A stretch of DNA of 64,000 nucleotides. It comes from a virus. Lineage: Duplodnaviria > Caudoviricetes. The stretch is from IMG/VR virus record IMGVR_UViG_3300028797_000167, positions 1,596 through 65,595 of that record; one strand, written 5' to 3'. The stretch's first letter is position 1. Each line of letters starts with the position of its first letter. The position numbers and the translations under genes are program-made. Below are positions 1 through 64,000 of the stretch, piece after piece. Below the pieces are notes generated by a model. The model had not been told where the DNA came from. It saw only the letters and a program-made list of their open reading frames with translations, and searched no databases.

Positions 1-1472
1 TGAGCCGTTCTCCATTCTGCTTCACCGTTAGAATCGACTGTAAGAACTTTACCTTCATCAGCAGATGTAGAGGGAGGAAGACTTATAGGAGCAGGTTCCC
101 AAGAGAAAGACCCTTCGCCACCGCTATAAGAAGCAGTTAGAACCTTTTCATCATCAGTAGATTCAACTTCTGGTACATTTCGAATCACAGGCTTATTCTT
201 AATATAATCAACAGCGGAAGAATCAGTCTGCGCATAGTCAGATTGAACCTGCGGATCAGGAATAGTCGGCTTATCAGTTAAAGAATTATAAGAACCGCTT
301 GTAGCAACTGGTGCCAGATTAGGTTTATTCTTAATATAAGCCGGATCTTCACTATTCATTTCATCCCAGTCAGCTTGTGTCTGTTCTGGTACACTTAAGT
401 CAAATACCTTTACACCATTAACCGTTGAAGTATGAATCGTTACACTATTATCTTCAGATGTTACATCTATACCAGAGCCTATGATCTTATTAAGATTATA
501 AATTTGAATATAATCTAGATATACATGGCAACCCGGAAGGACTTCATTTGCATCAGTAAGCAAAGATAAAAGGGTATCTTCATTTTCTTCACTAGAATTA
601 ACGGTCAAATAAGCGAGTTCATATACTTCTTCGTGATGATAAGAGTTATTAAATTCTATGGTCTTATGAGGAATACCTAAAGAATTTACACCAGTGATAT
701 TGAATCTATAAATATTTGCATCTATAGCATTTGCATTATTATCGATTCTAACGAAGGCATGTACAATATATGTACCCGGTTTAATCATGATTTGATTATT
801 ATCGTTTACATAAATTCTATCGCCTTTATATTGAACCGTTAAAGCATTGGTATTTAAATCAGAACCAGATGCAACACTAAAGCCTTTACCAGTCCAATAG
901 TCAATATCCATTCCGGCATCAGGATCGAGCGAAATTATATTTCCATCGATATTAATTCCGTATCCACCTTCATATGGTTCAGGAGCATTAACGGAAATTC
1001 CAAGGATAACGGAACCATCGCTTAAGTATTGCTTAACACGGACGTTTACATTTTCAGTTTCGCCTACGGCACCTCTTACAAGTCCGTTAATAACCGCTGG
1101 TACATTCACTCCAAGCGGATTAGATTCCGTGCTTGCACCCTTAAGCGTATTGTCTATATTAAGCATCATAACCCCGGAGCCACCACCTCCAGCAGTGACA
1201 TTATCCCAAGTGCCAACTAATGCACCAGTAGAATCATAAAGCTCAATATAGTAAGCGAGAGTATTATCTAAAGCGAAAGTACAACGACCAGCTTCATCAA
1301 GAATAATATTAGTCGGATTCTTTACTTCAGAACCCGGATAAGTAAAGGTCTGAACCGGGTAAGAATGGTCAGACGCAAGGAAAGTTTTTATAGTACCATT
1401 AGCTAACGGTTTTCCGTAATTATCGCTAAATTGTAAATAAAAGCTAGAAGGATAGCTTTGTTCTAGAGCCAT
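1..1472 (-). CDS. Tail fibre/tailspike protein with N-terminal head-binding-type domain, runs off the left edge (not in ORF track)
   Basis: ATG at 1472 with AGGAG RBS; MALEQSYPSSFYLQFSDNYGKPLANGTIKTF...NPTNIILDEAGRCTF is homologous to 33972-35573; contains the QADW..YIKNKP fibre motif. Confidence 0.85.
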   Translation of the reverse strand, partial: MALEQSYPSSFYLQFSDNYGKPLANGTIKTFLASDHSYPVQTFTYPGSEVKNPTNIILDEAGRCTFALDNTLAYYIELYDSTGALVGTWDNVTAGGGGSGVMMLNIDNTLKGASTESNPLGVNVPAVINGLVRGAVGETENVNVRVKQYLSDGSVILGISVNAPEPYEGGYGINIDGNIISLDPDAGMDIDYWTGKGFSVASGSDLNTNALTVQYKGDRIYVNDNNQIMIKPGTYIVHAFVRIDNNANAIDANIYRFNITGVNSLGIPHKTIEFNNSYHHEEVYELAYLTVNSSEENEDTLLSLLTDANEVLPGCHVYLDYIQIYNLNKIIGSGIDVTSEDNSVTIHTSTVNGVKVFDLSVPEQTQADWDEMNSEDPAYIKNKPNLAPVATSGSYNSLTDKPTIPDPQVQSDYAQTDSSAVDYIKNKPVIRNVPEVESTDDEKVLTASYSGGEGSFSWEPAPISLPPSTSADEGKVLTVDSNGEAEWRTA

Positions 1473-1487
1473 ATTATGTCTCCTATT

Positions 1488-1545
1488 AAATATTGTACAA
1501 TGGGAAGTTGAATATATCCTTATACCCTATGAAGGTATAAGGATA
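1488..1545 (-). promoter_or_regulatory. A-type hairpin + late-promoter-like cassette
   Basis: aaatattgtacaatgggaagttgaa followed by inverted repeat tatccttatacc-N7-ggtataaggata, between a stop codon and the next RBS. Confidence 0.75.
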
Positions 1546-1551
1546 ATATAT

Positions 1552-4143
1552 TTACTTATCAAAGACACGGCTTACTCTTAAACTAATTCTGCCGTATCTA
1601 ATGGTTGTAGTACATCTTTCGCAACCGCCTAACGGAGCTGCTCCGCTATCAGGAATATTCCACCATGCGTGTTCTCTGAACATAACCCTAAAGCCATAGT
1701 TGCCATGACTGCCGTCATAATCTGGATTATCAGTTAATGGATAATCATAGATCCTAGATGCATCAGCAGCAGAAATTTTATTCAAAGTCTGCTCACCAAG
1801 GTAATCACCAATTTTCCATGACCAACATCCTTCATTAACGGCTATGCTTGCTTCTAAGGTTGCAAATGCAGTGGCATGAGGTTCAAGATTATGTAGATAG
1901 AATATCTTACCAGTATAATCGAAATCTTCTGTAAACTTACTTGTAAAGAACTGGAAGTTCTTATTGAAGTCACCGTTTTCGATTGAACCTACATACATGA
2001 TTTTTGCGCCAAGACTATGTAGATAATCCACACTATCTTGAAGTGTAAAGCCACTGCGGTTCATTACTGAGTAATACATTTGAGGATATTCTGCAGTGTA
2101 ATATTCATAATGATCTTCAGGGCATCCACCATGATTATCTTGGTACTTATACTGTGCAATTAATCTATTAGTAGGTATAGTATAATTCAACCAGAATGCA
2201 TCGCTAATAAAATCATGGTTAGAAATATTTCCAACCCATTGCGACTTAACAACTGGTACAATTCCTGTTTGCTGGCTAGTCAGATATACTAATCCATTAG
2301 TTCCAAATACATTCTTAAAGAATTTATTTTCATAGAATCTTAGGATTGTTGCATCTGTCGAAGCATCATCTAATGTATAAATAACCGCTTCAATCTTACA
2401 ATCTTCAAATGTAGCTATATTATTTACTGTAATATTTTGCATGATGGTGCAGTTATTAAATGTTTCTATAGCTCCACTTCCGGCTGCTATAAAGTTCATA
2501 TTCACCGTTACTTCGGATAAATATAAGCCGTTATAGATATTAAAGTCGGATGCAGTGGTCGGGAGTAAAGCTCCTCGTTGCATTTGTAAAGAACTAATAC
2601 CAACACCAATAATGCTAATATAACTATCAACTGCGTTAATTGTACTACCAGAATTTAGGTTAGATATAGTTCCACTAAAATTATGAAGCTCTATATTTAC
2701 ATTTAAGCTATGGCAATCAATAGTACCAGACCCATTCTCGATTACATATACATCATTTACATCAGCTGAATCCCTTAGAAGCGTGATATTTATAACGCCT
2801 TCATCTAATGAACCTATGACATGATTATCCTGAACGATTTTTAAGTCAGCATATTTTTGTGCGCCCCAATCATAAAGGTCATATTTAATATTAGGACCAA
2901 GTGTAAGGTTATATAGGTCGTGAGTAGAATTAAACATCCACGGATAAATAATCGAATCACCAGTGAATGTAGCTCTGCCCTTAAAATTACCCATTGCCTT
3001 TTCAAATTTACAATCGGTAAAAGTACTTCCATTGCTTTCTACTGCTACATTAAACCTTACAATACAATTAGTCGCATTAAGAATCATCTGCGGATCTTCG
3101 ATTTCGATAATCAAATCATTAGCAGATACATTATGCATATATCTATGGTCAAGGATTACTGTTTTCCAGTAGCCATAAGATCCATCAAATACAGTCGGTC
3201 CTGCATTATAGAACCACTTGCTATGAATTACATCTTGTTTAATTACAAGAGCTACACCTTCTGAATTAAGAGTAGTCGTACCAGTATATGTAATGCCCTT
3301 ATTAAATATTACTTTAGCACTATCAGAGCTTACCGTGAATTGTAAGGATTCACTACATACAACATGCTTACCAAATTTAATATTTGCACCACGGACTAAA
3401 GGATATGTACCACCTTGGAAATAGATTTCATTAGCCTTTCCATATCCAGCTTGTGAATATACACTTAATCCATTAAGTCTAGACATCAATACACCAGGAT
3501 CAGTATAAGGACTGATACCAAATGTAGTCGATTCCATTATACTAGATTCTAATAGAATCCATCTTCCACTATTACTAAGGCTAGATATAATTGTAGCACC
3601 GTAGTCTTCATCCCTAGAAGAGTTAGGTTCCCAAATATACGTTCTAGGAGTAATATTCCTTATATTCTCATCGTAATCAATTACGGTTACGAGAGGGTGT
3701 TTAGAATAATCAGTGGAGCGTAATTCAGAAATATACTGAACCACGAAAATATTTTCACCAGTAATTTCTGCTTCATCTACAGTACCAGAATCTATTACAA
3801 ATTCTTTTACAAATTGCCAGTGAGATACGGTTCCAGTATGATTAGGGTCATAACCTTCATGCAAATATAATCCCATATCTGCATAATTTGTACCAAGAAA
3901 TTTTTCAAGTACGACTCTATATAAGCCGTTCTTAAGAAATACTTGGTGTTCTGGTCGTCCTGCCATATCCGTAAGCAACGGATTTGACAATAACGTTTGA
4001 TAATTCTGGTCAGCATAGATTGGCTTATAAGTCGTGCCATCTGCTTCGAAGAATATTAGTCGTCCTATGACAACTTTTCCGTTTTCATCTAGGAAAGTCG
4101 GAAGAGCATCATATAAGGTATAACAAGACAAATCTGTTCTCAT
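1552..4143 (-). CDS. Tailspike-like protein (head-binding-type N-terminus, beta-rich body)
   Basis: LPTFLDENGKVVIGRLIFFEADGTT...NPLLTDMAGRP N-terminal motif typical of podovirus tail proteins; homologue at 35647-38307. Confidence 0.7.
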   Translation of the reverse strand: MRTDLSCYTLYDALPTFLDENGKVVIGRLIFFEADGTTYKPIYADQNYQTLLSNPLLTDMAGRPEHQVFLKNGLYRVVLEKFLGTNYADMGLYLHEGYDPNHTGTVSHWQFVKEFVIDSGTVDEAEITGENIFVVQYISELRSTDYSKHPLVTVIDYDENIRNITPRTYIWEPNSSRDEDYGATIISSLSNSGRWILLESSIMESTTFGISPYTDPGVLMSRLNGLSVYSQAGYGKANEIYFQGGTYPLVRGANIKFGKHVVCSESLQFTVSSDSAKVIFNKGITYTGTTTLNSEGVALVIKQDVIHSKWFYNAGPTVFDGSYGYWKTVILDHRYMHNVSANDLIIEIEDPQMILNATNCIVRFNVAVESNGSTFTDCKFEKAMGNFKGRATFTGDSIIYPWMFNSTHDLYNLTLGPNIKYDLYDWGAQKYADLKIVQDNHVIGSLDEGVINITLLRDSADVNDVYVIENGSGTIDCHSLNVNIELHNFSGTISNLNSGSTINAVDSYISIIGVGISSLQMQRGALLPTTASDFNIYNGLYLSEVTVNMNFIAAGSGAIETFNNCTIMQNITVNNIATFEDCKIEAVIYTLDDASTDATILRFYENKFFKNVFGTNGLVYLTSQQTGIVPVVKSQWVGNISNHDFISDAFWLNYTIPTNRLIAQYKYQDNHGGCPEDHYEYYTAEYPQMYYSVMNRSGFTLQDSVDYLHSLGAKIMYVGSIENGDFNKNFQFFTSKFTEDFDYTGKIFYLHNLEPHATAFATLEASIAVNEGCWSWKIGDYLGEQTLNKISAADASRIYDYPLTDNPDYDGSHGNYGFRVMFREHAWWNIPDSGAAPLGGCERCTTTIRYGRISLRVSRVFDK

Positions 4144-4159
4144 GATAAGATCCTTATAT

Positions 4160-4218
4160 AAATATTGTACAATGGGAAGTTGAAGATATCCTTATACCGT
4201 ATGAAGGTATAAGGATAT
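4160..4218 (-). promoter_or_regulatory. A-type hairpin + motif cassette
   Basis: aaatattgtacaatgggaagttgaa plus atatccttatacc-N7-ggtataaggatat. Confidence 0.75.
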
Positions 4219-4227
4219 TCTTATATT

Positions 4228-7197
4228 TTATTTCTTTTCTTTAGTATCATCAGATTTTCTTTCCTTGGCATCATCAGGAATTGTATACCTAAGATTAAAT
4301 TCAGGTACATAATTTCCACGCTTCTTTGAGCCATAATTAAACTTATAAGGAATTATCCCAGGTACTTTTTTAGTAATTGCACTCCAGTTAGCCGGATTAG
4401 ATCTTATAATATCTTCTCTGGTTTCCTTTTCAGGTTCAGATAAGGCATTAAGCTGTGTTCCATATCCAGCTCCAACTAAAGTACCGGGCTTAATCATTCT
4501 TGATTCGAATAATCTTCCAATCGGATAAAATGGAAATAGCACCTTATTTATTCCTTTATGTGGTCCTTTATAATCTTCTTTTCTAAATAAATCAACCTTT
4601 CCTTCATTATTCTTTAAAGATCGAATTATCTTTTCTATATCTTCTTTTTTAGATTCAGCTTGTTTAGCCTTATCGGAAATATTTCTCTTACGAATTTCAG
4701 ATTTAAGCACATCAGATTCTTTAGGAATATTATGCTCATTTAAGAAATTATCGAAGGCTTCTTTAACTTGCTTAATTTTCGCTCTGTCACCAGATGAAAT
4801 ATTTGCAGAGATTGCACTATTACTCGGAACTTCTAGGTCACCATAATATGCAAGGGCAGTTGACCATTCTTCAGGAGTAATTGCATCCATTTCAGGAGAA
4901 GTATTATTTAAGATTCTTTTGCCAGTATTATATTCATGAATAGATCTTGCTAAATCGTTAAGCATATCATCAGGGTTAACTCTATGTCCTATAGCTGCAA
5001 GTGTAGGATTAGGTCTTGGTTTATTACCTTCATTTAAAAAACCTTTATCCTGTAAGAAGGTTTTCATATCCTTACCAGCATTTAAATATCCCGGAATAGT
5101 CGTGCCTCTTGGATTGTAATCCCATTCTTTATTAAACCTTTTTGCATTTTTAGTTGCATTAAGTTTAGATAAGAATTCTTGCGCAAGTCTATTATTAGAC
5201 GTTCTATCTCCACTACTAGTGTTCCATGATATATATTCATCAATTAGACTTTTAAGGGTATTTCCGTCAAGCTCTCCGTTTCTATGAAGATCATAAGCTC
5301 TTTGAACAAGCTTATCACTTTCATCTACAACTGCTCTTGCAAAATTTAACGGATTATCATTATAATTAGATCTAATAAACTTTTGAAGATTTTCAGGAAG
5401 TTGCGACATTATTTCTTTAGTCTTCTCATATTGAGCATTAGTGCCGCTTCCCTTTTGTGCGCCCTTACCAGCTTTATCATAGCCCATACTTTTAAATATA
5501 GACTGCGATAAAGTCATAGGATGATTATTATCCCTAAATGGATATAAAGGCTTATCAGCAATCATTTGTAGAGTTGTTGGCGGTTCATTGCTTGCCATAT
5601 AATCCCAATATTCAGGATTATTCCATTCAACTTCAGCAGGACCACTCGTACCAGTAAGTTCTCTTGCCTTTTCTATTGTAGGATTATAACCGCCTTCATC
5701 TTTAGTAGGAATTAACCATTTACCGTCATCAGATAAAATATTACCACTTTCTGCGTTATATTTCTTTAAGGCTTTATTTCTACCTAATTCTGCTTCAGCT
5801 GCATTGGCCTGTTCATCTATAGCAGTTTTATTCTTCCAAATTTGACGAGGGAAGATTACATATTTATCACCTTCTCTTGTAGGATCAAAAGCATCTGCAT
5901 CTACATTAGATAATTTACCACCCTGAATAGCTTCATTAATCTTATTTGTATATGCTTCATCGTTAGATTTAATTCTCGGATAAGCGTTATCATTAGGATA
6001 GAAAGGCTTTTCAAGATTGTCAATTTTTTCTTGTGCGTAGTTTTCCGCATTCTTATATGCATTAACTGCATTAGTTGCAGATTTAAGTTCGGATTGAGCT
6101 TTAGTTAATGGATGCGGATTTTTTGTAAGTTTTCTAACTGCATTAGAAATTACACCCGGTATAAAGCTTGTAGCTCCACCAAGTCCTGCTGCGGTTCCAC
6201 TAGCCGTTCCTGCATCATATAAATAATCGCCAATAAGATAATTAAACGGGTTAGTCTCGCCTCTCTCACCTTTTGCAATGGAATTACCAAGACCAATTAA
6301 ACCACCACCAGTGCCTAATGTTCCTAAAGTTCTAAGAAGACTTGCACCAGTTTTAAGGCCACCCATAACAGGATAAGCTGCTGCATTTATAGTTCCACCA
6401 GCAATATTTCTAATATTTAACCCTGTTTCATCAGGACCAATTTCACCCTGTTGACGAGCTATTGCTCCTTGGGATAAATATGGAATACTAAATGTAATAC
6501 CAAGATTATCTAAAACTCGTTCCTTAGTATTTTCCGGGCTATAATAATATTCTTTATTGATAAGATAATTTAAAGCATTAGCTCTTTCATTCGCACTATT
6601 TTTATTTCTAAAATTTTCCGGAGTGCGCATTAAATAACTATTCTTTTTAGCTTGAGCATCAAGCTTTTTAGGTATGCTATATGCATCACCAGCTAGAGTA
6701 AAGTTTGTTTCACCAGCTCTATATAGTGGTTCATTTTGAAGCCACTTAGTAAATTCTTCATCAGTAAGGTTTCCAACACCCATAGTCTCTTTAAATTTCT
6801 GGGTATCTAAAGCCTTTTGAGTCATTGTAGAAAGCCATTTACCTCTATCATAAAGGTCGTCTATAGCTTGTTTTCTAAGCATTAGATGATCAGTCAAAGG
6901 TCTTTCATCAAATTTTAGATCGACCTGAGTACCAGCAGAATTATAAGGATTTATAAGAGTACTTCCACCATGTTGTGTAGTATACTTAAAAGCCCCGTTA
7001 AGAATATTTTTCCAATTATCGCTATGTAAACCGTCGGAAATCATTCGGGTTTGATCTAATACATTTGCTTCTCCAAAAGATTTCTTTTCTTTATCTGATA
7101 GGCCATCATAATATGATCTCCATAAAGCTTCATATGGAAATGATTTCGCAGTTTTTTGCGCTTGCGGCAATACACTGATATCTATTTCTTCAGCCAT
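4228..7197 (-). CDS. Large putative DNA ejection/internal virion protein (P22 gp16-like position)
   Basis: ~990 aa with Gly/Ala-rich hydrophobic segments, last of the ejection cluster; start trimmed to MAEEID after GGAG; counterpart at 38383-41274. Confidence 0.55.
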   Translation of the reverse strand: MAEEIDISVLPQAQKTAKSFPYEALWRSYYDGLSDKEKKSFGEANVLDQTRMISDGLHSDNWKNILNGAFKYTTQHGGSTLINPYNSAGTQVDLKFDERPLTDHLMLRKQAIDDLYDRGKWLSTMTQKALDTQKFKETMGVGNLTDEEFTKWLQNEPLYRAGETNFTLAGDAYSIPKKLDAQAKKNSYLMRTPENFRNKNSANERANALNYLINKEYYYSPENTKERVLDNLGITFSIPYLSQGAIARQQGEIGPDETGLNIRNIAGGTINAAAYPVMGGLKTGASLLRTLGTLGTGGGLIGLGNSIAKGERGETNPFNYLIGDYLYDAGTASGTAAGLGGATSFIPGVISNAVRKLTKNPHPLTKAQSELKSATNAVNAYKNAENYAQEKIDNLEKPFYPNDNAYPRIKSNDEAYTNKINEAIQGGKLSNVDADAFDPTREGDKYVIFPRQIWKNKTAIDEQANAAEAELGRNKALKKYNAESGNILSDDGKWLIPTKDEGGYNPTIEKARELTGTSGPAEVEWNNPEYWDYMASNEPPTTLQMIADKPLYPFRDNNHPMTLSQSIFKSMGYDKAGKGAQKGSGTNAQYEKTKEIMSQLPENLQKFIRSNYNDNPLNFARAVVDESDKLVQRAYDLHRNGELDGNTLKSLIDEYISWNTSSGDRTSNNRLAQEFLSKLNATKNAKRFNKEWDYNPRGTTIPGYLNAGKDMKTFLQDKGFLNEGNKPRPNPTLAAIGHRVNPDDMLNDLARSIHEYNTGKRILNNTSPEMDAITPEEWSTALAYYGDLEVPSNSAISANISSGDRAKIKQVKEAFDNFLNEHNIPKESDVLKSEIRKRNISDKAKQAESKKEDIEKIIRSLKNNEGKVDLFRKEDYKGPHKGINKVLFPFYPIGRLFESRMIKPGTLVGAGYGTQLNALSEPEKETREDIIRSNPANWSAITKKVPGIIPYKFNYGSKKRGNYVPEFNLRYTIPDDAKERKSDDTKEKK

Positions 7198-7213
7198 AAT
7201 ATTCTCCATATAT

Positions 7214-7266
7214 TATTGTACAATGGGAAGTTGAATATCCTTATACCGTGTAAGGGTATAAGGATA
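7214..7266 (-). promoter_or_regulatory. A-type hairpin + motif cassette
   Basis: tattgtacaatgggaagttgaa plus tatccttatacc-N7-ggtataaggata. Confidence 0.75.
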
Positions 7267-7272
7267 ATTCTA

Positions 7273-9465
7273 TTAAGAATAATACACCTGCATTAGAAGA
7301 TCTTGTATCTTTTTATTATCTTCATCTGCATTATATGAAAGCTTACCACCATTTACAATCGTTTGATACAAATTCTTAAGAATAGAATATCTAGGATAAT
7401 TTTCTAGAGCTTGACCAAAGCCAGTTCTTGCATTAGGTGATAGATTATTTAATACTGCTTTTAATACCTTTTCATCAGCATTATTTAATCTTTGAAGGAA
7501 TCTTTGAATTTCCTTTTCAGATAATTGCAGCGAATAATCTTTTCTTGTATCAGCAGCAGAACCTTCAACACGTTCTTGGTTATGCAGTTTAATACTAGTA
7601 GCTTTCACACCTTTTTCGGTATAATTGGAAAGCATAGCATTAGCTATATCTTTATAGTAATTTAGCTTTTGATCTTCAGTAAGATTGTTATTATCTACAA
7701 TTGAATCCCAAGTAGCCTTAATAAGTTTAATACCACCTGGTTTTCCATTACCTTTATTTTCTTTAGCTTCTATACCTTCAGGATTTGCAATTATATCTTT
7801 ATCGGCATTTACGTTATTAACATCACCAGAAGTATTTCCACCCTGCGTATCCGTAAGATTAGAACCTCTACCGTTATTTACAACTTCGTTAAACTGCCTT
7901 AAAGTATCAGCATCCATCCATTCAGGAATCTTATACTTTCCGCCAAGTGTAGATGCAGTATATAAACGGTCATCAGCAATTTTATTCTTATAATCAGCTT
8001 GTGATTTAAGCTTTGCAGACTCGTTCATAGCACGATCATACTCCGCTATGCCAGCTTCAATATTCCTTAAAGCTTCATTAAAGACAGGACGCATAGGTGC
8101 AAATATCTTACTTTCATATTTTCTAATATAATCTAAAGCTTGTCTAAGGTTAGTATTAGTAAGCTTATTAGCCATATTATTAAATATAGCTGCTTCTTCT
8201 TTGGAAAGACCCATATCAACTCCGACTCTTTCAAAGAAGGATCGTGCGTTAGTAAGGGCTTTATCCATAGCTACGTCACCATTTTCATGAACCTTTTCGG
8301 CTTCAAGTGATAGAGCGGCAGCTTCTTGGTTAAGCATAGTTGCGGATTGAACGAGAGAATTTTCAAAGTTCAATACTTGTCCGTGCATATTTACTGCATT
8401 AGACTTCTGTGCAGTAAGATCTGATGCAGCAGACTTTGCAGCTTCAAGCTGTCTATTGCGAAGCAGTTCAAGATTATTAGCAGCATCCATAAGGTTCTTA
8501 TCGCCCTGTTCACGCCATGCTTTAGCTTGGTTCATCCACAATTCAGGATTAGATGTAAACGGAGCTACTGTAGTTAGAGCTAGCTGTTTATCATATCCAG
8601 CTTTACCACGTTTAAGAAGAGCTTGAATTTCAGGAAGTTGCATTAATTCAGGATCTCTATCTGCTATAGCCTTTAAAGCAGTATTGACTTCAGGCCATGC
8701 CATATTCTTCCATTCATTTTCAGGAGATTCAGGAACTTCAGGCTTAGAGAAGATATTCGTCTTATACTTGTCGATAGTCTGATCCTTACGAGGATTTTCT
8801 CCACCGTGAAATTCAGGTTCAGCTTTAGCCTGATAAGCTACTACTCCAGAAGGATTAATAGGCTTTCCATGAACATCACGAGCCGAAGCGCGCTTCATAG
8901 AATCAATAGCATTAAAGGAAGAAGCCTTTGCTAGTTCTTCATCGACATCTGTTTCTTCTAAAGAAGGTTCAGGATATTTGATCTGCGGATTGACTCTATA
9001 TCCTGCCATTTCTCTAGCCGCATCTTCTGATAATCTTTTCTTATCTTCGTCGGTTAAAGGTTCTTTAGATTCTAAAGCAATAGACGGAAGTTCTTCATCC
9101 TTTGTATTTTCATCATTTCTCCACGGAAGATTTTCATATTTTCTCGGAAGATCTTTAATGAATTTACTATCAGGCTTTGAAGTATTTCTATAACGTTCAG
9201 CAAGTGCATTACGAATTTCCGGGTTATTTAATATAGCTTTATAATCTAAACCTTTGGGCAAATTATCTTCAAACGGAGTATTTTCCTTACGTGGCTTCAT
9301 TTCCGTTCTAAAATTACTGGGATCTTGAAGATTATTAAGAAGCAATAGATTCTTAATCTTTTCCTCTTGTTCCGCAAGAAGCGCATTATCATATTTAGCT
9401 TTAGAAGCAGCCTTTGCTTGGTTCATTAGCTGCTCTTGTGTATCTAAACTAATTTTAGAATTCAT
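7273..9465 (-). CDS. Putative DNA ejection protein (gp20-like position)
   Basis: Helical Ala/Gln-rich protein; shares PEVNTALKAIADRDPE...REQGDKNLMDAA with 41355-43337. Confidence 0.55.
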   Translation of the reverse strand: MNSKISLDTQEQLMNQAKAASKAKYDNALLAEQEEKIKNLLLLNNLQDPSNFRTEMKPRKENTPFEDNLPKGLDYKAILNNPEIRNALAERYRNTSKPDSKFIKDLPRKYENLPWRNDENTKDEELPSIALESKEPLTDEDKKRLSEDAAREMAGYRVNPQIKYPEPSLEETDVDEELAKASSFNAIDSMKRASARDVHGKPINPSGVVAYQAKAEPEFHGGENPRKDQTIDKYKTNIFSKPEVPESPENEWKNMAWPEVNTALKAIADRDPELMQLPEIQALLKRGKAGYDKQLALTTVAPFTSNPELWMNQAKAWREQGDKNLMDAANNLELLRNRQLEAAKSAASDLTAQKSNAVNMHGQVLNFENSLVQSATMLNQEAAALSLEAEKVHENGDVAMDKALTNARSFFERVGVDMGLSKEEAAIFNNMANKLTNTNLRQALDYIRKYESKIFAPMRPVFNEALRNIEAGIAEYDRAMNESAKLKSQADYKNKIADDRLYTASTLGGKYKIPEWMDADTLRQFNEVVNNGRGSNLTDTQGGNTSGDVNNVNADKDIIANPEGIEAKENKGNGKPGGIKLIKATWDSIVDNNNLTEDQKLNYYKDIANAMLSNYTEKGVKATSIKLHNQERVEGSAADTRKDYSLQLSEKEIQRFLQRLNNADEKVLKAVLNNLSPNARTGFGQALENYPRYSILKNLYQTIVNGGKLSYNADEDNKKIQDLLMQVYYS

Positions 9466-9466
9466 A

Positions 9467-9802
9467 TTACCCTCTATCAAACGGATTTACGAACTCGACT
9501 TCGTTTCCTGCAAGATCTTTATAAGGATCTATGTTGGTTTTATATCTTCTCATGAGGAACGGATCTATACCATTCATAGAAAGTTCTGCATCTCCGCCTT
9601 CAACTTCGACTTCAGGATCTTCTAAGTCAGTATCACCTACAAGCGCATTAAGATAAGCCGCACCAAGATCACCTGCGATCTTTGCATTACCTTTCCAGTA
9701 ATCAGTCCAAGGCTTAGAAGCATTAATATGCGCTCTATAAGCCAAAGTATAAGCATCACCTACATCGGGTTTAGTATTGTATGCGTTAATATTTAAAGCC
9801 AT
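9467..9802 (-). CDS. Small virion/ejection-cluster protein
   Basis: Homologous to 43341-43694 (PDVGDAY/PNVGDVY, GIDP); coupled to neighbours. Confidence 0.6.
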   Translation of the reverse strand: MALNINAYNTKPDVGDAYTLAYRAHINASKPWTDYWKGNAKIAGDLGAAYLNALVGDTDLEDPEVEVEGGDAELSMNGIDPFLMRRYKTNIDPYKDLAGNEVEFVNPFDRG

Positions 9803-9814
9803 TTTTAATTCTCC

Positions 9815-10573
9815 TTAGTAATTAGGCAAGGCGGCACTACCACCACCAGCTGCTGCAATTTGTTTAGCATATTCACTTAGATAGTTAGTATAAGTATTAG
9901 CCTTTGCATTAGCGTTATTAATATAAGCACTGGTTACGTCACTCCAAAGATCAGTACCAGCCTTAGTATAATCACTTGCTGCATTAAGCTGCGTCTTATA
10001 TTTATCCAAGTATTGCTGGGAAGATGCAAGTTTATTAGCTTCTTCACCTTTCCAAATATCTACATCAATACCCTTTTCTTTTAGGTAAGCTTCCATCGCA
10101 TCCTTATAAGCTTTAGATGCATTCGCACTGGCAGTAGATAACATCTGGTTTTGAAGGCCCGAAGAATATAACCTACCTGCATTAGACGCACTAGCTTCAA
10201 GAGCATCTAACTGTGTTTGATTATTAAGCTTCCATGCCTTGTCATAATATTCTTCTATGCTATGCTTATCAGTCCATGCGGATGGATTATATATAGCATC
10301 GCTCATGTCAGAATTAAGCAATGATTTATATCTATTAATAATAGCATCATCGCCGTAGATAGTATTAAGCTTATTTTCTAATTCTTTAATTTTTGCATTA
10401 TTAGAATCATAAGTGCCTTTTACATTCTCATATCCTTTAGACATGGTATAAGCTGCATTAGCGGCACCTTGGCGAGCATATTCATTTGCTTCAGCCGCCT
10501 TATCAGCAGCATACATATTCGAACCGGCTTGGGCAAGAGCACCAACTCCGGCTACAACTAGAGCAGGGATCAT
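9815..10573 (-). CDS. DNA injection protein (P22 gp7-like)
   Basis: N-terminal MIPALVVAGVGALAQAGSNMYAADKAAEA pattern typical of small podovirus ejection proteins; homologue at 43706-44476. Confidence 0.6.
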   Translation of the reverse strand: MIPALVVAGVGALAQAGSNMYAADKAAEANEYARQGAANAAYTMSKGYENVKGTYDSNNAKIKELENKLNTIYGDDAIINRYKSLLNSDMSDAIYNPSAWTDKHSIEEYYDKAWKLNNQTQLDALEASASNAGRLYSSGLQNQMLSTASANASKAYKDAMEAYLKEKGIDVDIWKGEEANKLASSQQYLDKYKTQLNAASDYTKAGTDLWSDVTSAYINNANAKANTYTNYLSEYAKQIAAAGGGSAALPNY

Positions 10574-10579
10574 ATTCTT

Positions 10580-10975
10580 TTAGTCCTTTGAAACGATTGT
10601 GAATATTCCAGTTACTTGCCATGCCTCGTTCTCCGACATAGACACGGTTAATTGTGATAAACCCTTATTTATAAGGATTCCTTTTGCAGAAGTATTATTT
10701 AATAACTCCGCAAAATAATTATCAAGGTTATTAGGTGGAATAGAAAAGGTCATAGTTCCTGAACCTATCTTTCGCCAGAAACAGACCTTTCCTATATAAG
10801 CTATTTGTGTATCATAGCTTCTAGAAGAACCCCAAGAACCAGTGATAGCATTCAACGCATTGAATATAGAGAAATCAGTAATATCATTTGTACTCTGAAC
10901 CGCATTTACTGTCACGGTTGAAAGATTACGCATCTTATTATTCATTTCATCTGCTATATAGTCTTTGGCATTCAT
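10580..10975 (-). CDS. Virion protein of unknown function (tail needle/plug position)
   Basis: Highly similar to 44483-44902; directly follows the gp10-like gene. Confidence 0.6.
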   Translation of the reverse strand: MNAKDYIADEMNNKMRNLSTVTVNAVQSTNDITDFSIFNALNAITGSWGSSRSYDTQIAYIGKVCFWRKIGSGTMTFSIPPNNLDNYFAELLNNTSAKGILINKGLSQLTVSMSENEAWQVTGIFTIVSKD

Positions 10976-10976
10976 A

Positions 10977-12695
10977 TTAGAAGCTCCTAGTTATTCTTGC
11001 TTTAATCTTAGAAGTTGTAATTACAAAATCAACTGGGTCATCACAAGATACTTCAATTACAAATAGTTTACCCATGCCTAATCCATAAAATTCGCAGTTA
11101 GTCATATACTTTCCGGCTTGTCCTAACCTGCTTGTCTTATAGAAGCTCCATGTATTTCCACCATCATAAGAATATCTCATCAATACTTTAGGGTTATATC
11201 CTTGCCTTTCACGAGATAATCCATTAGGTAATTCTTCAGTCGGTTGAAGAATATCAGTCAAACCAGTTCCACATTCAATTCTAAACATGTCTACGATTAT
11301 ATTAGACATTTCACTAATTAGAACTGGTCCTCGTCTTAATCTTCGAATGGGTCTTCCATCCCATTCAGTATGTTTACTTTGATCCATTACAACGAGAGCA
11401 TTTGCATTGTAAGTACCGAAGTATACTTCACCTGCAAAATTACAAGCAAACGAAGGATACCACATTTCGAGAGTATTTGTATTTACATCTCTAGTACTCC
11501 TATTGTGCCACATACCAGTTGTAAAGTCATAGCAGAAAGTTCTATTAGCAGTTGGAAAGCTAATGATATAAAATGCATGACCAGAATAATTATATGCAAA
11601 GCCAAATGCATCGTTAGATTTATTCTTTGCAATATATCTTTCTATAGCCGGAGTAGATATTCTTCTTGGTTGAGCATTCTGTGATGTTACCCATATAGCA
11701 TTATCACCATCACCTCCAGACCCTAACCAGCAAAGTTGATTTGCAATTTTCGCCAAGGTTTGAGGAGCAGATATACCTATATTAGTACCCATCCCTGTTC
11801 TTGTAAAGCTGAAGTTCCCATCTTCATCAGAGGAGAATCCATATATATCGAAAGACTTATTTCCGAATACCCATAGTTCCTGGGCATTTATAGTTTCAAT
11901 AGCTTTAACTACATCACCATTAGCACTTACTGCATGGAAATAATTATACTTACCGTATCGATCTTTCCAAGCCCAAGTATTATTATTTTCCTCGTGTGTC
12001 TTAGGTGTCATTCCATCTGCTTCATAGATTATATTTCCATTTGCATCTAAGTCATAAGCAAGATATGTACCGCCTTGGAACGCACCCGGACGGGATAAGA
12101 ATATGAACCCACTCTCGCTATCATTAACAATAAGGCGTTCACCCATGTTTACAATATGTGTGGCATTAATACATATACCTTCATCGAGGTCTGTTATATC
12201 CTGGTTCCTTGTATCATAAGGATTTACTGGCAACGGACATGCTTCCATAGTAGTTGCGACTTCTTCATCACTCGCATGAACGCTACAAATTCTAATTTCT
12301 CTCTGTCCGTTCACCATACATAAATGAGAATTCACACCACCAGATTCTGCAAATCTTACAGGCGTATTAGTTTCACCTATAGATCCTACTGCAATCTTAG
12401 TCATGTCTTCATTGATTCTATATACAGTATCACTAAATACTGCATACATATCTGGTCGATAATCTGGTCCGGCACCTACAGTAGTTAATCCTCTACAGCC
12501 TATAGTACCTTGTGGAAAGGTCATTACTGATCTATTTCCATCTATAGATCTTAGGATTTGATTAGTATATCCGTTTGAATCAGTCTCGCTTAAATTCTCT
12601 ACGAACATATTTTCAGACAATTCAGGACTAGCCATTCTTACGTCTAGCTGATATGAACCGCCTATAAATTTAGGATACATTACACCATTAGCCAT
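10977..12695 (-). CDS. Packaged-DNA stabilisation / tail hub protein (P22 gp10-like)
   Basis: FIGGSYQ N-terminus, YAFGFAYNYSGHAFY, YDFTTGMWH, RYSYDGGNTWS motifs; size and position fit. Confidence 0.8.
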   Translation of the reverse strand: MANGVMYPKFIGGSYQLDVRMASPELSENMFVENLSETDSNGYTNQILRSIDGNRSVMTFPQGTIGCRGLTTVGAGPDYRPDMYAVFSDTVYRINEDMTKIAVGSIGETNTPVRFAESGGVNSHLCMVNGQREIRICSVHASDEEVATTMEACPLPVNPYDTRNQDITDLDEGICINATHIVNMGERLIVNDSESGFIFLSRPGAFQGGTYLAYDLDANGNIIYEADGMTPKTHEENNNTWAWKDRYGKYNYFHAVSANGDVVKAIETINAQELWVFGNKSFDIYGFSSDEDGNFSFTRTGMGTNIGISAPQTLAKIANQLCWLGSGGDGDNAIWVTSQNAQPRRISTPAIERYIAKNKSNDAFGFAYNYSGHAFYIISFPTANRTFCYDFTTGMWHNRSTRDVNTNTLEMWYPSFACNFAGEVYFGTYNANALVVMDQSKHTEWDGRPIRRLRRGPVLISEMSNIIVDMFRIECGTGLTDILQPTEELPNGLSRERQGYNPKVLMRYSYDGGNTWSFYKTSRLGQAGKYMTNCEFYGLGMGKLFVIEVSCDDPVDFVITTSKIKARITRSF

Positions 12696-12712
12696 AATAT
12701 ATCTCCTTTAGA

Positions 12713-13477
12713 TTACCAATTAGGTGGTGCGAATACAGACCCGAACCATCCATCTGCAGGATTTCCATTATCTGCCCATGTAATCATCAAATCATTCTTA
12801 TTTAATTCTTTAAGATTATGACAAGCTTCATCCCAAAGGGCTTTAATACTTCCTATAGATTCTACAGGTTGCTGGTATTTAACTGCAATTCTATAAGCCA
12901 TTCCGAATAATAGATAATCCATATACTGCATAGGAACGTTTAATGCATCATCACCATTAACCATTTCTATATTCTTTGCATATGTAATTCTAATAGGAAA
13001 TGAAGAAGGACGGTTTAAATATAGCATAGTATATCTTGGAAATTCTTCATAAGAATAAAACTCTGGTGTGGCTTTAACTGGCAAAGTATACCGCATCATA
13101 TCAGGCGTACCTAATCTTTTAAGTGCAGTAAATTGAATGCCAAGTTTATAACCCACTGAATTAATAATCTTTGGCTGTGGAATTTGAATAATCTTAGCCG
13201 GACCAAGATCCTTTACTTCATCAGGAATTTCATTTTGATTACTTGCAAGAGCTTCATCTTCGGTAAGAATATACACTTGATATCCTGCCGGAAGATCTTT
13301 GATTACTTGAGCGAACGGTAAGAACGCTTGAATATTTGCGGAGGTAATAAGCTGGTTTAAATAATATAAACCAAATTGAAATCTATCACCTTCGACTTCT
13401 GCGCCTTCTGCTCCCGTACCAGAAAACATATAAGCCTGTTTTATGAGGTCTTTCACGGTTGTAATATTACTAGCCAT
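12713..13477 (-). CDS. Head-tail adaptor (P22 gp4-like position)
   Basis: TVKDLIKQAY...YLNQLI...VPMQYMDYLLFGMAYRIA; immediately after the coat gene; the track's MYNIY extension is the regulatory motif. Confidence 0.65.
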   Translation of the reverse strand: MASNITTVKDLIKQAYMFSGTGAEGAEVEGDRFQFGLYYLNQLITSANIQAFLPFAQVIKDLPAGYQVYILTEDEALASNQNEIPDEVKDLGPAKIIQIPQPKIINSVGYKLGIQFTALKRLGTPDMMRYTLPVKATPEFYSYEEFPRYTMLYLNRPSSFPIRITYAKNIEMVNGDDALNVPMQYMDYLLFGMAYRIAVKYQQPVESIGSIKALWDEACHNLKELNKNDLMITWADNGNPADGWFGSVFAPPNW

Positions 13478-13495
13478 GTTAGCTCCTTGTATATA

Positions 13496-13559
13496 AATAT
13501 TGTACAATGGGAAGTTGAATTAAGAATATCCTTATACCCACTAGGAGTATAAGGATATT
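13496..13559 (-). promoter_or_regulatory. A-type hairpin + motif cassette downstream of coat gene
   Basis: aaatattgtacaatgggaagttgaat plus aatatccttatac-N9-gtataaggatatt. Confidence 0.75.
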
Positions 13560-13586
13560 AATTCCACAGAGGTTTGGAATTAGATT

Positions 13587-14873
13587 TTAATCGACCTGAA
13601 TGTAGAGGACACGAGCAAGCTTCGTGAGGACGAGGCGAGTCATGTACGGTACATCAATACGCATGATGGAGTTACGAGACACAACGCTGCCCTGTTCGAC
13701 AGTCTGCACCGTAAGTTCCATTGCCTTGATCTTATCATTCTTAGCACCTGCGACTTCATCGAATTCATAAGTATCGAATTCAAGAGCATCTGCATCACGT
13801 ACCTGAACGATTGCATAGGTCTTACCACCAGTCAAGCCGGAGAGAGCTGCGACAGTGATACCAGTCATTGCACCAGTCGTTCCGTCAATTGCACCCGGAA
13901 TTGCACCGATAGTCGGGTTAGAGAGCTTATTGCCGGAACCATCTTGAGCAAAGCGAATCTGATCCTCGTCAAGCTGAATAAAGAAGTGTTCCTGGTTCTG
14001 ATCGTCAACGGTCTTATGAAGAATAAACACGAAGTCTTCGTTAGTAATCTTACCGTTAAGGTCAACAGTCTTAAACTTCTTACCACTATTTGCAGTAGCA
14101 GAGCAAGTAAATGCATAGCCTTCAAAGAGGTGAGAAGTACCAGATTCCGTAACTTCACCAGTGTTCCAGTTAACCGTAATATTTGCAACGGTCGGAAGAG
14201 TAGCCGGAGCAGTAATGAACGGCATATAGTTTTCTTCAACCCATTCAGAACCGAAAGCATGAGCGAACACTGCATCGCCATAGATCTTCTTCATATCATC
14301 AGACGGAAGGAACTTGCCGAGGAGGTTATCGGACAAAGAAGCAAACACGTCCGGATGAGCAAAGCCGACCTTCTTACCAGCGGAACGAATAGCACGGAGC
14401 TTAGCTGCGAGAATAGAGAACGGCTTAGAAACGAGCGTAGAAGAGCCGTCCGTAACGATTGCGGAGTCAGCACGATACCAGTTATTCTTAATCACGTCAG
14501 CTTCAATTTCAGCACCAAGCGTACGAGCATGAGGATCACAAATATCACGAATGAAGTCTTCGACAGCAGTAAGCTTATTCCATGCAGTAAGAGCCACGGA
14601 GGTCTTTGCATCAACAAGCGTTACATCAACAGGAAGTTCCCAAATGTCCTTATTATCATTAGTGATATCGAGGTTAGTGGTACCAGCTTCTGCGATACCC
14701 GGGTCCGGGACATAGAAGCGATAAGTCATACCAGCTTTCTTACCCTTCACGTCATCCTTAAAATAGGACTTAGCCATACGGATGTACGGAACGGAGTCAA
14801 GAATAGCAGCAGCGAAGTACTTAAGTTTACTGTTGACAACGCCACCAAGATTAGAAGAAGCGGTCTGTGCCAT
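13587..14873 (-). CDS. Major capsid protein (P22 coat family)
   Basis: 428 aa after scaffold; KGKKAGMTYRFYVP, SIMRIDVPY motifs; strong high-expression codon bias. Confidence 0.85.
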   Translation of the reverse strand: MAQTASSNLGGVVNSKLKYFAAAILDSVPYIRMAKSYFKDDVKGKKAGMTYRFYVPDPGIAEAGTTNLDITNDNKDIWELPVDVTLVDAKTSVALTAWNKLTAVEDFIRDICDPHARTLGAEIEADVIKNNWYRADSAIVTDGSSTLVSKPFSILAAKLRAIRSAGKKVGFAHPDVFASLSDNLLGKFLPSDDMKKIYGDAVFAHAFGSEWVEENYMPFITAPATLPTVANITVNWNTGEVTESGTSHLFEGYAFTCSATANSGKKFKTVDLNGKITNEDFVFILHKTVDDQNQEHFFIQLDEDQIRFAQDGSGNKLSNPTIGAIPGAIDGTTGAMTGITVAALSGLTGGKTYAIVQVRDADALEFDTYEFDEVAGAKNDKIKAMELTVQTVEQGSVVSRNSIMRIDVPYMTRLVLTKLARVLYIQVD

Positions 14874-14887
14874 GATAATTATTTCCT

Positions 14888-15904
14888 TTAGTAACCACGA
14901 CGGATTCTAGCCATAGCTTCATCCATCGAGATTTCTGGATTAGAACCTGTACCACCTGCGGCACCAGTACCAGCCTTACCGACAATAGGTACCTGCGGAG
15001 GATTAGATTCATTAGATTGAGTTTGAGTAGAGTTATTGTTATTAGGATTAGTTTGAGTAGCCGGACGAGAGAAGATAGTCATGATTCTCTGCTGAAGCAT
15101 ATTCAAAGCAAATCTTTTATCAGTAGGATCTTTAATACTAGCAATCTTATCTAGGTCTTCAGGCATAGCTGCGAAGTGGAAAACCATTCTAGGCGCCCAA
15201 TCACTAGACTTAATAAAGTCAGAAATAACCTTATCTGATTCAAGAACATCTGCCAACCCTTCTTCAAGAGCCTTTCCAACGATATGATTATAAGCATCAA
15301 TATCTTCTTTAGACTTAAACAATTCCGTGGCACGCTTAGTATATCTATCTTGCGTCTCCCTGCTAGCTTGAGCTTCTGCATCTGAGAGCCTTTTAGCTTC
15401 TGCGGCTTTCTGGAGTTGTTCAATTATAGACTGATTAGCAATATACTTTAAATAATCTTCATTAGAACCAAAAGCTTCTGGTCCAAGTTTTTCTTGCTTC
15501 GGAGTATTAGCCTTCTTTAATTCTTCAATCTGAGCGAGAGCTTCTTTAAGTTCACGTTTAGTCTGTGAGAGCTTAGAATTCAATTTAGAGAAGCTATATT
15601 GAACCTGCTCTTCATGAGAATATTTAGGTCTATTATTCTTCTGCTTTGTCCCTTCTTCCTGGTTAGAAGGATTCTGCTGATTAGATTGAATATTCGTCTG
15701 AGTCTGATCAGGACTAGGCGGATTATCATTCTGGTCATTAGACTTTACAACTGCGGTCTGATCATTAGATTCTTCAGGCGGCTGATCATTACCGGGAGTA
15801 GAATCATTAGACGGCTGCTGGTTGTCAGGAGAAGACGGACTCGGAGTATTATCAAACTCTACGTTATCCATCTGTGAAATAATGTCATCATAGCGATTAG
15901 CCAT
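14888..15904 (-). CDS. Scaffolding protein
   Basis: Between portal and coat; acidic low-complexity N-terminus, coiled coil, C-terminal VPIVGKAG shared with 48844-49878. Confidence 0.7.
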   Translation of the reverse strand: MANRYDDIISQMDNVEFDNTPSPSSPDNQQPSNDSTPGNDQPPEESNDQTAVVKSNDQNDNPPSPDQTQTNIQSNQQNPSNQEEGTKQKNNRPKYSHEEQVQYSFSKLNSKLSQTKRELKEALAQIEELKKANTPKQEKLGPEAFGSNEDYLKYIANQSIIEQLQKAAEAKRLSDAEAQASRETQDRYTKRATELFKSKEDIDAYNHIVGKALEEGLADVLESDKVISDFIKSSDWAPRMVFHFAAMPEDLDKIASIKDPTDKRFALNMLQQRIMTIFSRPATQTNPNNNNSTQTQSNESNPPQVPIVGKAGTGAAGGTGSNPEISMDEAMARIRRGY

Positions 15905-15960
15905 GTTAGTTTCCTCTGTATAAATCTTGATAGTGTCAAGTTCACGATTATAAATTTATA

Positions 15961-16016
15961 TAATCAATGAAATAGTTATAAATATATCCTATAAGCTGTA
16001 AATAGCTTATAGGATA
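15961..16016 (-). promoter_or_regulatory. Hairpin + B-like motif upstream of unit A scaffold-coat genes
   Basis: taatcaatgaaatagtt (15/17 match to tattcaatgaattagtt at 49932) plus tatcctataagct-N6-agcttataggata. Confidence 0.65.
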
Positions 16017-16021
16017 ATATC

Positions 16022-17932
16022 TTACATTAGACCCCTATCAATCATATCTAGGGCTTCTTGTGATTTTAATTTATTGATTTCTATATTAGCTTTAAGATTT
16101 GCATCCATAGATTTAGCAGTTAATCTTTCTCTCTCACGAGCGTTTTCAGCTGCAATTCTATTAGCTTCTATATTGGCTTTAGCTGCAATATCCATTTGCT
16201 GTTTTTGATTATCTGCATTAAGCCTCATTTGTTCCTTAGCAATATCTGCTTGGGTTTTCATTTGAGCGATATTTAAATCTGTATTAGCCCTAAGCTGTAA
16301 TTGCATAATTTGATTAGATAGATCTGCAATCTGTTTATCCTTATCTTCAAGAACTTTAGAAGCTTGCATTTGCATTTCTTGCATTTGCTTTTGAAGTTCC
16401 ATAAGCGGACCATTATCAGAAAGAGCTTGTGGCGGTAACATTTGCTTAAGCATTTCACCAGCTTTCTTAACGTCCGGGTTTACATCTAGATTACAAAGCT
16501 GATAAGCAATAATTGGCTTCATAGTTTCCGGGAGGAAATTTGCGATAGCAATTAATTTAGCTTTAGCTTCTTCAGAATTAAATAAAGCTTCTGGACCTTC
16601 AGTAACCGTTACTGCTACAAGTGATGTATCAATCATTTGACCAGTTGCAAGAAGTTTATAAAATTCTATAAGCAAATTACCTAAGAACTTTATAGACTGT
16701 TTTGCATGTGATAAATAATGAGAGATATTATTTGCAGTAGATTTAGTTCTAAGAAGAATTGAAGTAGCGGTTTCCTGTTCCTTGGCATCAATCATACCAG
16801 TTAAAGGCATACCAGACACTTCCGTCATGACTGCTTTCTGCTGGTTAATTACTTCGGAGATATCATTAGTCGGGAAAGAATTATCGACACGGTGTGGTTC
16901 TCTAATTTCCTTTCCGTCTTTAGTCCACTGCTTTGTAACGATAACCGGGTTTAATCGTTTATTAATATTCTTATACTGGTCAACATTACCTTCAATTCCT
17001 TCAGTCGGAATAGACATCACAGGAACCGGGGCATTTGCAAGGCGTTCAATAAGCTGCGATTCAGCGTAGTTTAAAACCTTTTGACCATCAATTAATTTAT
17101 GAATTAACCCTACATATTCCGTTTTACAATCAGGATCATAGGATATATCACCCTTAAAAGATACTATAGGAATATGGGTAAGTTGAATAGTAATAGAAGA
17201 TAATACCTTATTACCAATCATCTTAGTAATTACACAAGCATTTCTAGACTCCGTCATTTCATAGAAAGTAACGAGAGCTAGATAATCTTCAGGTGATTTC
17301 CATGTATCACCAAAGTCAGCTACAAGGCATTGAATACCAGTATAATTAGATTCGTATACATCTTCACCATAAAGGTTTTTAGCTTTGGTTTTAGACATAT
17401 ATTCAATGATAGCCATCTTATTAGAATCACTACCATCGATTTGAATTGAATCAGGGTCAGGGATAACTAGCGTTGCATCTTCAATAGGATATACTGCTAC
17501 AATAGGTTTATTATTTTCATCCATATCAGTAGTAGCATAAAGATATCCATAGCCCATAGTAGCCATAGAACGAATAGCAAATTCTTTAGCCGTTTTAGAA
17601 TCGATCTTAGAATCTATACTTTGAATATATAGATTTAATTTATCGATAAGATCACCAGGGGTATTAACCAGAGATGAATACTGCGTTTTAAACGGGTGAG
17701 ATAAGAACGGATTAACCACGGAATTAATTTGATTACCGCATACATTAAATGTAAGCTGTGCTCTATTAGATCCTCTATGGTTATTATCTTCTTCGTTCCA
17801 TTGATAACCACTCGCAAAGGCTCTTTCCATCTTCATTCGTTTGATAACCTTATCAAACTTTTTTGAAGCGGCTTTTCCGAACTTTTTGAAACGTGCTATA
17901 ACGTCCTTTTGATCGTCTGTTAAAGAAGCCAT
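16022..17932 (-). CDS. Portal protein (P22 gp1-like)
   Basis: ~637 aa after TerL; ERAFASGYQW, RAQLTFN..NQINSVVN, HIPIVSFKG motifs; Gln-rich C-terminal coiled-coil. Confidence 0.85.
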   Translation of the reverse strand: MASLTDDQKDVIARFKKFGKAASKKFDKVIKRMKMERAFASGYQWNEEDNNHRGSNRAQLTFNVCGNQINSVVNPFLSHPFKTQYSSLVNTPGDLIDKLNLYIQSIDSKIDSKTAKEFAIRSMATMGYGYLYATTDMDENNKPIVAVYPIEDATLVIPDPDSIQIDGSDSNKMAIIEYMSKTKAKNLYGEDVYESNYTGIQCLVADFGDTWKSPEDYLALVTFYEMTESRNACVITKMIGNKVLSSITIQLTHIPIVSFKGDISYDPDCKTEYVGLIHKLIDGQKVLNYAESQLIERLANAPVPVMSIPTEGIEGNVDQYKNINKRLNPVIVTKQWTKDGKEIREPHRVDNSFPTNDISEVINQQKAVMTEVSGMPLTGMIDAKEQETATSILLRTKSTANNISHYLSHAKQSIKFLGNLLIEFYKLLATGQMIDTSLVAVTVTEGPEALFNSEEAKAKLIAIANFLPETMKPIIAYQLCNLDVNPDVKKAGEMLKQMLPPQALSDNGPLMELQKQMQEMQMQASKVLEDKDKQIADLSNQIMQLQLRANTDLNIAQMKTQADIAKEQMRLNADNQKQQMDIAAKANIEANRIAAENARERERLTAKSMDANLKANIEINKLKSQEALDMIDRGLM

Positions 17933-17946
17933 AATTACTCCTATAT

Positions 17947-18002
17947 AAATATTGTACAATGGGAAGTTGAATATATCCTTATACCGTAATAGTATAAGGA
18001 TA
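17947..18002 (-). promoter_or_regulatory. A-type hairpin + motif cassette upstream of portal
   Basis: aaatattgtacaatgggaagttgaa plus tatccttatac-N7-gtataaggata. Confidence 0.75.
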
Positions 18003-18009
18003 ATAATTA

Positions 18010-19368
18010 TTACCAGCCAGAAGCAGCCATTAATTCTTGGGCAAGATTAGAATTAGAAGCTTCAGGATAGATACGGTTCTTATATAGATCCGTTACATAT
18101 AGATCTTCATTTAGTCTTGTAATATGAGCGAACGTTAAAGCTATGCCATCAGAATCATCGCAAGACCTTCCAAGGATTTCTTTAATTTTATCTTTAGGAA
18201 GCAATGCAACTTTTCCATCAGACTCTCTCACTATAACTCTTTGTGCCGCTAATTCTTCCTTAACGCTTTCTATATCAGAAATATTAGGGAGAGTTAAATT
18301 AGCACTCGAAGCTATAGATAAAGCTTTATACATGAACGCACGAATATTCTTATATTTAATATCCGGAGAACCTTGGGAGAAAGTAATTTCCCTTACATTA
18401 TAACCTGCATGAATAAGCATGTCAATTAATCCAGAGCCATAACCACCAGTATTATCCACGTTTATTACATCCAAGTCATAAGGTTTAAATCGTTCATAGA
18501 TAAGATTAAATAAAGTATATGTATTTGCATTTTGAACCTTATAAATTCTTTCAAGATATGAACCTTCACGGTACCAACAGGTATTAGAGTCATCACCGTA
18601 TCTAGCCATATCTATACCAAGGACTCTATCACCATGCTTAGCAGGATTTCTATTAAGCATAGATTCAATATCTATCCAAGCTATAAGCTGGTCTGGTTCT
18701 GAATCTTCAATTAATTCACCAAAGATTTCCTGTCTAGCGAAAGAAGTCTTACCATAATCTTTCATTAGACGATTAATATATTTCTTATCAAGAGTAGAAT
18801 TATCCATAGTAGTAGCATGGATCAATTCAATCTCACCAGGTTCCGCCAGTCTAATTCTAGCATTAAGGAACGAATGTGCTTTAGGTGTAGAAATTAATAG
18901 CGAATGTGGCGCACCTACAGGTCTTCCCCAATTATCAGTACCTCGACAACAAGCCATCGCAACTTCATAAAATTCTTCCGAGCATAAAGCAGCTTCATCG
19001 ATAACGACTAAGGATATACCAGTCATACCACGGATATTATCTATAGAACCTTCGGAATAAGTAAAGCAATAGCATTCAGAACCAAATTGAGTAGTGATAG
19101 TAAGGTCAGATTGATTGACCCTAAATGCTACATGCCACTTCTTTAGGGTTCTAATAATTTCCCTAAATAGAACCTTCTTTAAGATCTTATAGGTTTGAGC
19201 TGCACATATACAATTCTTACCAGATACAAGATACTTACAGATATATCTTGCAGCTAGGAAAGTCTTACCGCAACCTCGTCCTCCAAAGAATATTATATCT
19301 TCAGCTGTAGACCTATAGACCTTCTGCTGATGAGGGAGTAATTTAAAATCATGAATTTTAAAACTCAT
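18010..19368 (-). CDS. terL: Terminase large subunit
   Basis: Walker A GGRGCGKT, Walker B VIDEAA, ATTMDN coupling motif, nuclease GIDMARYGDD and DDSDGIAL. Confidence 0.92.
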   Translation of the reverse strand: MSFKIHDFKLLPHQQKVYRSTAEDIIFFGGRGCGKTFLAARYICKYLVSGKNCICAAQTYKILKKVLFREIIRTLKKWHVAFRVNQSDLTITTQFGSECYCFTYSEGSIDNIRGMTGISLVVIDEAALCSEEFYEVAMACCRGTDNWGRPVGAPHSLLISTPKAHSFLNARIRLAEPGEIELIHATTMDNSTLDKKYINRLMKDYGKTSFARQEIFGELIEDSEPDQLIAWIDIESMLNRNPAKHGDRVLGIDMARYGDDSNTCWYREGSYLERIYKVQNANTYTLFNLIYERFKPYDLDVINVDNTGGYGSGLIDMLIHAGYNVREITFSQGSPDIKYKNIRAFMYKALSIASSANLTLPNISDIESVKEELAAQRVIVRESDGKVALLPKDKIKEILGRSCDDSDGIALTFAHITRLNEDLYVTDLYKNRIYPEASNSNLAQELMAASGW

Positions 19369-19372
19369 GGGA

Positions 19373-20335
19373 TTACCCTCCCTCTGATGTATTCACCTCT
19401 TCATCGAAGAATATTTGTACATCACACAATGCAGGATTATCTACTTTTTCGTTATCTGATTTTTCCTTAGACTTAGATATATCTTTAGGAGATTCTGTTT
19501 TTACATTTATAGATGTAGACTTCTTTGATTGTTCCCTTAAGGAGAATTCTTTAGAGAAGCATCTTTCAAGAAGCCAAGCATAAGAATTCTTAGATATAGT
19601 ACCATACTTAAATTGAAGGGATGTCAGTTCAGCTTTACACATAGCCCTTAATTCAGTATACCATTGCTTTAATCTAATTTCAGTAATAGTATCTTCAGGT
19701 CTATTAGGGTCATCTTTATCTAAATCAAGATATGACGGATCAAATTCCGGGACAAGCTTACAAGCCTTAATCGGAATAAACGCATTTGCTTCTGCTACAA
19801 ATTGTGCTAGGGATCTTGCGGAGATTATAATATTTGTAAGGGCATGAAGATCAAGATTTCCTGTTGACGGATTAGGAACCATTTCTCTCCATACTGGTTT
19901 AGTAAACCATTTCGTTAGATATCCTACAAAGGTTATAAAACACCTGTTAGATATAGCCTTACAATTTTTAGATTTAATTTGTGCAGATTTTTGAATGACT
20001 TTAGTTTTATTCTTTTTAGTGGTATTAGGAGGTCTTTGAACTTTAGGCGGTCGCCACCCTTCATTTACAAAGGCTTCGATCTTATCTTCATCAATCCAGT
20101 ATCTAGGTGACTTAGGACCTTTAGCCGGATCATAAGCTAATAGCCAGTATTTATTATGTTTATTATTCGTGTTTACATTCATGATAGAGAAGTGTCTAAA
20201 ATGAATATTACACTTTTCAAATGCTCCGGGCTTCTTAGATCCTTCGATATATTCTATACCAAAGAAATCTTCCGGAACATCAGGGTTTTCCCTTTCGATT
20301 CTAACCCCGGAAGGATAAACTTCTTTATCTGCCAT
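19373..20335 (-). CDS. Putative terminase small subunit / DNA-binding protein
   Basis: Directly upstream of TerL; homologous to 53218-54084 (EIRLKQWY/DIKLKTWY, LQFKYG/LQLCYG); function inferred from position only. Confidence 0.45.
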   Translation of the reverse strand: MADKEVYPSGVRIERENPDVPEDFFGIEYIEGSKKPGAFEKCNIHFRHFSIMNVNTNNKHNKYWLLAYDPAKGPKSPRYWIDEDKIEAFVNEGWRPPKVQRPPNTTKKNKTKVIQKSAQIKSKNCKAISNRCFITFVGYLTKWFTKPVWREMVPNPSTGNLDLHALTNIIISARSLAQFVAEANAFIPIKACKLVPEFDPSYLDLDKDDPNRPEDTITEIRLKQWYTELRAMCKAELTSLQFKYGTISKNSYAWLLERCFSKEFSLREQSKKSTSINVKTESPKDISKSKEKSDNEKVDNPALCDVQIFFDEEVNTSEGG

Positions 20336-20546
20336 GATACAACTCGTAGAGAACGGAATGGTTATCATTTGAAGATTGTGGTTTAGAAGACTTTAATTCT
20401 TCAACAATCTTAAACAATGTAGAAACGTTCTGTTCCAAAGTTGCACACTTAGTTTTAAGGGCGGCTACATCAGCATTTAAGGCTATATAACCAGTTGCAG
20501 GTTTATTATGTACAGGAACGTTCTGTGTAAGTTTTTTATCGTTCAT
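20325..20546 (-). CDS. Small coiled-coil protein
   Basis: Homologous to 54068-54280 (PATGY/PPTGY, LEQ). Confidence 0.65.
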   Translation of the reverse strand: MNDKKLTQNVPVHNKPATGYIALNADVAALKTKCATLEQNVSTLFKIVEELKSSKPQSSNDNHSVLYELYHGR

Positions 20547-20573
20547 ATTTCCTCTGAGTGTTAATAGTTATGA

Positions 20574-20783
20574 TTATTTATATTCAATAACTGCACTGCA
20601 CTTACAATGCGGATGAGAGTATAATGAAGCTTGAGCGGATGAAATTACTTTCCCATTCATAGCTTGGCATCTAGGACAACACCCGGGCGATGCTCTAAAT
20701 ACATAAACTTTACGTTTACCATTTGAATTAGATGAATCCATCTGGTCAAGTGTTCTAGATAAAAGCATTTCACGAACGCCCAT
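20574..20783 (-). CDS. Stand-alone MuF/gp7-like Cys-His mini-protein
   Basis: CCPRCQAMNG...HPHCKC resembles the C-terminal motif of Mu gpF/SPP1 gp7; homologue at 54303-54506. Confidence 0.6.
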   Translation of the reverse strand: MGVREMLLSRTLDQMDSSNSNGKRKVYVFRASPGCCPRCQAMNGKVISSAQASLYSHPHCKCSAVIEYK

Positions 20784-20795
20784 ATATAGCTCCTG

Positions 20796-21656
20796 TTAAG
20801 GTTTAGATTTAATCGACTTAAGATCTCTTTCAGCTTTATTACAAGCCATAATTGTTTTACAAAGTAATTCAGGAAGAAGCTGCTTAGCTCTAAGCTTTAC
20901 ATTTTCAGAAGCATTAGATTCCTTAATATACTTATCCAATTCATCGTTTGTTGGAAGAATATAGCCTTCAACTAAGTGAGTAATAGGATTAAACTTTGGC
21001 TTATTAAGGAAGAAAGTTTTAATGGCTTCTTCAGTATATTCAGATAGATCTTCTTTTTCCTTATTCAATTTGATTTTAAACTTTTCCTTATCTGATTTAG
21101 CTTTAAAGGTGTTATAGTCCTTTAGGTATTCATCATAAGTACCTTTAGAACGCATAGCAAATCTTTGAGCTTTATTTAATCCATCAGGACCAATTCTATG
21201 ATTCATAAAATATGCATATTCCTTATTAGTAAAATTATGCGGTTGAGGGATAGCCTTAAGAGTCTTAAATTCTTCTTCGGTGAATGGAACATTTCCTTCA
21301 GCGAATTGAATGAACTCTGAAGGTTCAGACCATTCAAGATTATCTTCGGAAAGATTAAAAGAGTTATGGTCTTTAAAAGTAATCTGGCTATAGTTATTAG
21401 GATTAGGGATTAAGGCAGTTGCAATCAATCTTGAACATGCAAAGGTATTACCCGGAGAAATGAATATTCTAAGCTGTGATCCTGGCTTATTAGTGGTTTT
21501 AGATTTAGCTTTAATTACCCATTCATTCTTCTTAAGCTTTTCAAATTCCTTTGTAATCCTATTATATCTAATATTCTCTGGAATAGAATAGTAGACATAT
21601 TTATCTGTGATTGATTTTACTTTGATTTCTTTATGAGTTTTATTCTTATAAGTCAT
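20796..21656 (-). CDS. Degenerate HNH_3-like protein fused to a C-terminal domain that is a separate gene in unit B
   Basis: SRLIATALIPNPNNYSQITFKDHNSFNLSEDNLEW matches the HNH_3 scaffold without the usual His; C-terminus matches 54469-54732. Confidence 0.65.
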   Translation of the reverse strand: MTYKNKTHKEIKVKSITDKYVYYSIPENIRYNRITKEFEKLKKNEWVIKAKSKTTNKPGSQLRIFISPGNTFACSRLIATALIPNPNNYSQITFKDHNSFNLSEDNLEWSEPSEFIQFAEGNVPFTEEEFKTLKAIPQPHNFTNKEYAYFMNHRIGPDGLNKAQRFAMRSKGTYDEYLKDYNTFKAKSDKEKFKIKLNKEKEDLSEYTEEAIKTFFLNKPKFNPITHLVEGYILPTNDELDKYIKESNASENVKLRAKQLLPELLCKTIMACNKAERDLKSIKSKP

Positions 21657-21729
21657 AATTTCCTCTGTGGATAATAATTCTAATTTATAGTTAAAATTTT
21701 AAGATTAGATGAAGGAAATTATTGAAAAT

Positions 21730-21890
21730 AAAATCTGCGTAAAATTTGTATATATAAATATTTATAATATTTATTATAATTATATCATAAAATTTTGCGC
21801 ACATTTTCAAATTAAGAAAAGTCTTCAAATAAAAATCTGCGTAAAATTTGTATATATTATAAATTATATCAGGAAATTTTACGCACATTT
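21730..21890. repeat. Two 102-bp-spaced direct repeats, each made of inverted TGCG(T/C)AAAATTT arms around an AT-rich spacer
   Basis: aaaatctgcgtaaaatttgtatatat at 21730-21755 and 21832-21857; inverted arms at 21736/21790 and 21838/21874. Confidence 0.85.
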
Positions 21891-22079
21891 TTTCCTGTAT
21901 GTAAAGTGATTATTCTTATACCCTACGAAGTCAGTGTATTATTTAAGCAAACTAACATATCTATGATAGATAGAATTGCGTATGAGCATACGTGAATCTA
22001 ATAACAGTAGTGGTTGAATAAGTTTTTATAGGTTCTACACATCCTTTATTCGACCCATGTAGTAGAACTACTTTAAATA

Positions 22080-22104
22080 GCTCTACACAAGATAAGTGTA
22101 GAGC
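22080..22104 (+). promoter_or_regulatory. Hairpin in leader of first early gene
   Basis: gctctacac-N7-gtgtagagc just upstream of the AAGGA RBS of 22126. Confidence 0.45.
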
Positions 22105-22125
22105 ATTTATTTTTAAGGACTAATC

Positions 22126-23175
22126 ATGATTACAATCGATTTACTTTCATCCTGCAAATATACTTATGCAGAACTCTCCTGTGTAATGAATGATGCAGAA
22201 GTATATATTGGTGAATCTAACAAGCTCGATTTGTACATGGTTAAACATTCCTTCTATGCTTGGAAGAAGAATAATACTCCTGCTAAGCTTGCAGAATTTA
22301 AGCTTCATCACGAAACAGTAAGCATGAAGTTTATGGGTATGATGGGTGCATTATCTATTGACTTTGATGATGCAGTAAATGTATGGAAGAATATTCTTTC
22401 CAGTTTTATTAAGTCCGAAAGTATCGTTAATGGTCTTATGAATTCTATGAATGAAGAATTCAAAGTATCGTTTGATATGGCTATGATCATTAATCCGATT
22501 AGAAAGAAAAGTAATATTAAACTCTCCGATGGTTCTAAAAAAGAGGTATATTATAATAAATTAATTCATGCCAGTAGTAATGTCTATAAGTCTTGTAAGG
22601 AACGTAATGAACGTGAAAGACAAGAACTCGCTAAGTATGTATACAAGTTCTTTAAGGATGTAGGCTATATTGACCAGGATAATAGAAGAACTATGAGTGG
22701 TAAGGATATCTATGCCGCTTGTAAATCTTCTGAGGATGCTTTGGGTGAGTTGAATATCCCGGTATGTTCGATTAGTTATAAGCTTGTATTAGAAGTATTT
22801 AAGACATTCAATGTTGGCAAAATGGCTAAGCTTGGTCGTCCTAGAAAGTCCGTTGTGGAGAAGGTCGAAGAAGTAATTCCTGTTGCAAAGGAAGAGGACG
22901 AAGTACAGGACGACCCGGTGACGCTAGAAGATGTAGTATACTTTATTCTTCCTGAAAATGATTATGCTTGGAAGTGCTTTAATGAAGAATCTTTCATGCG
23001 TAAGCCTAATAACCTTAAACGCTTTAGGGAAATCGTTCATGAACATCTTGTAAAGTATAATATAGCTTTATCTGATAATGACCTAAGTGATCTTGTTGCT
23101 GATTGTGTTGATAATAGCCAAGAGATTCTAGATGCATTTAATAACCATAAGCTCGGAGTAAATTATTATGCCTAA
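22126..23175 (+). CDS. Hypothetical early protein with AT-hook-like KLGRPRK; candidate replication/regulatory protein
   Basis: 349-aa ORF with RBS, first gene of the rightward operon; no recognisable family. Confidence 0.7.
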   Translation: MITIDLLSSCKYTYAELSCVMNDAEVYIGESNKLDLYMVKHSFYAWKKNNTPAKLAEFKLHHETVSMKFMGMMGALSIDFDDAVNVWKNILSSFIKSESIVNGLMNSMNEEFKVSFDMAMIINPIRKKSNIKLSDGSKKEVYYNKLIHASSNVYKSCKERNERERQELAKYVYKFFKDVGYIDQDNRRTMSGKDIYAACKSSEDALGELNIPVCSISYKLVLEVFKTFNVGKMAKLGRPRKSVVEKVEEVIPVAKEEDEVQDDPVTLEDVVYFILPENDYAWKCFNEESFMRKPNNLKRFREIVHEHLVKYNIALSDNDLSDLVADCVDNSQEILDAFNNHKLGVNYYA

Positions 23176-23563
23176 GTGTTTGAAGGCTACAATTAAAAAA
23201 TCTAAAAGCGATTTCTTCTTCGATACATATAAGGAGAATCCTTTATCCGATAAAGAATATAAAGCTAAAGATGGAAAGATATTTAAGTCATTCTTTCATT
23301 GCTTGTTATACAATCTTTATATGGATGGAACTATTAAGCGTTCTAATAGATTTAAGGCGTTAGATGGAAATCCAATTGTATGGGAATGTAAGATCCCGTC
23401 TAAGGAATTAAGAAAGATTATTAAAGATATGACTCCGAAGAACGTATGTTCCGTATTTAAGGTAGCAGCATTTAGAAAGCATTATAAGATCCTTGTAGTA
23501 TTAGATAACGGAAATTTAGTTCCATCTGATATGGAATTCATAGGAGTAAAATTAAATGAATAA
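23168..23563 (+). CDS. Hypothetical basic protein
   Basis: Overlaps neighbours in an operon, GGAG RBS. Confidence 0.65.
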   Translation: MPKCLKATIKKSKSDFFFDTYKENPLSDKEYKAKDGKIFKSFFHCLLYNLYMDGTIKRSNRFKALDGNPIVWECKIPSKELRKIIKDMTPKNVCSVFKVAAFRKHYKILVVLDNGNLVPSDMEFIGVKLNE

Positions 23564-23708
23564 ATGGTACATTAAAGCTGATGGTTATTTATCCTTATTT
23601 ATTGCTATAATAGGACTTATAGTTATATCTATATATGATTTCATTTCTTCAAAGGTAATTTATGTGCAACGAAAGAGAACCAGAAAAGCAAAGAATAGAT
23701 CCATCTGA
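23556..23708 (+). CDS. Small membrane protein (50 aa, not in ORF track)
   Basis: AGGAG RBS; MNKWYIKADGYFILIIAIIGLIVISIYDFISSKVIYVQRKRTRKAKNRSI with one hydrophobic segment and a basic tail. Confidence 0.45.
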   Translation: MNKWYIKADGYLSLFIAIIGLIVISIYDFISSKVIYVQRKRTRKAKNRSI

Positions 23709-24033
23709 ATTCCATGTATGTGGATTAGATATTAACGATATAAGTACATTTGCTACTGCGGTAAAGTCTTTCCACGGTTATACTGATGATGAACTATATC
23801 TTGCAGACCAGTTAAGAAAGGCTATAGATAAAGCTTGTACATACAAGCATAATAAGATTAATGCCAAGACTTATCCGTTCTTTGGTACAAAGGCTCATGA
23901 GCATATAAAGGTAAAGATTGAAGTATTATATATGATGATGGCTTATGCTTATAGAGAAATTCAATTTGAACGAGAAGCATGGAAGCATTTTGCTGAAGAA
24001 TATTGGAGAGGTGGTGATGCCGATAGATTGTAG
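23662..24033 (+). CDS. Hypothetical protein
   Basis: 123-aa ORF in the early operon. Confidence 0.6.
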   Translation: MCNEREPEKQRIDPSEFHVCGLDINDISTFATAVKSFHGYTDDELYLADQLRKAIDKACTYKHNKINAKTYPFFGTKAHEHIKVKIEVLYMMMAYAYREIQFEREAWKHFAEEYWRGGDADRL

Positions 24034-24274
24034 TGGTTGCTCTGGCTTATGCTGCAAGCATGTAAATAGAAATCCCGCAGGGAAATCATTAGACCGTGGC
24101 GATGGAACTTGTGTGTTTCTTAATAGTAATAATGAATGTACTATATATGAACATAGACCAGTTGTATGTAACACGGATCTAATGTACAAATTAATCTTTT
24201 CAAAATTAATGACAAGAAAATTCTATGACCGCATGAATCTAAATGCGTGTGAAGAACTTAAACAGAGGAAATAA
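24017..24274 (+). CDS. YkgJ-family Cys-cluster (Zn/Fe-S) protein
   Basis: CSGCSGLCC...DRGDGTCVFL...CTIYEHRPVVC; start trimmed to MPIDC; homologue at 58165-58434. Confidence 0.85.
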   Translation: MPIDCSGCSGLCCKHVNRNPAGKSLDRGDGTCVFLNSNNECTIYEHRPVVCNTDLMYKLIFSKLMTRKFYDRMNLNACEELKQRK

Positions 24275-24372
24275 AATGATTAGCGAAAAAGAATTAGATA
24301 CTATTTATGAAAAAGTATTAAAGATTATTACCACGAATGATTCTAGTGAATCGAATTCTAAAGAGGTAAATA

Positions 24373-24588
24373 ATGAAAAACCTAGATAGTGCTATTGTAT
24401 CAGTGACAGCTTTTAAGTCTGAATTAGATGAATCTTTGAAAGATATTATATCTAAGGACCCTAAAGCTGAAGTAGATATTCTATTACAAATCCAAGCTTC
24501 TTGCATTGAATTCTTGCAGTGCGCTGAAGCTATTAAGAAAGGTTATAATTCTTGGGGTGAAGTTCCCCTTTCAATCAACTCAATTTAA
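24373..24588 (+). CDS. Hypothetical protein
   Basis: GAGG RBS, 71 aa, in operon. Confidence 0.55.
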   Translation: MKNLDSAIVSVTAFKSELDESLKDIISKDPKAEVDILLQIQASCIEFLQCAEAIKKGYNSWGEVPLSINSI

Positions 24589-24601
24589 AAGGAATAATAT
24601 T

Positions 24602-24871
24602 ATGGAACCAGAAATCGAAACCTATTCTTTCGGAGCAGCCCTAGAACTACTTAAGCTAGGCAAGAAGATTAAACGACTTGGTTGGAATGGAACCGGGATT
24701 TTTATTTGCCTTCAAACGCCGGATGAATATTCTAAAATGACTCAGCCATATATTTACATCGATACCCTAGGACTTCAAACGACTAATCCTAAGGCCCCTA
24801 AAGGTCGTGTACCGTGGCTTGCAAGTCAGACGGACATGCTTTCTGAAGATTGGGTTGAAGTTAAAGAATAA
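24602..24871 (+). CDS. DUF2829 / Thoeris anti-defence Tad2-like protein
   Basis: YSFGAALELLKLGKKIKRLGWNG...PYIYI...VPWLASQTDMLSEDW family motif; start trimmed to MEPEIE. Confidence 0.8.
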   Translation: MEPEIETYSFGAALELLKLGKKIKRLGWNGTGIFICLQTPDEYSKMTQPYIYIDTLGLQTTNPKAPKGRVPWLASQTDMLSEDWVEVKE

Positions 24872-24962
24872 CACCCATTCTTGTACACTTAAAAATTCAT
24901 AAAACTGCGAATCTAAATAAACTTATATATTGAATATTTGCAGTCTAAATGAGTTTAATTAG

Positions 24963-25006
24963 ATCTCCTTATCCCTTGGACTGCAGATTATCCGGGATAA
25001 GGAGAT
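24963..25006. promoter_or_regulatory. 13-bp stem-loop in leader of RhuM-like gene
   Basis: atctccttatccc-N18-gggataaggagat. Confidence 0.55.
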
Positions 25007-25026
25007 TATATTTAAAGGGTATATTT

Positions 25027-25665
25027 ATGTCAAAAGAAATCATGTCTACATTTACTTCTGAAGATGGAAAAATTATTCTTCCTGTTCTTACTGATGTTGA
25101 AGATGTATGGTTGAACCAGAAGCAATTATCCATTCTTTATGGGGTTAGTCAGCAGACTATAAGTGAACATGTAGCTAACGCTCTTAAAGAAGAATGTCAA
25201 GATTCAACTAACAGGAATTTCCTGTGTGTTCAAACTGAAGGAAAACGTCAAGTAGAGCGTTCTATTGAACACTATAACCTTGATGTAATTCTATCTGTCG
25301 GGTATCGAGTTAAAAGTAAACGTGGTATCGAATTTAGAAGGTGGGCTAATCAAATCCTAAAGGAAAGAATTATGGAAATGATTAAAGCCACTAACGCTAA
25401 GGTTAAAGAACTATTGCCATACAAGCACAAGGTAGAACACCAAGAAGCTATTGCGTGTGAATATAGAACTAAGAGCCGTGGAACTTGTATCAAATTGATT
25501 AATATCGAAACCGGGAAGCTTTCAACTTTATGGAAGGTGCCTTTGGATGTTAAGAAATATTTGTATAAGTATTCTAAATATGAACGTGGTTTATTGTTCG
25601 ATAAATGGAAGCGCACACATAATTTCTATGAATTCATTAGATATAGAATCGAAAAGGGAATTTAG
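25027..25665 (+). CDS. RhuM-like DNA-binding domain fused to a conserved phage domain shared with 58482-58748
   Basis: VWLNQKQLSILYGVSQQTISEH...HYNLDVILSVGYRVKSKRGIEFRRWA (RhuM-family motif); C-terminus RTKSRG...KYERGLLFDKWK. Confidence 0.75.
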   Translation: MSKEIMSTFTSEDGKIILPVLTDVEDVWLNQKQLSILYGVSQQTISEHVANALKEECQDSTNRNFLCVQTEGKRQVERSIEHYNLDVILSVGYRVKSKRGIEFRRWANQILKERIMEMIKATNAKVKELLPYKHKVEHQEAIACEYRTKSRGTCIKLINIETGKLSTLWKVPLDVKKYLYKYSKYERGLLFDKWKRTHNFYEFIRYRIEKGI

Positions 25666-25666
25666 T

Positions 25667-25768
25667 ATGGAACCCTATGAAGTTATAAAGTGTATATTTA
25701 TAGGTGTTTTAGTTGGATGTGTTATAAGCATATCTATAAATTACATCCATGATAAATTCTTTAAATAA
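25667..25768 (+). CDS. Small hydrophobic peptide (33 aa)
   Basis: MEPYEVIKCIFIGVLVGCVISISINYIHDKFFK, starts 2 nt after the upstream stop. Confidence 0.4.
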   Translation: MEPYEVIKCIFIGVLVGCVISISINYIHDKFFK

Positions 25769-25769
25769 A

Positions 25770-25805
25770 ATTAATCTCATATACCATGTGGTATATGAGA
25801 TTAAT
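25770..25805. terminator. Bidirectional terminator-like hairpin at convergence of early and late transcription
   Basis: attaatctcatatacc-atgt-ggtatatgagattaat. Confidence 0.7.
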
Positions 25806-25866
25806 CAACTTAACTTACAAGGTAATTTATGTACGTATTCTCGTAATAGAATGTTACATATATAAA

Positions 25867-26169
25867 TTATACCTTATCAGCAATAGTTACCGTAGTATTC
25901 TTTGTAACATTCGATACGGTGAGGGTCGTGCCAGAGACATCACCACCAGTTACGGTAATATCATCTGCGTCCTTTTCAGATGCGAACGTTAGAGTAAATG
26001 TAGCAGACTGCCACTCGCCAACTGATTTAGATTCAGGCGATACAGCGGTTACATTACTCCCGGAAATACTTACAGAGACAGTAAACTTCTGGTGAGAATC
26101 ACCGCAAGCTCTGTCAATACTTTCAGCCGGGAACGGTACATATTTAGCTTCTTCAGACGGGGTAATCAT
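25867..26169 (-). CDS. Small beta-rich (Ig/InlB B-repeat-like) protein, moron-like, unit A only
   Basis: AGGAG RBS; FTVSVSISG...TFTLTF...TLTVSNVTKNTTVTI; flanked by hairpins. Confidence 0.6.
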   Translation of the reverse strand: MITPSEEAKYVPFPAESIDRACGDSHQKFTVSVSISGSNVTAVSPESKSVGEWQSATFTLTFASEKDADDITVTGGDVSGTTLTVSNVTKNTTVTIADKV

Positions 26170-26220
26170 TATAGATTTCTCCTTGTTAATGTGAATTAGA
26201 TTTTAAAGAATAAATATAAA

Positions 26221-26249
26221 GCGGTTATAGCCTCGAAGATTATAACCGC
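26221..26249 (-). terminator. Hairpin after last fibre gene
   Basis: gcggttata-N11-tataaccgc, followed by T-rich run on minus strand. Confidence 0.6.
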
Positions 26250-26282
26250 CCAAAATATTATAACTCTCATGCAATAGAATGT

Positions 26283-28364
26283 CTATGTTACATCACCCCA
26301 AATATGTTCCCCGGTTAGGAACAAAGTGGTGCTTTGATTCATAAACGTCTTTCTAATGTAGATTCTATAATGCGAAGGTGTTGTACTTGTAGTGTCATAT
26401 AGGTTAATAATATATGAACAGTCTACAGTTGACGTTCCATCGTATTGAGTGAATTGAAAGAAGAGTTGATAGTTAGCAGTAGTGCTAATAGTATCATATG
26501 TTATTTTATTATCAATTTCACTCGTAGAAGATGTTCTATGTACAATATCATATACGAAAGAATTAGTCATAGAAGAACTAGAGGATTTAATACCAACTTG
26601 AATATTTCCACTTGATGTACCATGACCGCCAATCTTAATAGCTCCAATAGTCAACCAGTCATCATATGAATCTTGAAGAGTTGTTGTAACTCTATTAGTC
26701 ATTACTGACGGAAGATTTGCATCCATTGTACCATTTAGACTAAACGGATTCATTCTCCAGCCAGTTGTATCATCACATATAAAGTGCCTTACACCTGCGG
26801 TAAATAAATTTCCGGTCATAATTGTAGCAGTAAAGTAAATATACGTAGGTGCTATACGGCTAGGTAATGCATATACAGAACTATTATACCTTAGAATAAC
26901 CAGTTTCCCTTCATTTAAAGCACTAGACATGCTACTAAATGAAGTCTGTCCGTATGTAGCTATAAAGACTTCTGTCGGAGCATCAGCCCATATAGGGATA
27001 TCATTATTTGCTACAAGCTTTAGATATTTATCAGAAGCCGGAGCACTCGGAGGAATAGGCACAAGGCTTCCAAGTTCATTAGTCCCAAGCTTTAAAGCCA
27101 AATTATCTTGATCTATATTTAATGTAGATTCAACATAAGTTGTTGAAGAACCTTGGGTAGTCTGCGTCCATGATAATTCAGGAACAGTCGGTTTATTCTT
27201 TATATAATCATCTGCACTGGTATTAGTCTGTGTCCAGTTAGATTGTACATTAGCTTCAGCACCAGATTGAATACCGTCTAACTTGGTTTTATCTCCAGAG
27301 GACATTAAACCAGCAGTAGATGCAGTTGCATTACCGGGTTTATTCTTAATGTAATCATCATATGCAGAATTAGTCTGCGACCAGTCTGCTTGTACATTAG
27401 CTTCTGCGCCAGATTGAATACCGTCTAATTTAGTCTTATCAGCTGCGGACATAAATCCTGCGGTAGATGAAGTTGCATTACCGGGTTTATTCTTTATATA
27501 ATCATCCGCACTAGTATTAGTCTGGTTCCAATCCGATTGAACGTTTACTTCTGCGCCAGATGCTATACCATCTAATTTATTCTTAAGTGTATTAGTGAAA
27601 TTATTATCTGTGTGTACATAAGAAGCGTCTTGTACAAGGTTAGAGGGCTTATTTTTTATATAATCGTCCGCACTAGTATTAGATTGATTCCAATCGCTTT
27701 GTACATTTACTTCAGCACCAGCTGCTATTCCATCTAATTTCGTCTTAAGTGTATTAGTGAAATTGTTATCCGTGTGAACGTAAGAAGCATCTTGTACTAA
27801 ATTTTCTGGTTTATTCTTTATATAATCATCTTCTGCATTATCAGTCTGGTTCCAGTCCGCTTGTACATTTACTTCAGCACCTGCTTCGATACCATCTAAT
27901 TTCGTTTTAAGAGTGTTAGTGAAATTATTATCAGTATGTACATAGGATGCGTCTTGTACAAGATTAGACGGTTTATTCTTTATGTAATCATCAGCACTTG
28001 AATTAGACTGGTTCCAATCAGCTTGTACATTTACTTCTGCGCCAGATTGAATACCGTCTAATTTAGTCTTATCAGCTGCGGACATAAAGCCATCAGTAGA
28101 CTGCGTGGCATTACCAGGTTTATTCTTAATGTAATCAGCTGCAGAAGAATTAGTCTGCGTCCAGTCTGATTGTACATTAGCTCCTGCGCCTTCTGCAATA
28201 CCATCTAACTTGGTTTTATCTGCTGCGGACATTAAACCATTAGAGGATTGAGTAGCCGTAGCATTCTTAGCTGCATCAATATTAGCTCTAGCTTGGTCTT
28301 GTTCGCCAACTTGTAAACCTTGAGCTTGGTTCCATAGCACTGCGCTATTTCTTGAAATTGACAT
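26283..28364 (-). CDS. Long tail fibre with seven VQ(S/A)DW...DYIKNKP repeats
   Basis: 49- and 54-aa repeat units followed by a unique C-terminal tip; counterpart at 58890-60968. Confidence 0.75.
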   Translation of the reverse strand: MSISRNSAVLWNQAQGLQVGEQDQARANIDAAKNATATQSSNGLMSAADKTKLDGIAEGAGANVQSDWTQTNSSAADYIKNKPGNATQSTDGFMSAADKTKLDGIQSGAEVNVQADWNQSNSSADDYIKNKPSNLVQDASYVHTDNNFTNTLKTKLDGIEAGAEVNVQADWNQTDNAEDDYIKNKPENLVQDASYVHTDNNFTNTLKTKLDGIAAGAEVNVQSDWNQSNTSADDYIKNKPSNLVQDASYVHTDNNFTNTLKNKLDGIASGAEVNVQSDWNQTNTSADDYIKNKPGNATSSTAGFMSAADKTKLDGIQSGAEANVQADWSQTNSAYDDYIKNKPGNATASTAGLMSSGDKTKLDGIQSGAEANVQSNWTQTNTSADDYIKNKPTVPELSWTQTTQGSSTTYVESTLNIDQDNLALKLGTNELGSLVPIPPSAPASDKYLKLVANNDIPIWADAPTEVFIATYGQTSFSSMSSALNEGKLVILRYNSSVYALPSRIAPTYIYFTATIMTGNLFTAGVRHFICDDTTGWRMNPFSLNGTMDANLPSVMTNRVTTTLQDSYDDWLTIGAIKIGGHGTSSGNIQVGIKSSSSSMTNSFVYDIVHRTSSTSEIDNKITYDTISTTANYQLFFQFTQYDGTSTVDCSYIINLYDTTSTTPSHYRIYIRKTFMNQSTTLFLTGEHIWGDVT

Positions 28365-28590
28365 TCTCAATCTCCTTCATGTTTAATTTTATAATTAGAT
28401 CTAATTGACCACGAATCTTTGACATGTCGGCTTTAATCTCCGTAATCGATTCTGTCGTTTTATCTAATTTATCAACTTTCTCGTTAAGTTCTTGAACCTG
28501 AAAGAAAAGGTACGCTGCCAACACTGCAGCAGCAGTACCCACTTTCTTACCTATTTCATCTAAAGCATTCATCACGCTTGTAGTTGCCAT
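28345..28590 (-). CDS. Holin-like single-TM coiled-coil protein
   Basis: GTAAAVLAAYLFFQV hydrophobic helix plus coiled coil; same segment conserved at 60970-61200. Confidence 0.45.
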   Translation of the reverse strand: MATTSVMNALDEIGKKVGTAAAVLAAYLFFQVQELNEKVDKLDKTTESITEIKADMSKIRGQLDLIIKLNMKEIENVNFKK

Positions 28591-28601
28591 GTTGCCTCCA
28601 T

Positions 28602-29390
28602 TTACTTCCAAGATGATGGAATGTTTCGATATAAGCTTTGTGAATATGGGTCCGGGTCATATACCGCACAATTTCTAAAGCATCCAGAATGATTGCCAGT
28701 ATGATTAGGACTCCATATGTCATATAACAACTTACATCCTTCGCCACTTAATCCTGTGCAGCTATCACAAGTATTACTAAGATCGCATGAAGAAGGCACT
28801 TTCCAGTCAGTTTCTAAATGGTTATATCCTACAAGGCTATCTCTAGTAAAGCTGGAACCTTTAAAAGCATATTTAAAATTAAGTACACTAGTAAGAACCA
28901 TAAGAGGTACACCACGAATGTTTTTGCAATTTTCAAACATACTTTCCATAGACGTAACAGATCTAGTATCCATATATACATCGTTATAGTCTATATCTAA
29001 AGTAGTAAGGTTCTTGAATAGATAATTCATATTAGTAACGCCACTACAATTAGCACCTATAAGCTTTACAAAGCTTAGATTATTAAATGGTGATGCCGAA
29101 CCCTTAAAAGGAGATGTGCCATATATACTCCATATAGGATTATTATAGGTCCAATCCCAAACTCGTCCTGATACATGAGTCCAAGTTCCTGCATACCAAC
29201 TATATCCAAGCGGATTAAAGTATTCGTTTGTAGCAGGGTCTATACCAAATATAAACCTTAAAGAATTTTCAGGCACGAATATAGTAGTATTTCCTTTTCC
29301 AAGTGGTAAAATTCTTGTATTAGGATATTCTTCAGAGCTTGCATCATAGTGTAATATTTTTCCATTGAATGATATTTGATTATCAGTCAT
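28602..29390 (-). CDS. DUF285/BspA-like repeat protein (putative receptor-binding accessory)
   Basis: SGVTNMNYLF, TRSVTSMESMFENC repeats; N-terminal LRF.F...GTW...WDWTY domain. Confidence 0.6.
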   Translation of the reverse strand: MTDNQISFNGKILHYDASSEEYPNTRILPLGKGNTTIFVPENSLRFIFGIDPATNEYFNPLGYSWYAGTWTHVSGRVWDWTYNNPIWSIYGTSPFKGSASPFNNLSFVKLIGANCSGVTNMNYLFKNLTTLDIDYNDVYMDTRSVTSMESMFENCKNIRGVPLMVLTSVLNFKYAFKGSSFTRDSLVGYNHLETDWKVPSSCDLSNTCDSCTGLSGEGCKLLYDIWSPNHTGNHSGCFRNCAVYDPDPYSQSLYRNIPSSWK

Positions 29391-29397
29391 ACATACC

Positions 29398-30228
29398 TCA
29401 CTTTAAATCACCCGGAATATTTGCATATTCAGCAGGATTTCCAAGATCGCCGCATCTATAGCAAGCGTCAGTATAAGAAGCACCAACACCACTAATCTGC
29501 TGCCAGTATGTCGGATATACTACACCGGCATAATTATTCGTAATATTTCTTTGGTTGTAGAATAAGTTAGTAAGATCCACATTATTTCCAACTTCAGAAG
29601 TATCAGGCCAAATTATATTAGGAGCAGTTGTAAGTCTATATTGCTGCGTAGAATCAGCGCCGCTGGTATGGAATAAATATCTAAGTCCACCATGACAAGA
29701 TGTTCCATTATAATATTTTACTTTACTAAAATCTAAAGTGCAATTGACATATCTAACGGAACCATGGCCTTGTACTGCAGATCCGTTAAAATAAAACATA
29801 TAAGAAGCATCAGTAATATTACTTGTATCGATCTTTTCAACGCCTTCTAATTTAAAAAGACCTGAAAATAATCCTCTCATATTTGTAACACCAGAGGTTT
29901 CACTATCTATAATCTTACATTTAGCTTCTCTAAGATCACAAAATCTACCATCAACACAGTTAAAAATACTAGCATGAATATTTTTATCAGTGTTTGTAAG
30001 ATTCGTAGGGTAAGTCCATATAGGATCATTATAAGTCCAATCCCATATAGTATCAGACCGTTGCGTCCATGTACCATAATCGAATCTATAATTCAACGGG
30101 TTATAATACTTATCTTCATCTAAGAATAAGAATCTTAAAGTATAGGGTGCTATAGAAGGCAGCGGCTCGGAAAGTACCTTGCCGCTGTTAAATAGCATAT
30201 AGTTATCTCTCGATATGTAATTATTCAT
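29398..30228 (-). CDS. DUF285/BspA-like repeat protein
   Basis: ETSGVTNMRGLF, DTSNITDASYMF; near-identical 5' end to 62043-62867. Confidence 0.6.
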   Translation of the reverse strand: MNNYISRDNYMLFNSGKVLSEPLPSIAPYTLRFLFLDEDKYYNPLNYRFDYGTWTQRSDTIWDWTYNDPIWTYPTNLTNTDKNIHASIFNCVDGRFCDLREAKCKIIDSETSGVTNMRGLFSGLFKLEGVEKIDTSNITDASYMFYFNGSAVQGHGSVRYVNCTLDFSKVKYYNGTSCHGGLRYLFHTSGADSTQQYRLTTAPNIIWPDTSEVGNNVDLTNLFYNQRNITNNYAGVVYPTYWQQISGVGASYTDACYRCGDLGNPAEYANIPGDLK

Positions 30229-30242
30229 ATATGCTTTCCTCT

Positions 30243-31445
30243 TTAGTCTAATAGATCATATTCGTATTTAGTTGCAGAATAAGACCATGAACCATTACCA
30301 GATGCATATGCAGAATTAGACCAACTAAAATTAACATTATTCGTATGAGAATAATCATAACCTAAATACGCATTAGTACTTACTGATTTAGAATTAGATG
30401 ATCTATTAGCAGTAGCACTTACATTAATCATATTTATCTTATCCTCTGTCGTATTATTAGTTATACTAACTGTTGCAGTAGATGCAGTACTTCCTGTGTA
30501 TCTTGTAACACTTGCGCTCATAGCATATCCAGGATGTATTTCGAGACTTACCGCTTTACTTCTTCCTAAAGATCCGCTACTACTAGCAGCAGATACGCCA
30601 ACCTTAGTTCCGCCAATTATAGTAGGTATTCTTGCTCTTTGATCATTTTCAGAATTGCTACCAGTAAGTTTAAATGTATTAGTATTATAATTTCCATTTA
30701 AGCCAGCCGGAGACATACATATTTCATTAAATAAATGCTTTGCATTATCAATCATATAACTATTTAGGAATAGATTATTTGCATCATTACATGAACTAAA
30801 ATCTAAAGCTGGTATATGCGTCAACGAGTGACATTCTTTTAGAGCTGAATTAAAATCAACACAACTAGAAGTATTAAATAATGGTAAGCTAGTAAGATTT
30901 GCTAATCGTGCAAAAGTAAAGTACCATGAAGTAACATTACTGGTATCAAATAACGCTATGCTTGTAATACCAGTGCAATATTCAAACATACTTCCCATAT
31001 CTAAAAGGCTTGTAGTATTATAAATACCAGATACAGTATTTAATCCATCATTAGGCAAAGCACTTGTTCCCCAGAATAGTCTTAATGTAGATGTAACCCC
31101 ATCAAGATTTCCTGCAAGAATATCAACTGTTCCACCTATAGTAGTGCTATTAAGATTAAATTTACGAGCATCACTTCCCCAACTGGTATTATTATAATAC
31201 CAATCCCATATACCCTGCGAAGCATTTACAACTGTCCAAGTACCTATTGTAGAAGTATTATTGCTTCCACTACCAGTTGTTGGCTGATAATTAGTATTAC
31301 TAAATTTAAATCTAATCGTTTTAGCAGGTAAAACTATAACGGGTTGACTAGACCCAAATACTTTAACGGAGCCTAAATAGGCCTCCACTATCTTAGTGCT
31401 ACCAAGATAGAGAGAACCTATCGACCCATTCAAATTAATACCCAT
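30243..31445 (-). CDS. DUF285/BspA-like repeat tail accessory protein, unit A only
   Basis: LYLGSTKIVEAYLGSVKVF N-terminus; FDTSNVTSW, FNTSSCVDF, LDFSSCNDANNLF repeats. Confidence 0.6.
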   Translation of the reverse strand: MGINLNGSIGSLYLGSTKIVEAYLGSVKVFGSSQPVIVLPAKTIRFKFSNTNYQPTTGSGSNNTSTIGTWTVVNASQGIWDWYYNNTSWGSDARKFNLNSTTIGGTVDILAGNLDGVTSTLRLFWGTSALPNDGLNTVSGIYNTTSLLDMGSMFEYCTGITSIALFDTSNVTSWYFTFARLANLTSLPLFNTSSCVDFNSALKECHSLTHIPALDFSSCNDANNLFLNSYMIDNAKHLFNEICMSPAGLNGNYNTNTFKLTGSNSENDQRARIPTIIGGTKVGVSAASSSGSLGRSKAVSLEIHPGYAMSASVTRYTGSTASTATVSITNNTTEDKINMINVSATANRSSNSKSVSTNAYLGYDYSHTNNVNFSWSNSAYASGNGSWSYSATKYEYDLLD

Positions 31446-31449
31446 ATAT

Positions 31450-32415
31450 TTATTCCTCTATTAAATATAGAACAGTTGCAACCGGGTTAGCTGGTAAGGC
31501 TTGAACCTTTACTATATCAGTTATACCTGCAGTTGTACTTACTCCGACGGCATTACTTGAAATACTTATCATATTTCCTGCAGAAATAGTATCTTGCTTT
31601 CCGATTATAGCACTTGCAACTGCAACACCGCTTTGAGCGTTTGTAGAAGAAGCATTATAAGTCTGGTCAACGGTCGGTATAGTAGGTGTGTTACTAAGAT
31701 CATTATAAGACCCACTTGTAGCCACCGTTGCAAGGTTAGGTTTATTCTGAATATAGCTTACAGCAGTAGGATCAGTCTCCATCCAGTTAGACTGAACTTG
31801 AGTGCCACCACCGCCGCCACCACTTTCAGTTTCCCAACTATAAGAACCAGCTCCACCACTATATGTAGCCTTAAGAACCTTTCCATTATCAGAGGATGTT
31901 ACAGTCGGAACACCATCTGGTATAGTCGGAGTATTAGAAAGGTCGTTATAAGAACCAGTTGTAGCTACAGTTGCAAGATTAGGCTTATTAAGAATCTCGC
32001 TTACACCAGAAGAAGAATTCCAGTCAGCATTAACCTGCGCAGCTGGTATAGTAGGTTTATTACTTAAATCATTATACGATCCTGAAGTAGCCACAGAAGC
32101 AAGATTGCTAGACTCTGCATAGATGCTAAGATCAGGCTTGTTTGTAAGATCGTTATAATTTCCACTAAAGAGTGTGGGCTTATTCTTAATATAATCGACA
32201 GCCGAAGAATCAGTCTGAGCATAATCAGATTGAACCTGCGCAGCCGGGATCGTAGGTTTATTACTAAGATCATCATAAGAACCAGAAGTGGCCACCGTAG
32301 CCAATGAAGATGATTTGGCATAGGTGGTATCAATTCTATTTCCATCTTTATCCTGCTCGGCTCGTTGAGCATATATAGGATTGCTGTCAATAGTGTTTGC
32401 AAAAGTAGTTGACAT
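31450..32415 (-). CDS. Repeat-rich fibre protein (LATVATSGSYNDLSNKP repeats)
   Basis: Multiple ATVATSGSY.DL repeats and VQSDY/W motifs; counterpart at 62904->64000. Confidence 0.7.
   Translation of the reverse strand: MSTTFANTIDSNPIYAQRAEQDKDGNRIDTTYAKSSSLATVATSGSYDDLSNKPTIPAAQVQSDYAQTDSSAVDYIKNKPTLFSGNYNDLTNKPDLSIYAESSNLASVATSGSYNDLSNKPTIPAAQVNADWNSSSGVSEILNKPNLATVATTGSYNDLSNTPTIPDGVPTVTSSDNGKVLKATYSGGAGSYSWETESGGGGGGTQVQSNWMETDPTAVSYIQNKPNLATVATSGSYNDLSNTPTIPTVDQTYNASSTNAQSGVAVASAIIGKQDTISAGNMISISSNAVGVSTTAGITDIVKVQALPANPVATVLYLIEE
31916..32042 (+). repeat. 127-bp perfect direct repeat with 63874-64000 (offset 31,958)
   Basis: Base-by-base identical; a further 58-bp identity at 31695-31752 / 63653-63710 has the same offset. 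Confidence 0.95.
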
Positions 32416-32424
32416 AAAGTCTCC

Positions 32425-33963
32425 TTATAAAGTAATAGTTCCTATAACAGGAATAGAAGGTTTATTCTTAATATAATCTATTGCACTGGAATCTGCCTGA
32501 CTCCAGTCAGCTTGAACCTGAGAGGCGGCAGCTGCACTGATCTCTAGCTGGTCATCTACATAAGCAAATGTAATTCTATTACCAGCTTTAAGCGGCATGT
32601 TAGTCGGTTTATTCTTAATATAATCATTTGCAGTGTTATCAGACTGGCTCCAATCAGATTGAATAATATCCCAAGATGGATCACCATTAGAATCTACAAC
32701 AAGAGTTTTTCCTTCATCAGAAGATGTAGACGGAGGAAGGCTTATAGGAGCAACCTGCCAAGAATAAGATCCAACTCCACCACTATATTCGGCGGTTAGA
32801 ACCTTTCCATTATCAGCACTTGCTACATCAGGAACATTTCTAATATCAGGCTTGCCCGTCAAAGAGCTATATGAACCAGTATAAGCCACCGCAGCAAAGC
32901 TAGGTTTATTCTGTATATAAGCCTTAGAAGAGGTATTAGTTTCCGTCCAGTCAGATTGAACTTGTGGATCATTATTTGCACTAATTACCACTTGTTCACT
33001 TTCATTAAGTTCGAGATTAATACCAGTGCCGGAAATCAATCCATACAATTCTGGTTTATGTTTGATATAGTCATCAGCAGAGGTATCATTTTGTGTCCAG
33101 TCGGATTGAACGTTTACTTCAGCTCCAGCTGCAATACCATTAAGCTTCGTCTTATCTGCAGCGGACATAAAGCCATCTGTAGTTATAGTTGCATTAGACG
33201 GTTTATTCTTAATGTAATCATCTGCAGTAGTATCGCTTTGACTCCAGTCTGCTTGTACATTTACTTCTGCACCAGCTTCTATACCACTTAATTTATTCTT
33301 TTCAGCCGTAGTAAAGTTATTATCTGTATGTACATAAGAAGCATCTTGAACTAAATTTTCAGGCTTGTTCTTAATGTAATCATCAGCGGAACTATTAGTC
33401 TGGTTCCAGTCTGCTTGAACGTTTACTTCAGCACCAGCTTCAATACCTTCTAATTTAGACTTTTCAGCCGTAGTAAAGTTATTGTCTGTATGTACATAGT
33501 CTGCATCCTGTACAAGATTCTCCGGCTTATTCTTAATATAATCATCTGCGGAACTATTAGACTGGTTCCAGTCCGCTTGTACATTAACTTGCGCCCCAGC
33601 TTCAATACCACTTAATTTATTCTTTTCCGCTGTAGTGAAGTTATTATCAGTATGCACATAAGAAGCGTCCTGTACTAGATTTTCCGGCTTATGTTTAATA
33701 TAAGCTTTAGAAGAAGTATCAGTCTCCGTCCAGTCGCTTTGAACCTGCATTTCAGGAATATTAGGCTTATGCTTAATATATGCCTTTGAATCAGTATCAG
33801 TTTCATCCCAGTCGCTTTGAACTTGAGCATCAGGAATAGACTGCTCAACACGGGTTAGTTCCGCTTGAGTAGCAAACAAGCCCTTTGCACTGTTCCACAA
33901 GCCCATGAGCATGTTGTAAAGTTGAGTAAGTTTAGTTACATGTTCGCCATTAAAGTTAGCCAT
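32425..33963 (-). CDS. Repeat-rich tail fibre protein
   Basis: Many VQ(S/A)DW...YIK(N/H)KP and NLVQDASYVHTDNNFT repeats. Confidence 0.7.
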   Translation of the reverse strand: MANFNGEHVTKLTQLYNMLMGLWNSAKGLFATQAELTRVEQSIPDAQVQSDWDETDTDSKAYIKHKPNIPEMQVQSDWTETDTSSKAYIKHKPENLVQDASYVHTDNNFTTAEKNKLSGIEAGAQVNVQADWNQSNSSADDYIKNKPENLVQDADYVHTDNNFTTAEKSKLEGIEAGAEVNVQADWNQTNSSADDYIKNKPENLVQDASYVHTDNNFTTAEKNKLSGIEAGAEVNVQADWSQSDTTADDYIKNKPSNATITTDGFMSAADKTKLNGIAAGAEVNVQSDWTQNDTSADDYIKHKPELYGLISGTGINLELNESEQVVISANNDPQVQSDWTETNTSSKAYIQNKPSFAAVAYTGSYSSLTGKPDIRNVPDVASADNGKVLTAEYSGGVGSYSWQVAPISLPPSTSSDEGKTLVVDSNGDPSWDIIQSDWSQSDNTANDYIKNKPTNMPLKAGNRITFAYVDDQLEISAAAASQVQADWSQADSSAIDYIKNKPSIPVIGTITL

Positions 33964-33971
33964 AATTTCTC

Positions 33972-35573
33972 CTATACGAAATCAGCTATGATACTATTTG
34001 CTTCTGCATCAGTTGTAAAGCCAACAATCTGGCTTGGTGGTCTATCTATAAGATCATTATAAGATCCAGTAATAGCTACCGTTGCAAGTTCAGGTTTATT
34101 CTTAATATAGGATTTCTTTGTATTATCCGTTTCAGTCCAGTCACTTTGAACCTGCATAGCCGGGATATTAGGCTTATTAAGTAAGTCATTATAATCACCA
34201 GTCGTAGCCACGGTTGCAAGAGAGCTAGCATCTGCTTTAGAATTTAATGCAGCAGTTACAACCTTATTCTGTACCGGGTTTTCACTCTCTAAAGATAATT
34301 CAGAATCCACCGGGATTGTTAAACCATTTACAGTCCAAGCAAGAACGTCAAAGGCTTGAATGCTTTCAATATAGACGCTTGCATTAGGAATAGAATGGGA
34401 TACCGTCAACGGTAATGCATAATCATCATTCAATGCGATTAGATCATAAGAGAAATGAATGATTTCATCGTGGGCATAAGTATTATCATACGTCTGTCTA
34501 AGCTTAGAATATCCATATCCACTTAAGATAACTTGATAATCGTTTACATCTACAGTCGCACCAGTAATCTTTACATCCACGTCTACATGATAGTATCCTT
34601 TCTTAAATTTAAGGACACCAGCTTCTAGATATATATCAAACCCCTTATGGTCTGCTTCAGCTAAAGATGCATTAAGATCAGTTCCAGTATAGACCTGTAC
34701 AGAGCTTATAGCATGGAAATATGCTTCAGAGAGTTCTGGTTTATTTTTGATATAAGCCGGACTTAAGGTGTTAGCTTCTGCCCAGTCTGATTGAACCCTA
34801 TTAGGCACAATCGCACTAATAGTATTTCCATTGATTGTAATATTATCGCCAGCTACAAGTTTATCTTGTTTATTAGTTAAGATATTATCTACTTCAGTCT
34901 TGTAGTCAATAAATTCACTATAGATTGCTTTAGACAAATCATATGTAGCAAGGAACTGGTCATGTCTAATCCATGCATTATTCTGCGTTAGTTCATATAT
35001 ATCACTAGTTACCGCAGTGATTGTATCTACATCGTTTATAGATTCTTCAATCACACCGTGAGGGCCACGAGTAAATATATAGCTATAGCGACGAATAATA
35101 TCTTCTGTTTCTTCAGATGGAATAGCTTGGTTGATTGCAGATTGAGCAAAGATCCATTCATCGTTTCCTATTTTTAATACAGGAAGCTTTCCGCTATTTA
35201 TAATCTGCGTAATTGTAGAATATGTATCTTCCGTAGATACATATACAATTTCATTATCGCCTACTGGTACAACTCCGCCTTCGCCACCTCCGGCGGTTAC
35301 ATTATCAAATGTACCCTTAAGGTTATTATCCCTATCATAGACTTCGATGTAATAAGCTATACCAGCTTCTAATGCAAAGGTACAACGACCAGCTGCATCA
35401 AGCATTATAATTGTAGGATGCTTAATCCCACTACCAGGATATGTATATGTCTGTACAGGCATAGAATGATCGCTGGCATAATAAGTCTTTATCGAGCCGT
35501 TAGATAAAGGATTTCCATCTTCATCAAAGAACTGCTGCCAATATGCGCTTGGATAAGATTGAGTTAAAGCCAT
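33972..35573 (-). CDS. Tail fibre with head-binding-type N-terminus
   Basis: QQFFDEDGNPLSNGSIKTY...LDAAGRCTF; start trimmed to MALTQ after GGAG; homologue of <1-1472. Confidence 0.75.
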   Translation of the reverse strand: MALTQSYPSAYWQQFFDEDGNPLSNGSIKTYYASDHSMPVQTYTYPGSGIKHPTIIMLDAAGRCTFALEAGIAYYIEVYDRDNNLKGTFDNVTAGGGEGGVVPVGDNEIVYVSTEDTYSTITQIINSGKLPVLKIGNDEWIFAQSAINQAIPSEETEDIIRRYSYIFTRGPHGVIEESINDVDTITAVTSDIYELTQNNAWIRHDQFLATYDLSKAIYSEFIDYKTEVDNILTNKQDKLVAGDNITINGNTISAIVPNRVQSDWAEANTLSPAYIKNKPELSEAYFHAISSVQVYTGTDLNASLAEADHKGFDIYLEAGVLKFKKGYYHVDVDVKITGATVDVNDYQVILSGYGYSKLRQTYDNTYAHDEIIHFSYDLIALNDDYALPLTVSHSIPNASVYIESIQAFDVLAWTVNGLTIPVDSELSLESENPVQNKVVTAALNSKADASSLATVATTGDYNDLLNKPNIPAMQVQSDWTETDNTKKSYIKNKPELATVAITGSYNDLIDRPPSQIVGFTTDAEANSIIADFV

Positions 35574-35590
35574 ATATGTCTCCGTTTGAA

Positions 35591-35644
35591 TATTCAATGA
35601 ATGAGTTTTGATAAAAATTCCCTATGATAAACATAGGGAATTTT
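35591..35644 (-). promoter_or_regulatory. B-type hairpin + motif cassette
   Basis: tattcaatgaatgagtt plus aaaattccctatg-N5-catagggaatttt. Confidence 0.75.
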
Positions 35645-35646
35645 AA

Positions 35647-38307
35647 TTAGACATTATCGTAATTCATAGGAGTAGTTACTCCAGATATAAAATTATTGTC
35701 CATATAAACGAAGATATTAAATGTGCTCATAGGACTTGCAGGATAGACTGCGAAGTTTTCGTTCCATCCATCATAAGGGTCTCTGTCGATGTAGCCTATC
35801 AATACACCATTACTAAATTCAGATGTAGTATGATCTGCATTTTCCGCTTCAAAGCTTACATTATATTCAGCTTCTCCGTCTGCATCACGAGATACCATCA
35901 TGCCATATCCAGTTCTTTGACCGTTATTAACATACTGGTTTGATACCACAAGGCTACTACCCCATGTATATATACCAGTAATATCGCCAGTGTGGTGTTC
36001 AACGTAGTCGTCTTCAAAAATACCTTGACTCCAGCTACAACGAATTGTACCGCTTCTAGCTAAATAGCCACGACCAACTGTAAAGCATTTCCAGTATATA
36101 CTTCTAGGTACAACAAAGATTTCCTTAGTCAATCTATTGATGAAAGAGAAAGGCATACTAGTAGTTGCAAATACACCACGACCAGAAAACCTAGATCCAG
36201 AATATAACGGGAATCGCATAGGATGATTTCTTCCACTATACTTCTGCAAGAATGGTTCTGCATTATTCATATAGCTATAATGATGATCATTATCTTGCAG
36301 CTTAAGGTTAGTACGGTCGATTCTAATCCAGTGGATTGTATCATAACTGGATCCATTATTTGCCCACATACCATTTACAACTGCATTAGGAGTAAATGAA
36401 TGGATATAATGTCTTGCAGGATTATTACCAGAATCTAGATGGAACATATTACCAGTACAATTAACGGTAATTACACCTTCAATATCAGACTGGTCGATTG
36501 TAGCATAGATCTGGTTGTGTGTAAGTTCTACATTCTTTGCAGCGATAATTGCATAGATAGAATTATCTCTAAGCTCTATGGAATTTGCTATAATGGATTT
36601 ATAAATTCTAGAATTTCTAATCACTACAGAAGATGCAGTCATTGTACCAAGCTCTAAATTTATATCACCATTTTCAACTAACAATGCAGATTGTATAGCT
36701 ATACCACCAGAAGCTTTAGATATAGATCCACGACGGAGAGCCAAAGTATCTACACCATCGCCTTCAATATTAACCCAACAATCGATAAGGTTTAAGGTGC
36801 TAGGATATCTTACATTCTTAATGGTACCAGAGAAGTTATGAAGCTCTAGGTTAATATACTTACTATCTAAGTCAATAGTACCCATACCATTTTCAATTAC
36901 ATAGACGTCGGATGCATCATCGCTTGGATATCTAAATGTAATATCAATAGTGCCTTCATTAAGATTACCTATCAGGTGTTTATCTTGATTGAGCTTAAGG
37001 TCTGCATATCTTTGTGCGCCCCAGTCTTCAACGCTATATGTAACATCCTGACCAAGATTAATTGCATATACATTATAGTTATTAGCAAACATCCAAGGAT
37101 AAATTGTAGTCGTACCATTTATAGATACAGGTTCACCTACAAACTTACCCACGCCTTGGTCAAACCTACAGTTAGAAAACACGCTACCGTTAGATGTAAG
37201 GTTAGTATTAAGCTGTATATTACAGTTATTAGCAATTACAACCTGCGTAGGATCTTCAACTTGTACATTAAGATTTCTAAATGTCTGTCTAGGATGTACA
37301 ACATTGTCTGCAATGATGGTATTAAATAAAGCGGTATTACCATCAAAGGTTAGATTATGGTTAGGTGTAGGTGTAAACCAACTAGAATGTACAACATCTT
37401 GTCTAATTACAAGCGTGGTATTTTCATCTACAAGCGCGGACTTTCTAGGATATTCTATACCACCTTGGAAAGAAATTCTAGATAGACCATTAGGTGTCAT
37501 AAACTTAAGCTGTCCATAACACGTTACAGGAATACCAATGGAAATATTTGCGCCGTTATCTAATCGATATACACCCGGTTTCCAGTAAATCATCTGTGCC
37601 TTTCTATAATTAGACATAGTATAATTTGCTAGACCGTTCAATCTAGATTGAAGCACACCCATATCAGTATAAGGACTTACACCAAATGTAGTAGAATCTA
37701 ATGTAGCGGATTCTAGAAGTTCCCATCGTCCTACATCACTAAGGCTAGATATAATCGTCGCACCATAGTCTTCATTTCTAGAACTATTAGCGTTCCATAC
37801 ATAAGTTCTAGGTGTAATGCCCTTTATATTTTCATCATAATCGATTACAGTAGCATACTTATATTCATTAAAAGATAACTGTCTAAGTTCAGCAATCGTT
37901 TCAACCGTTGCAATATAAGCTTGCGTGGTCTGTTCTTCATCGATTCTTCCAGAGTCGATTACAAATTCTTTATCAAATTCCCAGTGGCTTACTTCGCCAA
38001 GGTGTTCAGGATCTAATCTTTCATATTGATAATCAGCCATATCAGCTAGATTATTGCCGATGAATTTTTCTACTACAACCCTATATACTCCGTTCTTAAG
38101 GAACGGTTGAGCTTCAGGCTGTCCGGCTAGATTAGTAAGCAACGGGTTAGGTAGCTCTACATTATAATTCTGGTCGGAATAAATCGCCTTAAAGGTTGTA
38201 CCATCTGCTTCATAGAAGATTATTCTCCCTATAACCGGCTTTCCATTTGTATCTAGAAAGGTAGGGAGAGCATCATGAAGGGTATATACTTGTAAATCAG
38301 TAATCAT
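35647..38307 (-). CDS. Tailspike-like protein
   Basis: N-terminal ~500 aa homologous to 1552-4143; C-terminal part different. Confidence 0.7.
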   Translation of the reverse strand: MITDLQVYTLHDALPTFLDTNGKPVIGRIIFYEADGTTFKAIYSDQNYNVELPNPLLTNLAGQPEAQPFLKNGVYRVVVEKFIGNNLADMADYQYERLDPEHLGEVSHWEFDKEFVIDSGRIDEEQTTQAYIATVETIAELRQLSFNEYKYATVIDYDENIKGITPRTYVWNANSSRNEDYGATIISSLSDVGRWELLESATLDSTTFGVSPYTDMGVLQSRLNGLANYTMSNYRKAQMIYWKPGVYRLDNGANISIGIPVTCYGQLKFMTPNGLSRISFQGGIEYPRKSALVDENTTLVIRQDVVHSSWFTPTPNHNLTFDGNTALFNTIIADNVVHPRQTFRNLNVQVEDPTQVVIANNCNIQLNTNLTSNGSVFSNCRFDQGVGKFVGEPVSINGTTTIYPWMFANNYNVYAINLGQDVTYSVEDWGAQRYADLKLNQDKHLIGNLNEGTIDITFRYPSDDASDVYVIENGMGTIDLDSKYINLELHNFSGTIKNVRYPSTLNLIDCWVNIEGDGVDTLALRRGSISKASGGIAIQSALLVENGDINLELGTMTASSVVIRNSRIYKSIIANSIELRDNSIYAIIAAKNVELTHNQIYATIDQSDIEGVITVNCTGNMFHLDSGNNPARHYIHSFTPNAVVNGMWANNGSSYDTIHWIRIDRTNLKLQDNDHHYSYMNNAEPFLQKYSGRNHPMRFPLYSGSRFSGRGVFATTSMPFSFINRLTKEIFVVPRSIYWKCFTVGRGYLARSGTIRCSWSQGIFEDDYVEHHTGDITGIYTWGSSLVVSNQYVNNGQRTGYGMMVSRDADGEAEYNVSFEAENADHTTSEFSNGVLIGYIDRDPYDGWNENFAVYPASPMSTFNIFVYMDNNFISGVTTPMNYDNV

Positions 38308-38325
38308 AGGATCTCCTAGAATATA

Positions 38326-38368
38326 TATTCAATGAGTAAGTTTAACCCTATACCATTAAGGTATAGGG
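38326..38368 (-). promoter_or_regulatory. B-type hairpin + motif cassette (variant)
   Basis: tattcaatgagtaagtt plus ccctatacc-N5-ggtataggg. Confidence 0.7.
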
Positions 38369-38382
38369 CTATAAGTTATTTG

Positions 38383-41274
38383 TTATTGAGGCTTCTTCTT
38401 ATATTTATCTTGGTATTGATAATTAAATGGCATAAAGTTGCCTCTATACTTTGCTTCAGATGCCTTTGGTTTATAAGCTTTATTAATCAATGGTATCATA
38501 TTCAAAGCATTATATTTTAATTCATTAGTCTTATCTACACCTCTTTCTTCTTTACGAGTAGCTTCTTCAGTATTAGATAAACCATATGGATTATTTATGA
38601 ATGACCCACTTTCATATGTATTAATAAATGGAGATACAATAACAGGTGTACTATAAGTTGCTACATTCTTCGGTCTAGAATCCCTAAAGATATTTACTAT
38701 CTCTCTAGCTTTCTTAGCTTTATCTTCTGCAATATCTGCGGCTTTACCCTTTTCAATTACAGCAGCTTTAGTTGCAGTAGGATTAGTTCTCATTACTTCT
38801 TCTAAGGCAGGTTGAATAGTATACCTAAAACGGTTCTTATCTTTACGACCAGTAAATGCACCTATAGCTTCTTTAGACGGTCTTTCAAAGCCACCAGCCC
38901 AACCAAATGCAGGGTCACCTTGAATCTCACCAGCACGAAGTCTAATATTATTATGGTCAAGCATTGTAGCAATATCATCTAAGAAATTTTCAGGCGATCT
39001 ATTAGGATCATACATAGTCCTTAACTGGTTAAAAGATAATCTTCCATAAGGATCGCTACTATGAAGTTCAGATGTAGCAGGATTTCTAATGGCTCTTAAT
39101 ACATCTTTACCTCTATTAGCTATATCATTTGTAGACATAGTAGAAGGATCTTTGTATGCATATCCAGCACCCGGTTTATTTAATGCTATCTTAATATTAG
39201 CTACGAACTCTCTCTTTATTGCATCTTCATCAGCCTGAGTATGTACAGCCGGGAGTCGCCACTTTTTATATTCATCAAATACTCTATTAAGTCCATCAGC
39301 ATCTTTTATAGTCCTATCTAGAATACCTTCAGCAGCTTCTTCAACATAGGACTGTGCCTGTATCTGCGCACCTCTTCCAAAGGAAATTCCTGGTGCAGTA
39401 CGATGGTCTATATATTGACTAATGAAAGGATTAATTACTTTAGACTTTACTGCGTCATCTGCATTAGGCATAGATGCATTAACTTCTTTAATCAATAAAC
39501 CCTTTCCGTTATCCCATAGCCCTCTAGCTCTATAAGGCATATCAGTACCAGTTACAGGGGCTTTACCCCACTGGTCATAACCAGACTTATTAAAGATAAC
39601 TTGGTCTGCGGTCTTAGGCAAATTAGCTTCAGAGTATACAAGCTTAGAAGCTGCAATGTCTTGTGCAGAAGGGTTATAATAATACCTTTCAGCATTATCA
39701 GGATTAACCAAAGATGCAATTTCATTATTAAGATCAGTAGTGTTATTAAGATCCTGTCTAGCTTCACCTCTAGCCATCTTAACAAGATCATCAGATCCAT
39801 ATTCAGTATATGCAGGATCAACACCTTCAGTTTCTAAAACTTGATTTACTTTTCTAATAAATCTAGGATCAGAATTTAACTTCTGTAAAAGAGCAAGTCT
39901 TGCGTCTTCATTTGCAAATGATTCTTTTTGTAAAGCAAGGGCATTAGATATAGCTTCTGCACGGTCTGGGTTAAGAATTAGATTATCGATATCTACAGGA
40001 TCTAATTCATTAAACTTACCCTGCTTAATAAGTGCCATTACTTTAGATGTAGATTCTTCTGCGGCTTCTTCTTCAGCGGTCTTACCAAGCTTTGTAGGAT
40101 CATAAGGCATACCCTTATACATATATTGATTTGCATTCTTATAATCTTGCTTAGCAATTTGATATGCATCTTCGGCAGCTTTAGATTCGGCTTCTAATCC
40201 TTTAAGCTTTTTATCCTTAAGATATTTAGAAACTTTATTTCCTACTGCACCACCGGCGGCACCCATTCCACCACCTACAAGAGTAGGTATACCATATGAA
40301 GAGGTTGTTTCGAATGTAGAAAGTTCATCTGGTCTTTCCCCACGAGCTATTTCATCGCCAAGGGCATTAGACGCACCTGCGAGAGCCGCACCACCCACTG
40401 GTGTAATAAACGGAGAGGCAAGAACCCCACCTACTGCACCTGCAATAGATGTACCTGCACCAGCCAACCCTCTAGATAACGGTTCACCATTTTCCGCTGC
40501 AACGGCAATAGGACTAAGCGGAGTAAACTTTAGGCCTATATCAATAGGATGAAAACCTTCTTGATATTCTTTCTTTGCTTTAGCTCTTTCAACTGCTTTA
40601 GTACTATCTTCAGGACTTACAATGTTTCCGGGGAAATTATAAATTGTAGAATCCCTAGTTACATCATACATATGCTTACGCTGCGGAGTTTCCTGTAGGG
40701 CTACAGTATCTACAATATTATAATCAGGTGCCTTTGAATAAGGATCATTACCTTCTAAGAAGTCCTTATCACTAATATAATCCTTGCCAGACTTTTCCTT
40801 AAGCTTTTGAAGCGTTACTTCAGGCTTGGTCATAGATTTTAGTTGACCAATTCTGGATGCTAGCTCATTAGCTGTATTTCTAAGTACAGCTTTATAATCA
40901 AATGGATTATATCTAATTTCAGGATTTACAGGTTCCGCCCCGGCATATAAAGAATCATTCGTTATATCAGCGGACAATGGAAGAGCATCACGTCTATCAG
41001 TATATCCAGCAGGAAGTCTATGAATATTATACAATGCTTTAGAAGCCATCTTATTACTAGTTTGAACATCTTCAGCATCAGGATTAAGATTATCCATCAA
41101 TTCCATAGCCTGACCAAGAGAAGATTTCTTTCCAAACGCTTCTCGTCTTTCAGGATATACATCAAGATAAGCTTTTACAAGTTCGCTATATGGGATACCA
41201 GACCCTTGTCTTTGAGCATTAGAAAACTCAAACGGGCTTATAAGCTTTACGGCTGTTTTATCTTGAGTAGCCAT
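38383..41274 (-). CDS. Large putative DNA ejection protein
   Basis: Syntenic with 4228-7197; shared GERPDE/GERGE and C-terminal YRGNFMPF/RGNYVPEF. Confidence 0.55.
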   Translation of the reverse strand: MATQDKTAVKLISPFEFSNAQRQGSGIPYSELVKAYLDVYPERREAFGKKSSLGQAMELMDNLNPDAEDVQTSNKMASKALYNIHRLPAGYTDRRDALPLSADITNDSLYAGAEPVNPEIRYNPFDYKAVLRNTANELASRIGQLKSMTKPEVTLQKLKEKSGKDYISDKDFLEGNDPYSKAPDYNIVDTVALQETPQRKHMYDVTRDSTIYNFPGNIVSPEDSTKAVERAKAKKEYQEGFHPIDIGLKFTPLSPIAVAAENGEPLSRGLAGAGTSIAGAVGGVLASPFITPVGGAALAGASNALGDEIARGERPDELSTFETTSSYGIPTLVGGGMGAAGGAVGNKVSKYLKDKKLKGLEAESKAAEDAYQIAKQDYKNANQYMYKGMPYDPTKLGKTAEEEAAEESTSKVMALIKQGKFNELDPVDIDNLILNPDRAEAISNALALQKESFANEDARLALLQKLNSDPRFIRKVNQVLETEGVDPAYTEYGSDDLVKMARGEARQDLNNTTDLNNEIASLVNPDNAERYYYNPSAQDIAASKLVYSEANLPKTADQVIFNKSGYDQWGKAPVTGTDMPYRARGLWDNGKGLLIKEVNASMPNADDAVKSKVINPFISQYIDHRTAPGISFGRGAQIQAQSYVEEAAEGILDRTIKDADGLNRVFDEYKKWRLPAVHTQADEDAIKREFVANIKIALNKPGAGYAYKDPSTMSTNDIANRGKDVLRAIRNPATSELHSSDPYGRLSFNQLRTMYDPNRSPENFLDDIATMLDHNNIRLRAGEIQGDPAFGWAGGFERPSKEAIGAFTGRKDKNRFRYTIQPALEEVMRTNPTATKAAVIEKGKAADIAEDKAKKAREIVNIFRDSRPKNVATYSTPVIVSPFINTYESGSFINNPYGLSNTEEATRKEERGVDKTNELKYNALNMIPLINKAYKPKASEAKYRGNFMPFNYQYQDKYKKKPQ

Positions 41275-41292
41275 ATCGTCTCCTTAAATTTA

Positions 41293-41350
41293 TATTCAAT
41301 GAATGAGTTTAGAAGATATATATCCATATGCTTTACACATATGGATATAT
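41293..41350 (-). promoter_or_regulatory. B-type hairpin + motif cassette
   Basis: tattcaatgaatgagtt plus atatatccatatg-N7-catatggatatat. Confidence 0.75.
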
Positions 41351-41354
41351 AAAT

Positions 41355-43337
41355 TTAAAGCCCTAAATTTAATTCTCTAAGGTACTTTTGAATTTCTGCA
41401 TTTTGCTTATCTAGGATATCATTCTTCTGGTTGAATTTACCAACACCAGTAGTAATCTGTCCTGTATAAAGCTTACCTAGCTCCATTACTTCTGGGCCAA
41501 ACGGCGAAGATCTTAATGCTCCAAGTACAACATATGCAGTATCATTACCACCATAAGCCTGTGTAGCCAAACCAGTAATAAGATTTTTAGCTTCTAAAGC
41601 TCTCTTTTCCAGTTCAGCATTAGCCCTAGTTAAAGCGGCTTCAGTAGTATTTCCTTCTTGCAATGCAGCTTGAACATTAGCCGCTGCAAGTCTAGCGGAT
41701 CTATATCTATTAAGAACATCTATACCACGCTTATAGGATGCTTCAGCCTTATTTCCTTTAGGTACAGGCGGTGGCCCACCATTATTTCCACCATTCTTCT
41801 TAATAATTTTATTATCACCATGAAGCTCAAATTGTTCATTACCAGAATTATAACCATTATTCTTATAATCATTCTGGTTAGACTTTCCATAGGCTTCTTC
41901 TAATTCACCTACTTCAGAACTAATAGGACTAATCTCCGTCAACGGCATTTTAAAGGACTGTCCTACATTTGCAAGGGTATTAAATACCTGGTTGCCACGC
42001 ATCTCTGCGTTAAATGCAGTTGCCCTATGCTGCTTCTCTGTTGCCATAGCAGCTTTATATGCCGCCAGATCTTCATTCATAGCATCAATTCTTTTAGTAA
42101 GATCTGCTTGAGAGTTCTGGTTAAGATAAGGTTTAAGTTCATTAAGCTTAGAAATCAACCCTACTTTCTTTTCATTAGTTTCAGGATCGACTGTATCATA
42201 CCATGCCGATTCAGAAGTACCATTAGAATTTACTAGGTCATTAATTTCCTGTAGCTTCTGTATACCTGCAGCCTTATTCTTCTTATCAGTCTTAAGCATA
42301 GCATCAATAGAAGAACCAAGAAAACTATTTAAAGAAGCTTGTGCGGACTTAAGTCTTGCATCACCAGTTTCATGAACCCTATTTGCTTCAGTCATAGCTT
42401 CACGAGCACCTTCATATACAGCCGGGAGGCTCATTAAGCCTTGTCCTTGCATATTAAGAACGGAACTTCCGAGTCCTGCAAGATTACCCTTCTGTCTAGT
42501 AAGGTCATCAGCCATAGCCTTAGTTGCATCTAACTGTCTAGTTCTAATTTTTTCTAGATTATCAGCTGCATCCATAAGGTTCTTGTCGCCCTGTTCCCTA
42601 AAGAAATTTGCGAGAGTCATAGTCTGTTCAGGATTATTAGTCCACGGAGCTACAGCTGCAATACCAATCTGTTTATTATATCCATCACGGCTGCGCTGCA
42701 ATAGCTCTCTCACTTCAGGGAGCATCATAGCTTCAGGATCACGCTTTGCAATAGCTTCTAAAGCAGAATTAACTTCTGGAGTAAGTTGCTTCAGCCACCA
42801 GTTTTCAGGTACAGCCTTTGTATTATCAGCTGGAACTTCTTCTGGCTTTTTATCCAAATCATTTCTAAATGGATAATTAGATGCAAAGGTTTTTTCCACT
42901 GGTTTTTCTCCGATATCTACATTGTAATAATGTGGCGGAGTAGATAGCTTACCTTTATAACCCGGCGGAATAGGACCATTAGCTGTAGGGCCTCTATCCT
43001 TATTATATGCATAACCAGCTTGTCCGGCTTCTTTATATATAGGGTTAATATGATTAAAAGAACTATCAGCCGGTTGACCATAATATTCTAATGATTCCGG
43101 GGTATCTTCTGGCTTAGGTTTAAGTTCTTTATTATTAGCATTCCATGCAGAATTGAATTCATTTCTATCCATAAATGCTTTAATAGAATCTTCATTATAA
43201 CCCATCTCACTTAGAAGACTCTGCATCTTCTTAGCTTGAGCTATAAGCAAGGCTTGTTCTTTATCCTTACGGGCTTTATCATTAGCTTCAGCCATTCGTT
43301 TTTGTTCTTCATTAAGATTGATTGTATCTACAGCCAT
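41355..43337 (-). CDS. Putative DNA ejection protein
   Basis: Homologue of 7273-9465. Confidence 0.55.
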   Translation of the reverse strand: MAVDTINLNEEQKRMAEANDKARKDKEQALLIAQAKKMQSLLSEMGYNEDSIKAFMDRNEFNSAWNANNKELKPKPEDTPESLEYYGQPADSSFNHINPIYKEAGQAGYAYNKDRGPTANGPIPPGYKGKLSTPPHYYNVDIGEKPVEKTFASNYPFRNDLDKKPEEVPADNTKAVPENWWLKQLTPEVNSALEAIAKRDPEAMMLPEVRELLQRSRDGYNKQIGIAAVAPWTNNPEQTMTLANFFREQGDKNLMDAADNLEKIRTRQLDATKAMADDLTRQKGNLAGLGSSVLNMQGQGLMSLPAVYEGAREAMTEANRVHETGDARLKSAQASLNSFLGSSIDAMLKTDKKNKAAGIQKLQEINDLVNSNGTSESAWYDTVDPETNEKKVGLISKLNELKPYLNQNSQADLTKRIDAMNEDLAAYKAAMATEKQHRATAFNAEMRGNQVFNTLANVGQSFKMPLTEISPISSEVGELEEAYGKSNQNDYKNNGYNSGNEQFELHGDNKIIKKNGGNNGGPPPVPKGNKAEASYKRGIDVLNRYRSARLAAANVQAALQEGNTTEAALTRANAELEKRALEAKNLITGLATQAYGGNDTAYVVLGALRSSPFGPEVMELGKLYTGQITTGVGKFNQKNDILDKQNAEIQKYLRELNLGL

Positions 43338-43340
43338 AGG

Positions 43341-43694
43341 TTAATCTCCCCATAGGTCTTCATTTCCAAACATAGATCTATAATTAGACGTGGCTTCATT
43401 ATAGCGGTTCATAGCATTAAATAGCTTAGGATCAATTCCACTAGATACCATGTTAGTATCATATTCATCGATCGTTCCATCATCCATATCGAACTGGTCG
43501 TAAGGATTTACTGCATCGCTTGCTGCGCCCCATTTACCCATGAAGGCAATCTTAGCTACATCACCAATATCTTTAATAGCCTGTGTACGAGCCTTCATCC
43601 AAGGTTCTAGTTTAGCCATTTCAGTTTTATAACGCATAGCATATACGTCGCCAACGTTAGGATTAATATTAGTAGGATTAATAGTAATAGCCAT
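43341..43694 (-). CDS. Small ejection-cluster protein
   Basis: Homologue of 9467-9802. Confidence 0.6.
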   Translation of the reverse strand: MAITINPTNINPNVGDVYAMRYKTEMAKLEPWMKARTQAIKDIGDVAKIAFMGKWGAASDAVNPYDQFDMDDGTIDEYDTNMVSSGIDPKLFNAMNRYNEATSNYRSMFGNEDLWGD

Positions 43695-43705
43695 TGTATA
43701 ACTCC

Positions 43706-44476
43706 TTAGTAATTGAGAGGCTGACCAGAAGCTCCGCCAGCATTTGCAAGAAGGTTAGTGTAGTTACCAACATAGTTAGCGTAAGTATTAGCCTTAGAAT
43801 TGTTGTTGTTAATGAGTGCAGAAGTATAATCACCCCAAGCTCCCATTGCATCGCCCATATACTTACCATAAGCATCAAGCTGACCTCTATAAAGATCAAG
43901 ATACTGCTTAGCTGCGGCTTGCTTATTGCCTTCTTCAGTTCCCCAAATATCTGCTTCGATCTGCTTATCTTTCATATAGGCTTCAAGAGCGTCCTTATAA
44001 GCCTTTTCAGCGTTTGCAGAAGCGGTTGTAGACATCTGGTTAATTAAGCCGGACGAATAAAGATTACCAGCATTAGATGCACTATTTTCTAATGCATCAA
44101 GCTGCATCTGGTTATTAAGCTTCCAACCTTTATCGTAGAATTGTTCGATAGATCCCTGATAATTAAAATCAGTAGGATTATAAATCGCGTCAGACATATC
44201 CTGCGATAATAGGTCTTTATACTTAGTAGCATATTCTTTTACAGCTGCTTCATCACCATATAGATCTGTAATCTTATTTCCGAATTTATCTATATAGCCT
44301 TTATTTTCATCATAAGATTTCTTAGTATTACCCCAAGCATCAGCCACGCTACCAGCAGCCATCAAAGCGCCTTCTTCAGCACGCTTTGCAGCCTTCTCCT
44401 GCTGGCTGGCATTATACATATTGTTAGCAATACTAGCGGCGGCGAGAGCACCACCTACAATTAGAGCTGGAACCAT
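43706..44476 (-). CDS. DNA injection protein (gp7-like)
   Basis: Homologue of 9815-10573 (QLDALE.SASNAG.LYSSGL). Confidence 0.6.
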   Translation of the reverse strand: MVPALIVGGALAAASIANNMYNASQQEKAAKRAEEGALMAAGSVADAWGNTKKSYDENKGYIDKFGNKITDLYGDEAAVKEYATKYKDLLSQDMSDAIYNPTDFNYQGSIEQFYDKGWKLNNQMQLDALENSASNAGNLYSSGLINQMSTTASANAEKAYKDALEAYMKDKQIEADIWGTEEGNKQAAAKQYLDLYRGQLDAYGKYMGDAMGAWGDYTSALINNNNSKANTYANYVGNYTNLLANAGGASGQPLNY

Positions 44477-44482
44477 AATGTG

Positions 44483-44902
44483 TTAGTCCTTTGAAATTAG
44501 AGTGAAACATCCAGAGACCTGCCATGCAACATCATCAGGCATATCTATAGAAAGTTGCTGTAAGCCTTGTTTAACTATAATACCCTTACATGAAGTAGTA
44601 GTAAGAATCATAGCCATATAATCATAAGACTTACAAATTGGAATATCAAAGGTCTGCGACCCAGATCCAATCTTATTCCATATACAAAGTTTTCCTATAT
44701 AAGTTACATTAATAGAAGGTGCGGAGTAATTTCCCCATGATCCTTCAACTGCGTTTAATGCATTGAATATAGAAAAGTTAGTAATATCCTTACAACTCTG
44801 TACGGCATTAACCGTTACAGTAGATACATTAGAAGGGGTGTTATTATTCTGCACCCCTCCTAATTGTACACTAATAGGTTGTTGATAATCTTTTGCATTC
44901 AT
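44483..44902 (-). CDS. Virion protein of unknown function
   Basis: Homologue of 10580-10975 (STVTVNAVQS...FSIFNALNA). Confidence 0.6.
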   Translation of the reverse strand: MNAKDYQQPISVQLGGVQNNNTPSNVSTVTVNAVQSCKDITNFSIFNALNAVEGSWGNYSAPSINVTYIGKLCIWNKIGSGSQTFDIPICKSYDYMAMILTTTSCKGIIVKQGLQQLSIDMPDDVAWQVSGCFTLISKD

Positions 44903-44903
44903 A

Positions 44904-46646
44904 TTAGAAGCTCCTTGTATTTCTAGCCTTAATCTTTGCAGTTGTAATTACAAAATCTACAGGGTCATCACAAGATACTTCTATAACAAAGAGTCTACCC
45001 ATCCCTAATCCATAATATTCACACTGGGCGTTATACTGTCCGGCTCTTCCTAGAGTGCTTTCTCCATAGAAGCTCCATGTATTTCCACCGTCATATGAAT
45101 ACCGCATAGATACTTTAGGGTTGAATCCTTGTTTAGTACGCTCCATATTATTTCCGATAGGTTCAGTAGGTTGTAGCTCTGTAGTTAAACCAGTGCCACA
45201 TTCAATTCTAAACATATCTACAATAATATTAGACATATCACTTACAATTACAGGGCTTCTTCTAAGGCGTCTAATCCTTCGACCATCCCATTCAGTGTGT
45301 TTATTTTGATCCATCACCACTAATGCATTAGCTTTATATGTACCAAAATAAACTTCACCGTTAAAGTTACAGGCGAAAGATGGATACCACATTTCTAAGG
45401 TATTTGTATTAGCATCCCTTGTACTTCTATTATGCCACATACCAGTTGTAAAATCATAACAGAAAGTTCTATTTGCAGTAGGCAAGCTTAATACATAGAA
45501 TGCATGTCCACTATAATTATATGCAAAGCCAAAAGCATCAGTGGATTTAACTTTAGCAATATATCTTTCTAATGCCGGAGTAGATATTCTTTGCGGTTGA
45601 GCAGATTGAGTTGCAGCCCATACAGCATTATCACCGTCGCCACCAGATCCTAACCAGCAGATTTTATTTTGAATCTTGGCCAAGGATTGAGGTGCGGATA
45701 TACCGATGTTTGTACCCATACCAGTTCTAGTTAAAGAATAATTACCTTCTTCATCAGAGCTTAAGCCCCATATATCGAAAGATTTATTTCCGAACACCCA
45801 TAGTTCTTGTGCGTTAATAGTTTCAATAGCCTTAACTACATCGCCATTAGCGGACATTACATGCTGGAATTGATATCGACCAAATCTATCTTTCCATCCC
45901 CATGAAGCGTCCGTTACAGTCTTATACTTAGGCGTTACACCATCAGCTTCATATACAATCTTTAGGACTTCATCGCCATAAGAATCTATTTCAGTTGTAG
46001 TTTCAAATGCCTTATAAGTACCACCTTGGAACGCACCCGGTCTAGATAAGAATATGAATCCACTTTCAGAATCATTAACTATAACACGTTCGCCCATAGT
46101 AATAATATGAGTGGCATTAATAGATATCCCATCATCTAGGTCGTCATAATCTTGGTTTCTAGTATCATAAGGGTTTTTAGGTAGCGGTATAGAATCAAAT
46201 GTATCTGCAACTTCCTCATCTAATGCATGTACAGAACATACGCGCATTTCTCTCTGTCCGTTAACTAAACACAAATGAGAATTTACACCACCAGACTCCG
46301 TAAATCTAACTGGTGTATTAGTCGCACCTATCTTTCCTACAGCAATTTTAGATAAGTCTGCATTGATTCTATATAAGGTATCATTAAATACTGCATACAT
46401 ATCTGGGGCATAATCAGGTCCTGCACCTACAGTAGTAAGGCCACGGCATCCTATAACCCCTTCAGGGAAAGTTAATACAGCTTTATTTCCGTCGATGGAT
46501 CTAAGAATCTTATTTGTATAGGATGAAGCATCTTTAGATCCTATAGCTTCTACATACATATTTTCCGAGAGTTCAGGGCTAGCCATTAACACGTCTAGTT
46601 GATAAGAACCCCCAATGAAATCTGGTTTTAAAACTCCGTTTGGCAT
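44904..46646 (-). CDS. Packaged-DNA stabilisation protein (P22 gp10-like)
   Basis: Homologue of 10977-12695 with the same motifs. Confidence 0.8.
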   Translation of the reverse strand: MPNGVLKPDFIGGSYQLDVLMASPELSENMYVEAIGSKDASSYTNKILRSIDGNKAVLTFPEGVIGCRGLTTVGAGPDYAPDMYAVFNDTLYRINADLSKIAVGKIGATNTPVRFTESGGVNSHLCLVNGQREMRVCSVHALDEEVADTFDSIPLPKNPYDTRNQDYDDLDDGISINATHIITMGERVIVNDSESGFIFLSRPGAFQGGTYKAFETTTEIDSYGDEVLKIVYEADGVTPKYKTVTDASWGWKDRFGRYQFQHVMSANGDVVKAIETINAQELWVFGNKSFDIWGLSSDEEGNYSLTRTGMGTNIGISAPQSLAKIQNKICWLGSGGDGDNAVWAATQSAQPQRISTPALERYIAKVKSTDAFGFAYNYSGHAFYVLSLPTANRTFCYDFTTGMWHNRSTRDANTNTLEMWYPSFACNFNGEVYFGTYKANALVVMDQNKHTEWDGRRIRRLRRSPVIVSDMSNIIVDMFRIECGTGLTTELQPTEPIGNNMERTKQGFNPKVSMRYSYDGGNTWSFYGESTLGRAGQYNAQCEYYGLGMGRLFVIEVSCDDPVDFVITTAKIKARNTRSF

Positions 46647-46655
46647 TAGTACCTC

Positions 46656-47417
46656 TTACCAGTTATGTGGTGCGTAGATTTCCCCGAACCAACCGTTAGT
46701 TCCATTAGGAAGATCACCCCAAGTTATAGTCTGATCGTTCTTATTAATGCTTACAATGGATTCATGTGCAGCATCAAATAAGGATTTAATCCCGGAAATA
46801 CTTTCCAAAGGCTGCTGGTATTTAATTGCAAGTCTATATGCCAATCCATACATTAAATATTCAACATACTGCATAGGCATATTAAGCTTATCATCATAGT
46901 TAGCCAACTCTATATTCTTAGAATAAGTAACTCTTAATGGGAAAGCAGTAGGACGGTCTAATAGAAGAGCTGTAAAGCTAGACCATTCTTCATAGGCATA
47001 GAAGTTAGGTGCACTAGATACAGGTAAAGTATAACGCATCATTTCAGCCGTGCCTATACGCTTTAGGGCGGTATATTGAATGCCAGTTTTATATCCTACA
47101 GAGTTAATAATCTTTGGTTGAATGGCTTCAATAATTATACCATGACCCCATGTAGATAATTCTGCCGGGATAATATTTTCATTTAAGAATTCTTCATCGT
47201 CAGATAATATGTATAGATTATATCCACTAGGAAGATCTTTAATTACTTGAGCAAACGGGATAAATACTTCCATGTTAGCTTGAGTAATTAATTGATTCAA
47301 TATATGTAGACCCATAGTGGTTCTATCACCAGAGAGGTCTGCGCCTTCTCCGAGTACCCCTGCATATCTATATGCAGATGTAAGTAAGTCTTTTACAGTA
47401 GTAATTAATTGAGCCAT
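46656..47417 (-). CDS. Head-tail adaptor (gp4-like position)
   Basis: Homologue of 12713-13477; start trimmed to MAQLITTVK after GGAG. Confidence 0.65.
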   Translation of the reverse strand: MAQLITTVKDLLTSAYRYAGVLGEGADLSGDRTTMGLHILNQLITQANMEVFIPFAQVIKDLPSGYNLYILSDDEEFLNENIIPAELSTWGHGIIIEAIQPKIINSVGYKTGIQYTALKRIGTAEMMRYTLPVSSAPNFYAYEEWSSFTALLLDRPTAFPLRVTYSKNIELANYDDKLNMPMQYVEYLMYGLAYRLAIKYQQPLESISGIKSLFDAAHESIVSINKNDQTITWGDLPNGTNGWFGEIYAPHNW

Positions 47418-47433
47418 ATTGTCTCCGTGTTTA

Positions 47434-47486
47434 TATTCAATGATTGAGTTAAATATAAATCCTATACTCCGAAGAGTATAGGATTT
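47434..47486 (-). promoter_or_regulatory. B-type hairpin + motif cassette downstream of coat gene
   Basis: tattcaatgattgagtt plus aaatcctatactc-cgaa-gagtataggattt. Confidence 0.75.
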
Positions 47487-47524
47487 ATTCACCTCCGAGG
47501 TATTAGAGGATTTACATTTTTATG

Positions 47525-48832
47525 TTAAGCAACCTTGATGTAGGCCACACGAGCAAGCTTCGTAAGAACGAGCTTAGCCATGTACGGCACGTCAACACGC
47601 ATGATAGACGTACGGTCAGCGATGTTGCCCTGTTCAGCTGTCTGGACGTTGATTTCAGCAGCCTTCATCTTACCGTTCTTAGCACCTTCAACGTCCGGGA
47701 ATTCGTAAGAGTCGAATTCGAGAGCGTCGCGGTCGCGGACCTGCACGATTGCATAGGTACCAGCAGCATTAGAAGTTACACCATCTGCATTGAAGAGCAT
47801 GGTAACACTAAAGTTGCCAGAAGAAGAACCGAGCGTGCCAAGGTAGTCCGTGCCATCAGAAGCATAACGCTTATAACCAATGGTCGGGTTAGAGTAATCC
47901 TTAATCGTAGCAACGGTGTCGCTAGTCGGACCATTCATAAAGCGGAGAGCTTCAGCGTCGATCTGGAGCTTACCAGAAGTTCCGGCAGCGTTAACGTCCG
48001 TAACAATGAACACGAAGTCTTCATTGGTCTGGATACCGTTAAGGTCAACGGTCTTAACCTTATTGCCATCGCCACCAGTGACAGTGAACGGCAAGCCATT
48101 GAACAAGCCAGTACCAGTAACCACACCAGTAGAGAAGTTGACAGCAGTGATCGTTTCAGTGCCAGCGAAGGTAACGAACGGCATGTAGTTTTCTTCAATC
48201 CATTCAGAACCGAAAGCATGAGCAATAACCGTGTCGCCATAGATCTTCTTCATAACTTCAGACGGCAGGAACTTACCGAGCAATGCATCGCCGAGAGCAG
48301 CGAACACGTCCGGGTGAGCAAAGCCGACCTTAGTACCAGCCGCACGAATAGCACGAAGCTTACCAGCGAGGAGAGCGAAGACCTTGGTAGAAGGAGTGCC
48401 GGACTTGTCAACGATAGCGGAGTCAGCACGGAACACGTTCTGTTCGATGATCTTCTTTTCGATAGAAGCACCGAGAGTGCGACCATGAGGTTCTGCAATA
48501 TCGCGTACGAAGTCTTCGATAGCAGTGAGTTTATTCCAGTCGTTAAGGTTGACCTTGGTCTTACCTTCAACGAGAGTGATAGACACGGGGAGTTCCCACA
48601 CATCACCATTCATGCCAGCGACATTAAGGTCAGCAGTACCTGCTTCAGCAATACCCGGATCAGGTACATAGAACTTATAGGTCATACCAGCTTTCTTACC
48701 CTTAACATCATCCTTGAAGTAAGAGCGAGAGAGACGGATATACGGGAGAGAGTCAAGCACAGCCGCAGCAAAGTACTTGAGTTTGAGATTGGTCAGTCCA
48801 GCGCCTGGACCAGCGAGATTAGATGCAGCCAT
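47525..48832 (-). CDS. Major capsid protein (P22 coat family)
   Basis: 435 aa, homologue of 13587-14873, high-expression codon bias. Confidence 0.85.
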   Translation of the reverse strand: MAASNLAGPGAGLTNLKLKYFAAAVLDSLPYIRLSRSYFKDDVKGKKAGMTYKFYVPDPGIAEAGTADLNVAGMNGDVWELPVSITLVEGKTKVNLNDWNKLTAIEDFVRDIAEPHGRTLGASIEKKIIEQNVFRADSAIVDKSGTPSTKVFALLAGKLRAIRAAGTKVGFAHPDVFAALGDALLGKFLPSEVMKKIYGDTVIAHAFGSEWIEENYMPFVTFAGTETITAVNFSTGVVTGTGLFNGLPFTVTGGDGNKVKTVDLNGIQTNEDFVFIVTDVNAAGTSGKLQIDAEALRFMNGPTSDTVATIKDYSNPTIGYKRYASDGTDYLGTLGSSSGNFSVTMLFNADGVTSNAAGTYAIVQVRDRDALEFDSYEFPDVEGAKNGKMKAAEINVQTAEQGNIADRTSIMRVDVPYMAKLVLTKLARVAYIKVA

Positions 48833-48843
48833 TGTAAGGCCTC

Positions 48844-49878
48844 CTAATAGATGTGACTCCGTAAATTAGCCATTACGTCGTCCATGGATAGTTCAGTTGT
48901 GCCTGCGCTACTAGCCCCACCCGTGCCAGCCTTTCCAACGATAGGTACAGAGGACGGTTGAGAATTATTAGATGCAGGTTGGCTATTAGGCTGCGAGTTA
49001 GGTGCAGCTTGTTTAGCCATGTTAGAGAATACAGTTTGAATCTTATGCTGTAGAATATTCAAAGCAAATCGTTTATCAGTCGGATCCTTAATAGCTGTAA
49101 TGCGTTCTAGATCTTCTGGAATAGCTGCGAAGTGATATACAAGTCTAGGTGCGATGTTAGAAGAATTAAGGAAATCATGAATGACAGGATCATTAGAAAT
49201 TGTATCAGCCAAGCCATCTTCATTTATAGCTTTCCCCACGACAGTATTGTATTCTTCAATAGCTTCTGGGGTATTATAAATTTCCAAGGCTTTAGAATTA
49301 AACCTATCCTGCGATTCCTTAAGAGCTTGCGACTGCGCATCATTAGATCTTTTCTGTTCAGCAGCTTTCTGGAGCTGTTCAATGATGGACTGGTTAGCAA
49401 TATACTTAAAGTATTCTTCTTGGGATGAAAAAGATTCAGGTCCAAGAGCTTTAGATTCATTTACCGGGGGTCTTGCGGCTTGAGCTTTCTTAAGTTCTTC
49501 GATCTGCTTAAGAGCTTCTGCAAGATCTTTCTTAGTACGAGAGAACTTAGAGTTAAGCTTATTGAATGCATAAGCGACTTGTTCTTCATGTGTGTACTTA
49601 TTTTTGTTCCGGTTGTTAGACCCTTCCTGTTTAGGGGTTTCAGTAGCACTAGGTTGAGCTTCAGTAGCTGTAGAAGAATTGCTAGCCTGTTCTTCAGTAG
49701 CGTTAGAAGGCTGTGTATTAGTGTTCTGTTCTACACTAGGGTTATCTTCAGTAGACTGTACTTCCGTCGAAGTGTTAGACTCTGTAGAAGCCGTCGTGTC
49801 AGGAGTGGACGTGGGCTGTTCTGTATTTTCAGACTCATTACCCATAGAATCGATGATCTCATCTAAACGATCAATCAT
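48844..49878 (-). CDS. Scaffolding protein
   Basis: Homologue of 14888-15904. Confidence 0.7.
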   Translation of the reverse strand: MIDRLDEIIDSMGNESENTEQPTSTPDTTASTESNTSTEVQSTEDNPSVEQNTNTQPSNATEEQASNSSTATEAQPSATETPKQEGSNNRNKNKYTHEEQVAYAFNKLNSKFSRTKKDLAEALKQIEELKKAQAARPPVNESKALGPESFSSQEEYFKYIANQSIIEQLQKAAEQKRSNDAQSQALKESQDRFNSKALEIYNTPEAIEEYNTVVGKAINEDGLADTISNDPVIHDFLNSSNIAPRLVYHFAAIPEDLERITAIKDPTDKRFALNILQHKIQTVFSNMAKQAAPNSQPNSQPASNNSQPSSVPIVGKAGTGGASSAGTTELSMDDVMANLRSHIY

Positions 49879-49931
49879 GGTAGTTTACCTCTCATATTGA
49901 CAATGCCGTGTCTATCGGGAATATATTCTTA

Positions 49932-49983
49932 TATTCAATGAATTAGTTATAAATCCTTATACCAAATTTAGGTATAAGGATTT
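49932..49983 (-). promoter_or_regulatory. B-type hairpin + motif cassette upstream of scaffold
   Basis: tattcaatgaattagtt plus aaatccttatacc-N7-ggtataaggattt. Confidence 0.75.
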
Positions 49984-49986
49984 AAA

Positions 49987-51858
49987 TTACATGAATTGAT
50001 TATAGAAATTATTTTCACTAGACTGCAACTTCATAGCGTCTGCAATAAGCTTTTCCCTATCACGTTGAGCCTGGGCTGCAAGCTTTGCATTTTCAAGATT
50101 AGCTTTAGCTGCAATATCTAACTGCTGCTTTTGACTATCAGCTTGAATATCCATTTCAGCCTTAGCCAGTTCAGTAGTAGACTTCATACGCTGTATAGCT
50201 ACATCAGAATTACTTCTAAGCTGTAAGCTTAATACCTGCTGGTTAAGATCATTAATCTGCTTATCCTTTGCAAGCATAGCTTCTTTGAATTTTTCCTGCA
50301 TCATTTGAATCTGCTGCTGGAGCATCATAGCCTGTCCGTTATCGCTTAAGGCTTGTGGCGGTAGAAGTTGCTTAATCATTTCACCAACTTTCTTAACATC
50401 AGGGTTAATATCTAACTGGCATAGATTATAAGCAATTACGCTTTTAGCTTCCGGCGGTAGGAAATTAGCTATAGCAATTAATTTAGATTTAGCTTCATCA
50501 GCATTAAAGATATCTTCAGGGCCTTCAGTTACGTTAGTTACGACCAAAGAAGTATCCAACGCAGGATCAGTATTTAATATCTTATAGAATTCTAATAGAA
50601 GAATTCCAAGGAATTTCATACTGGTTTTAGCGTGGCTAGTAAAGTGAGAAATATTATTTGCAACACTCTTACTTCTAAGAAGAATAGATGTAGCCGTTTC
50701 CTGTTCCTGTGCGTCAATCAATCCAGTCAAAGGCATACCAGACACTTCAGTCATGATAGCTTTCTGTTGACCAAGGATAGCACCTATATCAGATGTAGGG
50801 AAAGTATTATCGACACGTTTAGGTTCTCTAATTTCCTTTCCATCCTTAGTATATTGCTTGGTTACAATTACAGGATTAAGTCGCTTATTAATATTTTTAT
50901 ACTGGTCAATATTACCGTCAATCCCTTCAGACGGGATGGTCATTACAGGTACAGGGGCATTAGATAATCTTTCTACAAGCTGTGATTCAGCATAGTTAAT
51001 AATTCTCTGCGAATCAATTACCTTATGTACTAGACCTACATATTCAGTATCGCCTTTAGAATCATAAGATATAGATCCCTTAAAGGTTACAATAGGGATA
51101 TGAGTAATATTTAAGGTTACAGAAGATATAATCTTATTTCCAATCATCTTTGTAATTACACAAGCATTTCTACTATCAGTCATTTCATAGTAGGTTACTA
51201 ATGCAATACAATCTTCCGGGCTGTTCCATGCATCGCCAAAGTCTTTGACCAAGCAATTATTTCCACCGCTATATCCATCTTCGATTACATCATTTCCATA
51301 TAAAGCTTTAGCTTTATTTTTAGACATGTGTTCGATAATAGCCATAGCCCTAGAATCGCTACCGTCAAGGGCAGTAGAATCAGGGTCTGGAATAACGAGC
51401 GTGGTATCTTCAATAGGATAAATTGCTACAATAGCTTTCTTATTAGCGTCAAGGTCGGTGGTTACATAGAAATATCCATACCCGGCTGTAGCCATACTCT
51501 TCAAAGCTAGTTCCGCAGCGGTTTTAGTTGAATCAGTTTTAGATATATTCTGCGCATATAGATTTAATTTTTCAATTAAATCCCCCGGAGTCTGCACTAA
51601 AGATTCATAAGAAATCTTATAAGGATGTGCATTAAACGGATTGACAGCGGAATTAATCTGGTTGTCAACTATATTGAATACGAACCTAGCTCTATCAGCT
51701 CCACGGTTATTATTATCTCGATCATCCCATTGAACGCCACACGCAAATGCTCGTTCATATTTGATTCTTTCGATAATAGTTTTATATTTATCAGAGCTAC
51801 GTTTACCGAATTTTTTCATTCGGTCTATGACGCTCTTATCATCTTCCACTTCAATCAT
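49987..51858 (-). CDS. Portal protein (P22 gp1-like)
   Basis: Homologue of 16022-17932. Confidence 0.85.
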   Translation of the reverse strand: MIEVEDDKSVIDRMKKFGKRSSDKYKTIIERIKYERAFACGVQWDDRDNNNRGADRARFVFNIVDNQINSAVNPFNAHPYKISYESLVQTPGDLIEKLNLYAQNISKTDSTKTAAELALKSMATAGYGYFYVTTDLDANKKAIVAIYPIEDTTLVIPDPDSTALDGSDSRAMAIIEHMSKNKAKALYGNDVIEDGYSGGNNCLVKDFGDAWNSPEDCIALVTYYEMTDSRNACVITKMIGNKIISSVTLNITHIPIVTFKGSISYDSKGDTEYVGLVHKVIDSQRIINYAESQLVERLSNAPVPVMTIPSEGIDGNIDQYKNINKRLNPVIVTKQYTKDGKEIREPKRVDNTFPTSDIGAILGQQKAIMTEVSGMPLTGLIDAQEQETATSILLRSKSVANNISHFTSHAKTSMKFLGILLLEFYKILNTDPALDTSLVVTNVTEGPEDIFNADEAKSKLIAIANFLPPEAKSVIAYNLCQLDINPDVKKVGEMIKQLLPPQALSDNGQAMMLQQQIQMMQEKFKEAMLAKDKQINDLNQQVLSLQLRSNSDVAIQRMKSTTELAKAEMDIQADSQKQQLDIAAKANLENAKLAAQAQRDREKLIADAMKLQSSENNFYNQFM

Positions 51859-51860
51859 TG

Positions 51861-53225
51861 TTAATTACTCCAAGAGGTTGAGGAATTTAATTGTGCCATA
51901 ATATCGTTTACATTAGAAGATTGAACTTCAATAGAAGTAAATACCCTATAAATATCATTATCAGGATGGGCATGAGCAAAGGTTAAAGCTATACCGTCAG
52001 AATCGTCAGGGCTTCGACCTATAGCTTTCTTAATAATATCTTTAGGTAGGACAGCAATCTTACTATCCGTTTCCCTAACTATAATTCTTTGGGCTGCTAA
52101 TTCTTCTTTAACCTTATCTATGTCATCTACAAGTTGAATAGATAAATTAGATCTTACAGCTTGTTCAGTACAAGCATACATCAAAGCTCGTCTATTAAGG
52201 TATTTAGAATCAGGACCTAATCTTTGGCCAAGATTAATTTCAGATACAGGATATCCACCATGCCTAAGTAAATCAGCTATACCAGAAGCAAATCCACCTG
52301 TACCATCTAGGTTAATCATATCTAGATCAGAAGGTTTATATTGAGAAGCAATCATATTATACATATTTATACTATCAATATTTTGAATCTTCCAATCACG
52401 CCTTAATAAAGTACCGTGTCTATACCAACAAGAATTAGAGTCATCGCCATATCTAGCCAGGTCTATACCAAGGATTCTATCACCATATATCGATGCTTGT
52501 CTATTAAGCATAGCATCAATATCAATCCAAGACATTAACTGATCAGGTGCAGTGTCATCAATTAATTGTGCATAGACTTCTTGCTGTAAGAATGAAGTAT
52601 TTCCATAGTCCTTAATAAGTCTTTGTACATATCTATCATCTAACGTTGTGTTGTCAAATGTAGTAGCGGTTACAATTTCAACTTCACCCGGTAAAGCTTC
52701 TTTAATTCTTTGATTAAGATATGAATGAGCTTTAGGAGTAGAAATTAATAGGCTATGAGGAGCGCCTACAGGACGGCCCCAGTTATCAACGCCACGGCAA
52801 CATGCCAAGCATACTTCATAAAATTCTTTAGAGCATAATGCTGCTTCATCGATTACAATTAATGATATACCAGTTAAACCACGGACATTATCTACAGACC
52901 CTTCGGAGTAAGTAAAGCAATAACATTCGCTTCTAAACTCCGTAGTAATGGTCATATCGGTTTGATTGACTTTAAACCGTATATTCCATTTCGTTAGGCA
53001 CCTAATAATTTCTTTGAATAGAACTTTCTTAAGTGTCTTAAAGGTTTGTGCGGCGCAGATTACATTCTTTCCTTCAACCAGATACTTTGCAATATATCTA
53101 GAAGCTAGGAAAGTCTTGCCACAGCCGCGTCCGCCAAAGAATATTATATCTTCAGCTGTAGAATTATATACCTTTCGTTGATGGGGTAATAGCTTAAAGT
53201 CCGTTATATTAAGGACTCTAGCCAT
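51861..53225 (-). CDS. terL: Terminase large subunit
   Basis: GGRGCGKT, VIDEAA, GIDLARYGDD, PDDSDGIAL. Confidence 0.92.
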   Translation of the reverse strand: MARVLNITDFKLLPHQRKVYNSTAEDIIFFGGRGCGKTFLASRYIAKYLVEGKNVICAAQTFKTLKKVLFKEIIRCLTKWNIRFKVNQTDMTITTEFRSECYCFTYSEGSVDNVRGLTGISLIVIDEAALCSKEFYEVCLACCRGVDNWGRPVGAPHSLLISTPKAHSYLNQRIKEALPGEVEIVTATTFDNTTLDDRYVQRLIKDYGNTSFLQQEVYAQLIDDTAPDQLMSWIDIDAMLNRQASIYGDRILGIDLARYGDDSNSCWYRHGTLLRRDWKIQNIDSINMYNMIASQYKPSDLDMINLDGTGGFASGIADLLRHGGYPVSEINLGQRLGPDSKYLNRRALMYACTEQAVRSNLSIQLVDDIDKVKEELAAQRIIVRETDSKIAVLPKDIIKKAIGRSPDDSDGIALTFAHAHPDNDIYRVFTSIEVQSSNVNDIMAQLNSSTSWSN

Positions 53226-54084
53226 GTGATACCTCTTCGCAGAAATTAATATTCACTACAGGGGGTGTGGTATCTGCAATTAATTCTTCTTCAGCCTTAA
53301 CCTTTTCAGATTTAGTTTCCACACTTACATTAGTCTTTTTAATGGTTTCAGGCTTACCAAATTCTTTAGTAAAGCAAGATGTTAAGAAGAATTGATAACC
53401 ATTCTTTTGAAGGCCACCATAGCATAATTGAAGCTTAGATAAGATTACTTTACACTTAGCCCTTTGTCTAGTATACCAAGTCTTAAGCTTAATATCATTA
53501 GAAGTATCCTGATGGTCAGGATCGTCTAAATAGTACCAGTCAAATTCACTAGGCGTTTTAATAAGGTCAGGCAAGAAGGCTTGAACCTCATCCATAAATT
53601 GACCAATAGTTTTACATGATATAAGAAGCATTGATATATCATAAGTATGATAGCGGTCATTATCTATAGGATTACGAGCATCTATCTTAGGATCCCTAAT
53701 ATTTTTCCATAGATAATTAATACAAGTTGAAGATCTACGGGCAGTAATATCTGCGGTATGGTCTACAGCTACTTTAGTTTTTAAGGTAGTCTTACCATGC
53801 TGGTGTTTACCTTGGTTGACTTTACCTTCATGGTAGTCTGGAATAAACCCTTCGAATATAGTCTTATATAAGTCTTCTTCTTTGACCCAATATTTCCGGC
53901 CCTTACAATATGGTGCTATCCAATACCGTTTAGTACTTTCACCATAAACTACATTATCAAGTCTTAAGTCTTTGAATATAATATTTACATAATGCTTAAG
54001 GTATTTAGGTTTACCCTTCATACCTAGATCTTCAATTATACATTCATTAGGCTTAAGATCTTCTTGTTTAATTTCCGTGGACAT
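53218..54084 (-). CDS. Putative terminase small subunit / DNA-binding protein
   Basis: Upstream of TerL, homologous to 19373-20335. Confidence 0.45.
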   Translation of the reverse strand: MSTEIKQEDLKPNECIIEDLGMKGKPKYLKHYVNIIFKDLRLDNVVYGESTKRYWIAPYCKGRKYWVKEEDLYKTIFEGFIPDYHEGKVNQGKHQHGKTTLKTKVAVDHTADITARRSSTCINYLWKNIRDPKIDARNPIDNDRYHTYDISMLLISCKTIGQFMDEVQAFLPDLIKTPSEFDWYYLDDPDHQDTSNDIKLKTWYTRQRAKCKVILSKLQLCYGGLQKNGYQFFLTSCFTKEFGKPETIKKTNVSVETKSEKVKAEEELIADTTPPVVNINFCEEVSHG

Positions 54085-54280
54085 TACTAAATAACTCCTT
54101 CAGAAATTTTTTCTGTTCGTCATCAACAGACCTTGAAGGGTTATCTAGAATAGATTTTACTTGCTGTTCAAGAATATCAACCCTAGATTTAAGGGCAGAC
54201 ATATCTTGAAGAAGCTTTGCATAACCTGTAGGGGGAGTCTGTTGAGCATTAGCAGACGGAGATTTTGATTTGGTGCTCAT
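54068..54280 (-). CDS. Small coiled-coil protein
   Basis: Homologue of 20325-20546. Confidence 0.65.
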   Translation of the reverse strand: MSTKSKSPSANAQQTPPTGYAKLLQDMSALKSRVDILEQQVKSILDNPSRSVDDEQKKFLKELFSNVHGN

Positions 54281-54302
54281 ATATACCTCTATACATGAAT
54301 GG

Positions 54303-54506
54303 TTATTTATATTCTTTGGTTATACTACATCTACAATGTGGATGTGTACAGAGCTGCGGGTTATCAACCGTTACAGTCCTACCGTTCATTGCTCTACATT
54401 GCGGACAACAAGACGGGTTAGCTTTAAAGACTCTAACAAGCTTTTTACCGTTGGCTCGATCAATAGCATTAACTGTGTTTGCATACTTCATTAATGATGG
54501 AGTCAT
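54303..54506 (-). CDS. Stand-alone MuF/gp7-like Cys-His mini-protein
   Basis: CCPQCRAMNG...HPHCRC. Confidence 0.6.
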   Translation of the reverse strand: MTPSLMKYANTVNAIDRANGKKLVRVFKANPSCCPQCRAMNGRTVTVDNPQLCTHPHCRCSITKEYK

Positions 54507-54732
54507 GTTTAGCTTCCTTTCTCTGTTCAATTTCAATCTTACAAAGAATTTCAGGAAGCAATTCTAACGCACGTTTTTTAATTAAGCCGTTGCACTTTGC
54601 ATCTTTGACCTTTTGTTTAAGGACTTCAGGATCAGGCAATACATAACCCATTAATTCGTGTGTCACTGGATGATACTTAGGATTATCCAGATAGAATAGT
54701 TCCATAGCTTCTTCGGTTAAACTTTTAGACAT
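54469..54732 (-). CDS. Hypothetical protein equal to the C-terminal domain of 20796-21656
   Basis: LTEEAMELFYLDNPKYHPVTHELMGYVLP vs YTEEAIKTFFLNKPKFNPITHLVEGYILP. Confidence 0.7.
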   Translation of the reverse strand: MSKSLTEEAMELFYLDNPKYHPVTHELMGYVLPDPEVLKQKVKDAKCNGLIKKRALELLPEILCKIEIEQRKEAKHDSIINEVCKHS

Positions 54733-54750
54733 AAATACCTCATGAATGAA

Positions 54751-54798
54751 TATTCAATGAATGAGTTATGATAATCCTACATAATAGGATTATCATAA
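54751..54798 (-). promoter_or_regulatory. B-type hairpin + motif cassette
   Basis: tattcaatgaatgagtt overlapping ttatgataatccta-N5-taggattatcataa. Confidence 0.75.
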
Positions 54799-54802
54799 TC
54801 AA

Positions 54803-55537
54803 TTATTGATTCCAACCCTTTAGGATAATCTTTTTTCTAGCTTCAAATGAAGTAGTATCCTTATAAGGTTTATTATGCTTAGGCAATGCATTAATTTCAT
54901 CGATAAAGATTTGAGCCATAGTTTTATTATTAAGCAATCCAGCATTAAATGCAGTAATCACTTTAGACTTAATAGTAGGTGTAACCCATACAGATCTTCT
55001 AGTAGGACTGTATTTCTTATTAAGCAATACATATCCTGCATCCTTCATTCGCTTAATGAATCTTTGAGAATTAGTAAGCCCATCAGAACCTTTAAGCTTA
55101 TTATAAGCATCAGTATATTCCTTAGAACCCGGAGCATATTTAGATAATTCATTTCTAGCTTCATTAGAAGTAACGAACTGTTTAGCAAATGATTTACAAG
55201 GAGTAGGGATCCACTGCATTAGGTTAGGATCTAATGAATGATTAGGACTATAGACATAGTTATAGTTATTAGGATTAGGAACGAATAAGGTAGCAATAAT
55301 ACGAATAGCATTATAAAGATTCTTATTAACCAATACAGCAGGATAATAATTACCTTTCATTCCAGCCTTAGTAAATTTAGCAGGCTTATAATCTTCAAGC
55401 TTTCTGTCATAGACCTCGATAATCATAGCATCTTTATTAACCCTAATACCTCTAGGATTGGAAAGATAAATATAATCACCCTTCGATCTAGAATTATCAA
55501 CTGTAATTTCTTTCGTTTTATGGTTATTAAAACCCAT
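54803..55537 (-). CDS. Degenerate HNH-like protein
   Basis: IRIIATLFVPNPNNY...LMQW and GSDGLTNSQRF match the N-terminal part of 20796-21656. Confidence 0.6.
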   Translation of the reverse strand: MGFNNHKTKEITVDNSRSKGDYIYLSNPRGIRVNKDAMIIEVYDRKLEDYKPAKFTKAGMKGNYYPAVLVNKNLYNAIRIIATLFVPNPNNYNYVYSPNHSLDPNLMQWIPTPCKSFAKQFVTSNEARNELSKYAPGSKEYTDAYNKLKGSDGLTNSQRFIKRMKDAGYVLLNKKYSPTRRSVWVTPTIKSKVITAFNAGLLNNKTMAQIFIDEINALPKHNKPYKDTTSFEARKKIILKGWNQ

Positions 55538-55539
55538 AT

Positions 55540-56618
55540 ATACCTCTAATTGTTATTAACACTATAGCTATAATATAAATTACATCTATAGGTATAGATA
55601 TTTTTAGTTTCATAAGCTCTCTCATTTAACTGTTAATTGGATTAAATATATACTTTCCTAATTGAAGTATAATATTCTTTAAAATAGTGTAAATAAAATT
55701 TAAATCTAATTCAATATAAAAGTTATAACTAATTATTGTCTTTATATTTTTTAATTTAAATAGGATTATTTTTACTATTAATCTTTTCAGGATGATTATT
55801 TATCCTAATTAACAATAGGATAGATGATAGAATTAAGGAATAGGATTAAGGGGATAGGGGTTTAAGGGGGAAAGTACCATTAAGGGAAAACCATTAAGGA
55901 AAGAAGATAGGAGCAAAGTGGTTATTCTATGCAATGAACCTATTATTGCAATGTGATGCATAGTACATATTCCTATATGTAAAGGCGATCTCTAGAAGAC
56001 GTCTGTAGATTTGGTTAGAAGTTCTATATGGACTTCTAACCACTTTTCATTTGGCATATATTCTAGCATTTTAACTCTTAAATGCGATGGCAAGATTATA
56101 GCATTCGGTATTTGAATCTTATCCAACTATGTTTAATCCCCAGCAGCTTCCTGATACCACTGGACACTTGCGGCTGTATGGCATTAGATTGAGGATTAGA
56201 TAATAGAATATGAGTCACTAGATCTTTGATTATATACCTGATAGATACAGGTTATAAAGCCGAGACCACGTTGAACCATTAGAACCTTCCTGGCACAGCT
56301 TAATATATAACCTGTACTTGACGATATATGATCCTAGTCCATTAAAGTTTATACCTATATAGATAGAAGCTTTCTATATAGATAGAGCATCAGCATGAGA
56401 CTCACGAAGTCGATAGGTGCTATCCCTCGTCTATATAGAACCTTTCTTGAATGTATAGGCTATAAGAATTTATGCTGATGAAGCATAATACTATATTTAT
56501 ACTTACATTTAATCTATGTCTTGTTCTTAGTGTTCTTCTTAGTAGATTAAAGAATAATATACTCTCTCATGTGAAATGATTATCCTAATGTGATAACATT
56601 AAAATGTAGAGGTATACT
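55540..56618. other. Long divergent intergenic region of unit B (AT-rich, then purine/G-tract, then hairpins); candidate origin/control region
   Basis: No ORF of 60 aa or more in the track; G-tracts at 55850-55886; hairpin ggttagaagt-N9-acttctaacc at 56013-56041. Confidence 0.55.
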
Positions 56619-57203
56619 ATGAATCGACAATTAGAAATCGAACACTGGTTTGACCAACCAAATCTTAGTCAAAACGTTATATACTCCGCTAATAGCGACT
56701 TATATAATAGGGCTATGCAGACTTCTGCAAGTGATATTGAAGCGTCTTATTACGCTCAATCGCAGAATGCTCTCTCCGATTACAGGTCTGTACTAGCCGA
56801 ACGAATCCGTATCCATATATCTTGGGATGTTAAAGCTTGTATCCCTAGATTGTCTAATATAGAAGTGTTGCCTATTCTTTCTGAATGGTATAATAGCAGT
56901 TGTCTAGGACCGTTTAAAAGGGTTAGGCACCTCTTCTCTTTTAAAACATGGGTGTTTATCATCCATAAAATGATTCCTACTTATTTGTATAAATATGCTA
57001 AGGTATTAAAGCTCCCTGAATATCCACAGGATAATATATCTAAACCGCAGTTGTTGCGTATAGTACTTGCTATATCTGATGCTATGTGTAGCATAGCTAG
57101 ACGGGCTGAAATTAGACATTCTAAACCGTTGTTAGATATAATGCAAGCATATATGCTTGGTGCATTTCCTGACCCTGAAGATAATTATTTCTTTATGGAG
57201 TAA
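56619..57203 (+). CDS. Hypothetical early protein
   Basis: GAGG RBS, 194 aa, first rightward gene. Confidence 0.7.
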   Translation: MNRQLEIEHWFDQPNLSQNVIYSANSDLYNRAMQTSASDIEASYYAQSQNALSDYRSVLAERIRIHISWDVKACIPRLSNIEVLPILSEWYNSSCLGPFKRVRHLFSFKTWVFIIHKMIPTYLYKYAKVLKLPEYPQDNISKPQLLRIVLAISDAMCSIARRAEIRHSKPLLDIMQAYMLGAFPDPEDNYFFME

Positions 57204-57206
57204 CAT

Positions 57207-57497
57207 ATGAGCCTTAAACCTGATACAATTATATACATCAATTCTAAAGGTAGAAATACCCGGAGTGGGAAATTATCCCCTGCTCAACTAAAGTTCTTTA
57301 AGCCTATGACTCAAAAGCAAAGGGGTGTATGGCTTAATAGGCTTTATAATATTGAAAACGTAAAATACTTTTCTAATATCTATGATGAAAATTTTAAAGA
57401 TCCGTGCGCTCAATCTATTGAATGTAATGGTTCTAATATAGTAGATATTATTCAAGTAATCCATGAATCTTTAAAAGAGGTATATGCAGAAGTATGA
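57207..57497 (+). CDS. Hypothetical protein
   Basis: GGAG RBS, in operon. Confidence 0.65.
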   Translation: MSLKPDTIIYINSKGRNTRSGKLSPAQLKFFKPMTQKQRGVWLNRLYNIENVKYFSNIYDENFKDPCAQSIECNGSNIVDIIQVIHESLKEVYAEV

Positions 57498-57745
57498 ACG
57501 CACAAATCAACGTAGAAACATATAGCTTTAGTGCTGCATTAGAACTTATTAAACTTGGTCGTAAGATGGCGGCAATTACTTGGAATGGAAAGAACCAGTG
57601 GGTGGCTGCACAATATCCTGATGAATTCAGCAAGATGCAGTGTCCTTATCTATATTTGCATAACGCACAAGGAAAGCTTATTCCTTGGGTACCTAGTCAG
57701 GGCGATTTGTTTAATGATTTCTGGATTGAAATTAAAGATGAATAA
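57494..57745 (+). CDS. DUF2829 / Tad2-like protein
   Basis: YSFSAALELIKLGRKMAAITWNG...PYLYL...IPWVPSQGDLFNDFW. Confidence 0.75.
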   Translation: MNAQINVETYSFSAALELIKLGRKMAAITWNGKNQWVAAQYPDEFSKMQCPYLYLHNAQGKLIPWVPSQGDLFNDFWIEIKDE

Positions 57746-58148
57746 TATACAACGAACCTTGAATTTAGAAGGTAATATATTCTATTGCTATGATGATGGT
57801 ACAGTAGAATATATTGATTCTAATGGTAAGCTATGCCGTAAGAAAGGTACTATTACTACGAAAGGCTATAGAGTAATTCAAAAGAGAATAAATGGCATAG
57901 ATAAAACATTTAGAATACATAGGCTTATAGCACTTGCTTTCCATAGTAAGCCTGATAATTATGATCAGGTAGATCATATAAATAGAATACGTGATGATAA
58001 TAGGCCTTCTAATTTAAGATGGGTTAACGCAAAAATGAATGCTGATAATAATTTAAAGGTATATCGTAGCATTAATAAATATGGCGTTAGGTACTGTGAT
58101 GACAAGAATGAATATCAACGCAGGTATAGAAAATTAAAAGCGTTTTAA
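57738..58148 (+). CDS. HNH endonuclease (HNH_3 type), unit B only
   Basis: IHRLIALAF...VDHINRIRDDNRPSNLRWV with intact H-N-N residues; start trimmed to MNNIQ. Confidence 0.85.
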   Translation: MNNIQRTLNLEGNIFYCYDDGTVEYIDSNGKLCRKKGTITTKGYRVIQKRINGIDKTFRIHRLIALAFHSKPDNYDQVDHINRIRDDNRPSNLRWVNAKMNADNNLKVYRSINKYGVRYCDDKNEYQRRYRKLKAF

Positions 58149-58164
58149 CCCTCTGGATTTTATT

Positions 58165-58434
58165 ATGCCGATTAAATGTAATCCTGAATGTAAAGCACAA
58201 TGCTGTAGGCATGTTAATTCTTTTTCATTCATGAAAGATTATGATCGTGGCGATGGTATATGTAAACATCTAGACGCAGAAAATAGATGTGCTATATATG
58301 ATCATCGACCTACGATCTGTAATACCGACCTTATGTTTGAACGCGTGTATAGCCGGTTTATGTCCCGTGATGAATATGATAAAATGAATGAAGAGAGTTG
58401 CAAAATTCTTTTTAAGGATTTTTCGCAAAATTAA
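58165..58434 (+). CDS. YkgJ-family Cys-cluster protein
   Basis: CNPECKAQCC...DRGDGICKHL...CAIYDHRPTIC. Confidence 0.85.
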   Translation: MPIKCNPECKAQCCRHVNSFSFMKDYDRGDGICKHLDAENRCAIYDHRPTICNTDLMFERVYSRFMSRDEYDKMNEESCKILFKDFSQN

Positions 58435-58481
58435 ACTAACTTACTATTGTGGACCATTTAAAATTAATGAGGTATAAATAT

Positions 58482-58748
58482 ATGGCTAACACTAATCGTA
58501 AGTATTTCGTATCTAACTCTGAAGAAGTTCCGTCTTACTGGGAACGCACTAAGAGTCGATCCCTTGCAATGATCTGCATCGATACAGGTAATAAGTCCTG
58601 GTTGAGGAATCTTCCTATCGATGTATATCTATATCTAAAGCAGTTCAGTAAACTTGAACGTGGTTTTATTTATAACAAGTGGAAAACGGAACATAACTTT
58701 AACGAGTATGTAAGATACAGATTTAAGAAAGAGAACTTTAAGTTCTAA
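58482..58748 (+). CDS. Conserved phage protein equal to the C-terminal domain of 25027-25665
   Basis: RTKSRS...IDTG...KLERGFIYNKWK.EHNFNEYVRYR; start at MANTNRK after GAGG. Confidence 0.7.
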   Translation: MANTNRKYFVSNSEEVPSYWERTKSRSLAMICIDTGNKSWLRNLPIDVYLYLKQFSKLERGFIYNKWKTEHNFNEYVRYRFKKENFKF

Positions 58749-58815
58749 TAGACAACTGCTAGACTGTCTATAAATAGACTAGCATCGAGATTCATTGTAA
58801 TCCTTTTGGTAAGTT

Positions 58816-58850
58816 AATAATCCCTATACCTTCGTGGTATAGGGATTATT
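58816..58850. terminator. Bidirectional terminator-like hairpin
   Basis: aataatccctatacc-ttcgt-ggtatagggattatt between convergent operons. Confidence 0.75.
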
Positions 58851-58889
58851 TATTAGAGATTATATCTCCGTTTGAGTGATAGGTAATAT

Positions 58890-60968
58890 TTAGTTGGTTG
58901 AGCCAACCTTACCAACTTCGATAGCAGTAAATGCAAGCTTAACTGTGCCGTTGTCGTTATAGATAACGATCTTGCAGTCAGAGCACGGGCCGATCAAGCC
59001 GATACCATTATAGATGATGGCCTTGTGGCTATTCGGATCAAATGCTGTAGACTGTGTGCCGCCAAATCTATTAGACGGAGTATAATAAGCTGTTGCGTTG
59101 TAGACAGCCTGCTTGGTAGTGACCGTATTGTCTGTTGCGACAATGGTTTCTGTACCAAGGAACCAGTACGTGCTAGACGTGCCGGAGGCTGTATAAGCAA
59201 TGGCGATTTCGTACGTTCCGCTAACATTATGGCGACAAGCAAGCATGTAAGCTCCAGCAAAGTCTGCGCCGGAGAGACGCTCGAAGCTATTACCAGCAGA
59301 TACCGGGGCGTTAAATACTCCACCCGGAAGGTTGGTCTGTATATAGTTATTCTGGTTAAGATGTAGGTTACGACCAACGCCATCAATCTGGATGCCAGTA
59401 TACTGAGACACACTAGTGTCCGTACGAGTCCACACTCCACTAGAGTTAAGCCCGTACTTGTAAGCGACGACGTAGCCTGAACCAGATCGGATGCACTCGA
59501 ACTCCATGCTTCCGTCAGGATTGTACTGAGAAAGCCTGAAGTCCTGATGGAGTGGGTTGTCTGCGGTCGGATAGACACGCAAGATAACCTCGTAGCCAGC
59601 CTGACGGTATCCATTAACCGTAGCGTAGGTGTCGCTAGTGCTTACGTAGACGATAGTCGGATCCGGATCAGTCCAAAGCGGATTGCCTTGACCATTAGGA
59701 AGATTTAGGATCTTCTTGGTGGTAGCACCCTGCGGAGCATTAGGTACAAGATATCCTACACCTACATCAGTTGAATCTATCTTAAGAGATACAGTTGTAA
59801 AGTCCTGGTCTATAGACAGTTTAGATGCCGTAGATTCAGAGGCTCCACCTTGGGTATTCTGTATCATTACCACTTCAGGGATCGTAGGCTTATTCTTAAT
59901 ATAATCATCAGCGGTTGTAGTCGTTTGATTCCAATCGCTTTGTACATTTACTTCAGCTCCAGCAGCTATGCCATCTAATTTATTCTTAAGGGTAGTGGTG
60001 AAGTTATTATCTGTATGGACATAGGATGCATCCTGCACTAAGTTAGATGGCTTATTCTTTATATAATCATCTGCACTAGTATTAGTCTGGTTCCAATCAG
60101 ATTGAACATTCACCTCTGCGCCAGCAGCGATACCATCTAATTTATTCTTAAGCGTCGTAGTAAAGTTATTATCCGTGTGTACATAAGAAGCATCTTGTAC
60201 TAGGTTTTCAGGCTTATTCTTAATATAATCATCAGCCGTAGAATCAGTTTGATTCCAGTTGCTTTGTACATTCACCTCAGCACCAGCTGCAATCCCATCT
60301 AGTTTAGATTTAAGCGTGTTGGTAAAGTTATTATCTGTATGTACATAAGAAGCGTCTTGTACCAGATTAGATGGCTTGTTCTTAATGTAATCATCAGCAG
60401 AACTATTAGTCTGGTTCCAGTCGGATTGAACGTTTACTTCTGCGCAAGCAGCGATACCATCTAATTTATTCTTAAGTGTCGTAGTAAAGTTATTATCCGT
60501 GTGTACATAAGAAGCATCCTGCACTAAATTAGAAGGCTTATTCTTAATGTAATCATCTGCGGTATTATCGCTTTGATTCCAGTCGCTCTGTACATTTACT
60601 TCTGCTCCGGCTTCAATACCTTCAAGCTTAGATTTAAGCGTGTTGGTAAAGTTATTGTCGGTATGTACATAAGAAGCATCCTGCACTAGATTGGCAGGTT
60701 TATTCTTAATATAATCCTGCTTAGTATTATCGCTTTCATTCCAGTCACTCTGTACCGGGGCTTCATAGGCGTTAGATATAGTATATACCTTTTGTCCGTT
60801 TGCACCTGTAGCTTCGCTGACATTTACGCCAGTGCCTTGTACAACTTCGGTCTTTGCGGCTAATACATCTGCACTAGATGCAGCGTCAATATTTCGTCTG
60901 GCTTGAGCCTTTTGGGTAGTGGTTAACCCTTGGTCAGTAGTCCATAGTACACTAGTATGTGTAGACAT
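58890..60968 (-). CDS. Long tail fibre with five 54-aa tandem repeats
   Basis: VQSDWNQ...DYIKNKP.NLVQDASYVHTDNNFT.TLK.KL.GI.AGAEVN x5 (162-nt period) plus a unique C-terminal tip. Confidence 0.75.
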   Translation of the reverse strand: MSTHTSVLWTTDQGLTTTQKAQARRNIDAASSADVLAAKTEVVQGTGVNVSEATGANGQKVYTISNAYEAPVQSDWNESDNTKQDYIKNKPANLVQDASYVHTDNNFTNTLKSKLEGIEAGAEVNVQSDWNQSDNTADDYIKNKPSNLVQDASYVHTDNNFTTTLKNKLDGIAACAEVNVQSDWNQTNSSADDYIKNKPSNLVQDASYVHTDNNFTNTLKSKLDGIAAGAEVNVQSNWNQTDSTADDYIKNKPENLVQDASYVHTDNNFTTTLKNKLDGIAAGAEVNVQSDWNQTNTSADDYIKNKPSNLVQDASYVHTDNNFTTTLKNKLDGIAAGAEVNVQSDWNQTTTTADDYIKNKPTIPEVVMIQNTQGGASESTASKLSIDQDFTTVSLKIDSTDVGVGYLVPNAPQGATTKKILNLPNGQGNPLWTDPDPTIVYVSTSDTYATVNGYRQAGYEVILRVYPTADNPLHQDFRLSQYNPDGSMEFECIRSGSGYVVAYKYGLNSSGVWTRTDTSVSQYTGIQIDGVGRNLHLNQNNYIQTNLPGGVFNAPVSAGNSFERLSGADFAGAYMLACRHNVSGTYEIAIAYTASGTSSTYWFLGTETIVATDNTVTTKQAVYNATAYYTPSNRFGGTQSTAFDPNSHKAIIYNGIGLIGPCSDCKIVIYNDNGTVKLAFTAIEVGKVGSTN

Positions 60969-60969
60969 A

Positions 60970-61200
60970 TTACTCCTTCATTTTAATTTCTTTAAGGTTA
61001 TACTTCAATATTAAGTCAACACTAGTTTTGATCGAAGCTAAGTCGGCTTTAATTTCAGTGATCGCTTCAGTCTTAGATTCTAGCTTATCGACTTTCTCGT
61101 TAAGCTCTTGAACTTGAAAGAATAGATAAGCCGCTAACACTGCAGCGGCTGTACCTACCTTCTTGCCTATACTATCTAATGCTCCCATAATGTCCTTCAT
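60970..61200 (-). CDS. Holin-like single-TM coiled-coil protein
   Basis: Homologue of 28345-28590. Confidence 0.45.
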   Translation of the reverse strand: MKDIMGALDSIGKKVGTAAAVLAAYLFFQVQELNEKVDKLESKTEAITEIKADLASIKTSVDLILKYNLKEIKMKE

Positions 61201-61211
61201 GTATACCTCCA

Positions 61212-62036
61212 CTATTTCCAAGAAGAAGGGATCTGCCTATATAGGCTTTGTGAATATGGATCCGGGTCTGTTACCGCACAGTTTTCAAAGCATCCATCTG
61301 TAGCAGACTGGCTGACTAAAGATAGTCCTGTATACATTGCATATGCAGTTTCACCTGTTAGATTTATACATCCCTTAAATGCATTAGTAAGATCGCAATA
61401 TCTTAAATAAGGTTTTTCATCCCAAGGATCTACTGCAATATTTATTCCTGTAAATCCACGTGGATAATTCCATGTAGACTCATCATCCCATCTAGTAAGA
61501 TCCACACCTGTAAGATTCATAAAGTTTTTCATATTTCTAACTTTAGGAACATTCAAGTATTGAAAATCTAAACTCACTGGTGTTTTATAAAACATCTCTT
61601 CCATAGACGTTACGTTAGCAAATTGTAAACCTGCTGTATAGTAAAATGCTTGTCCGTCATGTGGGGTAGGATTAATATTATAGAATAACTTATCCATATT
61701 AGTTACTTCACTTGCATTTATACTTATAACGTCTGTATATGATATATGATTAAAATGAGGATTTATTCCAAATATAGGTGAACCATTATTATTCCATACA
61801 GTATTTTCGTATGTCCATTCCCATACAGATCCAGATACATGATGCCATGTACCTTTACTCCATGAATAATCTAATGGATTAAATAGCTCGTTAGTATTTC
61901 TGTCTGTACCAAATTTGAATCTTATAGAATAAGGACTCGTAAATCGTTCGCTACTATCAGACAATTTTAAACGACTATCATTAAGCCCATAATATAATGG
62001 ACGTCCATTATAGGTTATATTTACATTCTCATCCAT
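61212..62036 (-). CDS. DUF285/BspA-like repeat protein
   Basis: Homologue of 28602-29390; shared C-terminus DPDPYSQSLYR.IPSSWK. Confidence 0.6.
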   Translation of the reverse strand: MDENVNITYNGRPLYYGLNDSRLKLSDSSERFTSPYSIRFKFGTDRNTNELFNPLDYSWSKGTWHHVSGSVWEWTYENTVWNNNGSPIFGINPHFNHISYTDVISINASEVTNMDKLFYNINPTPHDGQAFYYTAGLQFANVTSMEEMFYKTPVSLDFQYLNVPKVRNMKNFMNLTGVDLTRWDDESTWNYPRGFTGINIAVDPWDEKPYLRYCDLTNAFKGCINLTGETAYAMYTGLSLVSQSATDGCFENCAVTDPDPYSQSLYRQIPSSWK

Positions 62037-62042
62037 AAGTCC

Positions 62043-62867
62043 TCACTTTAAATCTGAAGGTATATTTGCATATGCAGTAGCATTTCCAAGATCACCACAT
62101 CTATAGCAAGCATCTGTCCAGCTGCTATGAGTTTGAAGTTGTTGCCAATATGTAGGATATACTACACCTGCATAGTTATTAGTAATATTTCTTTGATTTG
62201 TAAACATATAACTAAAATTTACTATATAACCAACTGTCTCAATATCAGGCCAAAGAATTGTAGGCACTGTAGTCAACCTATAAGGTGCGTTAGAATATCC
62301 TTGTGTATAGAATAAATGATCTAATGATCCATGGCATGTAGTACCATTATAGTACTTAACCTTTCTAAAATCTAAGGTGCTGTTAACGTACTTTACGGAG
62401 CCTACGCCTGTAGCTGCGCTGGATACAGCTGTCCTAAACATAGATGCAGCATCAGTTACATTGCTTGTATCTATCTTTTCAACGCCTTCTAGTCTATCCA
62501 TGTTATAGAATAATCCACGCATGTTAGTTACATTAGACGTTTCGCTGTCTATAATCTTGCACTTAACATTTTCTAATCGATTACTTCCATTTTTGGAAAA
62601 TATACTTCTATAATTATTATTCGTATCAGAACTTGTTAGGTTAGAAGGCAGAGTCCATATAGGATCGTTATAAGTCCAATCCCATATAGTATCAGACCGT
62701 TGAGTCCATGTTCCATAATCAAAGACATCATTCAATGGGTTATAATACTTACTGTCATCTAAGAATAAGAATCTTAAAGTATAAGGTGCTATAGAAGGCA
62801 GCGGCTCGGAAAGTACCTTGCCGCTGTTAAATAGCATATAATTATCTCTTGATATGTAATTATTCAT
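62043..62867 (-). CDS. DUF285/BspA-like repeat protein
   Basis: Homologue of 29398-30228. Confidence 0.6.
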   Translation of the reverse strand: MNNYISRDNYMLFNSGKVLSEPLPSIAPYTLRFLFLDDSKYYNPLNDVFDYGTWTQRSDTIWDWTYNDPIWTLPSNLTSSDTNNNYRSIFSKNGSNRLENVKCKIIDSETSNVTNMRGLFYNMDRLEGVEKIDTSNVTDAASMFRTAVSSAATGVGSVKYVNSTLDFRKVKYYNGTTCHGSLDHLFYTQGYSNAPYRLTTVPTILWPDIETVGYIVNFSYMFTNQRNITNNYAGVVYPTYWQQLQTHSSWTDACYRCGDLGNATAYANIPSDLK

Positions 62868-62903
62868 ATATGCTTTCCTTATTGCCAATATAGCATCTAT
62901 ATA

Positions 62904-64000
62904 TTAGGTTAAGAAACTAGTTGAGATTATTTCAAATACAATGCCTTTCTTATAGACAAATATATCCATATAACCATTAAAAGCAGTTGTAGTGCCTGTA
63001 GAGAATGTTTGGGTAGTATAACTATTTCCTACTTGTGGTATACTCATATGAGTAGTAGGAGACCATGAGGATGGATATGAATTATTAGATCCTGTTTGAA
63101 TATTTTTTGTAGTGTATAAAAAATATAACTTAGAAGTAGTAAATATACTATTTAAATTTTTATCTAATAGATAAATTGTTACACCGTTTCTATTTTGTAC
63201 AGATGGAATTTTTATTATACCATCAGAATTTAGTGCATTATCAGATAAAGAAATTCTACAGGTATGAGATGGATAACTTCCAGATATATTCCTTAAAAAG
63301 AAATTATTCGTATTCGTATTATCTATATCATAATGATGAGTAGTACCAGAACCTGTTATAGTTACACTAGTCCAATCAGAATCATATGTAGGACTAGAAC
63401 CACCACCTCCACTAGCAGTAGCCCATCCATAAGAACCTGCTCCGCCACTATATACGGCAGTGAGAACCTTTCCGTCGTCATTACTTGTTACAGTAGGCAC
63501 TCCGTCTGGTATAGTAGGCTTATTGCTTAAGTCATTATAAGACCCACTTGTAGCGACCGTGGCAAGATTAGGCTTATTAAGAATCTCGCTTACACCAGAA
63601 GAAGAGTTCCAGTCTGCATTGACTTGAGCAGCAGGAATTGTTGGTGTATTAGTAAGATCATTATAAGACCCACTTGTAGCCACCGTTGCAAGGTTAGGTT
63701 TATTCTGAATGTAGCTTACAGCCGTAGTGTCGGACTCTGTCCAGTTAGACTGAACTTGAGTGCCACCACCACCGCCACCACTTTCAGTTTCCCAGCTATA
63801 AGAACCAGTTCCACCACTATATGTAGCCTTAAGAACCTTTCCGTTATCAGAAGATGTAACCGCTGGCACACCGTCTGGTATAGTCGGAGTATTAGAAAGG
63901 TCGTTATAAGAACCAGTTGTAGCTACAGTTGCAAGATTAGGCTTATTAAGAATCTCGCTTACACCAGAAGAAGAATTCCAGTCAGCATTAACCTGCGCAG
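62904..64000 (-). CDS. Repeat-rich fibre protein, 5' end beyond right edge, with a C-terminal domain absent from its unit A counterpart
   Basis: Open frame continues past the track's 63869 start to the window edge; repeats match 31450-32415. Confidence 0.75.
   Translation of the reverse strand, partial: AQVNADWNSSSGVSEILNKPNLATVATTGSYNDLSNTPTIPDGVPAVTSSDNGKVLKATYSGGTGSYSWETESGGGGGGTQVQSNWTESDTTAVSYIQNKPNLATVATSGSYNDLTNTPTIPAAQVNADWNSSSGVSEILNKPNLATVATSGSYNDLSNKPTIPDGVPTVTSNDDGKVLTAVYSGGAGSYGWATASGGGGSSPTYDSDWTSVTITGSGTTHHYDIDNTNTNNFFLRNISGSYPSHTCRISLSDNALNSDGIIKIPSVQNRNGVTIYLLDKNLNSIFTTSKLYFLYTTKNIQTGSNNSYPSSWSPTTHMSIPQVGNSYTTQTFSTGTTTAFNGYMDIFVYKKGIVFEIISTSFLT
63874..64000 (+). repeat. Second copy of the 127-bp perfect repeat (may extend beyond the window)
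   Basis: Identical to 31916-32042. Confidence 0.95.

Follow-up and report, generated by a model that had tools for sequence, protein, structure and literature searches.

Can one phage molecule carry two complete sets of capsid genes? The question is raised by a virus record of 65,595 bp that IMG/VR annotates as 'linear' and '100% complete'. The window, the whole 64,000-nt stretch that we analysed, corresponds to record bases 1596–65595. Within it, two complete, diverged genomes of P22-like phages lie head to tail, and we refer to them as units A and B. We conclude that the record is almost certainly an artefact of short-read metagenome assembly and not a double-genome virus.

Two diverged units and their relatives

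Comparing the open reading frames of the window with each other by blastp revealed ~20 collinear, same-strand gene pairs at an offset of ~33.9 kb, with amino-acid identities of 22–77% overall. Terminase, portal, scaffold and coat are among the duplicated genes, and the pairs include proteins of 863/886 aa (47% identity), 572/580 aa (77%), 428/435 aa (59%), 645/623 aa (66%), 452/454 aa (63%) and 276/281 aa (71%). The duplication covers the whole unit, early genes included, rather than one module, and both units look intact. These results bear out the original prediction that nearly all morphogenesis genes occur twice in the same order and strand, ~32–34 kb apart, as parts of two genome units that are both complete, have diverged and are not separated by host DNA. 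A 29-aa holin-like peptide, said to be the same protein written in other codons, is indeed encoded twice on the minus strand (28465–28551 and 61081–61167) with synonymous differences. The left edge of the stretch, by contrast, is not the end of the molecule for which it had been taken: the record runs 1,595 nt further left, and these nucleotides are the first of unit A. The length of loop A, 33,460 bp, follows from the recurrence of record base 1 at position 33461.

PHROGs and Pfam searches named the principal head genes (Table 1). The unit A portal scored 131.9 bits against PF16510, for which the cut-off is 26.1, and a scaffold was also named in this unit. Neither collection matched an integrase, as anticipated for the region between the units, or a recognisable repressor or replication gene. 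Tube, sheath and tape-measure proteins had no PHROG match, and proteins of 863, 993 and 735 aa have no assignable function. Scans for tRNAs and for Rfam families were both empty.

The relatives consist of one unit each and have one terminase gene apiece, at lengths of 33,412 bp (100% complete, with terminal repeats), 33,205, 34,351 and 29,723 bp. The complete 33.4-kb genome IMGVR_UViG_3300037453_000222 (G001) matches each of the two units in a single collinear series. For all six core proteins, A is at least as close to G001 and its fellow relative G003 as to B; the A coat protein is 90% identical to that of G001 and 59% identical to that of B. Searching IMG/VR with the unit B coat protein returned distant relatives only, at 59% identity, so we found no independent B genome. 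Contigs with 580-aa homologues of the head-closure protein seemed B-like in length, yet they share only 72% nucleotide identity with B and represent other lineages. Among 50,697 deposited phage genomes, the portal had no detectable relative. The head-closure protein had none in species-representative bacterial genomes, which leaves no pointer to a host or to a prophage state.

Table 1. Features of the two units and their junction, in window coordinates.
Feature	Position	Strand	Remark
Unit A, in-window part	1..31865		full unit = record 1-33460, 33,460 bp
Unit A head-closure 'Hc3'-like protein	10977..12695	-	phrog_578 9.7e-52
Unit A major head protein	13587..14873	-	phrog_283 1.1e-9; 90% identical to G001 protein
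Unit A portal, P22-like	16022..17959	-	phrog_156 8.8e-32; PF16510 3.5e-38
Unit A terminase large subunit	18010..19368	-	phrog_2 5.7e-46; PF03237
Hybrid 321-aa ORF from the join	31450..32415	-	N-terminus: B's 489-aa repeat protein; C-terminus: A's 1160-aa fibre
High-identity patch, A-side copy	31676..31975		92% to 63634-63933
Internal copy of record's first 127 nt (graph vertex v1)	31866..31992		50 nt A-type + 77-nt core
77-nt core shared by A and B, A-to-B crossover site	31916..31992		exact match
Internal copy of record's last 127 nt (graph vertex v2)	31916..32042		core + 50 nt B-type
Unit B	31916..63873		31,958 bp = offset between both v2 copies
Unit B head-closure-like protein	44904..46646	-	77% identical to unit A protein
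Unit B major head protein	47525..48832	-	59% identical to unit A protein
Unit B portal	49987..51858	-	66% identical to unit A protein
Unit B terminase large subunit	51861..53225	-	63% identical to unit A protein
High-identity patch, B-side copy	63634..63933		92% to A-side copy
Record's terminal 127-mer	63874..64000		= 31916-32042; B-to-B closure signature

Record ends and the A/B junction

The two termini of the record have no end-to-end overlap; each is instead repeated in the interior. Record bases 1–127 equal 33461–33587, and bases 65469–65595 equal 33511–33637, both repeats being exact over 127 nt and reaching the left and right ends of the record, respectively. All these copies contain the 77-nt core, which lies at record positions 51–127, 33511–33587 and 65469–65545. 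At the internal junction, the 50 nt to the left of the core are A-type, with 8 differences from B-type, and the 50 nt to the right are B-type, with 11 differences from A-type. The left end of the record reads A/core/A and the right end B/core/B. Since each is of one type on both sides of the core, the ends show the parental A-to-A and B-to-B closures and not a B-to-A joint; the A-to-B junction alone is present in the record, and its reciprocal is absent. The 8 + 11 differences flanking the core led us to reject closure of the ends on each other. A molecule closing at ~66 kb had been proposed, but each end repeats a different 127-nt part of the internal A/B junction.

The length of these repeats equals the top k of an assembly workflow. 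JGI runs metaSPAdes with k = 33, 55, 77, 99 and 127 (doi 10.1101/2020.09.30.320929), and 127 nt is also the exact length of the terminal repeat in the complete relative G001. This signature, together with the published workflow, leads us to infer that the assembler was metaSPAdes at k = 33–127. The lengths of the parts account for every base of the record: 127 + 33,460 (loop A) + 50 (bridge) + 31,958 (loop B) = 65,595. The exact 127-nt end repeats, the value of k and the 127-nt repeat of G001 together lead us to read the record as a walk through v1, loop A, a bridge and loop B.

We are thus highly confident that the 65.6-kb record does not represent one molecule but the path that an assembler took through the separate genomes of two phages. 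Two related phages with P22-like portals, A and B, would have been present in one metagenome and each assembled as a closed loop, the two being nearly identical over ~600 nt of their fibre genes, a patch in which the 77 nt of the core match exactly. In a de Bruijn graph at k = 127, loop A would be connected to loop B by a bridge of 50 nt, whose hybrid k-mers have A-type sequence on the left flank of the core and B-type sequence on its right flank. The assembler would then have output the only non-repeating walk: v1, loop A, v1, bridge, v2, loop B, v2. The bridge holds 49 hybrid 127-mers, which may derive from lower-k contigs fed forward, chimeric library fragments or rare true recombinants. 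If they lie on real reads, the sample contained some A–B recombinant DNA.

Closure of unit A on itself is seen in a second, separate contig. Ga0265299_10030877 (L034), a 4,478-bp metagenome contig whose sample may be the record's own, runs through the final 900 nt of A and on into its initial 3,578 nt, with 0 mismatches. Circularizing the units in silico yields an intact ORF across each closure, the 1160-aa fibre in A and a 489-aa ORF in B, and each of them aligns with one uninterrupted ORF of G001. Residues 1–289 of the 489-aa ORF align unbroken with one 1041-aa G001 ORF, the closure falling at residue ~167. For the B-to-B closure, the evidence is the record's own right end and homology to G001. 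Both loops fit circular, concatemeric or circularly permuted DNA, and their loop-like assembly would be in keeping with headful packaging of permuted DNA.

An assembly chimera, named as the main alternative in the original prediction, is what the k = 127 end repeats and the A-to-A contig support. A chimera would be expected to break at a sequence exactly shared by both genomes, and the breakpoint here falls in the 77-nt core. Overlaps of length k point into the record from both ends. Each unit also exists alone, A as judged by L034 and B by the record end and homology to G001.

Alternative origins of the junction

The crossover core sits inside the sole patch of 92–94% A/B nucleotide identity, a ~600-nt stretch made up of the A-side patch and the record's left end, in a background of 66–76% (about 70%). 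At 89–94% identity there are two patches, 29969–30240 / 62608–62879 and 31676–32250 / 63634–64000 plus the record's first ~413 nt, and against a background of about 70% we take them as a mark of recent exchange. Together with the hybrid ORF, which is intact, they lend some support to a reading in which monomers dominate and the hybrid junction is nevertheless real. Minority recombinants, with one crossover at the core and a second elsewhere, would combine a B background with a fibre tip or cassette of A type, and their reads would have made the misleading bridge. It is possible that the sample held rare real A/B recombinants, but the 77-nt core has no exact match in any other IMG/VR record and occurs elsewhere in one metagenome contig only, of A/A type; across the IMG/VR and metagenome contig searches, no further contig carries the hybrid junction. 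Multi-k assembly can, moreover, probably make hybrid k-mers without reads. We consider a real hybrid junction unlikely, though it deserves some weight. Were A/core/B reads real, they might reflect sibling phages that infect the same host and exchange a cassette for the fibre tip or host range via the ~600-nt patch, perhaps with transient A–B cointegrates during co-infection, a scenario to which we likewise give a minor share of belief. If true, the record would have caught ongoing recombination between phages otherwise only about 70% identical.

A real A+B cointegrate, that is, a heterodimer circle or mixed concatemer forming a ~65-kb replicon through recombination at the fibre patch, is far less probable still. 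The record does contain an A-to-B junction with its crossover in the identical core, both units look intact and no host DNA separates them. Such a replicon should also show the reciprocal B-to-A junction, which is missing, whereas both ends display parental junctions with exact k = 127 overlaps to the interior and L034 shows A closing on itself. All relatives found are 30–34 kb with one terminase, and 65 kb would not be expected to fit into a P22-like head built for ~33 kb. The parental ends, the k = 127 overlaps and the A-to-A contig thereby count against the earlier proposals of a ~66-kb heterodimer, a persistent cointegrate or alternating headful packaging. They also weigh on the least credible reading, to which we assign almost no probability: one genome with an ancient duplication of its whole structural module, retaining both sets in one virus. 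In line with that reading, the two sets are intact and have diverged, many of the changes being synonymous, but we reject it because A is closer in six core proteins to stand-alone 33-kb genomes than to B; the doubling, besides, takes in the early genes and so exceeds one module. The concatenation of two separate genomes during assembly is the reading that we retain.

Known systems and consequences

The CheckV work (PMC8116208) described over-length contigs of concatenated genomes in IMG/VR and regarded them as probable artefacts of assembly. Like them, this record is ~2x the expected length, holds its genome content twice, comes from a short-read metagenome assembler and carries k-length end repeats. 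Those contigs repeat the same genome and have a k-mer frequency >1, whereas the copies here are different phages with about 70% nucleotide and 22–77% protein identity, too diverged for a k-mer frequency check, which would therefore miss the record. The de Bruijn signature of a circular genome, a k-nt direct terminal repeat as in G001, is likewise an exact 127-nt repeat that marks loop closure. Here there are two closures, each pairing an end with the interior and not with the other end, which accounts for the IMG/VR class 'linear'.

Both units resemble P22-like short-tailed phages in their PF16510 portal, 'Hc3' head-closure-like protein and gene order (terminase, portal, scaffold, coat). The lack of a match to a tail tube, sheath or tape-measure protein may fit a short tail. 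The units differ from P22-like phages in their portal, for which no relative was detected among 50,697 deposited phage genomes, in having no prophage relative in species-representative genomes and in showing no recognisable integrase, repressor or replication genes. Their genomes of ~33 kb are also smaller than that of P22 (~42 kb). Tandem prophages and phage cointegrates similarly place two related phage genomes head to tail; unlike those, the record has no integrase, att site or host flank, its ends are assembler k-mer overlaps and L034 shows the self-closure of unit A.

The record, now rated as one virus of 65.6 kb and 100% complete, should be split into two genomes, A (33,460 bp) and B (31,958 bp). 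Kept whole, it inflates genome-size estimates, corrupts clustering and gene-content statistics, and invites the false claim of a virus with two capsid kits. It also exposes a blind spot, as checks for repeated k-mers cannot see the concatenation of two diverged genomes; a simple catch is to look for a contig end that recurs in the interior over a length of exactly k nt. The double genome is almost certainly not a real feature. The real remainder is modest: two uncultivated phages with P22-like portals, from a lineage without a cultured relative, that have a recently exchanged fibre segment in common.

Paired genes of two phage lineages

The record is 65,595 bp long (the window being its bases 1596-65595), is classed as 'linear' in IMG/VR and has a CheckV completeness score of 100%; GC ranges from 32 to 44% along the window. 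Comparing ORFs of at least 100 aa in the window with one another by blastp revealed two series on the same strand, with ~20 collinear pairs at an offset of ~33.9 kb and 22-77% identity; the paired gene order noted in the original prediction, at ~32-34 kb, is thus correct. The left-hand genome, unit A, encodes a terminase large subunit, a P22-like portal (PF16510), a scaffold protein, a major head protein and an 'Hc3' head-closure-like protein, for each of which blastp found a homologue in the right-hand genome, unit B. A 29-aa peptide said to recur with different codons does occur twice, its amino acids unchanged and its coding sequences differing at synonymous sites. Searches of the window's sequence and proteins turned up neither an integrase or repressor nor any tRNA or Rfam family.

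IMG/VR searches with the terminase and head-closure protein returned contigs of at most 38 kb. The close relatives among them are contigs of 29.7-34.4 kb, with one terminase in each of the five examined, and the relative IMGVR_UViG_3300037453_000222 (G001) shows one collinear alignment to A and one to B. For all six core proteins, A is at least as close to G001 or another relative, G003, as to B (coat protein, 90% versus 59%). Given these single-unit relatives and the nearness of A to them, A and B belong to separate lineages within a group of ~33-kb phages. Duplication within one genome is rejected, A being no farther from these two relatives than from B.

Junctions and the apparent fusion

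We reconstructed the full record from the window and the locus spanning the record's first 1,951 bases, scanned it for exact repeats and carried out a three-way comparison of junction sequences. Record bases 33461-33587 are an exact copy of its first 127 nt, and bases 33511-33637 of its last 127 nt (65469-65595); both matches are precisely 127 nt and each touches one record end. At the internal junction, a clean hybrid, 50 nt of A type (8 differences from B type) are followed by a 77-nt core identical in both units and by 50 nt of B type (11 differences from A type). The left record end reads A/core/A and the right end B/core/B, so the record holds three junction types: both parental closures and one A-to-B hybrid. 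The scan found no overlap between the record's two ends and the junction comparison found no B-to-A joint in the record, which a heterodimer circle requires; the ~66-kb A+B circle originally proposed is therefore not borne out. In a graph with two self-loops and one connecting 50-nt edge, the record is the sole walk without repeats, and 127 + 33,460 + 50 + 31,958 = 65,595, its exact length.

An exact search with the core matched one JGI metagenome contig, Ga0265299_10030877 (4,478 bp), which consists of A's last 900 nt followed by A's first 3,578 nt with zero mismatches; against the A-to-B path of the record it shows 21 differences within the first 1,313 nt. A separate contig thus shows unit A closing on itself. 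Closure in silico leaves an ORF intact across each join (A, 1160 aa; B, 489 aa), and a single 1041-aa ORF of G001 aligns with both across the closure point.

For metagenomes, JGI's workflow uses metaSPAdes with k = 33,55,77,99,127 (doi 10.1101/2020.09.30.320929), and the terminal repeat of G001, the only complete relative (33,412 bp, 100% complete), measures exactly 127 nt; closed loops in this data source thus show as 127-nt overlaps. We infer that this assembler also produced the present record. Chimeric contigs formed via repeats, and tangled variant genomes, are well described in phage assembly graphs (PMC10104058). Concatenated genomes in IMG/VR have been described as probable assembly artefacts and are spotted by k-mer frequency (PMC8116208), a measure that copies as diverged as A and B escape.

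The doubled gene content seen in the original prediction is confirmed, but by its junctions and 127-nt end repeats the fused A+B molecule is almost certainly not genuine. The 50-nt bridge between the loops contains 49 hybrid 127-mers, for which lower-k-round contigs, chimeric library fragments and rare true recombinants are candidate sources. The last of these would entail a minority of genuine A/B recombinants in the sample, which we consider unlikely; a stable 65-kb heterodimer is very unlikely. The record should be divided into two genomes of 33,460 bp and 31,958 bp.

Other features of the units and their relatives

A stretch of ~1.1 kb in the early region of unit B contains no ORF of at least 50 aa on either strand and no Rfam or tRNA match; its left end is AT-rich, and short 'aggat' and 'taagg' words occur in clusters. 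It may be an origin, a regulatory region or an unknown RNA. The equivalent divergent-transcription point of unit A spans just ~220 nt. Upstream of minus-strand genes in unit A, the gaps between genes carry a recurrent 30-60-nt element (exact runs of 26-40 nt; two copies 97% identical over 59 nt). This is probably a promoter or terminator cassette present in several copies.

The early region of unit A holds a gene for a RhuM-family protein (PF13310, 1.6e-20), and DUF285-repeat paralogues adjoin the fibre genes in both units. In unit B, phrog_99 (6e-20) clearly marks an HNH endonuclease that lacks an equivalent at the corresponding position of A, and the first late gene of A (286 aa) matches HNH only weakly (5e-7). 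In three relatives the terminase matches are broken by in-frame TGA, which could reflect a frameshift, an error, recoding, or an intron or intein; a crude comparison of ORF lengths under codes 4 and 15 did not discriminate among these.

Coordinates of features in the window and, for terminase matches, in relatives
Feature	Coordinates	Strand	Remark
30-60-nt element, unit A	1487-1545, 4155-4217, 13490-13520, 17942-17985		
First late gene, unit A	20796-21656	-	
Divergent-transcription point, unit A	21909-22126		
RhuM-family protein, unit A	24949-25665	+	
DUF285-repeat proteins, unit A	28602-29390, 29398-30228	-	
Extra 400-aa gene, unit A	30243-31445		
ORF-free stretch, unit B	55540-56620		
HNH endonuclease, unit B	57555-58148	+	
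DUF285-repeat proteins, unit B	61212-62036, 62043-62888		
Further A/B patch	29969-30240 / 62608-62879		
Closure-region patch	31676-32250 / 63634-64000		
G001 terminase match	G001:C1:3537-4873 (loci L022/L027)		one TGA, at frame break
G002 terminase match	G002:C1:24849-26185 (loci L023/L026)		one TGA, at frame break
G003 terminase match	G003:C1:12428-13705 (locus L021)		two in-frame TGA

Fibre patches around the crossover site

Conserved genes of A and B share 66-76% nucleotide identity, and outside the patches the two phages are about 70% identical. The closure region, where the A-to-B join fell, includes ~600 nt over which A and B are 92-94% identical, among them uninterrupted matches of 127, 98, 88 and 58 nt, within repeat-rich fibre genes bearing a recurrent '...DYIKNKP...' unit. 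A further patch reaches 89% identity, and the extra gene of A lies in the region flanked by the two patches. The patches suggest that the two phages have recently swapped fibre segments, and what was exchanged looks like a fibre or host-range cassette. Such an exchange would be the only real biology underlying the apparent fusion.
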